Shown in pieces: positions 1 to 64,000 of a stretch of 64,000 bases of DNA. Within the stretch, counting starts at the first letter, position 1. The number at the start of each line of letters is the position of its first letter. The stretch spans positions 10,766-74,765 of the IMG/VR virus record IMGVR_UViG_3300035150_000164; one strand, 5' to 3'. Source of the stretch: a virus. The position numbers and the translations under genes are program-made. The notes beneath the pieces are model-generated. The model did no database searches. It saw only the letters and a program-made list of their open reading frames with translations, and was not told the DNA's origin.

Positions 1-34
1 GAAAACTCATGATTCTAAAACGAACTCAAGTTCG

Positions 35-268
35 CTATCTCCTACGCCTAGGTACTGGTCTTTTTTGTTTCTGCCTAGCCTGAGCCTCTTTCTCCATCGT
101 ATATTTTTTATCTACAAATCTTCGCCTTCTTGAATATGGCATATTCATAACAGAGTCATAAGTCTGGCTTTGTCGCTCCATCAAAAAAAAGACCTCCTCC
201 TCTAATGTTTCTTGGAGGCCGATGGGAAGAAAAAACCAGATTGCCCTACGTTCATCTCGCCTTCCCAT
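35..268 (-). CDS. Tail assembly chaperone C-terminal extension (GT-like), probably reached by -1 frameshift at 229-235
   Basis: Lies in the -1 frame of the 202..1077 ORF and overlaps its end across a T TTT TTC heptamer. Confidence 0.65.
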   Translation of the reverse strand: MGRRDERRAIWFFLPIGLQETLEEEVFFLMERQSQTYDSVMNMPYSRRRRFVDKKYTMEKEAQARQKQKRPVPRRRR

Positions 269-1077
269 TCATGCTGGCACTCATCACAGACATATTCAAC
301 TTTTGTATCTACAGAACCCTCTTCGGTTTCAAAAATGTTCCTCAATGCAGATCTATCATTAATAGATAAATCTTTTAGTGCCAAAATAGCATTTTTGTAC
401 TTCTTACTACGATCTAATTTCACACCATTAATAGCATCTACACGAGATAAAAGACCTAGTGTCAGTTGATCTCTCTTCTTTTTCGCCTGTGTCGTCAACC
501 ATTCCTCATCTTCTGTACGGATTACATGCCACTTAACCTCTGTACCACTAGGTAGTGTATCAACTCTCTCCCTTGTCATTCTATCAGGCATCGGAATTAT
601 TTCAATTTCTGATAAATTCAGTGTCATATGCTGTTCTACATTACACTCAGGACACGTAACCTTGCAGTCATAATAATCACCTAGCGATATCCTCCTAATA
701 GCAATTAAGATCGCCATTCTGTCACCTGCTGTAAGTTTATATGCAGCTTTTTTCAAAACACTCTTATCAGTTATACTACCAATACCCTCAAGACAATTCC
801 CTATAACCATATTCAGTCTAGATACAATAGACCCCTTTCCTGCTAAAACATCCTCTTCATGCCCCCTCATCTCTCGAACAACAGACGTAGAATGCAACTC
901 TCCCTCGTGTATATATCCAGCAGGAAGCTCAACAGCCAAACATCCCGGACCTACATCTAGAACATGCCCCTTCGTTCTATCTTGAATAATTTTCTCTTTC
1001 TTTCCAATAACTTCAACCGTTTCATGCTCTTCTTTCATCTTTTTCCTCATTAATTTCAGCAAGTTTTCGTTTTTCAC
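202..1077 (-). CDS. T4 gp26-like baseplate hub / tail assembly chaperone
   Basis: VREMRGHEEDVL, CPEC and CDEC motifs, FFFP near the C-terminus; downstream of the tail genes. Confidence 0.7.
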   Translation of the reverse strand: MKNENLLKLMRKKMKEEHETVEVIGKKEKIIQDRTKGHVLDVGPGCLAVELPAGYIHEGELHSTSVVREMRGHEEDVLAGKGSIVSRLNMVIGNCLEGIGSITDKSVLKKAAYKLTAGDRMAILIAIRRISLGDYYDCKVTCPECNVEQHMTLNLSEIEIIPMPDRMTRERVDTLPSGTEVKWHVIRTEDEEWLTTQAKKKRDQLTLGLLSRVDAINGVKLDRSKKYKNAILALKDLSINDRSALRNIFETEEGSVDTKVEYVCDECQHEWEGEMNVGQSGFFFPSASKKH

Positions 1078-1204
1078 GAACCCTCCGCTCAGAAAATTCC
1101 AAAATCAACATTCGTACCACGTCGCTCACACTTCTACCATCCTCATCACATTGATCTTGAAAACGCTTATAAATTCCACTACGTATCTCTACGTTTAGTC
1201 TCAT
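1022..1204 (-). CDS. Ribbon-helix-helix DNA-binding protein
   Basis: RLNVEI beta strand, then two helices with GRSVSDVVRMLI. Confidence 0.75.
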   Translation of the reverse strand: MRLNVEIRSGIYKRFQDQCDEDGRSVSDVVRMLILEFSERRVREKRKLAEINEEKDERRA

Positions 1205-1231
1205 GAGTAAATATTACTAGATACTTACTCA
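1204..1231. promoter_or_regulatory. Inverted repeat, candidate RHH autoregulatory operator
   Basis: TGAGTAAATAT-N6-ATACTTACTCA (10/11 match) abutting the RHH start codon. Confidence 0.5.
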
Positions 1232-1267
1232 ATTAGCTATTTTTTTCTATCTCATGTAATTTTTTTG

Positions 1268-1334
1268 TTGACAAACCTGTTTTTTAGCCATATCCTATAT
1301 ATAGATAGCCAACAAGATGTTGGCAAAAAAGGAG
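1268..1334 (+). promoter_or_regulatory. Sigma70-type promoter, leader hairpin and SD
   Basis: TTGACA(1268)-17-TATCCT, hairpin GCCAAC-AAGAT-GTTGGC, then AAGGAG. Confidence 0.8.
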
Positions 1335-1341
1335 AAAAATC

Positions 1342-1569
1342 ATGATAGGCAGAACCAAAACGGTAACATGGGGAGAAGGTGGATGGAGAGCCGAAGTTAT
1401 TGAAGATGATGACAACGGCAGTGGATTAGGAGACCATACCAAAATCGGTTTTTGGTATGGAACAAGAGAAGAATGTAAAAAAATTGATCCATACAAAGTA
1501 AAGTTATACAAACCATTTTACAATGATACAGATCCTTTTGATCTGGCATGTGAAAGGAGATTTGACTAG
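1342..1569 (+). CDS. Hypothetical early protein
   Basis: Strong promoter and AAGGAG SD. Confidence 0.7.
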
Positions 1570-1611
1570 AACGGACAATCTCTTCCTACCTATTTTTTCA
1601 CCACTTTTTTG

Positions 1612-1678
1612 TTGACAAACCACTTTTTGAGTTATATTATCTATATATAAATACTCAACAAGATGTTGAGAAAAGGAG
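1612..1678 (+). promoter_or_regulatory. Sigma70-type promoter, leader hairpin and SD (paralog of the 1268 element)
   Basis: TTGACA(1612)-17-TATTAT, hairpin CTCAAC-AAGAT-GTTGAG, then AAGGAG. Confidence 0.85.
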
Positions 1679-1685
1679 AAATATA

Positions 1686-2108
1686 ATGACAAGAGAAGAA
1701 GTGATTACCATTGTATCAATGGCAAGAGAAGAAAACAAACAACCTAATCTAAGCGGAACGGACCTGCGTGGGGTTAACCTGCGTGGGGCTAACCTTAGTG
1801 GAGCTAACATGCGTGGGACTGACCTGCGTGGGGTTAACCTGCGTTGGGCTAACCTGAGTTGGGCTGACCTGAATGGAGCTAACCTGCGTGGGGCTGACCT
1901 GCATGGAGCTAATTTAGATTTTTCTTGTCTTCCTCTCTGGTGTGGAGGACAAAATGCTAAAATTGATCAAAAACTAGCAAAACAATTCCTCGCTCATGCC
2001 CTATCATTCGTCATCGACGAAGATGATGAATACAATAGACTCAAAAAAGAAGCAAAAACATATTGCTCAGAATCACATATAGCCAATCATTTGGATTGGC
2101 TCAAATAA
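1686..2108 (+). CDS. Pentapeptide repeat protein
   Basis: Tandem A(N/D)LRG-type repeats followed by [11 protein letters not shown]. Confidence 0.9.
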
Positions 2109-2130
2109 AATATGTAAAAGGAGAAACAAA

Positions 2131-2337
2131 ATGAAGCCAATGTTTATACTAAAGCATGGAAATAAGTACGTCGCAATAGACCATTCAAGTGGTGGTTACC
2201 CATATTTAGTCGATAGGTTTGATATGGCTTTCATTTGGATTGATATTAACTCTTTAAGAGCGTATCAAAAAATGTTTCCCAAATATGTTGCATATCAAAT
2301 AGAAGTAAAAGAAAAACCAATAAAGGATACAAAATAA
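2131..2337 (+). CDS. Hypothetical protein
   Basis: AAGGAG SD; SGGYPY motif. Confidence 0.7.
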   Translation: MKPMFILKHGNKYVAIDHSSGGYPYLVDRFDMAFIWIDINSLRAYQKMFPKYVAYQIEVKEKPIKDTK

Positions 2338-2464
2338 AATTGAAACAAAAACTTCAATTCAGATGTGAATACGATGGAAGTCAATGAATGCTATCTCAAC
2401 GGACTAGCCATTTTCCATATGCTTAACAAGGATGGTATCAAATACCAGCAGGAAGGATCTAACA

Positions 2465-2647
2465 ATGAATAATCAACTAAAAAACAAAAACCCATGGGAA
2501 AAAATATACGAAGACCAAGAATCGTCAACAAAAAAGATGAAAGTAAAAGACGGGTGGATCGTTAAATATGAAACATGGAATTTAGAAGGGAATATTTCAT
2601 CAAGTCTCGTATTCGTACGAGATATAGAACATCTTTGGAATCCATAA
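2465..2647 (+). CDS. Hypothetical protein
   Basis: AAGGA SD before the ATG at 2465; KMKVKDGWIV. Confidence 0.6.
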   Translation: MNNQLKNKNPWEKIYEDQESSTKKMKVKDGWIVKYETWNLEGNISSSLVFVRDIEHLWNP

Positions 2648-2657
2648 AATAAACCGG

Positions 2658-3365
2658 CTAGCCAAGATCAGACATAATTCCTTGCCATAATTGATAAAGC
2701 CTCTTTTCAAATTTCTTCTTATTTTTAGTGTTCAGATTCTTCAAGAAATCCTGATTCCATACTTTCATCCTAAGCATATTCTCCTTGAATTCCTTAAAAC
2801 TACCGTCGCCAAATACCTTCTTCCACCTGTCAGCAGCATGCAACATCGGATTATTTGCCATCCCCTCGACAGAACTCGCACCCTCCTGCCAAAACGCATT
2901 CCACTCTGATGGATGATTATAATAAGCACTAGCCATCGTCGGATCAACGTCCTTTCCCTTGCCTCGTCCTGGATCAAAGTAATGGATCATCTCATGAACT
3001 ATAAGACTTTTATGCGTCCTAGTATCTATTCCTGTTGTGTCCCAAGCACCCCTCAGAACTGGTAAAACCAACACGTCCTTACCCGAGGATCTATGAGTAC
3101 CCAATCCGCCTGTAATACCTTTTCCTTTTGCACCAACAGGTAAATACATTACAAATAGATTGTCAGCACCTTCTCCTGACCAAAATTTTCCGGCCTCTAT
3201 AACAAATCCTCCACCACTAATCCTCTTCAACTTGTCAACGTTTTTAGATACATACGAAACAAGCGCAGAATGAAATTTCATGGCATTTTCCCTAGCATCC
3301 CTATCCCTAGAAAATGTAGCTTCAGACAAACCCTCTAATCTACATATTAATGCTCTCATTGTCAT
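2658..3365 (-). CDS. Zincin-like metallopeptidase, possible internal head protein
   Basis: HEMIH zinc motif plus a downstream Glu (YYNHPSEWNAF); N-terminal leader ending LSE. Confidence 0.6.
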   Translation of the reverse strand: MTMRALICRLEGLSEATFSRDRDARENAMKFHSALVSYVSKNVDKLKRISGGGFVIEAGKFWSGEGADNLFVMYLPVGAKGKGITGGLGTHRSSGKDVLVLPVLRGAWDTTGIDTRTHKSLIVHEMIHYFDPGRGKGKDVDPTMASAYYNHPSEWNAFWQEGASSVEGMANNPMLHAADRWKKVFGDGSFKEFKENMLRMKVWNQDFLKNLNTKNKKKFEKRLYQLWQGIMSDLG

Positions 3366-3530
3366 GATCCGTATCTAATACCCATGACATCGCTGATAAT
3401 ACTATTCATGGTTACAGTCGTCTGAGTAGTTTGAGTAGTAGGTCTCCACACTCTGCAGCTCGGTCAAGTTCCCGTTGTAGGTCTCAGTTAGATACCGGCA
3501 TGTAAATGGTCAATCCTGCACACAATCATC

Positions 3531-4076
3531 TTAGATGCAATCATCCGGCTCTATGTTGTCACAGTAGTCTTCCATTGCATCCTCCCAACCAGGTCCCCAG
3601 TTACTGACATCTACTTCGATATCCTCCGGATCAACAGACGAGTCAGCGGCAAATGGATACCAATAGCTACTATAATACAGATAGGATGTCATGTCATAAG
3701 GCTGATTTACGGAACCGGTCTGTATAAACGCAACGAAATCATCTCCAGTAGGGTCTCCATCGTCACGAGCCAGTGCCTTCCCCTTGGATCCATTCATCCT
3801 GCAAATCTCAGGATACCCCCAGAGATTACACTCAATTACGGCAAGTTTATTGACACCAACATCAATAGCAAAAAATGGCTTTGCGTACTTAGTTCCACCA
3901 TCATCTTCACCACTCTGAACTACCTCACCACCGAGAACAGCATCAATTAGCGCATCCTGTTCATCGCTAGTATTTGAATCGCAGGAAGAAAACGACACTA
4001 AGAGGAGAACTAATAAAATTCCCCATACAGATCCCATTATGGACATTACCTTGTTTGCAAAATAAAAGTTTTTCAT
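3531..4076 (-). CDS. Putative lipoprotein
   Basis: Hydrophobic signal ending FSSC; PEICRMNGSKGKA shared with the neighbouring gene. Confidence 0.65.
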   Translation of the reverse strand: MKNFYFANKVMSIMGSVWGILLVLLLVSFSSCDSNTSDEQDALIDAVLGGEVVQSGEDDGGTKYAKPFFAIDVGVNKLAVIECNLWGYPEICRMNGSKGKALARDDGDPTGDDFVAFIQTGSVNQPYDMTSYLYYSSYWYPFAADSSVDPEDIEVDVSNWGPGWEDAMEDYCDNIEPDDCI

Positions 4077-4129
4077 TTTTCACCACCTTTAGGTTAATGG
4101 ACCTTTGTCCACCAGTTCAGATACATTTA

Positions 4130-4753
4130 TCAAACTCCCCCGTCCGCTCCGCCCTCGTCCTGGTGGCATAAATGCGGGTTCTTTTCCTGGCACCACCCAA
4201 GACGCTTGCCATGGTAAGACGGATGCCCCGCCCATCGGTCAATCTGATTTTGTATTCTATTCCGCAACTGATTTCGGTCCGACGAAACATCATCTACAGG
4301 TGAGTACGGACCTTCTAAGCAATAGGTTACTCCTCCTATATCGCCAGGCCATGCATCGCTTTCATCTTCCCAGTATATCGTAAAATCGTCGTCTACTACT
4401 CTGACGATTGCGCGGCCCTTTGTCCCGTCAAGGCGAGTGCATTCCGGAACACCGAAGCACCCAGTTGTAAGGGGATTCTTTATTTGAACAATCCCCTTAT
4501 CTGCCTGCACCCTTTCCGCGAGGGTGGCGTTATAGTCCATGACCCCAGTATAATGAAATGTCCCGGTATACCGACCAGCGACGATCCCATTGTCAACTAT
4601 CACCTCTTTTTCAACAACAGTAACGACCCGCTGGTCTAATATCGCGTTCCGAATCCAGCTGTCATCGCACTCTTTCTCTGGCTCGCACGCCAGAACCAAT
4701 AATGACAGCAGCATCATCATGAACAACCCGAGTGCCTGTGAAATTTTCAACAT
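4130..4753 (-). CDS. Putative lipoprotein, paralog of 3531..4076
   Basis: Signal ending LVLAC; PECTRLDGTKGRA. Confidence 0.7.
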   Translation of the reverse strand: MLKISQALGLFMMMLLSLLVLACEPEKECDDSWIRNAILDQRVVTVVEKEVIVDNGIVAGRYTGTFHYTGVMDYNATLAERVQADKGIVQIKNPLTTGCFGVPECTRLDGTKGRAIVRVVDDDFTIYWEDESDAWPGDIGGVTYCLEGPYSPVDDVSSDRNQLRNRIQNQIDRWAGHPSYHGKRLGWCQEKNPHLCHQDEGGADGGV

Positions 4754-5090
4754 TCTTTCTTCCTTTCAATTTCTGGTGGGTTGGCGTTTTTGCCTCCACC
4801 GTTGTTTTAACAGCCGTGATAGAATCTCCAGCGTAGATATCTCGCTCGTGGTTCGGAGAGATGTAGGTTACCGTACACGGCCCTGTTGGTGTCCCGGCAC
4901 CATCTCCATTGAGACGCTCAATCGGCTCTCCATCGGCGCCAATTCCGTCGACGCATTCTACTAGTAGACCTGTCGCCTTGTCCACCTCTGACCATTTCAT
5001 GACAACGTACCGCCCGAGTTGGTGACCAACAATCACCGTAACCCCGGCCGTCCTTGCTTCGTCATGCATTTTTTTGTTTTTGTGTACCAT
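4662..5090 (-). CDS. Hypothetical protein
   Basis: ORF fills the gap between co-oriented genes; overlaps the next gene by about 90 nt. Confidence 0.5.
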   Translation of the reverse strand: MVHKNKKMHDEARTAGVTVIVGHQLGRYVVMKWSEVDKATGLLVECVDGIGADGEPIERLNGDGAGTPTGPCTVTYISPNHERDIYAGDSITAVKTTVEAKTPTHQKLKGRKNVENFTGTRVVHDDAAVIIGSGVRARERVR

Positions 5091-5103
5091 GTCTATGTGC
5101 CAT

Positions 5104-5943
5104 CTACTCGTTTATCTGTAGGGTGTTCAATCCGACCGTTACGAACCACGCAACAGCGGCGTCAGATGCCGACGAGCGTGCCGGGTTCGTACCATCGAGG
5201 TATGTCGTGGTGTTTCGCCACTCCGCGTACCCAACAGACAAATCAATCATCACCTGATCTACTTCACCGGAAGTGGTTAATGCAGAGTCCAATTTATACC
5301 GACCGGTTGTTTTAGTAGCCCAAGTGTAACCAGAATAACTAATTGGGTTAGAAGTAAGTATCAATAAACGATTAAGGGAAGTATTGCCGACTATAGGAGA
5401 AATATCTGATATATTATTACCAGAAATATACAAATAAGGCATTGGGTGCCCACTAACAGGTGTTAAATCTACAATATTGTTATTGTATAAATAGCATTCG
5501 GTAATCGTCAACGTACTTGCTAATGATTGTATATTTACAATGTCGTTATTGGAAAATTCTAAAATACTTACTGATGTTTTTGATAAATCAAACGAAGTTA
5601 TGTTATTTCCATAGTAAGCTAACGCCCATTCTATATCTAATAAATCACCTGTTATAGTTATAGTCTTTTCAACACCAGATGAATATGTATGATTCGCTGG
5701 AACATTAGTACTGGACCCCAGAAGAGTAATTTCACTTGGCGCGCCCCCATCCCCCCAATCAAACGTCAGCTTGGCTTGATCTGTACCACGCCAGTTCGAA
5801 GTAAACGTCCCATCCTTGGTAGTCGTGATCGTCGCGGTAGGAACAGTAACTCCACCTATAAGAATGCCATCAGCATAAACCCTATTACCAGGACTACCTG
5901 TCCCACTAATTAGTATACCATCGGCATAAATACGGTTACTCAT
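5104..5943 (-). CDS. Leucine-rich-repeat protein with PKD-like DWGDG domain (surface/adhesin-like)
   Basis: FDWGDG; internalin-type LRRs (LYNNNIVDLTPV, ISGNNISDISPI); duplicated NRxYADGILI N-terminus. Confidence 0.75.
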   Translation of the reverse strand: MSNRIYADGILISGTGSPGNRVYADGILIGGVTVPTATITTTKDGTFTSNWRGTDQAKLTFDWGDGGAPSEITLLGSSTNVPANHTYSSGVEKTITITGDLLDIEWALAYYGNNITSFDLSKTSVSILEFSNNDIVNIQSLASTLTITECYLYNNNIVDLTPVSGHPMPYLYISGNNISDISPIVGNTSLNRLLILTSNPISYSGYTWATKTTGRYKLDSALTTSGEVDQVMIDLSVGYAEWRNTTTYLDGTNPARSSASDAAVAWFVTVGLNTLQINE

Positions 5944-6502
5944 ACACTACGTTACTTCCTACCAAAAGATCTTCATCATCCGTATTTGCAAATTCTATCT
6001 CTAAAACTTCATCGCTAAACAACTCACAACTGTCCATTACAAACAAAAACTGTGTAGCCGTAACCTCAGAAGGATCTACTGCCTGCAAAAACCTGTTCTC
6101 AGCATCCAATATCAAATACCTATCTCCAGTATCCCAGTCGTCATCAGTTCCCCCTCCAAGAGATGCAGTAACTGTATCAGCAGTATTATCAGTTATTGTT
6201 CCTGCGCTTCCATCTGTAACATTGTAAACTCTTTTACCTATTAGCGCATCAACAACCCAAGCCTTATTAGAATCAGTCAAAACAGCAGCTCCATTAGCCC
6301 CAGTATGTCCGCCACCTTCCGCTCTTTTTGTCTGAATATTAATGTTTTCACTCGTTGTAATCGCTCCAGATAAATTCAAAAATACGCTCTTTATGCTTTT
6401 CGAAAAAAGATGGCTACCAACACCAAACTCGTTTATTGCAAAAATATCTGCAACTCTCAAAATAGGTATCGCAGATAATCCTTCAAAATCATATCTATTC
6501 AT
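5936..6502 (-). CDS. Probable virion protein sharing a beta domain with the sheath insertion
   Basis: AVLTDS...L.GK.V.N.T.G....IT.N...W.TGD.Y also occurs in the sheath. Confidence 0.6.
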   Translation of the reverse strand: MNRYDFEGLSAIPILRVADIFAINEFGVGSHLFSKSIKSVFLNLSGAITTSENINIQTKRAEGGGHTGANGAAVLTDSNKAWVVDALIGKRVYNVTDGSAGTITDNTADTVTASLGGGTDDDWDTGDRYLILDAENRFLQAVDPSEVTATQFLFVMDSCELFSDEVLEIEFANTDDEDLLVGSNVVYE

Positions 6503-6540
6503 ACACTCACCATCCTCTCATTCTATAAAACAAATAGATG

Positions 6541-7071
6541 CTATTTAGCCATAGATCTAACATCTGCCTTAGCAGTAGATGCACCAGCCACTCTCTGTCC
6601 TTTTCCTGACAACCAAAGTTTTACAACTGGTATCACCTGTTCCATCAAGCCCGTCAAATCACCCTCTGACACCCCAAAACGCTTTAGCATAGCACCTACC
6701 CTTGGATTGTATAACATAGCTTCTATAAGCCTGTCTATAGCACCTTGTGATATACTCTCATCAAGTCCTTCTGACTTCTCAGATCTAACTTGTCTCTTAT
6801 AATCCCCACCAGCACCCAAGACGTTCAACATTGACATCAAAAAATTCATAGGATTTCTCTTCATCTCATCTGTCAATGCATCAAATATCTTTTGCTCTCT
6901 ACTTGCTACATCTCTACCTGATCCTTTTTGGGCAAGAGATCTAAGTTCCTTCACTGAACTTTCTATATGTCTTTGAAGTTTTCTATCTCCAAACTCTTTA
7001 GTCCTGTAACCTATCCCTCTTTTCTCCGTCAAATTCTCAATGCTCTCTATTAATCTTTTCATGTCTGTCAT
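6541..7071 (-). CDS. Hypothetical, probable internal head protein
   Basis: MKRLIESIENLTE leader. Confidence 0.55.
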   Translation of the reverse strand: MTDMKRLIESIENLTEKRGIGYRTKEFGDRKLQRHIESSVKELRSLAQKGSGRDVASREQKIFDALTDEMKRNPMNFLMSMLNVLGAGGDYKRQVRSEKSEGLDESISQGAIDRLIEAMLYNPRVGAMLKRFGVSEGDLTGLMEQVIPVVKLWLSGKGQRVAGASTAKADVRSMAK

Positions 7072-7080
7072 AACATCACC

Positions 7081-7599
7081 CTAAAACGCCTTGTTGAACA
7101 ATATGTAATCGAATTTTGATAAATCACGCTGTGCTATAGAATCAATATCTTTTGATAAATCCATCCTGTATTTCTCTAGATTTGAATTCAACGAACCATC
7201 AAGTTTCTGAAGTTCTCCAATTATTTCAAATTGCCTCTCTAGTTTTTTAGACCCAAGCATCTTTGCAGCCAACTGTAAAGCACCTGTATAATCATTATAT
7301 TTAACCTTCTTCGCTATACGCTCCATTATAGATGGATCTAAACTACTAGAAGACTCATCAATTTTTTCATCATCTTCTTTGTCATCCTCTGGAATATCCT
7401 CTCCCTCTATAATCATATTCAATTTGTTTATCAAAGAAATCCCACTAATAGTTTCGTCATCTTCTGTAGATACTTCCTCTACCTTAGAGGACGAAATCAA
7501 ATTCGCATCGTCTTCCCCTACAACAGAAACATCAACTTCATCATCATTATTTCCATAAATAATACGACGTATATCTTCTGCTAATCTTCGAATACTCAT
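7081..7599 (-). CDS. Hypothetical, probable internal head protein
   Basis: GGAGGAG SD; acidic; I/L-x-E sites. Confidence 0.55.
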   Translation of the reverse strand: MSIRRLAEDIRRIIYGNNDDEVDVSVVGEDDANLISSSKVEEVSTEDDETISGISLINKLNMIIEGEDIPEDDKEDDEKIDESSSSLDPSIMERIAKKVKYNDYTGALQLAAKMLGSKKLERQFEIIGELQKLDGSLNSNLEKYRMDLSKDIDSIAQRDLSKFDYILFNKAF

Positions 7600-7608
7600 T
7601 GTCTCCTC

Positions 7609-7908
7609 CTAAAAATTAAACGGCGGTATCGGTCCACTTCCGTCATCTGGAAAAAATATATGTCGCCCTTTTATCGTACGCCATACACCTATCTTACCAT
7701 TTACCTTGTACTTTTTCTCTTTTTTTTCTTCTAACAGAACAGTATCTCCAATAGATATAAGTTCAAATACACATTTTCTTTTTTTCTTCTTTTTCTTTCC
7801 AATTATAAAATCATCTAGATTATATACACATCCTGGAATCGGCTGTCTCCTCAAAGGTTTCCCAATAGGTCTAGGTATTGTTGCTATATTTAAAGATGTT
7901 GTCGTCAT
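7609..7908 (-). CDS. Hypothetical protein
   Basis: GVWRTIKGRHIF motif of the kind seen in phage head-associated proteins. Confidence 0.55.
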   Translation of the reverse strand: MTTTSLNIATIPRPIGKPLRRQPIPGCVYNLDDFIIGKKKKKKRKCVFELISIGDTVLLEEKKEKKYKVNGKIGVWRTIKGRHIFFPDDGSGPIPPFNF

Positions 7909-7934
7909 ATCTTACCCATCATATCATCAATAAA

Positions 7935-8255
7935 TTACTCTTCCCTCTCCATCATCCTATCTCTTGCCCTGTCTATATAACTCGCAACAGACTTCCTTCC
8001 AGAATTGTACATAGCAGTAGAAAGATCTCGCATAATCTCACCAAAAGCTTTATACCCACCATCTGTATCAACAACCCTAAATGCCTTCTCTGCATCTGTA
8101 ACATGCTGTCTCATAGCAATAACAGCATTCAACATAGTATTCTGTAACTTTGAATCTGATATCTCATCTGTTTTTGACTCTGATAATTCTAACCTGTTAT
8201 TATCAATAAAACTCTTTAACTCTTCTGATAAAATTCCCATGCTATCCCTCAACAA
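7935..8255 (-). CDS. Hypothetical protein
   Basis: Co-oriented ORF in a tightly packed operon. Confidence 0.55.
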   Translation of the reverse strand: MLRDSMGILSEELKSFIDNNRLELSESKTDEISDSKLQNTMLNAVIAMRQHVTDAEKAFRVVDTDGGYKAFGEIMRDLSTAMYNSGRKSVASYIDRARDRMMEREE

Positions 8256-8442
8256 GTAAATTACTAGGCTTACCGTTAAACGTCTCTGCGTTCAATACTT
8301 TCGTAGGTCCACTCCAACTCTCACCCTCTCCAAGCTTTTTATATACCCTACCACATACAGGACACAAAAACTCAACAACTTGTTTACAATCTTCAATACC
8401 CTCAGCCTTTAAAGCCATATCAGCTCTGCATTTACAAATCAT
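8242..8442 (-). CDS. Small zinc-ribbon protein
   Basis: CxC and CPVCG; ATGA overlap with the upstream gene. Confidence 0.55.
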   Translation of the reverse strand: MICKCRADMALKAEGIEDCKQVVEFLCPVCGRVYKKLGEGESWSGPTKVLNAETFNGKPSNLLVEG

Positions 8443-8777
8443 ATTTCCTCTATCCTCGGTCTCAAAACCACCTTAGCCCCCCTTTTGGACTCTACCAATG
8501 AAACGAACTCAAGTTCGTTATGCTCCATAAATCTTTTCTCTACGTGATGCCCTACACTCATCGCATGACGTCCCTCCAGCAACATTACCAGCACTGTCCT
8601 TCCCCTGATAGATCTAACCTCAAACAAACACTTCGAAATCTCTCTTCCCTTTGTCGCTCGCTCACCCATCACCTTTAAAGCCCTAAACACAGATCTCTCT
8701 AATGGTGTAAGTATACGCTCTCTATTCTGAGGCGTATCAGGAATGAATTTCTTTAATCTCTCTGATAATCTTTTCAT
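8439..8777 (-). CDS. Hypothetical protein (contains the palindrome copy at 8504)
   Basis: Co-oriented ORF; NELEFV is encoded by the palindrome. Confidence 0.6.
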   Translation of the reverse strand: MKRLSERLKKFIPDTPQNRERILTPLERSVFRALKVMGERATKGREISKCLFEVRSIRGRTVLVMLLEGRHAMSVGHHVEKRFMEHNELEFVSLVESKRGAKVVLRPRIEEI

Positions 8778-8786
8778 TCTGTAATC

Positions 8787-9635
8787 CTAAACCAATCTTC
8801 CTCCCTTGCTCAAGTTCTCGTGCCACCATAGCGGCTGCAAATTGCTAGCATGAAAAGCCATCCTTTGCTCCTCAAGATTAGAAAGATCAAAATAACTAAT
8901 CGGCTTAATATGATCAATGTGCCACCCGAATGTCCCATAGTTCTCCCATGTCATCTCTTCTCCGGTTTCAGGATCGGGATAAAACTGCTGCTCTAGAAAC
9001 CATTTTACCACTTTAACAGAGCACCCAATCAATTCAATTGCAGATCTGCTCTTCTTATAACGCCCCCTGACTGCATCTTTAACTCTACACCGCAGGTTCT
9101 CCACCAACTTATACATGGGATCCTCGCGTCTTTTTCGCCTTGTATAATCCCGCAAATATGCATTACGCTTACGCCTAAATCCTGGATCCGACTGATATAT
9201 GGCCACTTTCTTTTTTATTTCTTCCCTGTTTTTAAGATAATATCTCCGCTTCCTCTCTAACAAGGTATCCCTGTTTTTGATCCAGTATTCCCGCGCATTC
9301 TCCGTCAATCTTTCGCGATTGTCTCTCCTGTATACTAGATCGTATTTTCGTTTTACTGCCTTTGCCCTTTCACTAACAACGCGCTCTCCTCTGGCAATCT
9401 CGCCACGTACACGACGGTCATATTTTCTCTGCGCCTCGAGCACTTTATCTCTGTTTTCGTCTCTATATTTCGAATCGTATTTGGATACGCATTTTTTACA
9501 TCGTGCTGCCACACCACCTATACAATCGCGATGCCTCCTGAACTCAGAATACGGTTTCACTACACCGCATATGTTGCACCGTTTCTCAGGCATCGCTCTC
9601 TCGCATAAGGTCTTCCAACATATAGCGCCCATCAC
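8787..9635 (-). CDS. Free-standing HNH homing endonuclease
   Basis: N-terminal CxxC...CKKC, Arg/Lys helical repeats, WENYG..WHIDHIKP...NLQPLW..NLSKG. Confidence 0.85.
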   Translation of the reverse strand: MMGAICWKTLCERAMPEKRCNICGVVKPYSEFRRHRDCIGGVAARCKKCVSKYDSKYRDENRDKVLEAQRKYDRRVRGEIARGERVVSERAKAVKRKYDLVYRRDNRERLTENAREYWIKNRDTLLERKRRYYLKNREEIKKKVAIYQSDPGFRRKRNAYLRDYTRRKRREDPMYKLVENLRCRVKDAVRGRYKKSRSAIELIGCSVKVVKWFLEQQFYPDPETGEEMTWENYGTFGWHIDHIKPISYFDLSNLEEQRMAFHASNLQPLWWHENLSKGGRLV

Positions 9636-10566
9636 TATGAGACGCTAGATCCCTGTGCGCTACTACCCCAGGACCTGGAAACTTTACTTTCCTCCTCGTA
9701 TTCGCAGTAGGAAATTCATATGGAAACAATCCAATTTTCTTCACCACCCATGGTATAAATATTCTCGCCGATGCCATCTGATCATCTGTAGGACATACAT
9801 ACTGATTGGGCACCTTCTTTAAGCCCTTTCGCTTCAATATCTTTTTTATACCTTCTGAAAAAGCACTTGGTTTCCAGGTCCACCATTGCCTCGGTATCCT
9901 ATTAACCCATAATTCCTCGTCTCTATCTCTAACGTAGATAGGACTATATGGATTCACTACCTCAATTCCTATACTCCTTGAGTTAAGTTGATTTGCATGT
10001 ACCATCTGATCCAATACCAAATCTCCATGACACGATATCCTCCCCCAAGGATCCATTATCAACTGAACTCCGTATCTTTTACGAGTCAACGTTCTCTTAC
10101 ATCCTTCAGCTGTTGACCCACATGTCTCATGACACACAAAATTTGTTAACGCATGTTTCCTTCTCTTATGTGAAAATCTGGGCTCTCCATCATCCAAATA
10201 ATTCGTAGCGATATATCCTTTTTTTATCATCTCTTCAGGTAACTTCACCCGCTTTCCCTGTATTATAATCATATTAGAAGGATCTCTACTATCTACAAAA
10301 ATAGATGGAGGTGAAATCTTCCTAATCTTCTTTGTGGTATCTTTCAATTCGTCTATATCTGATTTCATAAACTCAAATGTCTTCGGTCCTATCTTCCCAT
10401 CTGCTACAAGTTTATTCTCAGTCTGATACGCACATACCCATGCAACGAATTCTGAATCAATAGGTCCATCGCTTAATGGTTCTGGTAATTCATGCAACTT
10501 CCACAACTTGTTAACCTTATTACTGTTATACCTTACCGCATCCAATGTATTCTTCTTATTTAGCAT
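9586..10566 (-). CDS. Endolysin: peptidoglycan-binding domain plus N-acetylmuramoyl-L-alanine amidase
   Basis: LVADGKIGPKT; VCHET, HANQLNSRSIGIEV, VAHRD. Confidence 0.85.
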   Translation of the reverse strand: MLNKKNTLDAVRYNSNKVNKLWKLHELPEPLSDGPIDSEFVAWVCAYQTENKLVADGKIGPKTFEFMKSDIDELKDTTKKIRKISPPSIFVDSRDPSNMIIIQGKRVKLPEEMIKKGYIATNYLDDGEPRFSHKRRKHALTNFVCHETCGSTAEGCKRTLTRKRYGVQLIMDPWGRISCHGDLVLDQMVHANQLNSRSIGIEVVNPYSPIYVRDRDEELWVNRIPRQWWTWKPSAFSEGIKKILKRKGLKKVPNQYVCPTDDQMASARIFIPWVVKKIGLFPYEFPTANTRRKVKFPGPGVVAHRDLASHSDGRYMLEDLMRESDA

Positions 10567-10570
10567 CTAT

Positions 10571-11050
10571 TTACCCCATCATCATTCCGACTCTAGCAGC
10601 CCTATCACGTGTTCTAGATTTCTTTATCTTCTGAAAACCACCCCTGTTCATAGAGGCAACCCTTACCGTTCCATCTGCCGTTATTTTTACAAAAAACATC
10701 GCATCCTTCAATCTCTTAAGCAAATCCAGCATTGGATCATCTACGTTCTGCAATATAATCTCGTTTCTATACCAAAACCCAAACGCATCCCTTGTCCACT
10801 CAACTCTGACTCGTATCGGTATATTCCTATCCTCAGCAACATAGATCCAAATCCTTATCTCTCCAATTGCCTTACCTGATCCATCCAATAACGGAGATAC
10901 CAACATCGATATATATCCTCCTGGATATGATGTCGGCACTGGCGTTATAAATTCTCGTTTCGTCCTACCCGTCATACGCAAATATCCCTTGGCTGCATCT
11001 ATCATCCTGTCAGCAATATCTCTCCTTGACATCTGCGTTAAATCACCCAT
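10571..11050 (-). CDS. Hypothetical protein
   Basis: Co-oriented ORF between holin and endolysin. Confidence 0.6.
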   Translation of the reverse strand: MGDLTQMSRRDIADRMIDAAKGYLRMTGRTKREFITPVPTSYPGGYISMLVSPLLDGSGKAIGEIRIWIYVAEDRNIPIRVRVEWTRDAFGFWYRNEIILQNVDDPMLDLLKRLKDAMFFVKITADGTVRVASMNRGGFQKIKKSRTRDRAARVGMMMG

Positions 11051-11055
11051 TTATT

Positions 11056-11334
11056 CTATCCCTCGGTCAATATCCTCTTATCATCCTCGTCTGGCTCAGT
11101 TGTGTCTTCCCAGTTTGGTCCGTCTTCATCACCTTTGGCAATGATAACATCCGATTTCTTTCCTTGATTACCATGATCTGCGATCCCTTGCCCAACTACA
11201 TACGCAGCAACAAGACCTACAATAGTCAAAATCGCCTCGTTGGAAATTCCAAGTTTTAACGTGTCATTCAAAACAGTCAATACCGCAGTCAATACAACCG
11301 TCAAAAGTTTCCTTGAATTAATCTTTTTCAACAT
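11056..11334 (-). CDS. Holin-like membrane protein
   Basis: SRKL N-terminus, two transmembrane helices, charged tail; near the endolysin. Confidence 0.7.
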   Translation of the reverse strand: MLKKINSRKLLTVVLTAVLTVLNDTLKLGISNEAILTIVGLVAAYVVGQGIADHGNQGKKSDVIIAKGDEDGPNWEDTTEPDEDDKRILTEG

Positions 11335-11336
11335 CT

Positions 11337-11582
11337 TTATTCTCCTATCAAAGTTTCTACTTTTCTTACTATTACATCATGACCTATCCTACCAATAGAC
11401 TCAGGATCTCCATCACTCATGGATACAAACATCTCACAATCTCCACCTATACCAGCATACTTACTAAATTGTTTCAATGCACTTGCTAAAGCATTAGCAT
11501 CATCAACCCTTGCCAAGTGAATTACAACTTTTACTGATTGATCATTCCTTATCTCATCAAGCCTTCTAATAAGATTCTTCAT
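11337..11582 (-). CDS. Hypothetical protein
   Basis: MKNLIRRLDEI leader; ATGA coupling. Confidence 0.55.
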   Translation of the reverse strand: MKNLIRRLDEIRNDQSVKVVIHLARVDDANALASALKQFSKYAGIGGDCEMFVSMSDGDPESIGRIGHDVIVRKVETLIGE

Positions 11583-12340
11583 CTTAAATATGCCTTACGA
11601 AGAGTTGGAGATTCACCCTTGTACTCATCCACTACCTTGTTCATAGCATCTATGTACGCCTGGTAAGCCTCAACCTCTGACTGCATTTTCTTCGCCATCG
11701 CAGAAGCAGACCAGTCACCAGTTAACCTCTTGAATACGACCGACCTGTTCTTCATAGCCTTCTTGAATGCCATGTTTGAATTGACCTTCTTCATACCATC
11801 AGAGGTGAACATCTTCTCCATTGAAACTGCCTTCTTCTCAACCTCGTCAAGTTTTGCCTCAACTTCTTTCAGTTTTTTCTCCTCCTTTGGAGTACCGCCT
11901 TTTGTTGCTCGCTCTTTCGCAAATAACTCTTCGTCCCTTTCCTCAATACGGCTAAGTATCTTTGACATTCCTCCTATCCTATTCAATGATTTTCTCATAC
12001 CTATACCCCTATCCTCAAAAAGTTTAGCCTCTTTTTTCATACCATTCTTCTTCATTATATCTATAATCTGCTTAGCCTCTTTAGAGTTAACCTCTCCACC
12101 CTTTGCCAACACCTTTGCAGCATAAGATAAAATTCTGTTCTTAGGCTCGTAATACAAAGCAAGATACAATGCGTCTAGTTTATCCCTGTTAATTTCAGGA
12201 CGTTTTCTCTGCGCACCGAACTTACTTCTAGGACGTATATGAGTACCACTATACACACCCCTGGAAAATCCCGGAGCACTCCACGAATGACCCTCGTCAT
12301 CATGTGCTATTCCTTTTTTGTCTATATAGACTTCGCTCAT
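11579..12340 (-). CDS. Hypothetical basic protein, probably virion-internal
   Basis: Long co-oriented ORF. Confidence 0.6.
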   Translation of the reverse strand: MSEVYIDKKGIAHDDEGHSWSAPGFSRGVYSGTHIRPRSKFGAQRKRPEINRDKLDALYLALYYEPKNRILSYAAKVLAKGGEVNSKEAKQIIDIMKKNGMKKEAKLFEDRGIGMRKSLNRIGGMSKILSRIEERDEELFAKERATKGGTPKEEKKLKEVEAKLDEVEKKAVSMEKMFTSDGMKKVNSNMAFKKAMKNRSVVFKRLTGDWSASAMAKKMQSEVEAYQAYIDAMNKVVDEYKGESPTLRKAYLR

Positions 12341-12341
12341 T

Positions 12342-12629
12342 TTATTCCTCTCTAGTAATATCTTCCCCCAATACCTTCTTGGCAGCTGTTGTCAAAGCAT
12401 CCGATACTGCACTCAAAAATTTCTTCGCATTATCGTCTTTGTCAGCAACAGATGCCAAACCCTTAATAAGTTGTGACATCTTAAAAAACGCATCTTTGTC
12501 CCTGTAATCAGTATCTCTAAGCGCTTTTATCGTATCATCTGTATCTGATGCTTCGCTAATATCACTCTCACAAATTACACCTGACGGAATACCAGATAAT
12601 TCTCTCAATCTATTTATATCCAATACCAT
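12342..12629 (-). CDS. Hypothetical, probable internal head protein
   Basis: RLRELSGIP motif and ISE sites; GAGGT SD. Confidence 0.6.
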   Translation of the reverse strand: MVLDINRLRELSGIPSGVICESDISEASDTDDTIKALRDTDYRDKDAFFKMSQLIKGLASVADKDDNAKKFLSAVSDALTTAAKKVLGEDITREE

Positions 12630-12670
12630 TCTGTTACCTCTTTATCTTTTTTCATTTGTTTCTCCTTGAT

Positions 12671-13237
12671 TTATATTGGATCAAGCAAAGTGAACTCAGA
12701 AAATGCATCTATATTCAATTCAAGTTCTGAAATAGACACCTCGCCACTAGTAGCATCGAAATCGCTACCAGCCTTATATCTTGTCGGAATAGCATTCCAT
12801 AACAACCATGCTTTACCCGGTAAATACAAACCTGCCTCTATAGGCAAATCTATTCCCTCCACCAATGACCCATCTAGTCCACCAGCATCGTGTGCTAAAT
12901 TGATATTAGTAAAATGTAACAACAATAAGTGCCTGTTTGTTACCTCAAGTCCTATAATAGCCCTGTACATCCAATCCCACATCGTATCATCATACCCGCG
13001 AACACCTCTAGTTAGTGTAATAGGTCCAGCAGATCCGCCAATATAAGAATGCTTTTTAAACATAGAATTTACCTGTTTTATCTCGTCAACCTCCGCAGTA
13101 TATTCGGGTGCTGTGATAGATTTAAATCCGAAAAAAGGCGCGCCTAAAACGTAAAAAGGGGGGGCAACAGATGGTACTACATCAAATAACCAAAATCTAT
13201 GAGTCTGCATAAAATCAGCAATTCGGCTTCTCGCCAT
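12671..13237 (-). CDS. Tail tube protein (T4 gp19-like), second paralog
   Basis: GFKSITAPE, ITLTRG, WLLWNAIPTRY, DFDATSGEVSISELEL. Confidence 0.85.
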   Translation of the reverse strand: MARSRIADFMQTHRFWLFDVVPSVAPPFYVLGAPFFGFKSITAPEYTAEVDEIKQVNSMFKKHSYIGGSAGPITLTRGVRGYDDTMWDWMYRAIIGLEVTNRHLLLLHFTNINLAHDAGGLDGSLVEGIDLPIEAGLYLPGKAWLLWNAIPTRYKAGSDFDATSGEVSISELELNIDAFSEFTLLDPI

Positions 13238-13255
13238 ATCACACCTATATTCCCA

Positions 13256-13810
13256 CTATATAGACTCTGAAACAGACTCTGAACCATATAAAATATCAAA
13301 ATACTCAATAGCCAAATCAACTTCTGCAAGCGAAACATCCCCAGTCATTGAATCAAAATCACCAGCTGGCTTCGCTCTAATAGCAAAACATTCTCCACAC
13401 TTTATCTCACGAGTATCTGTTCCAGGGTCTGCCGATGTAGCTAAACTCATCTCGCTACGCTGATAATGATAGATACTAACATCAGAACGATATTCCGTTC
13501 CCCTAATACTAGCCATTATCATTTTAAAAAAAGACGAATCCCTCTTTGTAATTCCTCTCATCAACGTAATCTCAGATACAGTAGGTGGTCCAGGATATTT
13601 CTGAGTCCACTCAAATGTTCCTTCCCTATACTCAGATGCTTCTACAGACAATTCAGGAATAGTAACAGATTGAAACCCAGCCTGTACATCGCCTGCTCCT
13701 CGTCCGTCAGCTCCATCCTCTACACCCTGAAGTGGATCAGTACCATTACTATCGCTAGCAATTACATGGTATCGAAAACCCTGCATAAAATCTGTATTTG
13801 CTGCCCTCAT
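13256..13810 (-). CDS. Tail tube protein (T4 gp19-like)
   Basis: AGFQSVT, EYREG, KYPG, ITLMRG; downstream of the sheath. Confidence 0.88.
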   Translation of the reverse strand: MRAANTDFMQGFRYHVIASDSNGTDPLQGVEDGADGRGAGDVQAGFQSVTIPELSVEASEYREGTFEWTQKYPGPPTVSEITLMRGITKRDSSFFKMIMASIRGTEYRSDVSIYHYQRSEMSLATSADPGTDTREIKCGECFAIRAKPAGDFDSMTGDVSLAEVDLAIEYFDILYGSESVSESI

Positions 13811-13827
13811 TATTAAATCTCCTATCC

Positions 13828-14556
13828 CTACGAGGTATAAGGCCCCGGAGGTAAATTACTAGCTCCAAGTTGAGGAGCTGCATCAAACATGCTAGTTCCC
13901 CATCCTTCACCTAGAACAAACATTATCTGTCCATCAGAAGTTACAGAGCCTGTCCCTACAACTTGGAATTTACAATCTGGAGGAACTATAACTCCACCAT
14001 TTAACCATTCTTTGTATCCTACACCTGTTGTCAATGTAACATAACCAGCATTAACAGAATTTCCGTCTCTATCTATAATATTAAAATTTACAGCAGTTAG
14101 AGTTGGAATATTCACTAAAACAGTTTTGATACTATATCCGTTTCTTGCAATAGTTTCAGGAATATCTATCAACCCACCATCTTCAAGTCCAGAAAATACC
14201 CTGTAACGACCACGTCTAATAGTCTCTTCACTATCCGAATAATTTACTGTTGTAACATCACCATCTACATCGCAAGTTGCGCTAGATGATGTACCTGTAA
14301 TGGTCAAACCATCACTTGGAGAAACACCTGTAGATAGTAATATCACCATACTACCAGTAGCACCATCATCAACAAGCGTACTAAGTATTCCAGTACCTCC
14401 AGTCCATGATAACGGCTCACCTAGTGTAAATGGACCACTGCCTTCGTTATCATAATCAAAAGAATACGATACTCCAGTAGGTGCAACACCTGTTAGTCCT
14501 CCACCATTAAGTACCCTATGTATAATAACACTAGGTATTACCTTTATAACAGCCAT
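13828..14556 (-). CDS. Virion structural protein (beta-rich)
   Basis: Gly/Thr/Ser-rich; between sheath and tube. Confidence 0.6.
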   Translation of the reverse strand: MAVIKVIPSVIIHRVLNGGGLTGVAPTGVSYSFDYDNEGSGPFTLGEPLSWTGGTGILSTLVDDGATGSMVILLSTGVSPSDGLTITGTSSSATCDVDGDVTTVNYSDSEETIRRGRYRVFSGLEDGGLIDIPETIARNGYSIKTVLVNIPTLTAVNFNIIDRDGNSVNAGYVTLTTGVGYKEWLNGGVIVPPDCKFQVVGTGSVTSDGQIMFVLGEGWGTSMFDAAPQLGASNLPPGPYTS

Positions 14557-14564
14557 TCAGTTAC

Positions 14565-17357
14565 CTACCCCTCTGAAGATAAAACTTTTTGACTAAAACG
14601 AAATACAAGAAATTCTGCTGGTTTGTTCGTAGCGACACCAACATCACAGAAAACGATACCCTGATCTACAGTATTCTGTGGATTGTTAGTCCTATCACAA
14701 ATGACAAAATATGATTCTGAAGGAGTTGTACCCGCAAATACTCCAGCCTGATGTTGACCAAGTAAAAACGAACTCACTTGATTTCTAATTCTGTTCCATA
14801 ATGCAGGTCCATTATTTCTAAACAGGTGAACATGAGTAGAATTAAACACTGACTTCTCAACAAACATAAGAGTACGTCTCATCTGGATATACGGAAATTC
14901 TCCTCCAGATGCATCAAGAGTACGCGCACCCCAAACAACCCTTCCAGTGTGAGGCCACTGTACTAAAGCATTAATCTTATCTGTCTTGTAAACTATCCCA
15001 ACCTGTTCAGGAGTCAAATCCAACTCAAGACCAGTAGACCAAGCTAAATTTCCTTTCCCCATACCAGCTGGAGCTTCACCAACATTGTTATCATTGTCTG
15101 TCCTAGCATATACCCCAGCAACATGACCACCACAAGGTATATCCAGATTAACTCCACTTACTGGATCCAAAACCTTAACATGAGGATAATACAAAGCTGC
15201 ATAACTAGACATTTTGTTAAGAGTAAATTTCTTCCAGTTTACAGCTTCCTGATATGTTAACCCATGAGGAACTGTCAAAAGAACGAACTTGTCTTTCATC
15301 AATTCAGCATAATCAACTAAAGCAGCTCCAACCGTTGAATCTGTCTGGAAATCAGCGGCTACCAGTTGCATAAGAGCATCCACTTTTCCAAACGCATAAA
15401 TACCAGCCTGGTCAATAGCAAGAGAAGCATCAATAATATCAGTACTTGATACCGCTGTACCATCTGTTCCTCCTGCCAAAACAGAAGATACAGAAGTAGC
15501 AGGATTCATATAGTAACTAGCCGTTTGAATATAAGCACCAGCAGGTCCTGCACCTGGATTTCCAGAAATAGCCCAAGTAAGATTGACAACTCCAGTTGTA
15601 TAGCTTACTGTATTAACCCCGACTGAATTCAAGCTAAATTTTTGCGGATATCCAGTAGCCTGAGTATCAGATATAGACATATTCCCATTTGCATCATCCT
15701 CAAGTGCAATCGCTGTAGCATAAATACAACCAAATGTAATATCGCTACTAGCAACCGCAGTATCTGAAGACCATGCTGTTACATCCTGTAACGTAAGAGT
15801 GTTAGCAGGTGTACCTGTAATCCCTGTAATCTGCCCAGTAGTATAATCAATAGTAGCACAAGACCCAGCAACACCGTCCCACAGATTACCATCGCCATCA
15901 TCAATAATATGGACCGCTCCAGCTCCAGTAAGAGTCATATCAATCGTAACAGACCCTGGAACAATCGCAGCAGGAACAGATGTGCTACCAGGTGAAACAA
16001 TTGATTCTTCTCCACCTGCATCTGCTGTAGCCGTTCCTATCTTAACTACAGGCTCTATAACTGCATAAATGTCACCCGTTGTCCAAGCAACAGGAGTAGC
16101 TGTCAAAACACCTGTAATACTAGTTGTGTCATTGGCAGTAATAATCGCAGATGCTCCACCTGTGATATTCACTACAATCTTACCTACCAATCCATTTGTC
16201 GTACCAAAATCAGCAGTAGAATCTGTAAGAACAGCATTGTCAGCAGTAGCCGTACCTGTAAACGAAACCAAACCATCCGCCATCTGAAAATCCATACCAA
16301 GTGTCATCTCAAACGGTGCATTAGCAAGAGTATACTCCCACGCCTTTGTAGCTCCATCGTAAGCCACTGGAGGCGTCGAAGTACTTCCCTGTGGTCTCTG
16401 TGTAGCAGTAACAGATTCGTCCGTTACAGCAGTTCCCTGAAGTGTAGGTGGATTAATCCCGTTTCCATAATCAACTACTTCTATCAGATCAGAACCAGAA
16501 CCATCAGCGTTAATAACAGTAGCAACATACGATGGAGATGTAGAATCATCAAATACTAAATCTGCCCATGTCTCTACTGTCGCCCAAGATCTATTTAAAG
16601 CATCTTGGTTTACATCCTCGTCAACAATAACTGTAAACCTTGACCAACTAGCTGTTGCCTGAGTAAGATAGTCGTCGCTGCCCTGAATAATTCTTACCCT
16701 ATAAAAATTACCAGCAGCACCAGGCCAAGCCATCTGAAATCTAAAAATAACATAATTATACGTAGCTAATATGTAATCTGTAGTTCCTGTAAATTGAGAA
16801 GGATCTGTTAGCTCTACATGTATCTCTCCAGTAGATAAATCAATTGTACCAGTTCCTCCGGATGCAGACCCACCAGATGCAGTAGCATCTAAAGTAAGAA
16901 CTCCATCGTCGTCAGAAACGAAAACATTAACTTCAGCTGGTGTTCCCGCATTAGAAAACGTCAAAGAAAACCCAGATGACAAAACTGGAGCATAGTCTAA
17001 CTGCAAATCATATATTCCAGTAGGCTGTACAGTGTTGTCTACCTGTTCATCCTCTACAGATGCTGGAAAATCCCAATAAGCATCATCGGCATCATCGGCA
17101 GTAACACGCACAAAATACAAACGCTGTCCACCGTTAACAAAGAAGGCATATGCCTCATGAGCTGATATGCTATCTGCTGTGAAAGTACCAAATTTAGATG
17201 CCCATTCTGGAAAACTAGTAGAAATAATAGGTTCGTTAACAGGACCCTTGGTGCTAAACCCAATTAATCCCAAATTTGAAGTTGATACGCCAGTTATCGG
17301 ACCAGGACCACTTGATACTTCTTGAATATATACTCCTGGATATGTGTAATCTGTCAT
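14565..17357 (-). CDS. Tail sheath protein with large beta-rich insertions
   Basis: YPGVYIQEV, GFSTKGP, AFFVNGG, YAALYYPH, VWGARTL, CDRTNN, KPAEF. Confidence 0.95.
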   Translation of the reverse strand: MTDYTYPGVYIQEVSSGPGPITGVSTSNLGLIGFSTKGPVNEPIISTSFPEWASKFGTFTADSISAHEAYAFFVNGGQRLYFVRVTADDADDAYWDFPASVEDEQVDNTVQPTGIYDLQLDYAPVLSSGFSLTFSNAGTPAEVNVFVSDDDGVLTLDATASGGSASGGTGTIDLSTGEIHVELTDPSQFTGTTDYILATYNYVIFRFQMAWPGAAGNFYRVRIIQGSDDYLTQATASWSRFTVIVDEDVNQDALNRSWATVETWADLVFDDSTSPSYVATVINADGSGSDLIEVVDYGNGINPPTLQGTAVTDESVTATQRPQGSTSTPPVAYDGATKAWEYTLANAPFEMTLGMDFQMADGLVSFTGTATADNAVLTDSTADFGTTNGLVGKIVVNITGGASAIITANDTTSITGVLTATPVAWTTGDIYAVIEPVVKIGTATADAGGEESIVSPGSTSVPAAIVPGSVTIDMTLTGAGAVHIIDDGDGNLWDGVAGSCATIDYTTGQITGITGTPANTLTLQDVTAWSSDTAVASSDITFGCIYATAIALEDDANGNMSISDTQATGYPQKFSLNSVGVNTVSYTTGVVNLTWAISGNPGAGPAGAYIQTASYYMNPATSVSSVLAGGTDGTAVSSTDIIDASLAIDQAGIYAFGKVDALMQLVAADFQTDSTVGAALVDYAELMKDKFVLLTVPHGLTYQEAVNWKKFTLNKMSSYAALYYPHVKVLDPVSGVNLDIPCGGHVAGVYARTDNDNNVGEAPAGMGKGNLAWSTGLELDLTPEQVGIVYKTDKINALVQWPHTGRVVWGARTLDASGGEFPYIQMRRTLMFVEKSVFNSTHVHLFRNNGPALWNRIRNQVSSFLLGQHQAGVFAGTTPSESYFVICDRTNNPQNTVDQGIVFCDVGVATNKPAEFLVFRFSQKVLSSEG

Positions 17358-17390
17358 TTTAAAACTCTCCTGAAATGTTTTTCAAGCCGA

Positions 17391-17855
17391 TTAACGGCGT
17401 GTTCGTTTACCTTTCTTATTACTATCATCGTTCAACACTCCAGCATCGTCAATCTCTTCCACTATTTCAACAGATTTTTTATCATCTTTTTTCTCCTTTT
17501 TAGGAGAATAATCATCACCTGTAACATTCAATTCGTGTTCTGTCATCTCCATTCCAACCTTTGATACTGGTGGCATATTGGATGACTTTGTAATACCCTT
17601 CTCTGCAAAAAATCTAGCAAGAGGACTCTTTCCAATAGCCTCTTTTATGGTCTTATCAGGAATAGGATCATCACTAACTAAAGACATATTCTTAGGTTTT
17701 CCAGTTTTCCTGAGTTGACCTTTTCTGATCAAAGCTTTAACCTCAATCGTTTCCTCAAGAATCTCAACCTTAGAATGTGGTCTAACTGATTTCGAAAGCC
17801 CCCTCTTTACAGGTATAGGCCTTGCTGTCTTTCCTGAATAGTAATACCAAGCCAT
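17391..17855 (-). CDS. Hypothetical protein
   Basis: GGAGG SD; tail operon. Confidence 0.65.
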   Translation of the reverse strand: MAWYYYSGKTARPIPVKRGLSKSVRPHSKVEILEETIEVKALIRKGQLRKTGKPKNMSLVSDDPIPDKTIKEAIGKSPLARFFAEKGITKSSNMPPVSKVGMEMTEHELNVTGDDYSPKKEKKDDKKSVEIVEEIDDAGVLNDDSNKKGKRTRR

Positions 17856-17863
17856 CTTTCCTC

Positions 17864-18550
17864 CTATTCTACACCCATACTTACTGTATTTCGCGGGTCA
17901 ACCATCGCTGAAGAAACAACATCATCAAACGTATCAATCTCTGCTCTAACAGTAAATGAAAATGTATATGATTGTGTTCTATCGGCAATATCAGCTAACT
18001 CCGATGTATTTGAAATACCTGTTTCTCCAGCATCATAATAACGTACATCTCCAAGAGAGTCCACAACTTTAAACTCAAACCAAGGAATTCTCATTACTCT
18101 CATAACATATCCAATCATCAAATTCTTTACCTGCCCTCTTCGGGCATAAACACTTAAATCATAAGATATGTCATAAGGATCTCCCCTCCTCTGCGTCTCA
18201 TATTTACTCCACCCTGTCTCACCGGTAGGCAACGTAATAGGAATAGCATCATGAGAAGGACCTCTAGCAACTGTACCAGCATAAGGCTGCCTATCAAATG
18301 CTGGAGTCAACGAATTCTGCTTAAAAATAAATGACGGTAATATATAATCTTGATAAGGATCTTCTGGTGTATCAAAAAAAACAGGTATCTTGTTCTGAAA
18401 TCTAGCCATACCAGTATCTATACCATCAATATCAACCACATACTGAGCCCTAATTCCACCGTCTATAGTATAAGTAATCACCTCTGCACCAAGCGTAAGA
18501 AAACACCCAAGATCCCAATCCCGAATGCTTAAAGTTCCAAGTACAGTCAT
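17864..18550 (-). CDS. Probable tail terminator / completion protein
   Basis: LPSF..., PYDISYDLSVYAR, SYTFSFTVRAE; position upstream of the sheath. Confidence 0.6.
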   Translation of the reverse strand: MTVLGTLSIRDWDLGCFLTLGAEVITYTIDGGIRAQYVVDIDGIDTGMARFQNKIPVFFDTPEDPYQDYILPSFIFKQNSLTPAFDRQPYAGTVARGPSHDAIPITLPTGETGWSKYETQRRGDPYDISYDLSVYARRGQVKNLMIGYVMRVMRIPWFEFKVVDSLGDVRYYDAGETGISNTSELADIADRTQSYTFSFTVRAEIDTFDDVVSSAMVDPRNTVSMGVE

Positions 18551-18589
18551 CTAAATCTCAACACGAACTTAAGTTCGCATATATTCATA

Positions 18590-18829
18590 TTACTCTTCAC
18601 CATCTCCACTGTCTTCATCATCTTCGTCTTGTTGCAGTACTTCATCTCCGCAATCAATATCACAAAGATCTGCATCAGCCATCTGATTAATAAAATCGTA
18701 GGCTCGCTCTGCATCTTCTCGACTTCTCTCCAACGATCTGTATAACAACTTATTCTCAATGCTACCAAGTGTATTATTCAGATCATCTAGTCTATCATTG
18801 TCCTTGTTTCCATCTTTCATCTTTTTCAT
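18590..18829 (-). CDS. Acidic hypothetical protein
   Basis: Co-oriented ORF with AAAGGA SD. Confidence 0.5.
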   Translation of the reverse strand: MKKMKDGNKDNDRLDDLNNTLGSIENKLLYRSLERSREDAERAYDFINQMADADLCDIDCGDEVLQQDEDDEDSGDGEE

Positions 18830-18838
18830 CCTTTCAAA

Positions 18839-19681
18839 TCATTTTAAAAATGGAGCGATCTCCTTTGAAAACCCGTATCCGTCTTTTATTACGGATGATC
18901 CAATTTTATCATACTTTGGTAAATTAAATATATTTTTATTTCCAGTCTCTATGTATTTAATTACCTTAAACATGCATTCTTTCGCATATTTCTTTGTGTC
19001 CTTAAAAGCTGGTCTCCAGTGAGGATCCTGTTTCTGACCATCTAAACCAAGTTCTTTCCTCAACACGTTATATCCTAAATCAACATGAGACATCAAACCA
19101 ATACCATGCTCCGTATACCCTACATGTGGTGATTTTGCTCCCGCTTTAGATAAGTCAAGTTCTATTTTTGACCTCTGTCTAAATAATCGCTCTGATAATT
19201 CCTTTAATTCATCATCTCTCGCCAACCTAGATATTACCTTTGACTGATTATTCTCAACTTTTACAGGCACCATATCAGCAGGCCAAGGTCCATATCTCAT
19301 CAAAATAGATACCCATTTAGGAGATCCGTTATGTGGCTTAAAATAAAGTACCGTTCTACCCTTGTCATCTGAAGTTATCTCTGCCTTTTCACCATTTAAA
19401 TATATAGCGATAACATCCTCATCTTCACCCTCTTCAAGCAATCCAACCCTAAGATCCTCAGCATACTTCCTCTTCTTACCACCTATCTCTATATCTGGAG
19501 CTCTCTTCTTAATCTCTTCATACATGTAATTACCAACATCCAATAAAAAAAACAACCTAGCCTCTTCAAACCTCTTAGGCCACTCGTTTTCAATATCATG
19601 CATCAGTTTTATCGTCTTTTTATCAAAACCAACTTGAATTATTGTAGATGAATCTCTAGTTGATTTTAATGGCTTCCTCAT
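18839..19681 (-). CDS. Hypothetical neck/tail morphogenesis protein
   Basis: IKKRAP and PHWRPAF recall tail-completion proteins; position in the neck region. Confidence 0.5.
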   Translation of the reverse strand: MRKPLKSTRDSSTIIQVGFDKKTIKLMHDIENEWPKRFEEARLFFLLDVGNYMYEEIKKRAPDIEIGGKKRKYAEDLRVGLLEEGEDEDVIAIYLNGEKAEITSDDKGRTVLYFKPHNGSPKWVSILMRYGPWPADMVPVKVENNQSKVISRLARDDELKELSERLFRQRSKIELDLSKAGAKSPHVGYTEHGIGLMSHVDLGYNVLRKELGLDGQKQDPHWRPAFKDTKKYAKECMFKVIKYIETGNKNIFNLPKYDKIGSSVIKDGYGFSKEIAPFLK

Positions 19682-19959
19682 TCAATATTCAACGCCTTCA
19701 TAATATCATGCATCGCGTCAACCAAATCTTCTGAAGCATCCCTGAATTTCCTATGCGCCATATCAAGTTTTCTTGTCGAATCCCCACCAGCATTACTAGC
19801 TTTAAGATCTTTCAAAAAATGAAAAATCTCGGTGTCTAAATCAGCTGTTTTCTTCACTTTATCTTTTATAGAAACCCACGCTTTCTTTACCCTTTCGAGT
19901 TTCTTAAAGTCAATATTAAAATTCTCCATCTTTTCAATCAATTCACGCATTTTTCTCAC
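19678..19959 (-). CDS. Hypothetical protein
   Basis: AAGGAG SD; MRELIEKMEN leader. Confidence 0.6.
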   Translation of the reverse strand: MRKMRELIEKMENFNIDFKKLERVKKAWVSIKDKVKKTADLDTEIFHFLKDLKASNAGGDSTRKLDMAHRKFRDASEDLVDAMHDIMKALNIE

Positions 19960-19983
19960 TCCTTATACGAACTTGAGTTCGCA

Positions 19984-20514
19984 TCACTTCCCACGTCTCT
20001 TTGGATTCGGAACCCTAACAATCTCTAACTCCTCACGAAGCATTCTTCTTATTTCTTTCATGTCTTCCTTGCTACCTGCCTTGCTATCAGACTTCATCTC
20101 AACCAGTCTACCCTCCATCCGCTCGTTTGAAGTCTTTAGTTGACTTACATCAATCTCAATATTCTGTACGCTCTGCTCAACTGTATCCGTCTTCGTTGAT
20201 GCACGCACCATATAAGCAGCCCCAGATACAATAGCCATAACTATTGCAATAATCCCTCCAAGTTTAACCGTCTTCCATTTGTTAAGCGATGATTTTATCT
20301 CTCTTATACCACCCTCTATACCCTCTATACTCTGAGACATAGTAGCGATATTAACTCTTTGAATACATGGATGAGGCTTTTTTAACTCAGAAATCTCAAC
20401 ATCAACAACATCTTTATCTTTCTTCTTTTCCAACTTACTATTCATCCTATCCTCCAGGTCCTTTATCCTAGCATGAAGCGCTTTTATATCACTATCCTTT
20501 GGTGGCATAGCCAC
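19984..20514 (-). CDS. Single-TM coiled-coil membrane protein
   Basis: GGIIAIVMAIVSGAAYMV flanked by coiled coils. Confidence 0.6.
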   Translation of the reverse strand: MAMPPKDSDIKALHARIKDLEDRMNSKLEKKKDKDVVDVEISELKKPHPCIQRVNIATMSQSIEGIEGGIREIKSSLNKWKTVKLGGIIAIVMAIVSGAAYMVRASTKTDTVEQSVQNIEIDVSQLKTSNERMEGRLVEMKSDSKAGSKEDMKEIRRMLREELEIVRVPNPKRRGK

Positions 20515-20535
20515 ACCTTAATCCCCCTACCCAAC

Positions 20536-20937
20536 TTATGCATCAAAATTAGTAACTGTTTCCTTTATATTAAACTTTGATGGCCCTGCAGCCTGCACTC
20601 GCTTCCCACCAACTTCTACAACTAAATCATACCAATAATTACCTTCAGTACCTACTGTATCTGAAGGAACAAAATATACCTCAAGAATACCAGATTCAGC
20701 ATCTGTAATTAATATCTGTGTGTCGTCTCCACCAGCTGCTAAATTTTCTTTTGTTACAATAGCATTCTCATCCAAATCATCAGGTGTCGTCTTTACAGTT
20801 AACCAAACAGAAGCTCCAGTTAAAACAAATGGAATACTAACACCTGAAGATAATGTAGTAAGTGTAAACCTAACAGTATAATCCCTACCAGAAAATAACG
20901 AAATAGACCCAACAGTTATACATGTAGAACAACTCAT
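20536..20937 (-). CDS. BppU/Ig-like structural protein
   Basis: LTGASVWLTVK, FVPSDT, YWYDL. Confidence 0.6.
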   Translation of the reverse strand: MSCSTCITVGSISLFSGRDYTVRFTLTTLSSGVSIPFVLTGASVWLTVKTTPDDLDENAIVTKENLAAGGDDTQILITDAESGILEVYFVPSDTVGTEGNYWYDLVVEVGGKRVQAAGPSKFNIKETVTNFDA

Positions 20938-21125
20938 TAGATTTCTATTCCTATTCCTATTGATTCTTCTACATAACTGTAAACATCACATGACATCTCT
21001 ATATCGTAATTCATATCCAAATCATAATCTACTACTGCTTCGATACTAACATCATTTTCTATACCAATAACAATAGTCGATAATTCTTCTACAGTAGATT
21101 CCACTAGTATAATATTGTCAGTCAT
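20937..21125 (-). CDS. Small acidic hypothetical protein
   Basis: Overlapping starts/stops with neighbours. Confidence 0.5.
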   Translation of the reverse strand: MTDNIILVESTVEELSTIVIGIENDVSIEAVVDYDLDMNYDIEMSCDVYSYVEESIGIGIEI

Positions 21126-21495
21126 ATTGTCGCTCCATAACAGGAACCACTATCTCTTTAACAATTATTCCCTTTTTACCAGACAATATATCTCGCAACC
21201 TATCCAAACATGTCTTTCTGCTTGGTCCAATCCTGTTACATACCCCTATCATACTGCCACCTATATCAACACCTGACGTAGCTTCCCTTCCACAAATAAA
21301 GCAATAATTATTCAACCTGTTCTTAAAAGGACCTTTGTATAATGGAAATCCTTTACCACTTGCCGGACCTCCACAATCTTTTCCACATCCTATGGTACTA
21401 CCTATGTCCATAGCACAATGCCAATGCTCACACCATGCACAAACAAAATTTAAACCAGTACTCATTTCTCTTGCAGCCCTTTCAGCTTTTATCAT
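21118..21495 (-). CDS. Cys-rich hypothetical protein
   Basis: Multiple CxxC motifs. Confidence 0.55.
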   Translation of the reverse strand: MIKAERAAREMSTGLNFVCAWCEHWHCAMDIGSTIGCGKDCGGPASGKGFPLYKGPFKNRLNNYCFICGREATSGVDIGGSMIGVCNRIGPSRKTCLDRLRDILSGKKGIIVKEIVVPVMERQYD

Positions 21496-21740
21496 CTCTT
21501 CTTCCTCGGAAATATTTTAACCAAATCCCTACTAGTTACCTCTACTGCTCCAAAACCTACAGCCAAAGATCTTTTTTGTTTGCAAATATCATAATGAGGC
21601 AATCTCTCCTTATTCTGAAACCAACGCCTTTTAATACCTATTTTATCTGCCATGTCATGTAACTCTTCAATTGAATCAGCCGCCATATGACACATAATCA
21701 TCCTTCCAAATTTGTGCTCTGCATCATCAACATAAACCAT
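21492..21740 (-). CDS. DUF4031-like protein
   Basis: MVYVDD, CHMAADSIEELH, RRWFQ, PHYDI; start moved to 21740 (TGATG overlap). Confidence 0.8.
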   Translation of the reverse strand: MVYVDDAEHKFGRMIMCHMAADSIEELHDMADKIGIKRRWFQNKERLPHYDICKQKRSLAVGFGAVEVTSRDLVKIFPRKKR

Positions 21741-22324
21741 CACAAATTTACCTTTCTGTCTGGTGTAAATTGCGTACGCTTCTTGAGTTCCAATCTCCAT
21801 CCTACAGTAACTGCCGTCCCCCTAATATTCCCTGACCTTCCTGCCTTCACAACATCCCACCACTCCAAAAACCCATAACAAACATCACCCTCTTTAGGCG
21901 TCCTATCTATAATACATGCTACTGTAGTTCCAAGATCATCCGTGTAACATTCCCAGTGAAAATCAGCAATCACCAATATGGCATCGTATTCTACGATCTT
22001 TCCCTCTGGTCTAACCATCGGATTTCTATTCTCTGCTTCCACATACTCAAAAGCACATGGAATCGTTAAATAACCGTCTCCAGCCGCTATATCTGGACAA
22101 AAATTCCAAGATAAATCATGCGTCTGTGGTGTTCCTGCCGAGGAACTACCTCCATACAACGGGTCGTTATCCGGCTCACCATACATAGCATCTACATTAG
22201 TCCCCCTATTCAAACTATAGTACTCTACTGTAACTCCAGATTTTTCAATACGCTCTGCCTCAAGTTGCTTTAAATACTCAGCATCTTGAGAACCGTAAAT
22301 ACCACCTGTTCCTTGACATCCCAT
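21740..22324 (-). CDS. Neck / head-closure protein (T4 gp14-like)
   Basis: GVTVEYY, D.MYGE, PKEGDV.Y. Confidence 0.65.
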   Translation of the reverse strand: MGCQGTGGIYGSQDAEYLKQLEAERIEKSGVTVEYYSLNRGTNVDAMYGEPDNDPLYGGSSSAGTPQTHDLSWNFCPDIAAGDGYLTIPCAFEYVEAENRNPMVRPEGKIVEYDAILVIADFHWECYTDDLGTTVACIIDRTPKEGDVCYGFLEWWDVVKAGRSGNIRGTAVTVGWRLELKKRTQFTPDRKVNL

Positions 22325-22357
22325 CTGTATTCTAACCTAGCGAACTTGAGTTCGCGT

Positions 22358-23221
22358 CTACATATTCTTGTATAACTCTTTTAACTCCAACAAATACGAA
22401 ACATCACCCATAGAGAGATCTTCACCCCTCTTCTTCTTACTTAACGCTTCTGCTACCCGAAAACCTGCTCCCTTATTACCATCCCAGCACCTAACATCTT
22501 TACCCTTCGCCCTCGCCGCACGCCCACAAGGATGTTTTGTGCTACCGTACTTCCCCAATATCCCCTTCTTATCAGCCGTCTTGCCCTTCCCAGTAAATTT
22601 CAACTTCCTCTTCCCAATCGCCCAAGAACCACCTCCTTTAGAAGCATGGTTTTCTACACCAGCAAATTTTCCTGTATCCCTATCGTGAAAAGGATTACCC
22701 ATCCCTTTCTTTCTCTTTGGTGCTCCTGAAGTCTTGTTTCTCGTCTCAGTCAAAATATCCGTAAGTTCTCCTATAAAAGACTCAAACGATTCCTCATCCT
22801 CGTCTTCTGAAAACTCCATCTGATCCTCATAAGCCAACATAGCAGCCTGCAACATCTCAGGCTTCGTAATCGCAACATGAGGCATAAATGCTACAGAATA
22901 TTGACCTTCAATGTCCCGAAATACAATCTCTCCTGGCTCTAAAAACTTAGACTCCGTCATGAAATCGTACAAGGTCAAAGCATCCTGTTTCTCTTCAAAA
23001 AAGAACACAATCTCACTATCGCTATCTTTACCCTGATAAGGTACTAACGGCCTACCTGCCATAGGATCGTTATACGATCTCAACTCCCTAGTTACAGATA
23101 CTGCTGCTTCCTCAAGACACCTATTGTCATCCTCTATTCCGTTGAATCTTATAGCCTTTTTATCTAATTCAGATATTGATCTTCTAGCCATATCTAAAAA
23201 TTTCATAATATCATTTTCCAT
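22358..23221 (-). CDS. Hypothetical head-associated protein
   Basis: Acidic N-half, ILTE, basic C-half with NPFHDRDTGKF. Confidence 0.55.
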   Translation of the reverse strand: MENDIMKFLDMARRSISELDKKAIRFNGIEDDNRCLEEAAVSVTRELRSYNDPMAGRPLVPYQGKDSDSEIVFFFEEKQDALTLYDFMTESKFLEPGEIVFRDIEGQYSVAFMPHVAITKPEMLQAAMLAYEDQMEFSEDEDEESFESFIGELTDILTETRNKTSGAPKRKKGMGNPFHDRDTGKFAGVENHASKGGGSWAIGKRKLKFTGKGKTADKKGILGKYGSTKHPCGRAARAKGKDVRCWDGNKGAGFRVAEALSKKKRGEDLSMGDVSYLLELKELYKNM

Positions 23222-23254
23222 CTTACTCTCCGTAACGAACTTGAGTTCGCATCC

Positions 23255-24004
23255 TTATCCTGTAAAAATGATCGTCGGCCTTTGTAATTTTTCCATCTTC
23301 TCTTCAACGGATATTTCCATAGCCTCCGCATTCGCCCACAATGTCTCCCCGTCCATGGTAAACGTACCCGTTGCACTCGGCAGATCAGAATACTTCGTCC
23401 TTATAACAGACAAAGTCTTCATCGCCTGTGCCAATGCATATCTCCTAAACTGATTCCATTCATATGTTCTCATCTTAGTAAAATCAAAACACCTCGATAT
23501 ATATACTACCTTAATAGTCCTAGTATCGCTATTTCTAGGTGAAATAACCAACACTTTCCTGCTGTCATCCCACTCCCAATCTCTATCTCCAGACATTATT
23601 CTATTTGCATCTTCTCGATACATCATAAACTGGTTTATAGCACTATATCCACCTTCTCTGCTATATACCCATTGGTATGGATTAATCTGGACATCAGCCC
23701 ATCCAAATACATCGTTAAAACTATCACCTTGTGAATCAAAATAAACGTCTACTACACTGTCTACATCTGTACCAATATCAGTATCAGCATACTCTCTTTT
23801 TTCATCTGTTATAGTAAGATCAACTGACTTTATATTTTCAACCCATTGCATCCAATATTCTTGGGCATCAGTTATAGCGTCCTCCAACTGCTCGTCTGTA
23901 AGTTCTAATCCTATAACGTCGCATCCTAGTTTTCTAGAAATCCAAGTCTTCAACTTCGCTATTGCAGTATCATCAGCCCAATCTTTTCCGCAACTTACTG
24001 CCAT
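23255..24004 (-). CDS. Neck / head-tail adaptor (T4 gp13-like)
   Basis: RKLG...LELTDEQLEDAI, YALAQAM..L..IRTKY...P.....MDG. Confidence 0.85.
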   Translation of the reverse strand: MAVSCGKDWADDTAIAKLKTWISRKLGCDVIGLELTDEQLEDAITDAQEYWMQWVENIKSVDLTITDEKREYADTDIGTDVDSVVDVYFDSQGDSFNDVFGWADVQINPYQWVYSREGGYSAINQFMMYREDANRIMSGDRDWEWDDSRKVLVISPRNSDTRTIKVVYISRCFDFTKMRTYEWNQFRRYALAQAMKTLSVIRTKYSDLPSATGTFTMDGETLWANAEAMEISVEEKMEKLQRPTIIFTG

Positions 24005-24006
24005 AT

Positions 24007-24684
24007 CTAATTTTTCTTTCTAGAAGACAATGAAAAAGGAGAACTACCTGTCAATATCTTATGAATAGCATGCTGCACCTTAGATGCTACACCGTATATC
24101 TCGGTATCCTTTACCCCTGCTCTCTTTAAACTTTTTACTGTAGCATCACCTATCTCACTCATCACACTATTCAACTGATCCTCGTTCATCTGAGTAGTAC
24201 TGATAACAGCCTTCTTTATATCGTCAGGTAAATTGCTCACATCAACAGAACTGTCTGGCTTAGCAATAGGCTTTTTTTCGTCATCATCAGGCTTTTTATC
24301 TTTATCTACTTCTGTAGACTTACCTCCATCATCAGTATCCTTCTTGTCTTTCCCATCATCCCCTTTATCATCCAACTTATCAGCCTCGTAAATAGGAACA
24401 TCCTCGCCTGCTCTACGTAGCCTTTCAGCCACTCTATCATCTGGAGACGAAACTAACATATTCGAAGGACGCAACGCTGGATTCTCTTCTAGTGGAGCAA
24501 ATAAATACAAATCCCTGTCAAAAAATCCATGCTCCTTCAAAAAAATTCCAAACGGATTGTTCGCAATAACATCCCCTGTAGCTACATGCTCACCCATTTT
24601 CGTTCGTATATCAACACGCTCTCCAATACCAATAGTTCCCGCGTCTACCGTATTGTCTAACCGTCCCTCAAATAGCGTCTTCAT
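24007..24684 (-). CDS. Hypothetical protein
   Basis: Co-oriented ORF with a Lys/Asp-rich linker. Confidence 0.6.
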   Translation of the reverse strand: MKTLFEGRLDNTVDAGTIGIGERVDIRTKMGEHVATGDVIANNPFGIFLKEHGFFDRDLYLFAPLEENPALRPSNMLVSSPDDRVAERLRRAGEDVPIYEADKLDDKGDDGKDKKDTDDGGKSTEVDKDKKPDDDEKKPIAKPDSSVDVSNLPDDIKKAVISTTQMNEDQLNSVMSEIGDATVKSLKRAGVKDTEIYGVASKVQHAIHKILTGSSPFSLSSRKKN

Positions 24685-25192
24685 TATCTTTATGCCTCTT
24701 GGCTATATGCCTATTAATCCAACTCTCTCCCTTATATATTTTACCACAATACAAACACTTAAAACTACCATCGTCCATCTTAACATAATCATCATTAGAT
24801 TCATCCACATTCTCTTCTGGAATTTTATCAACAATAGAATCATCTATATCTTTGATAGAATTAAATTCTTCTACGTCAGTATCAACAGAATATTCTTCAC
24901 CATGTTCACCATCTGATGTTTTTTCTTCATCAATATTTTTTGAAGATTTATTCACAAGTAAATCAGTAAGTTTTTCATGATCAATTAAAGAAGACTCAGG
25001 TTGTGGTTCTTTTACTTCTTTAGCAATACCCATATCTACCCAACTAGATAAATCATAATTACCTGTGTCCACTACTTTTCCAGGTTCAAATACAAATGTC
25101 TTCTTGTTACAAATAATTCTACCGCCCCTGTTTTCCATAAATAATCCTACCAGCGGCTGCTTTATATTTCCTCTTGCAAGTATGTATTTCAT
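24668..25192 (-). CDS. Protein with C-terminal C2H2-type zinc finger
   Basis: FKCLYCGKIY...HIAKRH; AGGAG SD. Confidence 0.65.
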   Translation of the reverse strand: MKYILARGNIKQPLVGLFMENRGGRIICNKKTFVFEPGKVVDTGNYDLSSWVDMGIAKEVKEPQPESSLIDHEKLTDLLVNKSSKNIDEEKTSDGEHGEEYSVDTDVEEFNSIKDIDDSIVDKIPEENVDESNDDYVKMDDGSFKCLYCGKIYKGESWINRHIAKRHKDNEDAI

Positions 25193-25206
25193 TTTTTTTA
25201 ACTCCT

Positions 25207-25243
25207 AAAAAAATGGGGTCGAGCCGATATCGACCCGACCCCA
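25207..25243 (-). terminator. Rho-independent terminator after the major capsid gene
   Basis: TGGGGTCGGGTCG-ATAT-CGGCTCGACCCCA followed by T7. Confidence 0.85.
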
Positions 25244-25274
25244 ATACTCGGCCCAAAACCTTCAACCAAAAATA

Positions 25275-26885
25275 CTAAGAAGTAGTCACCGTAGGTAGAC
25301 CACTACAAGTAATCACACCGTAATCCTCTGGTCGAAGCATCTTCTTCGCAAACCTAGTCCACATTCCCTTCGTGTGAGTAAAAGTATTCGGATCAAAGAA
25401 AGTTGGAGTCATCTGAAGCGGAACAAATGGACAATACGCGTATGCAGCGTCCAAAAAGCTGTTCCCTTTTCGTCCTACCAAAATCTTCGTCTCATCAATA
25501 AACGGATCAAGGTAAACAGCCCACTTCCTGCACAACGTACCAACCCTAGTAATACCGTAATTAGAAGTCATAGGACCATAACTAGGTGGCACCACGTTCT
25601 GCTCAATGGTCGAAAAATCACCATGTGTCGATAACTGATCTAACAGATTTGAAACACCAGGACCAACTACCACGAAGTTCGCTGGTGCTCTACGTCCAAC
25701 CTTGTGAATACGACCAGATACTGAACCTATAATAGTAAGTAGCTCACGAATCGTCTCTAACTCACCTGGCGTAGTAGAAGCATACGTATAAGCAGCAGCA
25801 TGCTGTGCTCCAGCAACTAGATCATCTATGATCTGCCTATCAATTTCTAACATTACCTCGTTAGCAAAATCAGCAACAAGTTCAGTCTCAGCATCCCTAC
25901 CGTGTTGAGACCTCAAGTCTTCAACACTTGTCTGAGTCCACTGAGCTTTCAGTTTTGCCTCTTCTGCTATCACAGGAACACTAGTCAAATTCAAACTGAT
26001 ACTAGGAACACTAGCTCCACTGGTCTGAAACACCAATTCCCAATTCACAAAATACTGGAAATAGATAACAGTATTATCTACAAACGTACTCGCAACACCA
26101 GTCTCGTCATAAGCAGTAATTGACCAGTTTCCGGTAGTAATATCAAAGGTACCTACAGTCGCCGGTGTCGCTTGATCATCCACCAAATTACCAGATGCAT
26201 TCATAGTAGCAGTGATAGTAACCTCTCCTGTACCAGCATTATCCACAACACGATAGATAGCCCTCGTGAAGAAAGTCCGCTGACCAGAAGTTCCGTTGTC
26301 TCGAATTGGACTCCAGTCCGTCGTTCTACAATTCGTAGAAGCCTGGGTAAGTACCGTAGAGCTAGTACCTGTATCTGTACAAACCGAATCATAATCAACA
26401 AACTCACTACTGTAGTACTTACCAAAATTCTGCCGCATATTAGATCCAGCAGTAAGCTCTCCATCATAACTCATGTCAGTAGCGGTACCAGTAATACCAT
26501 TAGGAGGAAGCATAGTCCCCTTGCGGTCATCGTACACACTCTCTTTGTAGAATACCAAACCTGAAGGACTCGTCATCGGCTGTACCGAAACAAGTTGGTT
26601 TGCAATCAGGTTCGGCCACACTCTACGAAGAATCGGAAATACATACTTGGTGAAATACCCAGTATTCGTGGACAAAGTATCTTCCTGAAGAGCCTTCAGG
26701 TGATCCATCTGATTTTCCATCAGAACAGCTGTCACCTTCTTGATATACGGATACTTTATTGGATCCCTATCATGAGTCTCTTCCAAAAGATCTTTGTGCT
26801 TGTTAATACAATAGTTAGAGTAGTGAGCGTCATACACACTACCTCTCCCTGCCATTTCTAACAGTTGTCTGGCTTCGTCTGGCAT
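25275..26885 (-). CDS. Major capsid protein (T4 gp23-like)
   Basis: LMENQ, PILRRVWPNLIA, VSVQPMTSPSGLVF, KLKAQWT, EIDRQII, YCPFVPL. Confidence 0.95.
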   Translation of the reverse strand: MPDEARQLLEMAGRGSVYDAHYSNYCINKHKDLLEETHDRDPIKYPYIKKVTAVLMENQMDHLKALQEDTLSTNTGYFTKYVFPILRRVWPNLIANQLVSVQPMTSPSGLVFYKESVYDDRKGTMLPPNGITGTATDMSYDGELTAGSNMRQNFGKYYSSEFVDYDSVCTDTGTSSTVLTQASTNCRTTDWSPIRDNGTSGQRTFFTRAIYRVVDNAGTGEVTITATMNASGNLVDDQATPATVGTFDITTGNWSITAYDETGVASTFVDNTVIYFQYFVNWELVFQTSGASVPSISLNLTSVPVIAEEAKLKAQWTQTSVEDLRSQHGRDAETELVADFANEVMLEIDRQIIDDLVAGAQHAAAYTYASTTPGELETIRELLTIIGSVSGRIHKVGRRAPANFVVVGPGVSNLLDQLSTHGDFSTIEQNVVPPSYGPMTSNYGITRVGTLCRKWAVYLDPFIDETKILVGRKGNSFLDAAYAYCPFVPLQMTPTFFDPNTFTHTKGMWTRFAKKMLRPEDYGVITCSGLPTVTTS

Positions 26886-26910
26886 TTTAAATTCTCCCGT
26901 TCGTTAGTTG

Positions 26911-28572
26911 TTACCCAGGAATCCCAGCTAATCTAGCCTGATGAGAAATATCGTTTCCTAACTCGTCCTTCCTCTTATCTTTAGGCCTGTCTCGCTCTTC
27001 CTCCAATCGTACGCCATCACCTGTCTTTCCTTTACCAAGTTTATTTCGCATACGCTGAAGAACTGGATCCCTTACTTCTGTTAACCCGTTCTTTCCAACT
27101 AACTCATCTACGCCAGCTCGGTCATGGACTGACTCCATAAGACCAATCAACTCTCTACCATTTGTTAAACCAACAACCTTATCACGCTTGTAGACTTCCA
27201 GTTCCGCATCCTCAACTAGTTTACGAGCATTCTCTGTGGCTTCATTCGCTTCAGACTTCGCTAATTCAGCCACTTCAATGGCTTCCTCAAGACTCTTCTC
27301 AAGCTCTGAAATCCTGTCGCTCATCTCGCTAGTATCTTTGACGCGCTGATCGTCTATGCGTTGTCCCAACGTAACAGCTTTCCGCAACTTAACATTCAAC
27401 TCTTCAACCTTACTTTCCAGCAGGGCTATATTACCTCGAAGCTCCACGTTTTCCTCGCGGGTCTTCGCCTCTTCCTTAGTTACTATTTCGTCTGCACTTG
27501 GCAATTCTGAAATAATCGTATTTAATGCATCCTCTACATCTTTTATGTCGTCAAAATTCCTGTTCTTGAACGACTTCCGAATACTCTCTGCCATAGGATG
27601 CTTTGATATCTTACGCTCTATATATAACAAATGAGCTGCTCTCTTCGCAGCCTCAAGAGCCTCATCTCGCTCTCTGTTTGATTCAGATACAGAAAGTTCA
27701 CTAGCCCTAATAGCATCCTTCACCGCTTGCTGATCGACATCACCCCTGTATGCACTCACCATCTCCGCTATAGCAGCCAATACACCCTTAGCACCACCAA
27801 CTTCTGGGTCTTCCTCTAATTCTTCCCGAACCTCGCTAACAACCTCTTCTCGCATATCAGCAAGCACATCACGTAAATTACGCTCAAATTCCTCCGACAT
27901 ATCTCTACGAATATTATCGTATTCTTTGCTCTTGGTGCTTTTATTTTTCTTGGACTCCTCTAAAACATCAACAGACTCTGTCCCTTTTATCTCCTCAGCA
28001 ATATCAGGACAGGCTTCCATCAAAACCTTTGCAACAGAACGCATATCAATATCCTCTACATGTACCTCTGGTATCGCTGAACGCATCGCAGGATCAGACA
28101 CAAAATCAAATGTCTTCAGAATAAAATCGTCTTGTACCTCTTCACCCTCTTGAGACCCACGAGCAGGTGCCGTGCTTCCATAACCACGACTGGATACCCC
28201 AACCTTAACTTTTGCTTCTATCAGCTTCTTCAGTATCTCTCCAGCAGGCGTAGGCAAAATTTCTGCCTCTCCAATCACAATACCATCTTTTATCTTCAGA
28301 TCGGTAATCAAATGGCTCGCATGATATAGAGATGTTTTTCCATCGCTTGGATGTTCAATATGCCCCAGCATCCTAGATGTACGGTTGTCCATATCCTCAC
28401 GAAGCCGCTTAATCTCCCTAGCCATTAACTCTTCGCGATAAATACGACCGTTCTGTGTCGGTACCCCAACACGTCCAAATTCACCACGTGCTATTACCTT
28501 ATTCCCAGTATTGCTTTCTACCAATGAAAGCTCAGACATAAGCGATTCAGTTAATTCCTGGATCTTATTCAT
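26911..28572 (-). CDS. Prohead protease (T4 gp21-like) fused to a coiled-coil scaffold
   Basis: NGRIY, GHIEHP, TPAGEI, GVSSRGYGS, FDFVSDP, then long heptad repeats. Start placed at MNKIQ; the ORF is open to 28713. Confidence 0.9.
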   Translation of the reverse strand: MNKIQELTESLMSELSLVESNTGNKVIARGEFGRVGVPTQNGRIYREELMAREIKRLREDMDNRTSRMLGHIEHPSDGKTSLYHASHLITDLKIKDGIVIGEAEILPTPAGEILKKLIEAKVKVGVSSRGYGSTAPARGSQEGEEVQDDFILKTFDFVSDPAMRSAIPEVHVEDIDMRSVAKVLMEACPDIAEEIKGTESVDVLEESKKNKSTKSKEYDNIRRDMSEEFERNLRDVLADMREEVVSEVREELEEDPEVGGAKGVLAAIAEMVSAYRGDVDQQAVKDAIRASELSVSESNRERDEALEAAKRAAHLLYIERKISKHPMAESIRKSFKNRNFDDIKDVEDALNTIISELPSADEIVTKEEAKTREENVELRGNIALLESKVEELNVKLRKAVTLGQRIDDQRVKDTSEMSDRISELEKSLEEAIEVAELAKSEANEATENARKLVEDAELEVYKRDKVVGLTNGRELIGLMESVHDRAGVDELVGKNGLTEVRDPVLQRMRNKLGKGKTGDGVRLEEERDRPKDKRKDELGNDISHQARLAGIPG

Positions 28573-28797
28573 CTTATCCCCATTTTCTCCACTTTTTGAA
28601 CCTATATGGTGTTCTTGCAAGTGGATTGCGGTCGAGCTTTCGCTTGGCTTCTGGAGAGATCTTTCGCTTTGTCTTTTTTCCATCCAACCTAATACTTTTG
28701 AGTTGCGAGACAAAACCTATTAACTCCAATCTCCCCGATGTATACGCCGTTCTTCGTTTCCGCTTACCACCACTCGATTTCTTCTCTGATAAGCGGT

Positions 28798-29739
28798 CTA
28801 TTCGTTTCCCAAATCTTCCGTCTTCTCAAGATTCTCAAGACTCTTTGTTATCAATGAAGTGATCGGCTCTAACTCTGCAATAAATTCACTCCCATCCATA
28901 ACATCTTCATCCAAACGTCCTACATCATATGCATCCAGCATATTTTCAACAGCATCCTCGTATATCTGGGTAACTACCTGATCTACAAATTCCTCATTCA
29001 GCAATTCAACTATATTAACACAATGCTCTACAATATCATCCCTAACACTAACATTATCATTACCATGTACACCCTCTGCTACCTGCATAAGATCCTGTGC
29101 AAATGGAGAAATCAAATCTTCACGGCGCATAGCTCCTCTACGCTTCTCAGCACGGAAACTACGCATCTTACTCATAGTCCCCTTTCCACCACGACTCCAT
29201 TTTTTCTTCTTCCTGCTCTCCTTACGTAGTTTACCCATCCCACCAGATACAATATGAGCTGGCCTACACTGGGGACGCCCTCCGCCACTACCTACAGATA
29301 CCGCACGCTGTCCCTTTGGACACTGAAAACTCATCTTCCTAGCAGTAGACTTTGCCTTAAATCTACGCTGCCTAGTCGCTGCACCCTCTTTCAAAAGCAC
29401 CACAACTCGCTCAGCATGCTCTCTTAACTCATCATCCCCATCAGGCAATTTCTTTTCTGAAAGCTCGTTCAAAAGCTCCTCAAAATCAGACTCTTCCATC
29501 GCATCAAAAGGCAAAGCCTCTATACGATCAAAAAGTTCTTTCGTAACATAAAGTCCATCAATAGGATCATCAGAATCCTCATCAACTTTCTGCTCTTCTT
29601 GCTGCTCTTCTTGCTCTGGCTCTGGCTCTGGCTCATCTAATTCACCACTAGGTGTTGCTCTAATGTTACCAATAATAACATTAGAACTAATACCCAGTTG
29701 TTCCAAATCTTCCTGTAATGTTGTTTTAAAACGACCCAT
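28798..29739 (-). CDS. Probable prohead core protein
   Basis: Acidic/basic blocks; between portal and protease. Confidence 0.55.
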   Translation of the reverse strand: MGRFKTTLQEDLEQLGISSNVIIGNIRATPSGELDEPEPEPEQEEQQEEQKVDEDSDDPIDGLYVTKELFDRIEALPFDAMEESDFEELLNELSEKKLPDGDDELREHAERVVVLLKEGAATRQRRFKAKSTARKMSFQCPKGQRAVSVGSGGGRPQCRPAHIVSGGMGKLRKESRKKKKWSRGGKGTMSKMRSFRAEKRRGAMRREDLISPFAQDLMQVAEGVHGNDNVSVRDDIVEHCVNIVELLNEEFVDQVVTQIYEDAVENMLDAYDVGRLDEDVMDGSEFIAELEPITSLITKSLENLEKTEDLGNE

Positions 29740-29744
29740 GTTAA

Positions 29745-30614
29745 TTACTCCTTGTCGTTAGATTGTGCCTTCATACCAATATATTCAGACACAAGCGCCA
29801 TTGTCCTAGCTCGGTCGGCCAACCTATCATGTGCCTTCGCTACTAATGGCAAATCACCGTCTTGCCCTGACAACTTATCGGCCTTACCAAGCAGACCAAC
29901 TATAGCCTGCGACTCAGCAATCAACGATTCACGTACGGCACTTAAAAACTCTTGTTTCTCACTAAATGAAAGACCCTGGCATTTTGTTATGAATCCAGAG
30001 TATAACTCATTAATAATATTGATAGAATCATATATTTCCTTCTTGAATTCTAATAACCTGTTCTCCGCTAATCTCGAATAATGCGTCTTAGGAACTTGAC
30101 CTTCTATATCTCTAATACGACCATGTAAACTAGTCCTAATCCGCTCAATATTCGCATCATACATCTTGTACCATTCGGAATCTTCACCTGTAGCCTCATT
30201 AATAGATGATACAATATCAGACATCCAATACATCTCATCCTTACGTACAAAGGGAATCAACTCACGAACTTGAGTTCGTATAGCTTCCGTTATACCATTT
30301 CCATTCATAAGCAGATTGGTAATTTTCATCAATTCACCAGCTACATGAAAAGGTATGTTGTCATCCTCAATTACCGGTATCGCCTTAGATGCATTGTTGC
30401 TCTTTATCTCAAGAACTCCGTCTTCATTAATGTAGTACGATATTTTCCTGAGACCTTTATCCTTATCAAAAGCCAAAACATAATCTTCAAACGTTGCAAC
30501 TATATTCAACGGACTATCATATTTAAATTGTACTAGGTGCTTCACCGTATCAAGACGCTTCTCAATGCTATTTTTTTTCGCTTTTTCAATTGCTGAACCT
30601 TGAATAAATGGCAT
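29745..30614 (-). CDS. Hypothetical head morphogenesis protein
   Basis: Directly after the portal; helical. Confidence 0.55.
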   Translation of the reverse strand: MPFIQGSAIEKAKKNSIEKRLDTVKHLVQFKYDSPLNIVATFEDYVLAFDKDKGLRKISYYINEDGVLEIKSNNASKAIPVIEDDNIPFHVAGELMKITNLLMNGNGITEAIRTQVRELIPFVRKDEMYWMSDIVSSINEATGEDSEWYKMYDANIERIRTSLHGRIRDIEGQVPKTHYSRLAENRLLEFKKEIYDSINIINELYSGFITKCQGLSFSEKQEFLSAVRESLIAESQAIVGLLGKADKLSGQDGDLPLVAKAHDRLADRARTMALVSEYIGMKAQSNDKE

Positions 30615-32309
30615 TTACTTAACTCCCGATACTCGCCTTCTGTCAATTCTCCTAATAGCCTTACTCACTTTCGGATCAATCTCCTCTACTTTTTTTAACA
30701 TCCTACTGGATGTTTGTATAGTTTCCTGAACCGACTCTTTAATTTTATCAAGTTTTTCCAATACGTCAACATCTTCTGTCTTATTATTATCATCTTGATT
30801 CGGAATTCTTACAGACCTTGTGCCAGATCTGCCATCCTGCCACCTCGGAATTTCTACACCAGGATACTTACGCTGTATCATCGCCATAACCCTAGCATCA
30901 TCGTTCATTTTCTTCTCATTTTCACTACTCTTATCATTAACTACTACAACAGCATCATCTTGGCTCATGTGAAGAACATTCTGTAACAACCATTCTTCTG
31001 AGAAATACTGACTTAACGTTTCTATCAATCCGGCCTGTGCATTCATTACCTCTATCTGCTGAAGCTCAAAAATGCTACTAGGAACTGTCATCCTCATCTC
31101 CCATTCAACAGTATCCGGATCTATATCCAAAGCCGCTAGGTGAACCCTTATAATCTGCCTCATTCCGTTTTTGAACTCTCTCTGTACACGCATGCAAGTT
31201 CTTGCAAATCTAACATCCTTCTGAGCAAGCCCCTGTTCTGCCTCTGCATCCCCTCCGTAATAACTTCTAGGTATCTTCAGGGCTGTAAACATTTTTTCTC
31301 TGAAATATTCTATAGAATCGTTTGACTGCCAATCAGGACCAGATAATACTTCTACCCTGCTAGATTCCTTCCCTCCCCTTGTGGCAACCCATACATCATC
31401 TTCTGGTGACAAAGCGTTGTGTCTAAAATCTATCTCCCCAGTAGACGGATTAACAAGCGTTCTTTTCTTATATTGTCTACGTGCCTTTTTTAATACAGCA
31501 TTAGCCTCTGCTGGTGGTAAATCGCCAGTATCAACATAAAATATGTACCTTCCAGGAGATCTGCTAAGCATATATATTAATGATGTATCCTCCAACATCA
31601 CCAAGCGTTTCCAAATCCAACGCGCAGCCTCCATTGTAGACCACCCATATAACGATTGAATAAACTTAGATCTCAACCTCCAGTGAACAATCTCCCAGGG
31701 CTCAAAAAATATCATCCCCCGCTCTTCAGCTTTTTTCTTTATAGATTCAACTGTCTCGTCATCCTTTATACTGATACCGAATCTTCCTGACATATCCTGA
31801 AGATATCCAATTAACCCACCCTTAGCATCTACCAACCTTCTAACCGTTGGCACTGGCAAAAAATTAAGACCTACCACTCCCCTTTCTGTAACAACTATTT
31901 CTGCATATAAATTTCCATACTTACAAAGCGCCCTTACCGCAATCCAAATATCATCCTCTATCCTAAGCCTTCGGTGTAGACAATCATTAATTATGTTTCG
32001 AAGTAAATTATCCTTAGACTCTGCCCATATACTCTTCCCCCTAACACTATCTGGTATAGTACTGTCATCAGCCATTATATCCAAACTCGCACTGAGTTCA
32101 GGGTAATCATCCATATCCTCGTAATCACTATATCTTTGTAACAACGCATGATCTATAGAAATAGACTCAGATATGGACTTCATCATGCCACCAGGTGCAA
32201 ACGCCTCACTAGAAGTAGGATCATCTACCGTCTTACCACGTCCACCTTCAGCAGCCTGATACGCCTTATCCCTCTTGAATAATCTAGCTATTGACTCTTT
32301 AAATCCCAT
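30615..32309 (-). CDS. Portal protein (T4 gp20-like)
   Basis: MDDYPE, WKRLVMLED...Y..SRSP.R.IFYVDTGDLP, ALKIP, RFAR...RVQ. Confidence 0.95.
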   Translation of the reverse strand: MGFKESIARLFKRDKAYQAAEGGRGKTVDDPTSSEAFAPGGMMKSISESISIDHALLQRYSDYEDMDDYPELSASLDIMADDSTIPDSVRGKSIWAESKDNLLRNIINDCLHRRLRIEDDIWIAVRALCKYGNLYAEIVVTERGVVGLNFLPVPTVRRLVDAKGGLIGYLQDMSGRFGISIKDDETVESIKKKAEERGMIFFEPWEIVHWRLRSKFIQSLYGWSTMEAARWIWKRLVMLEDTSLIYMLSRSPGRYIFYVDTGDLPPAEANAVLKKARRQYKKRTLVNPSTGEIDFRHNALSPEDDVWVATRGGKESSRVEVLSGPDWQSNDSIEYFREKMFTALKIPRSYYGGDAEAEQGLAQKDVRFARTCMRVQREFKNGMRQIIRVHLAALDIDPDTVEWEMRMTVPSSIFELQQIEVMNAQAGLIETLSQYFSEEWLLQNVLHMSQDDAVVVVNDKSSENEKKMNDDARVMAMIQRKYPGVEIPRWQDGRSGTRSVRIPNQDDNNKTEDVDVLEKLDKIKESVQETIQTSSRMLKKVEEIDPKVSKAIRRIDRRRVSGVK

Positions 32310-32317
32310 TACTTATA

Positions 32318-32346
32318 ATTTTACCACTCATATTTTCTTTACTCAA
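32318..32346 (-). promoter_or_regulatory. Candidate portal promoter, abutted by the palindrome at 32347
   Basis: TTGAGT-17-TAAAAT. Confidence 0.5.
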
Positions 32347-32585
32347 CGAACTTAAGTTCGCTTACATATCAAAAAAATGGCTCAGGATCATCTCCTTCAG
32401 ATTCCATTTTTTTCATTAAACTAATGAACGATTCATAAGAAATATAATCTTCATTATCACAACTTATACTATTTTCTTCTCTATTAATATATATTTTATC
32501 CTTCAACATCAAAATAGCCTTCATGTGAACTCAAGTTCGTCATGAGTCATATACATTATGACTAAAAATGTATTCATTGTACAGT

Positions 32586-33044
32586 TTATTTGTTTGTTAA
32601 ACCATCTGCCTCCTTATCGCTTATGACAACAACATGCATGTCGCTGCCAACAATAATGACTTTCGTATCAGGAAAGACCTCTTTGAATGCCCTCAATATT
32701 ATTTTTGCCTGTTTTTCCTGAATACCCTCAAGACTCCTGTCCATCGGGGGAAGCGTTACCAGAAGAACCTCACCCGGCCGAATGTTCATCCGCCGAATAT
32801 CCTGGACCCCGCTACTGTCCGAGGAAAAGACGGGCACAAGATGATCTTCTTGAATACTCTCAAAGTATTCACAATGCCCTGTAAACACTAAGTTGTGCTT
32901 TTCCATTAAAAGCGTAAGAACATGGCCATCTTTTCCTACAACCTTGTATTCAGATGAGCCGCGTATCTCCATTCTTGTTACATCAGAATCATTAACAAAA
33001 ACAGTAAGATCGTGCTTTACCCTTACCTTGTCGCCTATTTTCAT
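32586..33044 (-). CDS. Hypothetical protein with SH3/KOW-like N-terminus
   Basis: MKIGDKVRVK. Confidence 0.6.
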   Translation of the reverse strand: MKIGDKVRVKHDLTVFVNDSDVTRMEIRGSSEYKVVGKDGHVLTLLMEKHNLVFTGHCEYFESIQEDHLVPVFSSDSSGVQDIRRMNIRPGEVLLVTLPPMDRSLEGIQEKQAKIILRAFKEVFPDTKVIIVGSDMHVVVISDKEADGLTNK

Positions 33045-33114
33045 GTCCGCACCTATATATCATCTTTCAACTACGAACTTAAGTTCGTTCATATATGATT
33101 CAAGCATATCAAAA

Positions 33115-33411
33115 TCAGACACCACCAGTGCCTGTAATCCCAATGGTATTTGATATTCTACAATATTTAAACGGTACTCCAGGCTCTGGAATAGTCAAAT
33201 GATCACTTTTATAATAGTCAATAACCTCTTTCGTAACCTCTCGAAGTAGTGAAATAGCATTTTCTGGACTATCTCCCGTCGCACTACAAGAAACTTTACC
33301 AAACTCAGGATGATAAGCCATATAGTATTCATCACCATCATCATTGATATAATCTATTATAATTGAATACTTATCTATAAAACTTCTCATATTATTCACT
33401 CCTTGTACCAT
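33115..33411 (-). CDS. hicB: HicB-like antitoxin, N-terminal domain only
   Basis: Y.I.I....D...YY.A.HPE.....SATGDSPE.A...L.E.......IPEP. Confidence 0.75.
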   Translation of the reverse strand: MVQGVNNMRSFIDKYSIIIDYINDDGDEYYMAYHPEFGKVSCSATGDSPENAISLLREVTKEVIDYYKSDHLTIPEPGVPFKYCRISNTIGITGTGGV

Positions 33412-33975
33412 TTAATAATGTCTTATTTCCCATATCAAAGTATTTCTATCTTGATAAATACCAACATGTCCTGCCAAAACAGAAAACTCTATAACAGGAT
33501 ATCTACCGTCATCAGTATACATGTCAAATAACTCCATCAGATCATCAAAATCTGCTGGTGTACAGTAATTCCTAAGCAATCTTAACACTTCCCACCCATA
33601 TACATGATGTCCATCGTCAAGCAATGCCTTTCGCATATATCCACCAGTATGAGTATAGTACATCCACCATTCACCATTCACCCAACTCAACTCTCCCTGT
33701 ATTTTACGATTACAATCGTCATTACCAATCGGTATACTGTTAATAACATAATCCCCTTCAGCAATATCACTAACTACCTCTTTCAACTGTTTAAAATGAG
33801 TATATGGAGAAACAGGTTTGTTTATCCTTAATCTCCTTACAGACACATATGGATACAATTTTCTGTACGGCCAATAATCATCTACCGACATCCACATGTT
33901 AGGAGTATTTCCACATTTCCCGGAGGAAGCCAATTTATAAAATGTCCTTTTGTTTCTAATCATCATACCCCTCAA
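33412..33975 (-). CDS. Hypothetical protein
   Basis: Co-oriented ORF. Confidence 0.6.
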   Translation of the reverse strand: MRGMMIRNKRTFYKLASSGKCGNTPNMWMSVDDYWPYRKLYPYVSVRRLRINKPVSPYTHFKQLKEVVSDIAEGDYVINSIPIGNDDCNRKIQGELSWVNGEWWMYYTHTGGYMRKALLDDGHHVYGWEVLRLLRNYCTPADFDDLMELFDMYTDDGRYPVIEFSVLAGHVGIYQDRNTLIWEIRHY

Positions 33976-34184
33976 ACGAACTCAAGTTCGCTTCTACATA
34001 AAAAAACTATCATAACATCCTTTTTCAATACCCAAAACGGTCTAGAACCTTCATCGACAGGGATAACGTAAATATCATTATTGTACATAGCATCAACTAC
34101 AAAAAAACCATCCCTTTCATTTATCGTTACAACACAACCTATATCTAATCTATTCTTATCAAAATATTGGATCATCATCACCAA
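33972..34184 (-). CDS. Small hypothetical protein
   Basis: Co-oriented; ends within a palindrome copy (SELEFV). Confidence 0.45.
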   Translation of the reverse strand: MVMMIQYFDKNRLDIGCVVTINERDGFFVVDAMYNNDIYVIPVDEGSRPFWVLKKDVMIVFLCRSELEFV

Positions 34185-36219
34185 ACATTATAGGCATAAA
34201 ACCCTCTGCACTGCCACCTTCTTTCGTCATTCTTATCTCTTCTGGATTTATTTGATCAGATGGAATCAACGGTGAAACCCATGCATGCTCATGTGATCTA
34301 ACCTTCTTCTCTTCTATTAATCCATTCATAGGCATCTTTGTAGCAGAATTTCTAAGACCCCATAACGCACCACAAACTGCATCACTACAATCCTTACTTT
34401 CGTGTTGAGGGTGGTCTACTTTCCCTAATAACCTGTCATATTCCAATTTTTTTAGCTCATGAACTAAAGGCTCATAAGGATACAACTCTATACGCTTTTC
34501 ATACAAAGCACTCTTCAACTCATCATAAGGCTCTGTCGTCCTATCTACAGATATTAAATGAGACGCTATTCCTTTTCTTCTAACCTGCTGTAACATTTCA
34601 CTACTTTGAAATTGGTCGCACGAGAACCCTATAAACCTAAATCCATGCTCCTCAAACTGGTATAACATAGTCCTTAGATCAGGCATGTATATCTGTTCTG
34701 ACGGTGGAGGCCATATTCTCAACATAAAATCAATAACGTAAAATGGCGCTATATCAACATCCCTATTACCCTCGCTATCTCTCCTCACCACATCAACCCA
34801 TCGCTCTATATGAGCAATACAAAAACCGCTACAATCACCAGAAATAGACGTATCTATATGACACCATCTCAATGTAGAAGGATTTCTCCTAGGCCTATAC
34901 GCTGGCTCTGTAAACCCTCCAGGTAACTGCCTCTCATATTTTATACACAATTCATTCCAATTAAACGATCCTGGACTACCTGATATCCACTCTTCCTTAC
35001 TAAAAGGATGTTCTCTCTCAAAATTCGTACATACCTGTATCATCTTAGGTCGCTGAATAAACTGTGACACAGCCTCTGTAGAAAAACCTGCAATGTCTCT
35101 AAGAGAGTCTTCCATATTTGATTCAAAATCATCCCTAAACTCTACAGGGATATCCATTACAAAAGCATCGTTAGCCTCTAAATATTCATCTGTTATTAAA
35201 TCATATTCGTCTTCGCTTAATATCCTACTAGCTATCGCTGATGTTGAACATAAAACATAAAAAACATCTCCACAAAAATTTTCAGATGGCTTTGCCGTCC
35301 ACTGAGTATGATCCGTCAAGAAAAATTCAGGATCATCTTTCCTCTCTTTTATTATCCTTTCGGTGAATGACTCCGTGGTAGCAGCAGACGATACCAATAT
35401 CATCATTCCATTAAAACCACCCCCTGCTTTTTGGAATCTAGATTTGATCCTCCTCAACAACCCCCTATACATCTTCTCTACTATATCAAAATGCCCAGGC
35501 CTAAGTTTTTGCCCAAATCCAGTAGTAATCTGCTGACCTTTTCGATTTGGTGGAAAATTTGTTTCATCAAGAACAACACTTATGACGTCAGTTCCCAAGA
35601 TTCTATCAGATACATAACTCGCAATATTTATCCTGACATTGTTAGGAAAGAGTGTATAATCTTTTCTAAAGTCAGGTGCACATTTTGTCATAAAATATGG
35701 ACTCTGCTTTATCTTCTCATCTACAGCAGTTTTCAATACATCTCTTGCTAGCACCAGGTTCTTTGATACCAGTGGTATTACCAACGTACTTGCAGGAGAT
35801 AATCCTAACGTCTTTTGTGGAGATATCATACACGAAAACTCATATACCAACCTACATATAGCTATAGATGCTGCATAGGATTTTCCAACTCCAATCGATC
35901 CTGTATTAAGAACCTCCCTGTATGGTCGCTTGAATAAACGTATCAAATCATCACGTATCGCTGGATATATTGTTGAACAGGCATCACCTAGATAATAAGG
36001 ATCATCCAAAAACTGCTCCATAGATACAGGAATTGTATGATAAGTATGCCTCTCTATCTCTTCACTCATTTTGATGTCATCACACATATCCTTCTGAAGT
36101 GCCATCATCAAAATTCGTTCATTCTCAGTCAACCCAGATATTAAGGCATCAGTCCTAGCATCTATTTCACTAGGTGTTGTTATGGATTTTCTCCTACCGT
36201 TTTTTTGCGTTTTTATCAT
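34159..36219 (-). CDS. terL: Terminase large subunit
   Basis: FLDDPYYLG, Walker A GSIGVGKS, Walker B VVLDE, nuclease HIDTS..D, DHP...KDCSDA. Confidence 0.92.
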   Translation of the reverse strand: MIKTQKNGRRKSITTPSEIDARTDALISGLTENERILMMALQKDMCDDIKMSEEIERHTYHTIPVSMEQFLDDPYYLGDACSTIYPAIRDDLIRLFKRPYREVLNTGSIGVGKSYAASIAICRLVYEFSCMISPQKTLGLSPASTLVIPLVSKNLVLARDVLKTAVDEKIKQSPYFMTKCAPDFRKDYTLFPNNVRINIASYVSDRILGTDVISVVLDETNFPPNRKGQQITTGFGQKLRPGHFDIVEKMYRGLLRRIKSRFQKAGGGFNGMMILVSSAATTESFTERIIKERKDDPEFFLTDHTQWTAKPSENFCGDVFYVLCSTSAIASRILSEDEYDLITDEYLEANDAFVMDIPVEFRDDFESNMEDSLRDIAGFSTEAVSQFIQRPKMIQVCTNFEREHPFSKEEWISGSPGSFNWNELCIKYERQLPGGFTEPAYRPRRNPSTLRWCHIDTSISGDCSGFCIAHIERWVDVVRRDSEGNRDVDIAPFYVIDFMLRIWPPPSEQIYMPDLRTMLYQFEEHGFRFIGFSCDQFQSSEMLQQVRRKGIASHLISVDRTTEPYDELKSALYEKRIELYPYEPLVHELKKLEYDRLLGKVDHPQHESKDCSDAVCGALWGLRNSATKMPMNGLIEEKKVRSHEHAWVSPLIPSDQINPEEIRMTKEGGSAEGFMPIMFGDDDPIF

Positions 36220-36325
36220 CTATATCAACTATACTAAAAAACAACTCATATTTCACAAGTCAACATTACTATAATGCTAACATGTACACCTTTTATTTTT
36301 CAATATTAAAAATGACAAATAGGAA

Positions 36326-36562
36326 CTATATATCTGTAGACATTCTCAATCTCCAAGACAAGTCAATTTCCTTCTTGTTATCAACGCAGTCTCTCAAATA
36401 AAGATTGATTAGTGCCTTATACGGTATGCCGCTTTTGTCCGATAACTCCTTAAAGTACTCAATCACTTGGATATCAAACCTAATAGAGACTTGTTTTTTC
36501 AACCTAGAGACATATGGGTTGCGTTTCCCTTTTGGGATCAATTCTGAATAGTAATCTCTCAT
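36326..36562 (-). CDS. BrnA-like antitoxin (orphan)
   Basis: MRDYY...KRNPY..RLKKQVSIR.D..VIEYFK......GIPY..LINLYLRDC; start placed at 36562. Confidence 0.75.
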   Translation of the reverse strand: MRDYYSELIPKGKRNPYVSRLKKQVSIRFDIQVIEYFKELSDKSGIPYKALINLYLRDCVDNKKEIDLSWRLRMSTDI

Positions 36563-37268
36563 CGTTACATTCAAGTTCCTCGGCAGACTGGTGCCGAATG
36601 TTCCACACCCATGGGTTTTTCGACCACGGGTATCCCCTCTTGGCATTTAATGAGTCCCAGAGTGAAATGAACTCATCCAATTTCCGCACTTCAGATTCGC
36701 AATCGAGATGACCAAATTGGATTGGATCCAAACCTTCTTGTATGATTTCATGAGCCTCAATCTGCCAAATCCGCCGCGCCTCAATGCTAATAATCTCTGG
36801 CGCGGGCATCATATCGCGGAGCCAGCCTGGCATGTGCAGCGGGGAACGGATTCGGCCGAACCAGTCCGGTTTTTGGCCGTCGAAGGAGGTCCAGATTCTG
36901 GAACGCAATATCCGGGGCAACTGAGACGGCGCCTTTTTGTCATACTGCAGATCCACAGCCCATGTAGTGAGAAGCTGTAGACGGTCCCCGGGGCCGCCGT
37001 AGGGGCACTTGTATTCCGGTATTTTCTTTTTTTTAATATCCGGCGGCCCCATTATCCTGCCCCATTTATTTAGGCGTTCAGCGGCATATTCGAAAACCCT
37101 TTTCTCGCCGTGCTTGAAAGCATTTGTCACCCATTTGGGCCAATTTATAACCCGCTGCGTCCGGCACTTCTCCCCTGCAGCGTAACGTTGAGCGCTCCAT
37201 TGGGAATATATAATATTTTTAACTTTAGACATCGCAGTTACCATAAGCGAGCCATGCATTTGGGACAA
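36504..37268 (-). CDS. ASCH/PUA-like protein
   Basis: GEKCRTQRV, CPYG.PGDRL, P.HMP.W, W..NPWVW.I. Confidence 0.7.
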   Translation of the reverse strand: MSQMHGSLMVTAMSKVKNIIYSQWSAQRYAAGEKCRTQRVINWPKWVTNAFKHGEKRVFEYAAERLNKWGRIMGPPDIKKKKIPEYKCPYGGPGDRLQLLTTWAVDLQYDKKAPSQLPRILRSRIWTSFDGQKPDWFGRIRSPLHMPGWLRDMMPAPEIISIEARRIWQIEAHEIIQEGLDPIQFGHLDCESEVRKLDEFISLWDSLNAKRGYPWSKNPWVWNIRHQSAEELECNDERLLFRIDPKRETQPICL

Positions 37269-37645
37269 TATGCTTGTCCAGTGTCTATATTACATAACCA
37301 CCCTTGATAAATCGCCATATCTCTCAATTCACGCAAAGTATTAACCTCGGCTATAAAAACAGAATCACAACATTTGTCTCCTATTATACCATCACAAAAG
37401 ATCGGCAGGACACAAGGGCCACCGCGAAAAATGTACCCCTGCGATCGACACGTTTCTCCCTCAAAATTTTCAACCGAGCAAAGAAAGCTTGGACTGGTGG
37501 TCTCTGCGATGGCAAATACATCATTCTGTTTCAACCATGTAGTTAGGTTTAAAAGTGTATTGAAAAACTTTGTTTTAATACCACCGTCGTCTATGTTTTC
37601 TAAGACTACGGTGTATCCTCTAAATTCATCATGAGGCTTTATCAT
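37238..37645 (-). CDS. Hypothetical protein
   Basis: Co-oriented; C-terminal YCPKC. Confidence 0.55.
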   Translation of the reverse strand: MIKPHDEFRGYTVVLENIDDGGIKTKFFNTLLNLTTWLKQNDVFAIAETTSPSFLCSVENFEGETCRSQGYIFRGGPCVLPIFCDGIIGDKCCDSVFIAEVNTLRELRDMAIYQGWLCNIDTGQAYCPKCMARLW

Positions 37646-37684
37646 CTTTACCTTACCAATCTAGGATATACAACCAATCCTATG

Positions 37685-37897
37685 TTAGACGTCGGTTAAA
37701 ATCCCAAAACAATCATCAAAACATTTATCGCAACAAGGTGTACAATACGGATTTGGAGAGACAAAATTCATACATTTATTCGACACAATATCCCCACATC
37801 CACATCGATAATGATCTTCGTCAACGTACATCTCATCATATCTTTTTTCAGCGGCATCTTCCATAGATTCAATTACGTCTATCATATCGTCTATCAT
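37685..37897 (-). CDS. Small Cys-rich hypothetical protein
   Basis: CGCG and CDKC. Confidence 0.55.
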   Translation of the reverse strand: MIDDMIDVIESMEDAAEKRYDEMYVDEDHYRCGCGDIVSNKCMNFVSPNPYCTPCCDKCFDDCFGILTDV

Positions 37898-37905
37898 ATC
37901 TAATC

Positions 37906-38139
37906 CTATTCAGGTGGCCAATTGCATCCACTCGTCCAGTCTTTTGGCTTTTCACCAATTGTAACATTAAAGTGTTCATCTTTTGAATTCTTAGCTTCTA
38001 ATTCTGAAATACGCCTTTCTAATTCTTTAATCTTTCTCTCATAATAAATAAATTTTATAGCTATATTTTCGTATACATTACCACCAAATAACTCCATCGT
38101 TTTTTTAAATACTCTTTGCTCTTCCTCTGTGCGTTCCAT
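37906..38139 (-). CDS. Hypothetical protein
   Basis: Co-oriented, coiled coil. Confidence 0.5.
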   Translation of the reverse strand: MERTEEEQRVFKKTMELFGGNVYENIAIKFIYYERKIKELERRISELEAKNSKDEHFNVTIGEKPKDWTSGCNWPPE

Positions 38140-38255
38140 AGTTCACCACCCTTTAGCTAACCCAATAGCCTTAATTACCGCCAAGATAAATGCTACCACC
38201 GTAAGCACTACGGTAACCGGTACGAATATCCTTTCTGTTATCGTTTTTTTCATAA

Positions 38256-38462
38256 CTAATCCAAACCCAAAAGTGTTCTAACCCTCTCTCGTTCTGATTT
38301 CTTTCCTTCCAAAAATGCAGCCTCTACAATATCATATATGATATCACAAGAATCTACCTCAACCCATATGCTATCCATAGCCTTCTGCAATTTTTGAGTT
38401 TTATACGCCTTTAAAGTCCTATACTCTACATCACCAATCTTAAATATCATAAATACCACCAA
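38256..38462 (-). CDS. Hypothetical protein
   Basis: Co-oriented ORF. Confidence 0.5.
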   Translation of the reverse strand: MVVFMIFKIGDVEYRTLKAYKTQKLQKAMDSIWVEVDSCDIIYDIVEAAFLEGKKSERERVRTLLGLD

Positions 38463-38676
38463 ATCATTTCATCACACATATCCTGTATTATCTTTCAGTT
38501 TTATACCTCCTCTTTGGATACTGGTTTAGAAACCGACAACTCTTCCTCAACAACTTCCAATTCTTCAATGCGATTACGCAATGCATTTGAGGCCATTTCT
38601 AGCCACATTATTTCTTCCTCAAGTTGTCCCCGCTTCTTTATGTTACGCATTAAGCTATCCATCAAATCATGCTTGT

Positions 38677-38937
38677 TCATCTTTCATCCTCCATAATACC
38701 TCTAATAAAACTCTGTCCAACAGGAGACCCTAGCCATTGTATTACTGTTGCAGCAACTAAGCGATCCCTCTCTGATACCTCATCGCATTTTGGATAATTT
38801 GAATCATCTGCCAAAAGATATTCTAAGGTTCCATAACTTCTAAGATCTGTAGAATTTTGCATTTCCCATCCTTTAGCAAATTTTTCTTCTAATGGATTAT
38901 CTTTAAAACGATACTGATGTTTCCCTTTGTTTTCCAT
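38677..38937 (-). CDS. Hypothetical phage protein
   Basis: AAAGGA SD; ATVIQWLGSPVG. Confidence 0.65.
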   Translation of the reverse strand: MENKGKHQYRFKDNPLEEKFAKGWEMQNSTDLRSYGTLEYLLADDSNYPKCDEVSERDRLVAATVIQWLGSPVGQSFIRGIMEDER

Positions 38938-39044
38938 TGTTATATTCCTTTCGTTTTAGTATAATATATACGAACTCAAGTTCGCCTTGCCTTCCACCAC
39001 AACTATCTTTTATTAAAAATCAATCTGTTTTCTACCCCTCATTT

Positions 39045-39245
39045 TCACCAACTACATCTAGTTGGTGTTTCCACAACCTTTTTTATCCGTTCGCTCGGAA
39101 TTACGGTTTCTTTCCCATATGCATCTTTGATTATAACAAACCCTTTCTCGTATCTGATTGACGTACACCAGCTTCCACCTGGCCTACTAGTCTCATCAAA
39201 TAATTCTTTGCTACCATCTGTATATTCAACTGTTATTCTCGACAT
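39045..39245 (-). CDS. Hypothetical protein
   Basis: AAAGGT SD. Confidence 0.55.
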   Translation of the reverse strand: MSRITVEYTDGSKELFDETSRPGGSWCTSIRYEKGFVIIKDAYGKETVIPSERIKKVVETPTRCSW

Positions 39246-39286
39246 TTTTTACCTTTCTTACCAATAATTATTTTTCATGACTCCAA

Positions 39287-39589
39287 TCATGCAAATCCAT
39301 CATCCTCTTCGGTCACCACCCAATCTGACGGTCCACGCCTAAAATACGTCACACCCCACAATGGACCATAAATCACTGCTTCCCATTTATTATCTGGATC
39401 TTCTTCAGCCATTTTCTCTGCATCAGCAAGAGTAAACGGTTTGTGCTCTTCTTTTGGTTGAACCCCATGTAGTCCATCATAATAATCCTCACAATCCAAT
39501 ACTACCCTGCCATTCTTTTTTATAACAGCATCGCCAAAACCAACAATGATCGGCGTATCCATATCTACTGAAGAACTCATTTTTCCCAC
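39287..39589 (-). CDS. Hypothetical protein
   Basis: Co-oriented ORF. Confidence 0.55.
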   Translation of the reverse strand: MGKMSSSVDMDTPIIVGFGDAVIKKNGRVVLDCEDYYDGLHGVQPKEEHKPFTLADAEKMAEEDPDNKWEAVIYGPLWGVTYFRRGPSDWVVTEEDDGFA

Positions 39590-39815
39590 TCTTTTTTTTG
39601 ATAATCTTGATACTCTTCTATCGTAGTTGGTACCTCCTCATGATCTACAATTTTAGATACCGGCATTCCTTCAACAGATAAAAAAACTATTTCCCCGTTT
39701 TCTGCTGCTTTAATAGCCGATTCACATTCAACCTCATTTACAACAAAAAATTCGTTTTCATCTCTTGATATTAGTTCTCCTCCTATGTATCAAACAAACA
39801 TTTCTCTATCTATAA

Positions 39816-40475
39816 TCATTTTCTACTCCCTAACTCATCAGCACTCTGAAATCGTATATTCCATACCCAGTCGTTTCGCTCCCATGCAAACGAACCATAA
39901 ATTCGGTTCCAAAATGTAGCAAATTCACTTTTATACGGACCACCAATATTTACATAATCAACTCCTCCAGGTATAGGAATAACACCTTCTTCCATGCATT
40001 CTGATTCAGTAATATCCTGAATCCTACGAACCCCAATGCTCAGGATCTCTGGCTCTGGCATCTTCTCTCTAATCCATCCTGGAATGTATTGTCCACCACG
40101 TAACCTACCCATAAAACCATACTTTTCATGCAAATCAAAATATGACCAAAAAGCATGTTTCAATGTATAATTAGTCTGTAATTCTTCAGATTTTCGGTCA
40201 TCATAAATGCTTTGAGTTGCCCAATTAGTTAGCAGTTGTAAGCAGTCATGTTGATTTCCATAACTACATTCACTGCTATAATTAGACCAATACCCTTGCT
40301 TATGTTGACATTGCCATTGTCCATAATTTTTTGATTTCCTACTTTTATTCATAGATATATAAATAACATCACAGTCAGGCTGAGGGTCCATCGGTAATTG
40401 TACTCTACACTTCCTTCCTCTGGCCCAGGACCGAGCCATTTCTGACGTCATAATTATTGGTGTTATTTTCCTCAT
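39816..40475 (-). CDS. ASCH/PUA-like protein, paralog of 36504..37268
   Basis: PIIM..EM....ARGRKCR, LQLLT.WA, MP.PEI.SI, W..N.WVWNIR.QSA.EL. Confidence 0.7.
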   Translation of the reverse strand: MRKITPIIMTSEMARSWARGRKCRVQLPMDPQPDCDVIYISMNKSRKSKNYGQWQCQHKQGYWSNYSSECSYGNQHDCLQLLTNWATQSIYDDRKSEELQTNYTLKHAFWSYFDLHEKYGFMGRLRGGQYIPGWIREKMPEPEILSIGVRRIQDITESECMEEGVIPIPGGVDYVNIGGPYKSEFATFWNRIYGSFAWERNDWVWNIRFQSADELGSRK

Positions 40476-40681
40476 TCATCTCCTAAAATAATCCCACGAG
40501 GCAATCTACTACATTCAGGACATTTGCTTAATCTCACAGGGAAATTCGACCAACATTCCATACAAATTTTAGGCAAAACACCTCTTCGCATGTCATTATT
40601 GATCTCCTCACAAAGAGGACACCAACTAACACAATCTCCATGTTGATCCGTAATATGCCTATCACTCGATGGTCTACACAT
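40472..40681 (-). CDS. Small zinc-finger protein
   Basis: Three CxxC motifs. Confidence 0.5.
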   Translation of the reverse strand: MCRPSSDRHITDQHGDCVSWCPLCEEINNDMRRGVLPKICMECWSNFPVRLSKCPECSRLPRGIILGDE

Positions 40682-40695
40682 TATCTACCCACCGA

Positions 40696-40944
40696 TTATG
40701 GTTCAAGAATTTCTCCATCATTCTCTATCTCTGAATAACTCCACTCATTAACATCTACATTCAATACATTTCCTTCTGATATATATTGATAAAATTCCCA
40801 CTCAATTATTGCAACTTTATCCTTCTCGTCTTTATAATATTCTTCAATAGCAGATTCAAAAATATCGTCCTCATCATCACTATCAACTTCTGTTGTAACC
40901 TGTACATAACCTGCAATTGGTATTTCTACATTATATCTTGGCAT
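40696..40944 (-). CDS. Acidic hypothetical protein
   Basis: Downstream of the promoter at 41027-41055; resembles 50105..50362 (V.IPI.G). Confidence 0.55.
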   Translation of the reverse strand: MPRYNVEIPIAGYVQVTTEVDSDDEDDIFESAIEEYYKDEKDKVAIIEWEFYQYISEGNVLNVDVNEWSYSEIENDGEILEP

Positions 40945-40993
40945 ATCATTTACTCATTTCTTATAAAAAACTCTATTCATTATATCATTCCTT

Positions 40994-41055
40994 TTAAGCA
41001 TCTTTGCTCAATATCTAGCTTTAAACAGGTTAACTTATGTTTTATGATTTGTCAA
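40994..41055 (-). promoter_or_regulatory. Sigma70-type promoter plus AAGAT-loop hairpin
   Basis: TTGACA-17-TAACCT; TTGAGC-AAAGAT-GCTTAA before AAGGA. Confidence 0.7.
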
Positions 41056-41580
41056 CATGAAAAGGCCAAAATTTAAAACTACTGTTACAAGTGTTGGTTA
41101 CTCTAATTGGCATTTGTTGAAGAGTCTAAGTTTTAAAAGGTGCCGGTGAAGGCACTGGAATCGCTCTACCCGTCTCATAATAGTGTTGAGAAATCCTCAA
41201 TCCATCATGTTAGGCTTGGAAACAGACGCTGATGAGGACGCGCTCTTCCTGTGAGTATCAATCACCATGACCACCGAGTAGATAGTCGTGGAAATGCCCA
41301 CAATCGAAGCAAAAATCAACAGAATATCAGCCATTTGTACATGCCTTTCGTCAGAGTCTTCGCTGGTGCACTTGAACCACACTTACTTTTCAGATTTACT
41401 CATCCTGTCTTCTCCTCTCCTGTCTTCCTGAAAACCCCGGTCTTTAGTAAACCAGCATCAATGAGTTTCCGTTCTATGCATCGGCACCGCCAACTAAGAT
41501 ACCTGTTGATTATGCTGTAGGCAAAGCGTCTCAATTTAGCCAGTCGTTGGGACTTCACCATTTTAACCTGTCTTCTCCTC

Positions 41581-41763
41581 TCATCGCTTTTCGTGTATGA
41601 AATACTCGCAATTATTTACGGGTAACGGAATATCCGGTTTAATATATTTACGACTTTCGCACTTAATAGGCTTGTCGCCATCAAAAAAACCCTTCTCATA
41701 TCGAGCACATTTCCACCTGTGCTCACATTCATGTTGCTGGCAATATGCAAAATCTCTATTCAT
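41581..41763 (-). CDS. Small Cys-rich protein
   Basis: DFAYC...C.....CARY...CEYF. Confidence 0.5.
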   Translation of the reverse strand: MNRDFAYCQQHECEHRWKCARYEKGFFDGDKPIKCESRKYIKPDIPLPVNNCEYFIHEKR

Positions 41764-41995
41764 AACGTACCATCCGTATACGTGCGCGTGCGCGCCTCTG
41801 TTTCTGCCCCTATTCTACCACCTAAAAACGCCAGAGAGCAAGAGGTGGAGCATGTAACCGGAAAGTATGGATTAAAGTGTGGGATTTACCAATTCTTTCA
41901 TCGGCTCCGCCAGAGTTGCTCAGTATCTGAGTTTTAAACATGTTGCACTATATTTACCGGTTTGTCAACACTTTTTGTATTTTTTAATATCAATT

Positions 41996-42511
41996 CTAAA
42001 ACGCAAACATCCCAATAAGCAATCCTGCTGCGAGAGCCACAACACCACCACCAACCCCATAAAATACAGCCCTAATTCTTTGCTTCTTCGCCAATTCTTT
42101 ACCTTTTTTCAAATCACTCTCTCTTAATTTATATACAAAAGCCCTGTCCTCTTCAGAGTCAGCCAACGTAACTTCACAATCGTTTATTGATTCCTCTAGA
42201 ATAACGATGTCTTCATCAAGTAACGAAATCTCTTCTGTTAAATCTAAATGTAAATCACCTAACGTCTGATAGGTACTATATATCTTAAGAATAGCCCTAA
42301 AACCTTCTTCCTCAATCCCATACCAATTGTCTTCACTAATTACAAACTTCTCAAACGGTGGAAGATCTAAATTAAGATCTATTTCTATTCCGCTTTCTCT
42401 GTCTGTTTCGCTCCCGTAACTGTTCAGCGATAGAAAGCAACTCATCAGAATCAGCACTATCAACCCTTCGGATAATATCCTCGTGTTCTTCATTTGTCCT
42501 CTTAATTTCAT
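41996..42511 (-). CDS. Membrane protein with signal peptide, coiled coil and C-terminal TM (spanin-like?)
   Basis: Hydrophobic N- and C-termini. Confidence 0.5.
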   Translation of the reverse strand: MKLRGQMKNTRILSEGLIVLILMSCFLSLNSYGSETDRESGIEIDLNLDLPPFEKFVISEDNWYGIEEEGFRAILKIYSTYQTLGDLHLDLTEEISLLDEDIVILEESINDCEVTLADSEEDRAFVYKLRESDLKKGKELAKKQRIRAVFYGVGGGVVALAAGLLIGMFAF

Positions 42512-42776
42512 CTTTTATTTCCTGTCTCTTTTTTTTCAACTCTACTCTTTTATATTTCCTTGATGATTCTCTTCCTACATATTCTTCAATCTGCTTATCT
42601 GTCTTTCTCTTGTTTCTATCTACAAGTATATTGTCGCTGATTTCTTCATTCCTCCTAAATACATTCAATGCATAAATACCTACAATCAACAACAATATTA
42701 CTCCACCAAACAATATCTTCCAATACCAAGGAAAAGATTTTAGTCTTTCCCATAAACTCTCAATCTTATTCTCCAT
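42372..42776 (-). CDS. N-terminal TM coiled-coil protein (i-spanin-like?)
   Basis: TM followed by a charged coiled coil; overlaps its partner gene. Confidence 0.5.
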   Translation of the reverse strand: MENKIESLWERLKSFPWYWKILFGGVILLLIVGIYALNVFRRNEEISDNILVDRNKRKTDKQIEEYVGRESSRKYKRVELKKKRQEIKDEIKRTNEEHEDIIRRVDSADSDELLSIAEQLRERNRQRKRNRNRS

Positions 42777-43014
42777 TACATCTCTCCAATTTCTTTATAC
42801 GCATCCACAACAACGTTGCCAGCTCTACCACTCCAAATATTTTCCATTCCAAAAGTTGTTCCTTTGATCTACTTCTAGGTAAAAGTTCTGAATACATACT
42901 ATATGCCTCATCCACTAATTCCGAATGAACAGCTGTCTTCTTTCCAGGAACACCAATGTCAAGTTGAACCCTTACTTTTTCTCCACATGGCCAATCTTGT
43001 TTACGCTTCGTCAT
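42766..43014 (-). CDS. Hypothetical protein
   Basis: Co-oriented ORF. Confidence 0.5.
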   Translation of the reverse strand: MTKRKQDWPCGEKVRVQLDIGVPGKKTAVHSELVDEAYSMYSELLPRSRSKEQLLEWKIFGVVELATLLWMRIKKLERCNGE

Positions 43015-43017
43015 GAT

Positions 43018-43215
43018 CTAGTTACTCCTATGTCTATTTTTGTATTTTTTTAAACTAATTACATTATCATTATTATTCTTTGGTGGTAAAGCAAATTGCA
43101 AATATGTTTCATCTTCAAATTTGACAACAAGAACACCATCTTTTGTCCATGATTCTATACAAATAGAAAGCCTATCATCTTTATACAGGTACCCATATTT
43201 CTTTCTTTCTTCCAT
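43018..43215 (-). CDS. Hypothetical protein
   Basis: Co-oriented ORF. Confidence 0.5.
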   Translation of the reverse strand: MEERKKYGYLYKDDRLSICIESWTKDGVLVVKFEDETYLQFALPPKNNNDNVISLKKYKNRHRSN

Positions 43216-43227
43216 AGCACCAAAACC

Positions 43228-43512
43228 TTATTTTGCCCCTATAAATCTAGAATCAACATCTTCTATTATCTCATCTACAGCCGAACCAAATGCCTCTTTC
43301 TCAAACACACCAAACTCTTGCTCTTTGCGAAAATTAGCCGCTTCAACAGGATCTGGGTCTGAAATACTAAAATGCTCGTTTTCGTATGCCTCAATCTTAT
43401 CTATTAATTCTTTCCGCTCCTCCCAGTCATCATCACCTGGTCTAGCATTCCAAATTTCATCCATACGACACAAGGCTGCTTCTAAATCTGTATCATTACT
43501 TATTATCCACAT
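43228..43512 (-). CDS. higA: HigA-like antitoxin N-terminal domain lacking the HTH
   Basis: I.ND.D...AL.R...IWNA.PG......L...IEAYE.EHF.I..PDPVEA..FR.EQ; AGGAG SD. Confidence 0.75.
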   Translation of the reverse strand: MWIISNDTDLEAALCRMDEIWNARPGDDDWEERKELIDKIEAYENEHFSISDPDPVEAANFRKEQEFGVFEKEAFGSAVDEIIEDVDSRFIGAK

Positions 43513-43571
43513 CTTTAATCTCTCCTAAAACGAACTTAAGTTCGCGTCTTGTCAAATGATTGCATCTGTAT

Positions 43572-44285
43572 TCAATCTACTTCTCCTGACAAAATCCGAA
43601 AAGCTGTAGCCATGCAGATTGGAACCTGTCCGTTGCCAATGGCTCTAAACCTGTCCATCCTATTGGCCATCCCATCATCCACTCTTGGTTTTCCGGGGTT
43701 GGTTTTCCAAATACTTGCACAGAATTTTGACAACACTTGTGTTTTTGCATAGACTTTGCCGACCAATTTGCTTTTGTCGTTGGAGTATGCAAATAACCAC
43801 CACCTTCTCCTAATATGGTCAGCACCCAAGTCTGACGCTCCAATGGGAGCCCGTAATGTTTTATATCCACAACATTTAAGATCGATTTGTACTGAGCCAA
43901 TCGATGACTCGCTAACATTCTCGGCCAAAATGTAAGCTGGGCATACTTGTCCAATAATTCTAAGCATTTCAACCCACATGTCTCTCGCCGTATTTCGTCC
44001 ATGTGCTGCATTGCTAAATGCTTGGCATGGAAACCCTCCCGATACCACGTCAACAACTCCTCTCCAAGGTCTTCCGTCAAACGTTTCAATGTCCGACCAA
44101 ATAGGGAAGGGGGGCAGGATTCCATCATCTTGTCTCTGTGCCAAAACAGCCGCACAGTAGGCATCACGCTCCACTGCGCAAACTGTTCGCCATCCGAGCA
44201 ACAGTCCTCCAAGGATTCCACCACCGGCACCCGCAAAGAGTGCAAGTTCTCGAAGTCTCTCATCATTACTTTGCTGATCAACCAT
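43572..44285 (-). CDS. C5 DNA cytosine methyltransferase, alpha polypeptide
   Basis: LFAGAGG (I), GGFPCQ (IV), AENV (VI), H.RRR (VIII), RAIGNGQVP (X); no motif IX. Confidence 0.9.
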   Translation of the reverse strand: MVDQQSNDERLRELALFAGAGGGILGGLLLGWRTVCAVERDAYCAAVLAQRQDDGILPPFPIWSDIETFDGRPWRGVVDVVSGGFPCQAFSNAAHGRNTARDMWVEMLRIIGQVCPAYILAENVSESSIGSVQIDLKCCGYKTLRAPIGASDLGADHIRRRWWLFAYSNDKSKLVGKVYAKTQVLSKFCASIWKTNPGKPRVDDGMANRMDRFRAIGNGQVPICMATAFRILSGEVD

Positions 44286-44290
44286 GTCAT
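43577..44290 (-). CDS. Overlapping out-of-frame ORF, likely methyltransferase beta polypeptide (motif IX)
   Basis: 237 open codons over the same span; ends PTPENQEWMMGWPIGWT. Confidence 0.65.
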   Translation of the reverse strand: MTWLISKVMMRDFENLHSLRVPVVESLEDCCSDGEQFAQWSVMPTVRLFWHRDKMMESCPPSLFGRTLKRLTEDLGEELLTWYREGFHAKHLAMQHMDEIRRETCGLKCLELLDKYAQLTFWPRMLASHRLAQYKSILNVVDIKHYGLPLERQTWVLTILGEGGGYLHTPTTKANWSAKSMQKHKCCQNSVQVFGKPTPENQEWMMGWPIGWTGLEPLATDRFQSAWLQLFGFCQEK

Positions 44291-44388
44291 CTTTCCAATC
44301 CTACTAAGTGCTTACACACGAACTTGAGTTCGTCAGTCATAAACTCCTTCTCAACTTCTGATAAAAAACATACCTTGGTACATTAACG

Positions 44389-44754
44389 TTATTGTGTATC
44401 ATATTTAATTCCTCCGCGATTATTATCAAAAACATACCTTGGTGCACCAAAGTCAGCTATAAGCCATCTCTCCAACTCTTCAGCTGTCATCGTTGTATCC
44501 TCTTCGTTTCTCTGAACTGTTGCACCCTGACCTGTTATATCAATAATAATCGGAACTATTCCTGACCTGTAAGCAGCCGCAATACGATGAGAACCCTCAG
44601 CTGCATACCATACACCTTTACTCTCATTCCAAATTGCTCTGATTTTAGGCACCCCAAGCCTCTTCATCTCTTCTGCTACATACTCTAGATGCTCTTGGTC
44701 TGGAAGATTTGGTGCTACAATAACCATACTCTTACTTCTCATTTTACTTGTCAA
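44389..44754 (-). CDS. ParB/Srx N-terminal-like domain protein
   Basis: P.I........Y..EGSHRIAAA...G; no HTH. Confidence 0.65.
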   Translation of the reverse strand: MTSKMRSKSMVIVAPNLPDQEHLEYVAEEMKRLGVPKIRAIWNESKGVWYAAEGSHRIAAAYRSGIVPIIIDITGQGATVQRNEEDTTMTAEELERWLIADFGAPRYVFDNNRGGIKYDTQ

Positions 44755-44833
44755 TTATTCCTCCTTCAGACTCTTGAGACAAACTTGGTCTATTCTTACT
44801 TGTTTGAAATCTTCACAATGATTCAATATGCTC

Positions 44834-45115
44834 CTATTCTAAAGCATCCCTAACAGCATCAAAAAACGTATCAACATCACTCTCTTCTTGTAATCCACGC
44901 CAATAATAATTCCATGCTTCAGTTATCTTTCTAAGAGCAATCATTTCATTACTTTCTATTGTACCTGGTATTGGCTTACCTTTTATCCACCCCTTGTTTT
45001 CTATTCCTCCTAATTCTGCTTGCTGACACGAAAGCATTACATACACACTTCCATCATCACATACTGCAATAAGATTTCCAGCCCCATCATTTGAAATAAT
45101 AATCGGTTTCCTCAT
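44834..45115 (-). CDS. Hypothetical protein
   Basis: LIAVCDDGSVY...PIPG; AAGGAG SD. Confidence 0.55.
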   Translation of the reverse strand: MRKPIIISNDGAGNLIAVCDDGSVYVMLSCQQAELGGIENKGWIKGKPIPGTIESNEMIALRKITEAWNYYWRGLQEESDVDTFFDAVRDALE

Positions 45116-45117
45116 CT

Positions 45118-45567
45118 TTACTCCTTTTCAAGTATCAAAAGTCCACTCTTTGTTAAACCACATCGCTTCCACCCTGCTTTTTTAAAACAATATCCAGGGT
45201 TAATTGATTTGACTTTTTCCGCATTAACATAGGTATAGTGCCGCAAACCAGGCCAGCAGAAATCAGCAATGGCGTCAGCCTGTCTGATAAGGACTGAACT
45301 TTTGATTTTACTTTCGTTCCTGAAAAAACAGCAGTTGACACCTGCTTGTGGTTTTCCTGTCCGCTCATCTATACAACCATCAATAAACTTTCTCCATGCA
45401 AATATTGCATCACACTCCCACGTTCGTAATACAATATGTTCTCCTGGACCAATAAATTGCTTCGATTTACATCCACAACGCCTAGAATAATGACGATCAA
45501 ATAATTCTCTAACATAATCATCACCATCTTTTGTAACCCACCAATAACTTGAATCTCTTCTATTCAT
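45118..45567 (-). CDS. Mom/GNAT-like putative DNA-modification protein
   Basis: RHYSR, FRNE...SS.LI, TYV...K..S.NPGYCFKKAGW. Confidence 0.55.
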   Translation of the reverse strand: MNRRDSSYWWVTKDGDDYVRELFDRHYSRRCGCKSKQFIGPGEHIVLRTWECDAIFAWRKFIDGCIDERTGKPQAGVNCCFFRNESKIKSSVLIRQADAIADFCWPGLRHYTYVNAEKVKSINPGYCFKKAGWKRCGLTKSGLLILEKE

Positions 45568-45654
45568 TTAGAACAAGGAAAATGCCTTTTTTCATCTGCA
45601 TAAAATCCACCATTTTCAACTATCATTTCAGCCCAGAAAAGTTCAAAATTATTG

Positions 45655-46107
45655 TCAACAACCCTTATCATCACAATCAACCTTTGGTATTTCCGACCCA
45701 ATTTCACACTCATCAGTTAACTCTTTCCCTTTTGTCTTGCGCGGCTCAGTCACTGATGGCATCTTTGGAAATTTACTAGGTGGTGGCAAACCTCTTTCAG
45801 ATAAAAAAACTTTACATGATCCTTCTAGTACACCCTTTCGATAGGCCTTAAATAATTTATTTATTTCCAAAAATGCTTCATCTTTAGCAATCTCAGCATG
45901 AGAATCTGCAAGGCAATACCGATCTATCCACTGTTGCGATTCTTCTATAATCTCAGGAACACTGTCAGATGAAATTTCAAACTGCCTATGAATTACCTCT
46001 AAAATACCCTTTCTATAATAGGCCTCAGCTACTTTCCTAATTGCCTTCATAACAATATTACATTGTTCTAAACTGTCTTGTTCTAGATCTTCTTTCATCC
46101 TACTCAT
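45655..46107 (-). CDS. Hypothetical protein
   Basis: GAGGT SD; palindrome immediately upstream. Confidence 0.55.
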   Translation of the reverse strand: MSRMKEDLEQDSLEQCNIVMKAIRKVAEAYYRKGILEVIHRQFEISSDSVPEIIEESQQWIDRYCLADSHAEIAKDEAFLEINKLFKAYRKGVLEGSCKVFLSERGLPPPSKFPKMPSVTEPRKTKGKELTDECEIGSEIPKVDCDDKGC

Positions 46108-46602
46108 TTACCTCATATTCACGAACTTAAGTTCACCTAATCAACTGAACCACAAGAATCATCACCCTCTCTAAGTCTTTTCAACTCATTACGATCCATA
46201 TCAATAAGATGCTCTAACCTAACTTTATTAATACGCATTTTTTCCAACTCCAATAAAGAGTTCGTTATTCTCTCTTGAAGTTCTATTATTCTTTCTAGTT
46301 TGTTCATATAATATCCTCACCCAACCTCAACTAAAACTATATACAGTATACTCTGTAAACATCTTTCCTCATAGTATTTTTTCATCCTTTACCGTATCAA
46401 TCAAAACATAGATGTCTGAACATTACACGGACAAATTGGCTCATTACTGTAGTACCACCCTTCAATTGGAACCATCGGAGACGGAAAATTACTGGTACGA
46501 TCAAAATGCTTTCCGCCAGGGCATACCATTCTGCGGGCATCATCATACGTGTTAGCGAAAACACTCCATAGAAGACGCACACCAAAAGGCTCTCCTGGCA
46601 AC

Positions 46603-46797
46603 TCAACAACTCCCAAAATGAAAAGATATAAATCCTTCTGAATCTTCGTCTTCAATGAACTCAAGATCTTTAAGGCGACTCTTTTCCTCATCAGTAACAA
46701 CAGATGGATCTACAGCTACAAAGAAAACATCATGCGAACAGTTTGTTGGCCACTCATCCTTGTTGTATTTAGAAAATATTTTCATATCATAACCCAA
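46603..46797 (-). CDS. Hypothetical protein
   Basis: Co-oriented ORF. Confidence 0.5.
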   Translation of the reverse strand: MGYDMKIFSKYNKDEWPTNCSHDVFFVAVDPSVVTDEEKSRLKDLEFIEDEDSEGFISFHFGSC

Positions 46798-46826
46798 CCA
46801 ATTCTAAAAACGAACTCAAGTTCGTA

Positions 46827-47075
46827 TCATTTCCTACGCGCTCGTCTCGCTGCCTTGTTGCGTTTTCTCCTCTTTTTCTTCTCCTTTACTTTGGCTGCAA
46901 ATTCCAACAACTTCTTTCCAGACTTAGTACTAGATTCAGCAACACTTTCATCTTTGTCTTTCAAAACTGCCTTAGCATCCTCTACCAAATAATCTGGTAC
47001 CTCTATACAATGCTCCAACCTATCTTTAGGTATATCACCAATATTGCGATATACCTTACCAGTTTCTGTATCCAT
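46827..47075 (-). CDS. Hypothetical basic protein
   Basis: AAGGAG SD; MDTETG start; Arg/Lys-rich tail. Confidence 0.6.
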   Translation of the reverse strand: MDTETGKVYRNIGDIPKDRLEHCIEVPDYLVEDAKAVLKDKDESVAESSTKSGKKLLEFAAKVKEKKKRRKRNKAARRARRK

Positions 47076-47104
47076 CTCTATTCTCCTTCACATTTATGAA
47101 ATAT

Positions 47105-47503
47105 TCAACATGGCCAAAAATAACATAAATCATCTGATTCTGTCCAACCAAGCTTCCCGTAAAAACCCTTGTCCTTGCGCAAAAGATTGCTCCTATGCGC
47201 TGCATGAAACCGATCTTCCCCAAACCACCAAGGAAACTCAACCGAATCTATCGCTACACCTGAAAGAGACATATTGTTGTTGAAACCACGCCTCTTCCAC
47301 TCAATAATCATGACATCCCCATAAACTTGTAAAGCATCTTCGTAACCTACCCACATCTTTACGGCAGGATGCTTGCGCCAACTGTTGTTTGTCCGTATCG
47401 AATTATAGATCTGCCTCGCCTCTACCCTCTGTTTACCAAGACGCCTCCAATCCAATACTTGTGCTGATTTTAAGAAATCTGAATAAGGTAAAAATGTCTG
47501 CAT
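47105..47503 (-). CDS. Pyrimidine dimer DNA glycosylase (endonuclease V / MSMEG_6728-like)
   Basis: MQTFLPY, LD..RLGKQRVEA, HPAVKMW, PWWFG, H..HRSNLLRKD. Confidence 0.85.
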   Translation of the reverse strand: MQTFLPYSDFLKSAQVLDWRRLGKQRVEARQIYNSIRTNNSWRKHPAVKMWVGYEDALQVYGDVMIIEWKRRGFNNNMSLSGVAIDSVEFPWWFGEDRFHAAHRSNLLRKDKGFYGKLGWTESDDLCYFWPC

Positions 47504-47735
47504 TAAATTCCTTCACCTGTCAAAAAACGAACTCAAGTTCGCCTGCCCTTATTCTCCATCCACTCTTTCAGAATCTTATCAACCCGCTCCCTGGCGATGC
47601 TGTCAAGCTCTTCTTTTATTAATACCATCCAGACGACCTCCGATGGACATCTCGCCCATCATTTATAGGTAACTTTACCACCCTTATGGGCAACCGCTTT
47701 CTTTTTTGCCGCCAAGAGTTCCATCACTGCTTATC

Positions 47736-48146
47736 TCAATCCGGATTTCTAAACGACCCTTTTGATACCTTCGTAATCCATTCATCGAGGGCGTCAACAA
47801 GCTCGATATCATTTCGAACGAACCTTTCATTGACTAGAATATCTCCGTTTTTCTTTAGAGCAATTTCGAGCCTCGCTCCATTCTCACCAACAAGAAACAG
47901 TGCCACACTCGCTGGATCTTCATTTGCCCTCAAATCAATCGTTACATCGTTCTCTGACATTTGACTCCTTGCTCGCGCCTTCTCCGAATTACATTCACCA
48001 AACTCTTCATCGTAAGACCGACATCTACCACAAGAGTCAATATGTTTTGCCCTTTCGAAAAAGTCACAGTTCACCCTTCCATTTCTCTCACCGTATCCAC
48101 CGTATTCGCAAACTAAAAGATTCATAATTTTACATCCGTTTTTCAT
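47736..48146 (-). CDS. Hypothetical protein
   Basis: GGAGGAG SD. Confidence 0.55.
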   Translation of the reverse strand: MKNGCKIMNLLVCEYGGYGERNGRVNCDFFERAKHIDSCGRCRSYDEEFGECNSEKARARSQMSENDVTIDLRANEDPASVALFLVGENGARLEIALKKNGDILVNERFVRNDIELVDALDEWITKVSKGSFRNPD

Positions 48147-48205
48147 TATTCTCCTCCATTTACCTCCGCTCAGACTAAAACTCCTACTCTTAATCTATGA
48201 CACAA

Positions 48206-48577
48206 TCACTTACCGCTCCTGCTAACGCTCTCGCTCCCGCGCCCACTCCCGCTCCTGCTACCGATCCCGCTCCTACGCCCGCTCCTACTACCGCTCCATC
48301 TCCTACTCACACTCCATCTCCAGTTCCCGCTACCGCTCCCGCTCCTGCTAACGCTCCAGCCCCCACTCACGCTCCAGCCCCCACTCACGTTCCTGCTACC
48401 GCTTATGCTCCAGCTCCTGCTCCCGTTCCCACTCCAACTCCAACTCACGATCCTGCTCCCACTTCTGCTCCAGTTCTTGCTCCCGTTCCAACTCCAGATC
48501 CAACTCCCGCTACAACTCCCACTCCAACTCCTGCTCCCGCGACCACTCCTGCACCTACGCCTTGATGAAAATATCAT
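48206..48577 (-). CDS. Arg/Ser/Gly/Trp dipeptide-repeat protein 3
   Basis: ATGA overlap with the previous copy; GGAG SD. Confidence 0.6.
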   Translation of the reverse strand: MIFSSRRRCRSGRGSRSWSGSCSGSWIWSWNGSKNWSRSGSRIVSWSWSGNGSRSWSISGSRNVSGGWSVSGGWSVSRSGSGSGNWRWSVSRRWSGSRSGRRSGIGSRSGSGRGSESVSRSGK

Positions 48578-48813
48578 TTTCCGCTCCCGCTCCTGCTTAT
48601 GCTCACGCTCCCACTCACGCTCCTACGCCCACTCCAACTCCTGCTCCCGCTTATGCTCCAACTCCTGCTCTCGTTCCCACTCCCGCTCCAACTCCCATTC
48701 CAATTCCCGCTTCTGCTCCAACTCCAATTACTGCTACAACTCACGCTCCTGCTTATGCTCCCTCCCACGCTCACGCTCACATTCCAACTCCTGCTCCTTG
48801 ATGAAAATATCAT
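48574..48813 (-). CDS. Arg/Ser dipeptide-repeat protein 2
   Basis: ATGA overlap; GGAG SD. Confidence 0.6.
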   Translation of the reverse strand: MIFSSRSRSWNVSVSVGGSISRSVSCSSNWSWSRSGNWNGSWSGSGNESRSWSISGSRSWSGRRSVSGSVSISRSGSGK

Positions 48814-56416: not shown

Positions 56417-57226
56417 CTATTCATCGGAAGGAGCAGGATTCAGATAATCGTATCCGTACACGATATCATCCTGTTTGTCTTCTGACTCACTCGGAACCAT
56501 AGCTATGATCTTTACCCCTATATTTTTTTCGATTGACTTAAGGAGATCATCACGAGTCATTGTAGCAGTATTATTAGCCAAAAACTCTGTACAAATCAGA
56601 GTAATCAAATGGCCCTCTTTGTCAGACTGAGCTATTTCCTTTGCCTTTTCAAGGGCAGAGGTTACAGTTTCGTCCTGACTAGGAAATAGAGAAAACGAAC
56701 GCTTTCTGGCCCTCTCAGGAACCTCTCCACCTTCTCCGTCACCTTCCCCACCACCTTCTCCGTCACCTTCTCCACTCTCAAGTTTGTTTTTCTCTGCGTC
56801 AAGCATCTCTGCAATCTGTGCAACAGTTTTACCAGACACCCTGTTTTTCCACTCTGTTGCATTCGCATCATTAACTACATGCATCAACATCCGAGCTTTT
56901 GTCCAACCTATTGATCTAGCCCATTTCTGAACTTTAGGAGAAACCGTACCAAACCATTTTTGAAGTTTAACAAGATATTGAATAGTACGAATATCAAAAT
57001 CCAATTCTTCCTTAACATATGAGGTCCAAGAATCAAAACCCCAACTGCGATACAAATCACCTCGATAAACCTCTTCAAGATAGGTCCCAAACTCCCAATA
57101 GTTCTGCTCAGACTTGTCTCTGCATTCAAGGACTTTCTTCCTTACCTCCTCATACTCCATCGCCTCTCCTGCAACGATAACCTTGTCCTTTTTCTCTTCG
57201 GTAACCACAATCTTTTCTTCAGTCAT
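56417..57226 (-). CDS. Putative DNA-binding protein
   Basis: G.YL..V....LY...GF.SW..YV..EL pattern with HTH-like helices. Confidence 0.5.
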   Translation of the reverse strand: MTEEKIVVTEEKKDKVIVAGEAMEYEEVRKKVLECRDKSEQNYWEFGTYLEEVYRGDLYRSWGFDSWTSYVKEELDFDIRTIQYLVKLQKWFGTVSPKVQKWARSIGWTKARMLMHVVNDANATEWKNRVSGKTVAQIAEMLDAEKNKLESGEGDGEGGGEGDGEGGEVPERARKRSFSLFPSQDETVTSALEKAKEIAQSDKEGHLITLICTEFLANNTATMTRDDLLKSIEKNIGVKIIAMVPSESEDKQDDIVYGYDYLNPAPSDE

Positions 57227-57228
57227 TT

Positions 57229-57798
57229 CTATCCTCTTTTCATTGTTTCAAGCCCTGTCAACACCACTGCTAATGCCGACAAAGCATGTTTTTTGACCCC
57301 ATATAATGGGCCAGGTTGTTTTTTAATACCTACTGTTGGCCTTTTACCTCCTCCTGTAGGAGGAAATTTATTCCTTACAGCCGCATTTACCTCTGCATCA
57401 GTTACACCTCTCAATTTACCTGTACTAGGATCCTTATACGTCTTTTTTCCACATAAAAATATTTTCTCATCTCCACGAGATACTAACCAAACAGATCCCG
57501 TTCCACCATTTAATACACCTGCTCCCTCCCATGCCTCTCTAAATCTTCCAACCCATTGCATCGTTTTAAGCGTTGATTCACCTACCTTTAAACCCATTGA
57601 TTCAATAGTCTCAATGAACAATATAGATATATACAACTGAGTATTGTCAATCGGATTTACCATCCATCCATTTCTAAGAATATAAAGCAAAGGTTCATTT
57701 CTAAAAGAGTCAGCAGATGAAATTATCTTCTTATTTTCAACATCATAAATAACCATCCCACTTTTCTCAGGACCTGGATCTATACCTAAAACTATCAT
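57229..57798 (-). CDS. RuvC-like Holliday junction resolvase
   Basis: MIVLGIDPG..SG, FIE, H..SALAV. Confidence 0.75.
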   Translation of the reverse strand: MIVLGIDPGPEKSGMVIYDVENKKIISSADSFRNEPLLYILRNGWMVNPIDNTQLYISILFIETIESMGLKVGESTLKTMQWVGRFREAWEGAGVLNGGTGSVWLVSRGDEKIFLCGKKTYKDPSTGKLRGVTDAEVNAAVRNKFPPTGGGKRPTVGIKKQPGPLYGVKKHALSALAVVLTGLETMKRG

Positions 57799-57804
57799 AA
57801 ATAT

Positions 57805-58128
57805 TCATTTCCTATTCGTTACAAATCTATTTGTTCTAAACTGACCACTCTTTGTCCTAGCTTCTTCCATACATATTTCAGAACAAAAAACCAAAACTCT
57901 CTTCCTCCTAAAATCTGTACCTGTCAACCACCCTACCTCTTTAGCCACCTGATCCAACCTAAACAACTTTCCTACCCTATATATCAAACTTTCTATAGGC
58001 TTTCTCTTTAAACATGTCCAACACTGTAATGCCAATCCCTCTTTTTCCATCATCCTACGTGGTGCAGTAACTACATCAGTACCATCATCAGATGGTTTTT
58101 CACCTGTTTTCTGACTAGTTATCAACAT
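57805..58128 (-). CDS. Hypothetical protein
   Basis: CWTC...FCSEIC. Confidence 0.5.
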   Translation of the reverse strand: MLITSQKTGEKPSDDGTDVVTAPRRMMEKEGLALQCWTCLKRKPIESLIYRVGKLFRLDQVAKEVGWLTGTDFRRKRVLVFCSEICMEEARTKSGQFRTNRFVTNRK

Positions 58129-58159
58129 TATTTATAATAAACTCCATACACTTTGCATT

Positions 58160-59203
58160 TCATTTTTTACTCCTATATCCCTTTGGAAAACACTGATCTC
58201 GCATGGTGCAATATCTAGCTTGACCCTTGCTCTTCATCGGACAATCTTCACGCCTTTCAAAACGCTCGTCAACCCACTCAAACAAAGCACCGTCTTTCCA
58301 TTCGACACCATTTTTATTCATCCAATCCTTATGCTCGTCACAAATTCTTACCGCTTCAACACACTTTTTTGCAATATTCTTAAGTTTGTCTACTAATTGT
58401 GCATCATAAGATATTTCATGCTCTAAAATAGATGTACTCAAACTATTAGCACCTTTGAATAGATATCCTATCCTAGCAAAAGGAATAGATGCTGCCAACA
58501 TAGCCAAATTAACCTGTTCTATATGCTGAGATCTAGCAGACCCTCCCAACATAGGATCTAAATAATCCCGCTGTCCTTCCTTCTCCGTCTTAAGTTCAAA
58601 TATCTCTAGTTTTCCGTCTTTCCAGCATAAAATACCATCAAACTTTACTACAATTCTGTATTCTGGAATACGAACTTTTGCTTCTACATACCGCCAACCT
58701 GATCCATCTGGAACAGGACCCCAACCCCTTACAATATCTCTCTTCTCATCATCCATTTCTTTAGAAGCAAAACCCATCATTTGTAGTTCGTCTATATCTA
58801 AACTATATTTTGATTTGTCAAGCCTGAATATATTGTTACTTAAACACAAAGACAAGCGTTCCCAAGATCCTAAAAATTCACATCCAAATGATGGAAGAAT
58901 TTTTTTCTGAAACAAATCATGATATATATTTCCCTGATCAAAATTCCATAAAGTTTCTGCACTATGTTCTTCATTAGCAGGCTCATCGGACAGTGCCTGA
59001 AAAGCATACATCCTAGGACACCAGCTCTTTGTATTAGATGCATATAGCCAAAATTCTTTCCAAGTCTCATCCTGCTTCTTCAAAGTAGGAATATTTCCAA
59101 CCCGTAATCCCTTCCAATTTCTAAGAATTGCGTCTTTTAATTTTGTTGATATTTTTGGCTTATCTGGCGTCCTTTGCTGACGCACTACATCTCCCAACAT
59201 CAA
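58160..59203 (-). CDS. Cas4-like PD-(D/E)xK exonuclease
   Basis: CPR, G..YH, E...DG....ELKT, Q...M, C-terminal C...YC....C. Confidence 0.7.
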   Translation of the reverse strand: MMLGDVVRQQRTPDKPKISTKLKDAILRNWKGLRVGNIPTLKKQDETWKEFWLYASNTKSWCPRMYAFQALSDEPANEEHSAETLWNFDQGNIYHDLFQKKILPSFGCEFLGSWERLSLCLSNNIFRLDKSKYSLDIDELQMMGFASKEMDDEKRDIVRGWGPVPDGSGWRYVEAKVRIPEYRIVVKFDGILCWKDGKLEIFELKTEKEGQRDYLDPMLGGSARSQHIEQVNLAMLAASIPFARIGYLFKGANSLSTSILEHEISYDAQLVDKLKNIAKKCVEAVRICDEHKDWMNKNGVEWKDGALFEWVDERFERREDCPMKSKGQARYCTMRDQCFPKGYRSKK

Positions 59204-59228
59204 TCCTCCTTACAGCACCAACTTCGAA

Positions 59229-59257
59229 ACTATAATATTACAACCATTAATTGTCAA
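59229..59257 (-). promoter_or_regulatory. Sigma70-type promoter
   Basis: TTGACA-17-TATAGT. Confidence 0.75.
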
Positions 59258-59266
59258 CAAACATAG

Positions 59267-59674
59267 CTATTTTCTTAGAATACCACCAGTACGACCAGCC
59301 TGCTTATCAATTTCAATAATCCTAAATTTTATATGATGCATCTTGTCAGTATCTTTCACACCCTTATACATCACACCCATCTGTCCATACCAAACTTCAC
59401 CGTTAGGATATCCGTCTATCTCTGCTATCATACTATCTCTTCGGAATTCACCAACAGTACCAGGCCTAACCGATACAACCTGTGCCCTCGCAAACGGTAC
59501 GCTCTTTCCAGAAAGATCTAGAAATTTTGATGTAAAAATAATCTCCACACCTGGAACATGAGGACAAACATCACCGTACTTCCTGGTACACCCAGTTGCC
59601 CGTCCTTCCATAATCTGTTTTGTCTCAAATCTGTTCAAATCAAACATTTTCATCCTTTCATACAGCGAACTCAA
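59267..59674 (-). CDS. ASCH-like protein
   Basis: IMEG..T.C.R, FARA.V.SV, A..DGY. Confidence 0.55.
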   Translation of the reverse strand: MSSLYERMKMFDLNRFETKQIMEGRATGCTRKYGDVCPHVPGVEIIFTSKFLDLSGKSVPFARAQVVSVRPGTVGEFRRDSMIAEIDGYPNGEVWYGQMGVMYKGVKDTDKMHHIKFRIIEIDKQAGRTGGILRK

Positions 59675-59686
59675 GTTCGTTTCATG

Positions 59687-60070
59687 CTATTTTTCAATCT
59701 TTTTAATCTTCTCAAAAACACGCAAGGGTATTGCTATCCAATCCCTATCTACCCTCGGATCATCTTCTCCACCTTTTATTTCTATACAAAGTGCTGGCTC
59801 ACATTGAGCAGCCTGAGCTTCATCTGTGATCTTCCTCAACCAACTCCATTTTATCGATATACTCGCATGCTTAGTTTGCTTACACTCTACAAGAAATTCT
59901 ACCCCATCTGGTCCATGTACACCTCTAACATCCCCCTTTGAATAGTCGCTAGCCCCTGAACCCTTAACTCTCTTTCCTCCAGTTCTATATGCTATTCGAT
60001 TCTCCTGTGATATTGGAGAACTATCTGTATCCCCAAGATATCTTTTTGGTCTAATTATATTCATTTCCAC
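59687..60070 (-). CDS. Hjc-type PD-(D/E)xK resolvase
   Basis: E...GSGA....KGDV....FLVECKQT. Confidence 0.75.
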   Translation of the reverse strand: MEMNIIRPKRYLGDTDSSPISQENRIAYRTGGKRVKGSGASDYSKGDVRGVHGPDGVEFLVECKQTKHASISIKWSWLRKITDEAQAAQCEPALCIEIKGGEDDPRVDRDWIAIPLRVFEKIKKIEK

Positions 60071-60465
60071 ATTTCAATCAATTTACTTATTTTTTCGTCC
60101 AACCCATGAACAGCTTTTAACAGTACACCCATACTTTCCATCAATGCATCAGAACTCCCAAGTAACTCTGACACTCCGTCAAAAGTAGTCTCTGCCAAAT
60201 CCTTCTCATATTGATCTACCATTAATGCAACATTATCCCATGAATCAGACTTCTCAGCCTTTTCCCTAAGAATCTCCCATCTTCTACGACAAGCTGCCCC
60301 AGTTACGCAAATATCAGGCAATAAACGACCTGCAACAGCATCCCAAGCATTCAGCTCTTTGTAATTCTTATTTTGAGATTTGAAATGCTCAAATATAGGA
60401 GAGCAATCCCCTACAGACTTCTTTAGCAATTCATCGTCTTTTTCTGTCCAACTATGCATCTTCAT
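60061..60465 (-). CDS. Myb-like / RsfA-like DNA-binding protein
   Basis: WTEKDDELL...AWD.VA...TGAACRRRW plus a C-terminal coiled coil. Confidence 0.65.
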   Translation of the reverse strand: MKMHSWTEKDDELLKKSVGDCSPIFEHFKSQNKNYKELNAWDAVAGRLLPDICVTGAACRRRWEILREKAEKSDSWDNVALMVDQYEKDLAETTFDGVSELLGSSDALMESMGVLLKAVHGLDEKISKLIEMWK

Positions 60466-60733
60466 CGTTTTCTTCCTTCACAATAGAAATTATTTTACTA
60501 GCTCGTTTAAGTGCAAAATCCATTGCATCTGTGTTTGAACATTCCAATGGAAACGAGTGATTTTCTCTTTGAAAATTGCATAAACAATTTCCATTATAAT
60601 CAGCATCAAACTCCCTAAAATCGCATTCTATTTGCTTTGAAATACAAAAATAAAAAATAATAGATTTCTTACAATTTGATGGAGAAACTACTACAGCACA
60701 AGCTGTCTTCTCTTTTCTATTAACTCCTCTCAT
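60452..60733 (-). CDS. Hypothetical protein
   Basis: Co-oriented, overlapping ORF. Confidence 0.45.
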   Translation of the reverse strand: MRGVNRKEKTACAVVVSPSNCKKSIIFYFCISKQIECDFREFDADYNGNCLCNFQRENHSFPLECSNTDAMDFALKRASKIISIVKEENDEDA

Positions 60734-60980
60734 TTTTCAACCTATCAACAAAATCTTTCAAAATTTCAGTTATTTCATAAAGCCTATCTATATCAACAGC
60801 CCATCGCTCTGTAGAAAAAACCAAAAAATTTGATGTTCCATTGTTCTCTGTTTTTATTTTCAATTCATGTGTTGTTAAATCAGAACAACAATCTCCATTC
60901 TGAATATATGTAGCACTCATATCAAACAACTCTACATCTTCATCTTCTATCTTTTCTTTCGGATCAAATACTATCTTCAT
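60720..60980 (-). CDS. Hypothetical protein
   Basis: ATGA coupling to the RecA-like gene; STERWA. Confidence 0.55.
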   Translation of the reverse strand: MKIVFDPKEKIEDEDVELFDMSATYIQNGDCCSDLTTHELKIKTENNGTSNFLVFSTERWAVDIDRLYEITEILKDFVDRLKNERS

Positions 60981-62215
60981 TTCACTCCTAACATCTTATC
61001 TAAAATAATCTTACGCATAGTAGCATAAACATCAGGATCCTGAATCCGATCTATAGCATCACCCTTTTTCGTGTACTCTTCATCTCCTACAAACCATTTT
61101 TTCTTAGCTCCTTCTCCATCCGATCTAAACAATCCAAATTTCTCTGACATCGCTAAGAAATATTTCTGTTCATCTATTTTACCTTTTTCTTCTCCTGAAA
61201 CCAACATGGTATAACTACCACGCTGCATAGCAGGAGCTACTCTGCTTTTTTCTGTCTTGAAATTTATCCTTACTCTAGTTCCTATCTCAGACTGAAAAGC
61301 CTTTATCAGATCTTCATCCTGTGTCTCCTTCTCCCATTTTGATGCCCACATTTTTACCGTCAAACTACTAGCAAATACCTGCGCAAGCCCAGCTGGCATT
61401 ACCTTGTTATCTCCCCATGTTACTCCTATTTTCTCTCGTTCCTGATTAATCCAAATTTGAATAGGAAGTTTCCGGTAATATTGAGAAACATAATTCATCG
61501 CACTAGCAGCTTTTCTAACAAAAATACCCATCTTTCTAGCCATCAATCCTTGAGTAGCTTCATACGAACTTTTCTCCAATTCCTCTCTTGGTTCTAAAGC
61601 TGCAATAGAATCCAAAACCAACATATGAACAGCACCCGTTCTTAAAAAATCATCATAAATATCTATAGCCTGCTCTGCTGTATACGGCCTCATATACAAA
61701 AGCCGTCTAGGATCAACACCCAAACAACTAGCCCAACTAGGATCAAATACCTGCTCCACATCTACAAGAGCAGTCCTAAATTCCTCGTAAGAATTTTCCT
61801 CAAGAACTTTCAATCTAGACTTATAATCAGAAACTTTCTCATTCGGATATTGTATTGTCTTGAAAATACCTTCCTTAAAGCAATCACAATATCCTGTCGT
61901 TGAAATTACAACTTCCCCCTCTGCATCTACTTCTTCAACGAACTCAAGTTCACGTGCAGGACGAAAACAATTAGCACACAAATTCTGTGCATTGCCTATC
62001 ACTCTATATGCCGTAGCAGTTTTACCACCACTCTCCTCACCTCTCAATATTGTAATTCTTCCAGCAGGAATACCACCACCAAAAGCACGATCCATTGCAA
62101 GACTTCCTGTTGATACTCTAGGAATATCAGCAACAGTAGATGCCATGCTAATGCAAACATCACCATGCTCTTTTCTGATAGCACTCTTCAAAATATCAAG
62201 TTTCTTGTTTCGCAT
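60977..62215 (-). CDS. recA: RecA/UvsX-like recombinase
   Basis: STGSL.MD.A.GGGIP.GRI...G.ESGGKT, LVLDSIAAL, GLMAR, INQ.REKIGV.WG. Confidence 0.92.
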   Translation of the reverse strand: MRNKKLDILKSAIRKEHGDVCISMASTVADIPRVSTGSLAMDRAFGGGIPAGRITILRGEESGGKTATAYRVIGNAQNLCANCFRPARELEFVEEVDAEGEVVISTTGYCDCFKEGIFKTIQYPNEKVSDYKSRLKVLEENSYEEFRTALVDVEQVFDPSWASCLGVDPRRLLYMRPYTAEQAIDIYDDFLRTGAVHMLVLDSIAALEPREELEKSSYEATQGLMARKMGIFVRKAASAMNYVSQYYRKLPIQIWINQEREKIGVTWGDNKVMPAGLAQVFASSLTVKMWASKWEKETQDEDLIKAFQSEIGTRVRINFKTEKSRVAPAMQRGSYTMLVSGEEKGKIDEQKYFLAMSEKFGLFRSDGEGAKKKWFVGDEEYTKKGDAIDRIQDPDVYATMRKIILDKMLGVK

Positions 62216-62246
62216 ATTAACTGATAATCCTAATTACAATCGTATT

Positions 62247-62807
62247 TTATTCAGCATATTTGATTCTATTATGATGATAATCCAGCTTTGCAGCCATCTC
62301 ATCAGATAGTTGTTCAAATGCATCTAGCAAATCATCTTCATCTGAAATAGGTCTCTCCTCTATAATGTCAACTACATCACTTTCAAATTCATTCTTTCCG
62401 CTTTTCAATGTCAAGCCATAAAGAACTCCAATTGATCTACAAACACACTTAGATAAAATACCAATAGAATCGTCAGAAACAATCCCATCATAATCATTTT
62501 CAACAACAGCTGCTTCTTCTCTACTTAACATACTGTTAATGAAATTCTCTTCAGCATCCTGTACATCATCTTTTTCAATACCGTCTGGCAAATACACCTT
62601 TATCCACAACCTTATTCTGCAAAATTCAAAGCGACGTAATTCAATTGTCCTGCCAGCCTCAAATCCTATCATCCTCATTCCATTACATACTTCTTGATCT
62701 GCAAAATTTCCACTTCCTTCGTGACTGGACTCATATCCCTTCACTCTGCCCCTTTCCTTAACTTGTCTTGATTCTGTAATGTTACCCTCAACCTTCATCT
62801 TCTTCAT
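62247..62807 (-). CDS. Hypothetical protein with a duplicated internal motif
   Basis: G.TI.L..FEF and GLTL.....FES repeats; has its own promoter. Confidence 0.55.
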   Translation of the reverse strand: MKKMKVEGNITESRQVKERGRVKGYESSHEGSGNFADQEVCNGMRMIGFEAGRTIELRRFEFCRIRLWIKVYLPDGIEKDDVQDAEENFINSMLSREEAAVVENDYDGIVSDDSIGILSKCVCRSIGVLYGLTLKSGKNEFESDVVDIIEERPISDEDDLLDAFEQLSDEMAAKLDYHHNRIKYAE

Positions 62808-62840
62808 CTTTTTTCACCTAATCGACCTTTCAACATTTTA

Positions 62841-62869
62841 AACATACATTTATAAAAATGTTTTGTCAA
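62841..62869 (-). promoter_or_regulatory. Sigma70-type promoter
   Basis: TTGACA-17-TATGTT. Confidence 0.65.
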
Positions 62870-63459
62870 TTCTTATGTGCTTCAATACCAAGTTCTCTCC
62901 AACCATCAAGTATCTCGCCTCTCATTCCTCCACCATTTCTGACTATCCCCCTGGATTGAACAGCCATCTTTACTATCAATATCATCGCATCAGTATACAA
63001 CCTATCACCACGTTTAGACCACAACGGAGTTGGAGGTATCTCTCCTATCGTAGTCCAGTGATTAACAGTATGTATAGACCTACCTATCCTCTCTGCAAGC
63101 GTAGATATAGTATACGCATAAACAGATTTTCCATTAACCTCTAAAACAACTGGCTTTCTAGGACCTTTATGACGTTTAGAAACAAGTTTCCCTTCTGCAC
63201 GAAGCTTCTCTCTCTTTTCCCTAACCTTCTCTCTATATGACTTAGAACAAGATAATACCTTTTCCCTGTATTCTGGATCTTGTCTATATTTATCCTTACG
63301 CTTTCTAGACAATTCTTCTTTGCGACGTTCATAATAATGCTGTTGATATTCACGACGGTCCTTTGACGACAATCCACTCCGATCTTTTAATAACAACTGA
63401 CCACTATATTTCCTACATACATCTTGTCGTATCTTGCGATAACTAGCTAATTTATTCAT
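62866..63459 (-). CDS. MerR-like HTH protein
   Basis: YTISTLAERIGRSIHTVNHW...G.IPP.....RG.RLYT. Confidence 0.7.
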   Translation of the reverse strand: MNKLASYRKIRQDVCRKYSGQLLLKDRSGLSSKDRREYQQHYYERRKEELSRKRKDKYRQDPEYREKVLSCSKSYREKVREKREKLRAEGKLVSKRHKGPRKPVVLEVNGKSVYAYTISTLAERIGRSIHTVNHWTTIGEIPPTPLWSKRGDRLYTDAMILIVKMAVQSRGIVRNGGGMRGEILDGWRELGIEAHKN

Positions 63460-63522
63460 TTAATTTCTCCTAGATCCTAGTTTTGTGCAATAAATGTCTC
63501 ATTTACTTGTTAAACAAAAAGA

Positions 63523-64000
63523 TCACCTTTCAAGTCCGTTACCTCTATCAAGCGTACCTATACTTCTATAAAAACGCTTTCTCCTCTTCCACTTAGGCAT
63601 CAATTTTCCTATTTCATCAACTACATCCATTACAATAGGAATAGGCTTCTCCTTGCATTCTCCTGCTCGCCATGAACACAAACGCTCACATTTTTCTAGC
63701 TCTGGCGTACACCATCTTCTTACCCTACCAACTACCTGTTCTACATCACCCATTGGCAATGAAAGAACCAAAACATCCAAAGCTGGGATATCGAGGCCTT
63801 CCTCTGCGAGTTGCTTAGTGCAAAAAATAACATTAGCAGACTCAGCTTTCTTCAAATCATTCTTTGTTCTTTTAACGAGTTTAGGGCTTCCTTTCTTATG
63901 TGATTTTGTAGATTTCTCCCACACTTCACCAGAATACCATTCTCCTGTATAAAAATCTATTACAGGAACAAATGGAAGTTCCATATCAAAAAGCGACTCC
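63523..64000 (-). CDS. SF2 helicase C-terminal part (truncated by the window edge)
   Basis: Motif V EGLDIP.LD and motif VI Q.VGRV.R. Confidence 0.8.
   Translation of the reverse strand, partial: ESLFDMELPFVPVIDFYTGEWYSGEVWEKSTKSHKKGSPKLVKRTKNDLKKAESANVIFCTKQLAEEGLDIPALDVLVLSLPMGDVEQVVGRVRRWCTPELEKCERLCSWRAGECKEKPIPIVMDVVDEIGKLMPKWKRRKRFYRSIGTLDRGNGLER

Follow-up and report, generated by a model that had tools for sequence, protein, structure and literature searches.

Genome-wide copies of a symmetric palindrome in a phage lineage: putative LexA-type operators

A 16-bp palindrome, RCGAACTYRAGTTCGY, recurs throughout a 64,000-nucleotide stretch of phage DNA (hereafter the window) as an array that is real and under selection. 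We propose, with about even confidence and from sequence comparison, that the copies are LexA-type (SOS-box) operators, bound by LexA-family dimers that would gate transcription genome-wide.

The array and its conservation

The window holds 19 perfect copies, compared with none in any of 100 dinucleotide shuffles, and four one-mismatch copies (32526, 46122, 56402 and 61939; a further one-mismatch match at 49968 is probably due to chance), while the whole 74.8-kb record holds 20 copies (Table 1). Our recount agrees with the copies, coordinates and centres of the original prediction (TCAA 7, TTGA 7, TTAA 5, TCGA 0), which numbered sites from the start of a 14-bp core, one base after the start of the 16-bp block; the absence of TCGA is not significant, about 2.6 being expected by estimate. 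All other 5-4-5 palindromes are found at most twice. Nearly all genes in the window lie on the minus strand, where most copies follow the order stop codon, motif, Shine–Dalgarno sequence (SD) and start codon, as had been described. The SD begins 1–8 nt past the site at many junctions, and the start codon follows 13–19 nt past the site with the SD in between. Also borne out were the in-gene copies (cores at 8504, 30265, 33977 and 61939) and the placement of two copies (32347 and 56402) before −35 boxes, the promoter at 32347 being the weaker. The slot of the 56402 copy is occupied by a perfect copy upstream of a ParB_N-methylase gene in G1, G2, G8 and G9, and a TTGACA promoter lies between that copy and the gene in G1 and G8.

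Table 1 Copies of the palindrome and associated features in the window
Feature	Coordinates	Strand	Context
Palindrome	20..35	.	Plus-strand centre TCAA; directly 3' of stop codon; upstream of 1051-aa tail/baseplate gene that continues beyond window; orthologous copies in G1, G8, G9 (group G0_63967)
Palindrome	8503..8518	.	Within 112-aa ORF 8439-8777; reads ELEF; no orthologous copy found among the five genomes (lineage-specific)
Palindrome	18563..18578	.	39-nt gap before 228-aa gene heading tail-sheath block; orthologous copies in G1, G8, G9 (group G0_45424)
Palindrome	19967..19982	.	33-nt gap: stop-motif-SD-start
Palindrome	22340..22355	.	33-nt gap before 194-aa structural-region gene
Palindrome	23235..23250	.	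33-nt gap before 287-aa gene; orthologous copies in 5/5 genomes (group G0_40752)
Intrinsic terminator	25193..25274	-	After major head gene; long GC-rich stem and U-run, -32.7 kcal/mol
Palindrome	30264..30279	.	In 289-aa gene, between portal gene and scaffold/protease/major-head genes; reads RTQVR
Palindrome	32346..32361	.	Upstream of portal gene; weak TTGAGT-17-TAAAAT directly after
One-mismatch copy	32526..32539	.	Plus strand TGAACTCAAGTTCG
Palindrome	33073..33088	.	Upstream of 152-aa gene
Palindrome	33976..33991	.	Overlaps final codons of 70-aa ORF, reads ELEF; just before start of 187-aa gene
Palindrome	38970..38985	.	Accessory small-gene region
Palindrome	43530..43545	.	In gap; then SD and start of 94-aa gene
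Palindrome	44318..44333	.	Upstream of ORF 43572-44290
One-mismatch copy	46122..46135	.	29-nt gap before 150-aa gene
Palindrome	46810..46825	.	2 nt 3' of stop codon
Palindrome	47527..47542	.	Upstream of 132-aa gene
Palindrome	51638..51653	.	Then SD and start of 134-aa gene
Palindrome	54232..54247	.	Non-coding stretch upstream of conserved 206-aa gene (53491-54111), itself near large terminase gene in relatives
Palindrome	54387..54402	.	Pairs with 54232..54247, 155 bp apart, same non-coding stretch
One-mismatch copy	56402..56415	.	Then T-run and, 9 nt on, sigma70-type promoter TTGACA-17-TAATCT driving FGE-sulfatase-like gene 55406-56323
Palindrome	59665..59680	.	Between resolvase-like gene and conserved 135-aa gene plus exonuclease gene; orthologous copies in 5/5 genomes (group G0_4322)
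One-mismatch copy	61939..61952	.	Within UvsX-like recombinase gene
MerR-type HTH protein, 197 aa	62866..63459	-	Matched in 5/5 genomes

The contig was compared with four relatives, G1, G2, G8 and G9 (125–195 kb; complete genomes 157–195 kb), which share 30–60% protein identity with it and have a GC content of 51–56%, versus 40% here. Copies with identical arms number 22 in G1, 28 in G2, 30 in G8 and 26 in G9, and 19 orthologous site groups were recognised, 10 of which span four or five genomes; conservation is thus strong, and the original prediction cannot be set aside for want of it. Codon usage at the in-gene copy at 30264..30279 points the same way: all five genomes share the codons CGA ACT CAA GTT CGY, while invariant residues nearby are encoded differently, and in G8 a Lys-to-Gln change makes the CC centre of this copy.

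Symmetry of the site and candidate binders

Motif statistics from 126 sites speak for a duplex DNA target of a homodimer and, as had been predicted, against an RNA hairpin; they likewise speak against a terminator or promoter. The element spans 16 bp exactly with two-fold symmetry, carries no information beyond ±1, is neutral in the orientation of its centre (TTGA 45 : TCAA 42; TGGA 7 : TCCA 13) and keeps its symmetry through a change of centre in G8. There the central dinucleotide is CC/GG genome-wide, replacing CA/TG/TA, and the set of centres is still closed under reverse complement. Positions −1 and +1, a conserved R and Y, mirror one another (p = 0.91) with no pairing preference and no base-pair covariation (A..C 29 observed, 28 expected), and the spacer is fixed as T-NN-A.

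The arms equal the Firmicute SOS box, CGAACN4GTTCG in Bacillus subtilis and Staphylococcus aureus (PMC9578287 Table 1), the geometry named in the original prediction, and a 5-bp arm would match that of the SOS box by chance in about 1 of 1000 cases. Of the four well-assembled relatives, three encode proteins with the LexA DNA-binding domain only (PF01726 without an S24 domain; G1 E = 2e-17, G2 7e-22, G9 7e-10), whereas LexA-like homologues occur in only 75 of 50,697 phage records. The G1 protein is predicted to dimerise: it was modelled as a symmetric homodimer through its C-terminal helix (ipSAE 0.44 versus 0.00 for the best control; at least 73% of contacts shared between runs; pLDDT at least 76), and the mark used was reached by 21 of 30 true pairs and by none of 23 single chains. 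The three phage proteins are not clearly orthologous, as they occupy differing positions, have unrelated tails and are nearer to cellular LexA than to one another. In G8, whose genome is complete and has 30 sites, no LexA domain was detected, not even when the HMM was broadened, so a phage homologue cannot be the universal binder; nor was a homologue found in this contig, which does not include the syntenic region. The cellular proteins nearest to the phage homologues are the LexA proteins of Myxococcota, whose lexA promoters carry TGTTCAGTA-type boxes and not CGAACT/AGTTCG. Bacillus LexA boxes prefer A...T adjoining the arms, as against T-NN-A in the phage sites. A 2.6-Mb Dehalococcoidales bin that includes a G9-type phage, according to metagenomic binning, is a possible host. 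Its sole perfect non-phage box, CGAACTAATGTTCG, lies in the leader of a full-length lexA (207-aa product) in the order promoter, box, GGGAGG and ATG, the last 14 nt past the box, a box-SD-start layout shared with the phage junctions.

Of the binders proposed within the window, only the MerR-type protein (62866) is left as a candidate, and the binder is most likely the product of a gene beyond the window or of a host gene. The ORF covering position 1022 (202–1077), taken for an RHH protein, is a baseplate protein; the 56417 protein has only a weak DUF1016_N match, below cut-off, and the 60061 protein has no family match. The suggested parS/ParB segregation system was rejected, as the 44389 ORF has no ParB domain and in relatives ParB_N occurs in proteins fused to a methyltransferase.

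A gating model and its alternatives

The 20–30 perfect SOS-type sites per genome, most of them at gene junctions, together with truncated LexA in several relatives, suggest that this lineage probably uses LexA-type proteins for genome-wide expression control. In the model that we propose, each palindrome would be bound by a winged-helix protein of the LexA family as a two-fold symmetric dimer. This protein would be host LexA, a truncated non-cleavable phage homologue, or both in competition, and the sites lie in minimal stop-to-SD gaps and at two conserved in-gene places. Since most sites lie away from promoters, classical operator action is excluded; a dimer bound at a junction would not block RNA polymerase at a promoter but would form a gate or roadblock for transcription running through operons, as the box in the candidate host lexA leader may do. 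Occupancy would then set the extent and timing of transcription into the replication and recombination genes and into the blocks of late structural genes. Were the sites occupied by host LexA, the gates would open on cleavage of that protein, which is triggered by RecA on single-stranded DNA from host damage or phage replication. We infer both the binder and the gating effect; a precedent is the phage GIL01, which has boxes bound by host LexA downstream of its P1 start and encodes a truncated LexA homologue, gp6 (PMC4551915, PMC6182141).

An alternative interpretation is that a different phage dimer binds the sites and that the SOS-box match is a coincidence, which we consider unlikely. The best candidate is the MerR-type protein, the sole recognisable DNA-binding protein with matches in all five genomes, although some unrecognised small protein may be responsible instead. 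Members of the MerR family bind palindromes as dimers and distort the centre of the site, which could account for the favoured central steps; the MerR_1 HTH match is found in all five genomes (above the Pfam cut-off in four), unlike the LexA-like gene, the array is retained in G8 without that gene, and the fixed T-NN-A spacer exceeds the published LexA consensus. However, coincidence must contend with the low chance of an arm match and with a clade that also has otherwise rare LexA-domain genes, and the HTH matches between G8 and G9 (RSVDTINYWT), without covariation with the centre switch. Moreover, this HTH is C-terminal and preceded by a long basic region, unlike the canonical layout of MerR regulators, and no site lies within a 19-bp promoter spacer, where MerR operators sit. 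It is also rather improbable that the array serves as a decoy or sponge for LexA, its sites having no effect on adjacent genes, with replication yielding hundreds of copies of 20–30 high-affinity boxes that titrate host LexA and derepress or retune the host SOS regulon. Such a sponge would fit the perfect consensus arms at all sites, unlike the graded boxes of a regulon, and the lack of a fixed relation to promoters, and the intergenic placement could reflect coding constraint alone. Yet positions are kept across deep divergence, including the in-gene copy that all five genomes retain to the detriment of the protein, which suggests that position matters, and a non-cleavable phage LexA would occupy decoys or re-repress the host regulon, opposing titration.

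We regard as very unlikely the view that the sites are activator sites or middle/late promoter elements, like the GIL01 gp6 site at the late promoter P3 (PMC6182141). In its favour, neither a T4-type TATAAATA late promoter nor a sigma factor was found in our searches, and there are conserved sites ahead of the gene blocks for the major head, sheath and baseplate; but a two-fold symmetric site with an uninformative flank cannot set direction, and because the start codon lies 13–19 nt past the site, a transcript start 34–36 nt downstream, as for the gp6 site at −43.5, would fall within the gene. Least probable is that the palindrome works at the RNA level, as a hairpin that serves in processing, in stabilisation or, just before the SD, in translational control. 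The site is always transcribed, often just before the SD, the minimum-energy fold of the local sequence includes the hairpin at 85 of 126 sites, and some G2 copies flank tRNA genes. However, the stem is only 6 bp (−5.0 to −6.7 kcal/mol, compared with −32.7 for the true terminator), U-rich tails are present after 5 of the 126 sites, and reverse-complement loops are equally frequent (UUGA/UCAA; UCCA/UGGA in G8), a pattern that a strand-specific RNA signal would not yield. Positions −1/+1 show no pairing preference. An Rfam search gave no match.

Relation to known systems

The phage studied here is large, uncultured and T4-like, and a search for an integrase in it found none. Cluster O mycobacteriophages carry a comparable array, a 17-bp repeat (TGTTCGG-N3-CCGAACA) in more than 30 copies genome-wide, for which a dimeric binder and a role other than transcription initiation were predicted (PMC4351075). 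Both arrays have invariant inverted-repeat arms, a variable centre, no orientation relative to transcription and many copies in small intergenic gaps with some in genes, and both occur without integrase or parAB. However, the Cluster O phages are siphoviruses of Mycobacterium for which no binder family was proposed (PMC4351075), and their repeats are 7-3-7 and differ in sequence, whereas those here are 6-2-6 or 5-4-5, with arms that equal the SOS box and relatives that encode LexA-domain proteins. The analogy drawn earlier with Cluster A stoperators (L5 gp71 type) holds for placement, as dozens of near-identical sites lie in short gaps, late operons included, and stop elongating RNA polymerase rather than initiation (PMC9283540); it fails on asymmetry, orientation and temperate lifestyle, because stoperators are asymmetric, oriented with transcription, bound by a monomeric two-domain repressor and tied to temperate immunity, while the sites here are symmetric and orientation-neutral in a phage with no detected integrase.

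GIL01 shares CGAAC(n)4GTTCG-type boxes, some downstream of a transcription start, and a DNA-binding-domain-only LexA homologue, here encoded by relatives, but it is temperate, a tectivirus of 15 kb whose few boxes lie at three promoters (PMC4551915, PMC6182141), compared with 20–30 identical sites here, mostly away from promoters and spread over genomes that reach 157–195 kb in complete relatives. Its gp6 binds a single, different palindrome (GaCACAC GTGTGaC) and activates (PMC6182141). The virulent Bacillus phages phi29 and Nf likewise carry sites for a host global regulator, Spo0A, which can suppress their transcription and replication and thereby defer the lytic cycle; those boxes are few, lie at early promoters and origins, and serve another regulator with no phage homologue (PMC2731898), in contrast to the genome-wide array at gene junctions here. 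Bacterial SOS operators have identical arms and spacing, and a two-fold symmetry in keeping with a LexA dimer (PMC9578287), but cellular regulons rely on boxes of graded, imperfect match that lie at promoters and vary in their spacers, whereas the phage sites all have perfect arms, a fixed T-NN-A spacer and a lineage-specific centre and lie mostly within operons.

Palindrome array and its conservation across the clade

The palindrome RCGAACTYRAGTTCGY occurs 19 times in the window (0 copies in each of 100 dinucleotide shuffles) and 20 times in the whole record, and every other palindrome of the same 5-4-5 form has at most two copies. Centre counts agreed with the original prediction (TCAA 7, TTGA 7, TTAA 5), and its four one-mismatch copies were found where it had placed them. 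On the coding strand, the motif typically follows a stop codon by 0-12 nt and precedes an SD by 1-8 nt, with the start codon 13-19 nt after the motif, and many near-identical sites fill such short intergenic gaps genome-wide. Promoter elements are missing at most sites, which sit at these stop-SD junctions; promoter-linked sites are few and lie at three conserved places, 7-22 nt upstream of the -35 box. Host-type TTGACAAA promoters, the only informative result of a k-mer enrichment scan, are found at early units and for the most part have no relation to the sites, and the T4-type late promoter TATAAATA was not enriched.

The IMG/VR record (74.8 kb; completeness 40%, CheckV) represents a phage present in DNA runs labelled wetland and marine-sediment metagenome; the runs listed for it included no RNA. 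The window (GC 40%; almost all genes on the minus strand) encodes a contractile-tailed virion and T4-like core functions (Table), with an exonuclease and a baseplate protein also among its genes. A megablast search for close cultured-phage relatives gave no match, and no cultured phage has a major head protein more than 32% identical to the one here, which places the lineage among uncultured phages. Relatives carrying the same array were gathered through the major head protein (about 60% identity) and motif scans, and comprise G1 (176 kb), G8 (195 kb) and G9 (157 kb), all three complete with terminal repeats, and a 125-kb fragment (G2), with proteins 30-60% identical to those of the window phage (G0) and GC contents of 51-56%. 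A tyrosine integrase was absent from these five genomes, three of them complete, and a search for sigma factors found none.

Coordinates of the principal features (window positions unless another genome, contig or locus is named)
Feature	Location	Strand or remark
Tail sheath	14565-17357	
Major head protein	25275-26885	
Prohead protease	26911-28713	
Portal	30615-32309	
Large terminase	34159-36219	
UvsX-like recombinase	60977-62215	
G1 methyltransferase with intein-like insert	L021:11536-13902; G1 71.5-73.9 kb	-
G9-type phage contigs	G022 C2 and C66 (loci L343, L346, L348)	GTDB species-representative MAG
GGGATTACGATCCC-type inverted repeat	G1 78.7 kb, G2 62.85 kb, G8 117.9 kb	absent from G0

Copies of CGAAC-N4-GTTCG number 22 in G1, 28 in G2, 30 in G8 and 26 in G9, and the next commonest 5-4-5 palindrome in these relatives reaches at most seven. 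Among the matches listed, unrelated phage genomes with the 14-mer had one copy each, and most of the matches listed from motif scans of the whole collection were single chance copies. When the motif was masked and translated flanks were compared, 67 of the 126 sites fell into 19 orthologous groups, 10 of them present in four or five genomes. At 42 of the 126 sites, compared with 1.5-4% of random positions, a stop codon lies no more than 30 nt upstream and an SD plus start codon 5-40 nt downstream. Sites inside genes are constrained too: the copy at window position 30265 reads CGA ACT CAA GTT CGY in all five genomes, while around it an adjacent invariant Glu and a nearby invariant Tyr vary in codon use, and at a second in-gene site a Lys to Gln change in G8 (AAG to CAG) creates the centre specific to that genome. 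Conservation in related phages and at the synonymous sites of in-gene copies, two checks named in the original prediction, was seen in G1, G2, G8 and G9 and in the fixed codons at 30265. Copy numbers, orthologous groups and fixed in-gene codons argue for selection on the nucleotides themselves; the array belongs to the clade as a whole and is strongly selected. A small inverted repeat (GGGATTACGATCCC and variants) lies just upstream of the site orthologous to window position 59665 in three relatives (Table).

Site symmetry and likeness to the SOS box

A profile of all 126 sites in coding-strand orientation gives a conserved block of exactly 16 bp. Position -1 (A45/G80) mirrors the complement of position +1 (A47/G79; p = 0.91) without base-pair covariation (A..C 29 observed, 28 expected); each position farther out carries less than 0.13 bits, and no -10, -35 or U-tract recurs at a constant spacing. 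The centres show no orientation bias (TTGA 45 versus TCAA 42; TGGA 7 versus TCCA 13), and the last pair makes up 20 of the 30 centres of G8, in place of TTGA, TCAA or TTAA, with the arms unchanged. Both centre sets are closed under reverse complement, which argues for a strand-symmetric duplex site and not a specific RNA loop. From symmetry, neutral orientation and closed centre sets we conclude that the element is a predicted double-stranded site for a homodimer, as the original prediction had proposed.

An alternative interpretation is that the palindrome acts as an RNA hairpin, since transcription always includes the site, immediately before the SD, but we assign this only a small residual probability because the stem is weak (6 bp, -5.0 to -6.7 kcal/mol), positions -1 and +1 have no pairing preference and an Rfam search of the window matched only a tRNA; covariation is uninformative here, the stems being invariant in all sites. 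The weak hairpin, with a U-rich tail after only 5 of the 126 sites, rules out an intrinsic terminator. A true intrinsic terminator does lie directly after the major head gene, at 25193-25274 (-), where a 13-bp GC-rich stem is followed by a U-run and the region folds at -32.7 kcal/mol, far below the palindrome hairpins; the SD of the next gene follows immediately, so this is probably a partial terminator that sets head-protein excess.

The LexA (Cheo) consensus has R at position 6 and Y at position 9, with a variable, AT-rich spacer. The phage spacer departs from it, position 6 being T in 123 and position 9 being A in 122 of the 126 sites, with centres of CA, TG or TA (CC or GG in G8); the central hexamers, CTYRAG and CTCCAG, presumably resemble some restriction-enzyme sites. 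Most sites also lack the placement expected of LexA operators, at or just after a promoter, where LexA would block initiation or clearance. The inverted repeat CGAAC-N4-GTTCG itself is present in 126 of 126 sites and is the SOS box of B. subtilis and S. aureus, CGAACN4GTTCG (PMC9578287 Table 1), and its two-fold symmetry fits a dimer of winged-helix domains.

LexA-like proteins, other candidate binders and a candidate host

Three relatives encode proteins that match the Pfam LexA DNA-binding domain (G1, 147 aa, E 2e-17; G2, 159 aa, 7e-22; G9, 96 aa, 7e-10). These consist of the LexA N-terminal winged-helix domain with no S24 peptidase domain, and E. coli LexA structures are among their matches (about E 3e-11). 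Homologues are scarce among phages (75 of 50,697 records, mostly temperate phages of 30-45 kb). Structure modelling supports dimerisation of the G1 protein, predicting a symmetric homodimer that pairs through a parallel C-terminal helix (residues about 86-124), with an ipSAE of 0.44 versus 0.00 for the best of three controls, agreement between runs in at least 73% of contacts and a pLDDT of at least 76; in calibration, the mark for a dimer was reached by 21 of 30 true pairs and by 0 of 23 single chains.

In the complete G8 genome, with its 30 sites, a LexA domain was detected neither by Pfam nor by HMMs built from 3 or 16 sequences; its segment in the slot of the G1 lexA-like gene holds unrelated ORFs with no Pfam DNA-binding match, and G8 has 110 lineage-specific ORFs. 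The same HMMs found no LexA-domain gene in the 40%-complete G0 contig, which does not cover the region of the G1 gene. The assembled parts of four partial relatives (G3, G4, G5 and G11) gave no LexA domain either, an uninformative negative. Searches for MarR_2 and HTH_3 added no candidate binder, and no additional members of the clade emerged when viral contigs were searched with the LexA-like alignment. The three homologues occupy different genome positions, have unrelated C-termini and share less identity with one another (38-43%) than each does with Myxococcota-type LexA of cellular origin (68%, about 51-54% and about 45-48%), a pattern that suggests accessory genes; these were probably captured separately by phages in which the array was ancestral. 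In the lexA promoters of these Myxococcota the boxes are of the M. xanthus type, with a degenerate left half followed by N4 and TGTTCAGTA, and have only the GAAC-N4-GTTC core in common with the phage sites. Proteins with the LexA N-terminal domain only (84-88 aa by open-frame length) also recur in small unrelated IMG/VR contigs of 5-31 kb (loci L293-L303).

Two other binders named in the original prediction were considered. A 16-bp palindrome fits parS geometry but does not discriminate, and the parS reading failed on its protein: the ORF at 44389-44754, described as ParB-like, has no ParB domain or any family match, and the ParB_N proteins of G1, G2, G8 and G9 are fusions to N6/N4 DNA methyltransferases, not partition proteins. 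Their genes start about 170-230 nt past a conserved site, with a TTGACA promoter in between in G1 and G8. The G1 methyltransferase is interrupted by an intein-like insert with weak Hint/intein-splicing and LAGLIDADG matches, and the G2, G8 and G9 orthologues (407-454 aa) are uninterrupted; in the window the same slot holds a gene of the formylglycine-generating enzyme family (FGE-sulfatase-like; 55406-56323, -) behind a consensus TTGACA promoter, labelled 'kinase' by PHROGs. The MerR-type HTH protein at 62866-63459 is still a candidate and the main rival to LexA as binder, with HTH matches in all five genomes (above the Pfam cut-off in four), but we consider it unlikely because G8 and G9 share one HTH sequence, which therefore fails to track the G8 centre switch.

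An 'uncultured Dehalococcoidales' metagenome-assembled genome (Table) includes an essentially complete G9-type phage, split over contigs of 149,931 bp and 7,671 bp; the LexA-like protein of the larger matches its G9 counterpart exactly across the 75 compared residues, and the 7.7-kb contig is 100% identical to G9. The two contigs carry 26 phage sites, and the sole other perfect CGAAC-N4-GTTCG in this 2.6-Mb bin, CGAACTAATGTTCG, lies in the leader of a full-length 207-aa lexA gene, arranged as TTGACA-17-TGTTAT, 14 nt, the box and GGGAGG, with the ATG 14 nt after the box. It is plausible from this layout that the candidate host recognises the same arms in the same box-SD-start order, with LexA acting after initiation. 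We caution that contig GC (58%) differs from phage GC (52%) and that the link comes from binning alone; the phage contigs may reflect either host association or bin contamination. A host recA was absent from the bin, and with it a second operator.

Possible roles, precedents and minor features

We put at about an even chance the reading that host LexA and/or phage LexA-like proteins occupy the sites as LexA-type operators on duplex DNA and gate read-through transcription. A LexA dimer, whether of the host, of the phage's non-cleavable domain protein or of both, would occupy each site, and bound dimers would gate transcription through operons without blocking initiation. We infer both the binding partner and this roadblock effect: gating is suggested because the sites lack promoter signals, because the SD follows directly, so that the transcript must already include the site, because the candidate host's lexA leader has the same layout, and because conserved positions precede the blocks for the major head, sheath and baseplate as well as the recombination genes.

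The main functional alternative is a decoy that soaks up host LexA, which we consider quite unlikely because the sites keep their positions, even inside genes where this is costly, and so seem to act on the genes beside them. A truncated LexA might instead activate transcription, as gp6 of the temperate phage GIL01 does, and the N-terminal-domain-only homologues of G1, G2 and G9 (none in the window) could be invoked for this, but it too is unlikely: with start codons 13-19 nt after the site and the SD in between, the site does not fit an activator site centred at about -43.5 and overlapping the -35 box, and a transcription start 34-36 nt past it would fall inside the downstream gene. Extending the LexA-gating reading is more speculative, and we would rate it as tentative and rather doubtful. 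In this extension, a non-temperate T4-like lineage (157-195 kb when complete) would keep its replication/recombination and late genes behind 20-30 LexA roadblocks, and lytic progress would be licensed by LexA inactivation, via the host SOS signal or via RecA/UvsX filaments from the phage's own replication. The outcome would be an SOS-gated lytic programme, or reversible dormancy without integration, and the repeatedly captured, non-cleavable LexA DNA-binding domains would override the same gates under phage control.

The closest anatomical precedent is the unexplained repeat TGTTCGG-N3-CCGAACA of Cluster O mycobacteriophages, with 34 copies, invariant arms, a free unoriented centre and no integrase (PMC4351075); the present array shares the invariant arms, the unoriented free centre, a count of 20-35 copies and a location off promoters, but differs in sequence. 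Cluster A stoperators are placed alike but are asymmetric, oriented and tied to temperate immunity (PMC9283540), unlike the symmetric, orientation-neutral site described here. The LexA players resemble those of GIL01, in which host LexA binds CGAAC(n)4GTTCG boxes downstream of the P1 start and gp6, a truncated phage LexA, binds a palindrome (PMC6182141, PMC4551915), but there they act at three promoters of a 15-kb temperate phage. Truncated homologues like gp6 may be more widespread in phages than the literature suggests. Virulent phages phi29 and Nf also carry host-regulator sites able to defer lysis (PMC2731898).

Three things are new here: orthologous conservation, in a T4-like lineage, of an array that spans the genome and extends into the late operons; a change of central dinucleotide throughout one lineage; and the probable repeated capture of LexA DNA-binding domains with a new predicted dimerisation helix. 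Dispersed operator arrays are known from stoperators and Cluster O repeats, the function of the symmetric kind being unexplained; perfect SOS boxes, LexA domains in relatives and the candidate host's box-SD layout tie the symmetric array of this clade to a named regulator family, LexA. If the gating reading is correct, the state of DNA damage in the host would be sensed or overridden across the whole genome by large virulent phages that infect sediment and wetland bacteria, which would bear on how uncultured phages time or defer lysis, and the G8 centre switch offers a natural experiment in site-binder coevolution.

The window also contains about 17 kb of small, mostly unannotated genes (36326-53490) between the large terminase and a conserved 206-aa gene (53491-54111), which are only about 0.5-2 kb apart in the relatives; this inserted accessory region holds 7 of the 19 palindrome copies. 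A tRNA-like gene at 52587-52661 (-) has a 4-nt anticodon (ccgt) and an undetermined identity in ARAGORN, and scores 40 bits against the Rfam tRNA model.
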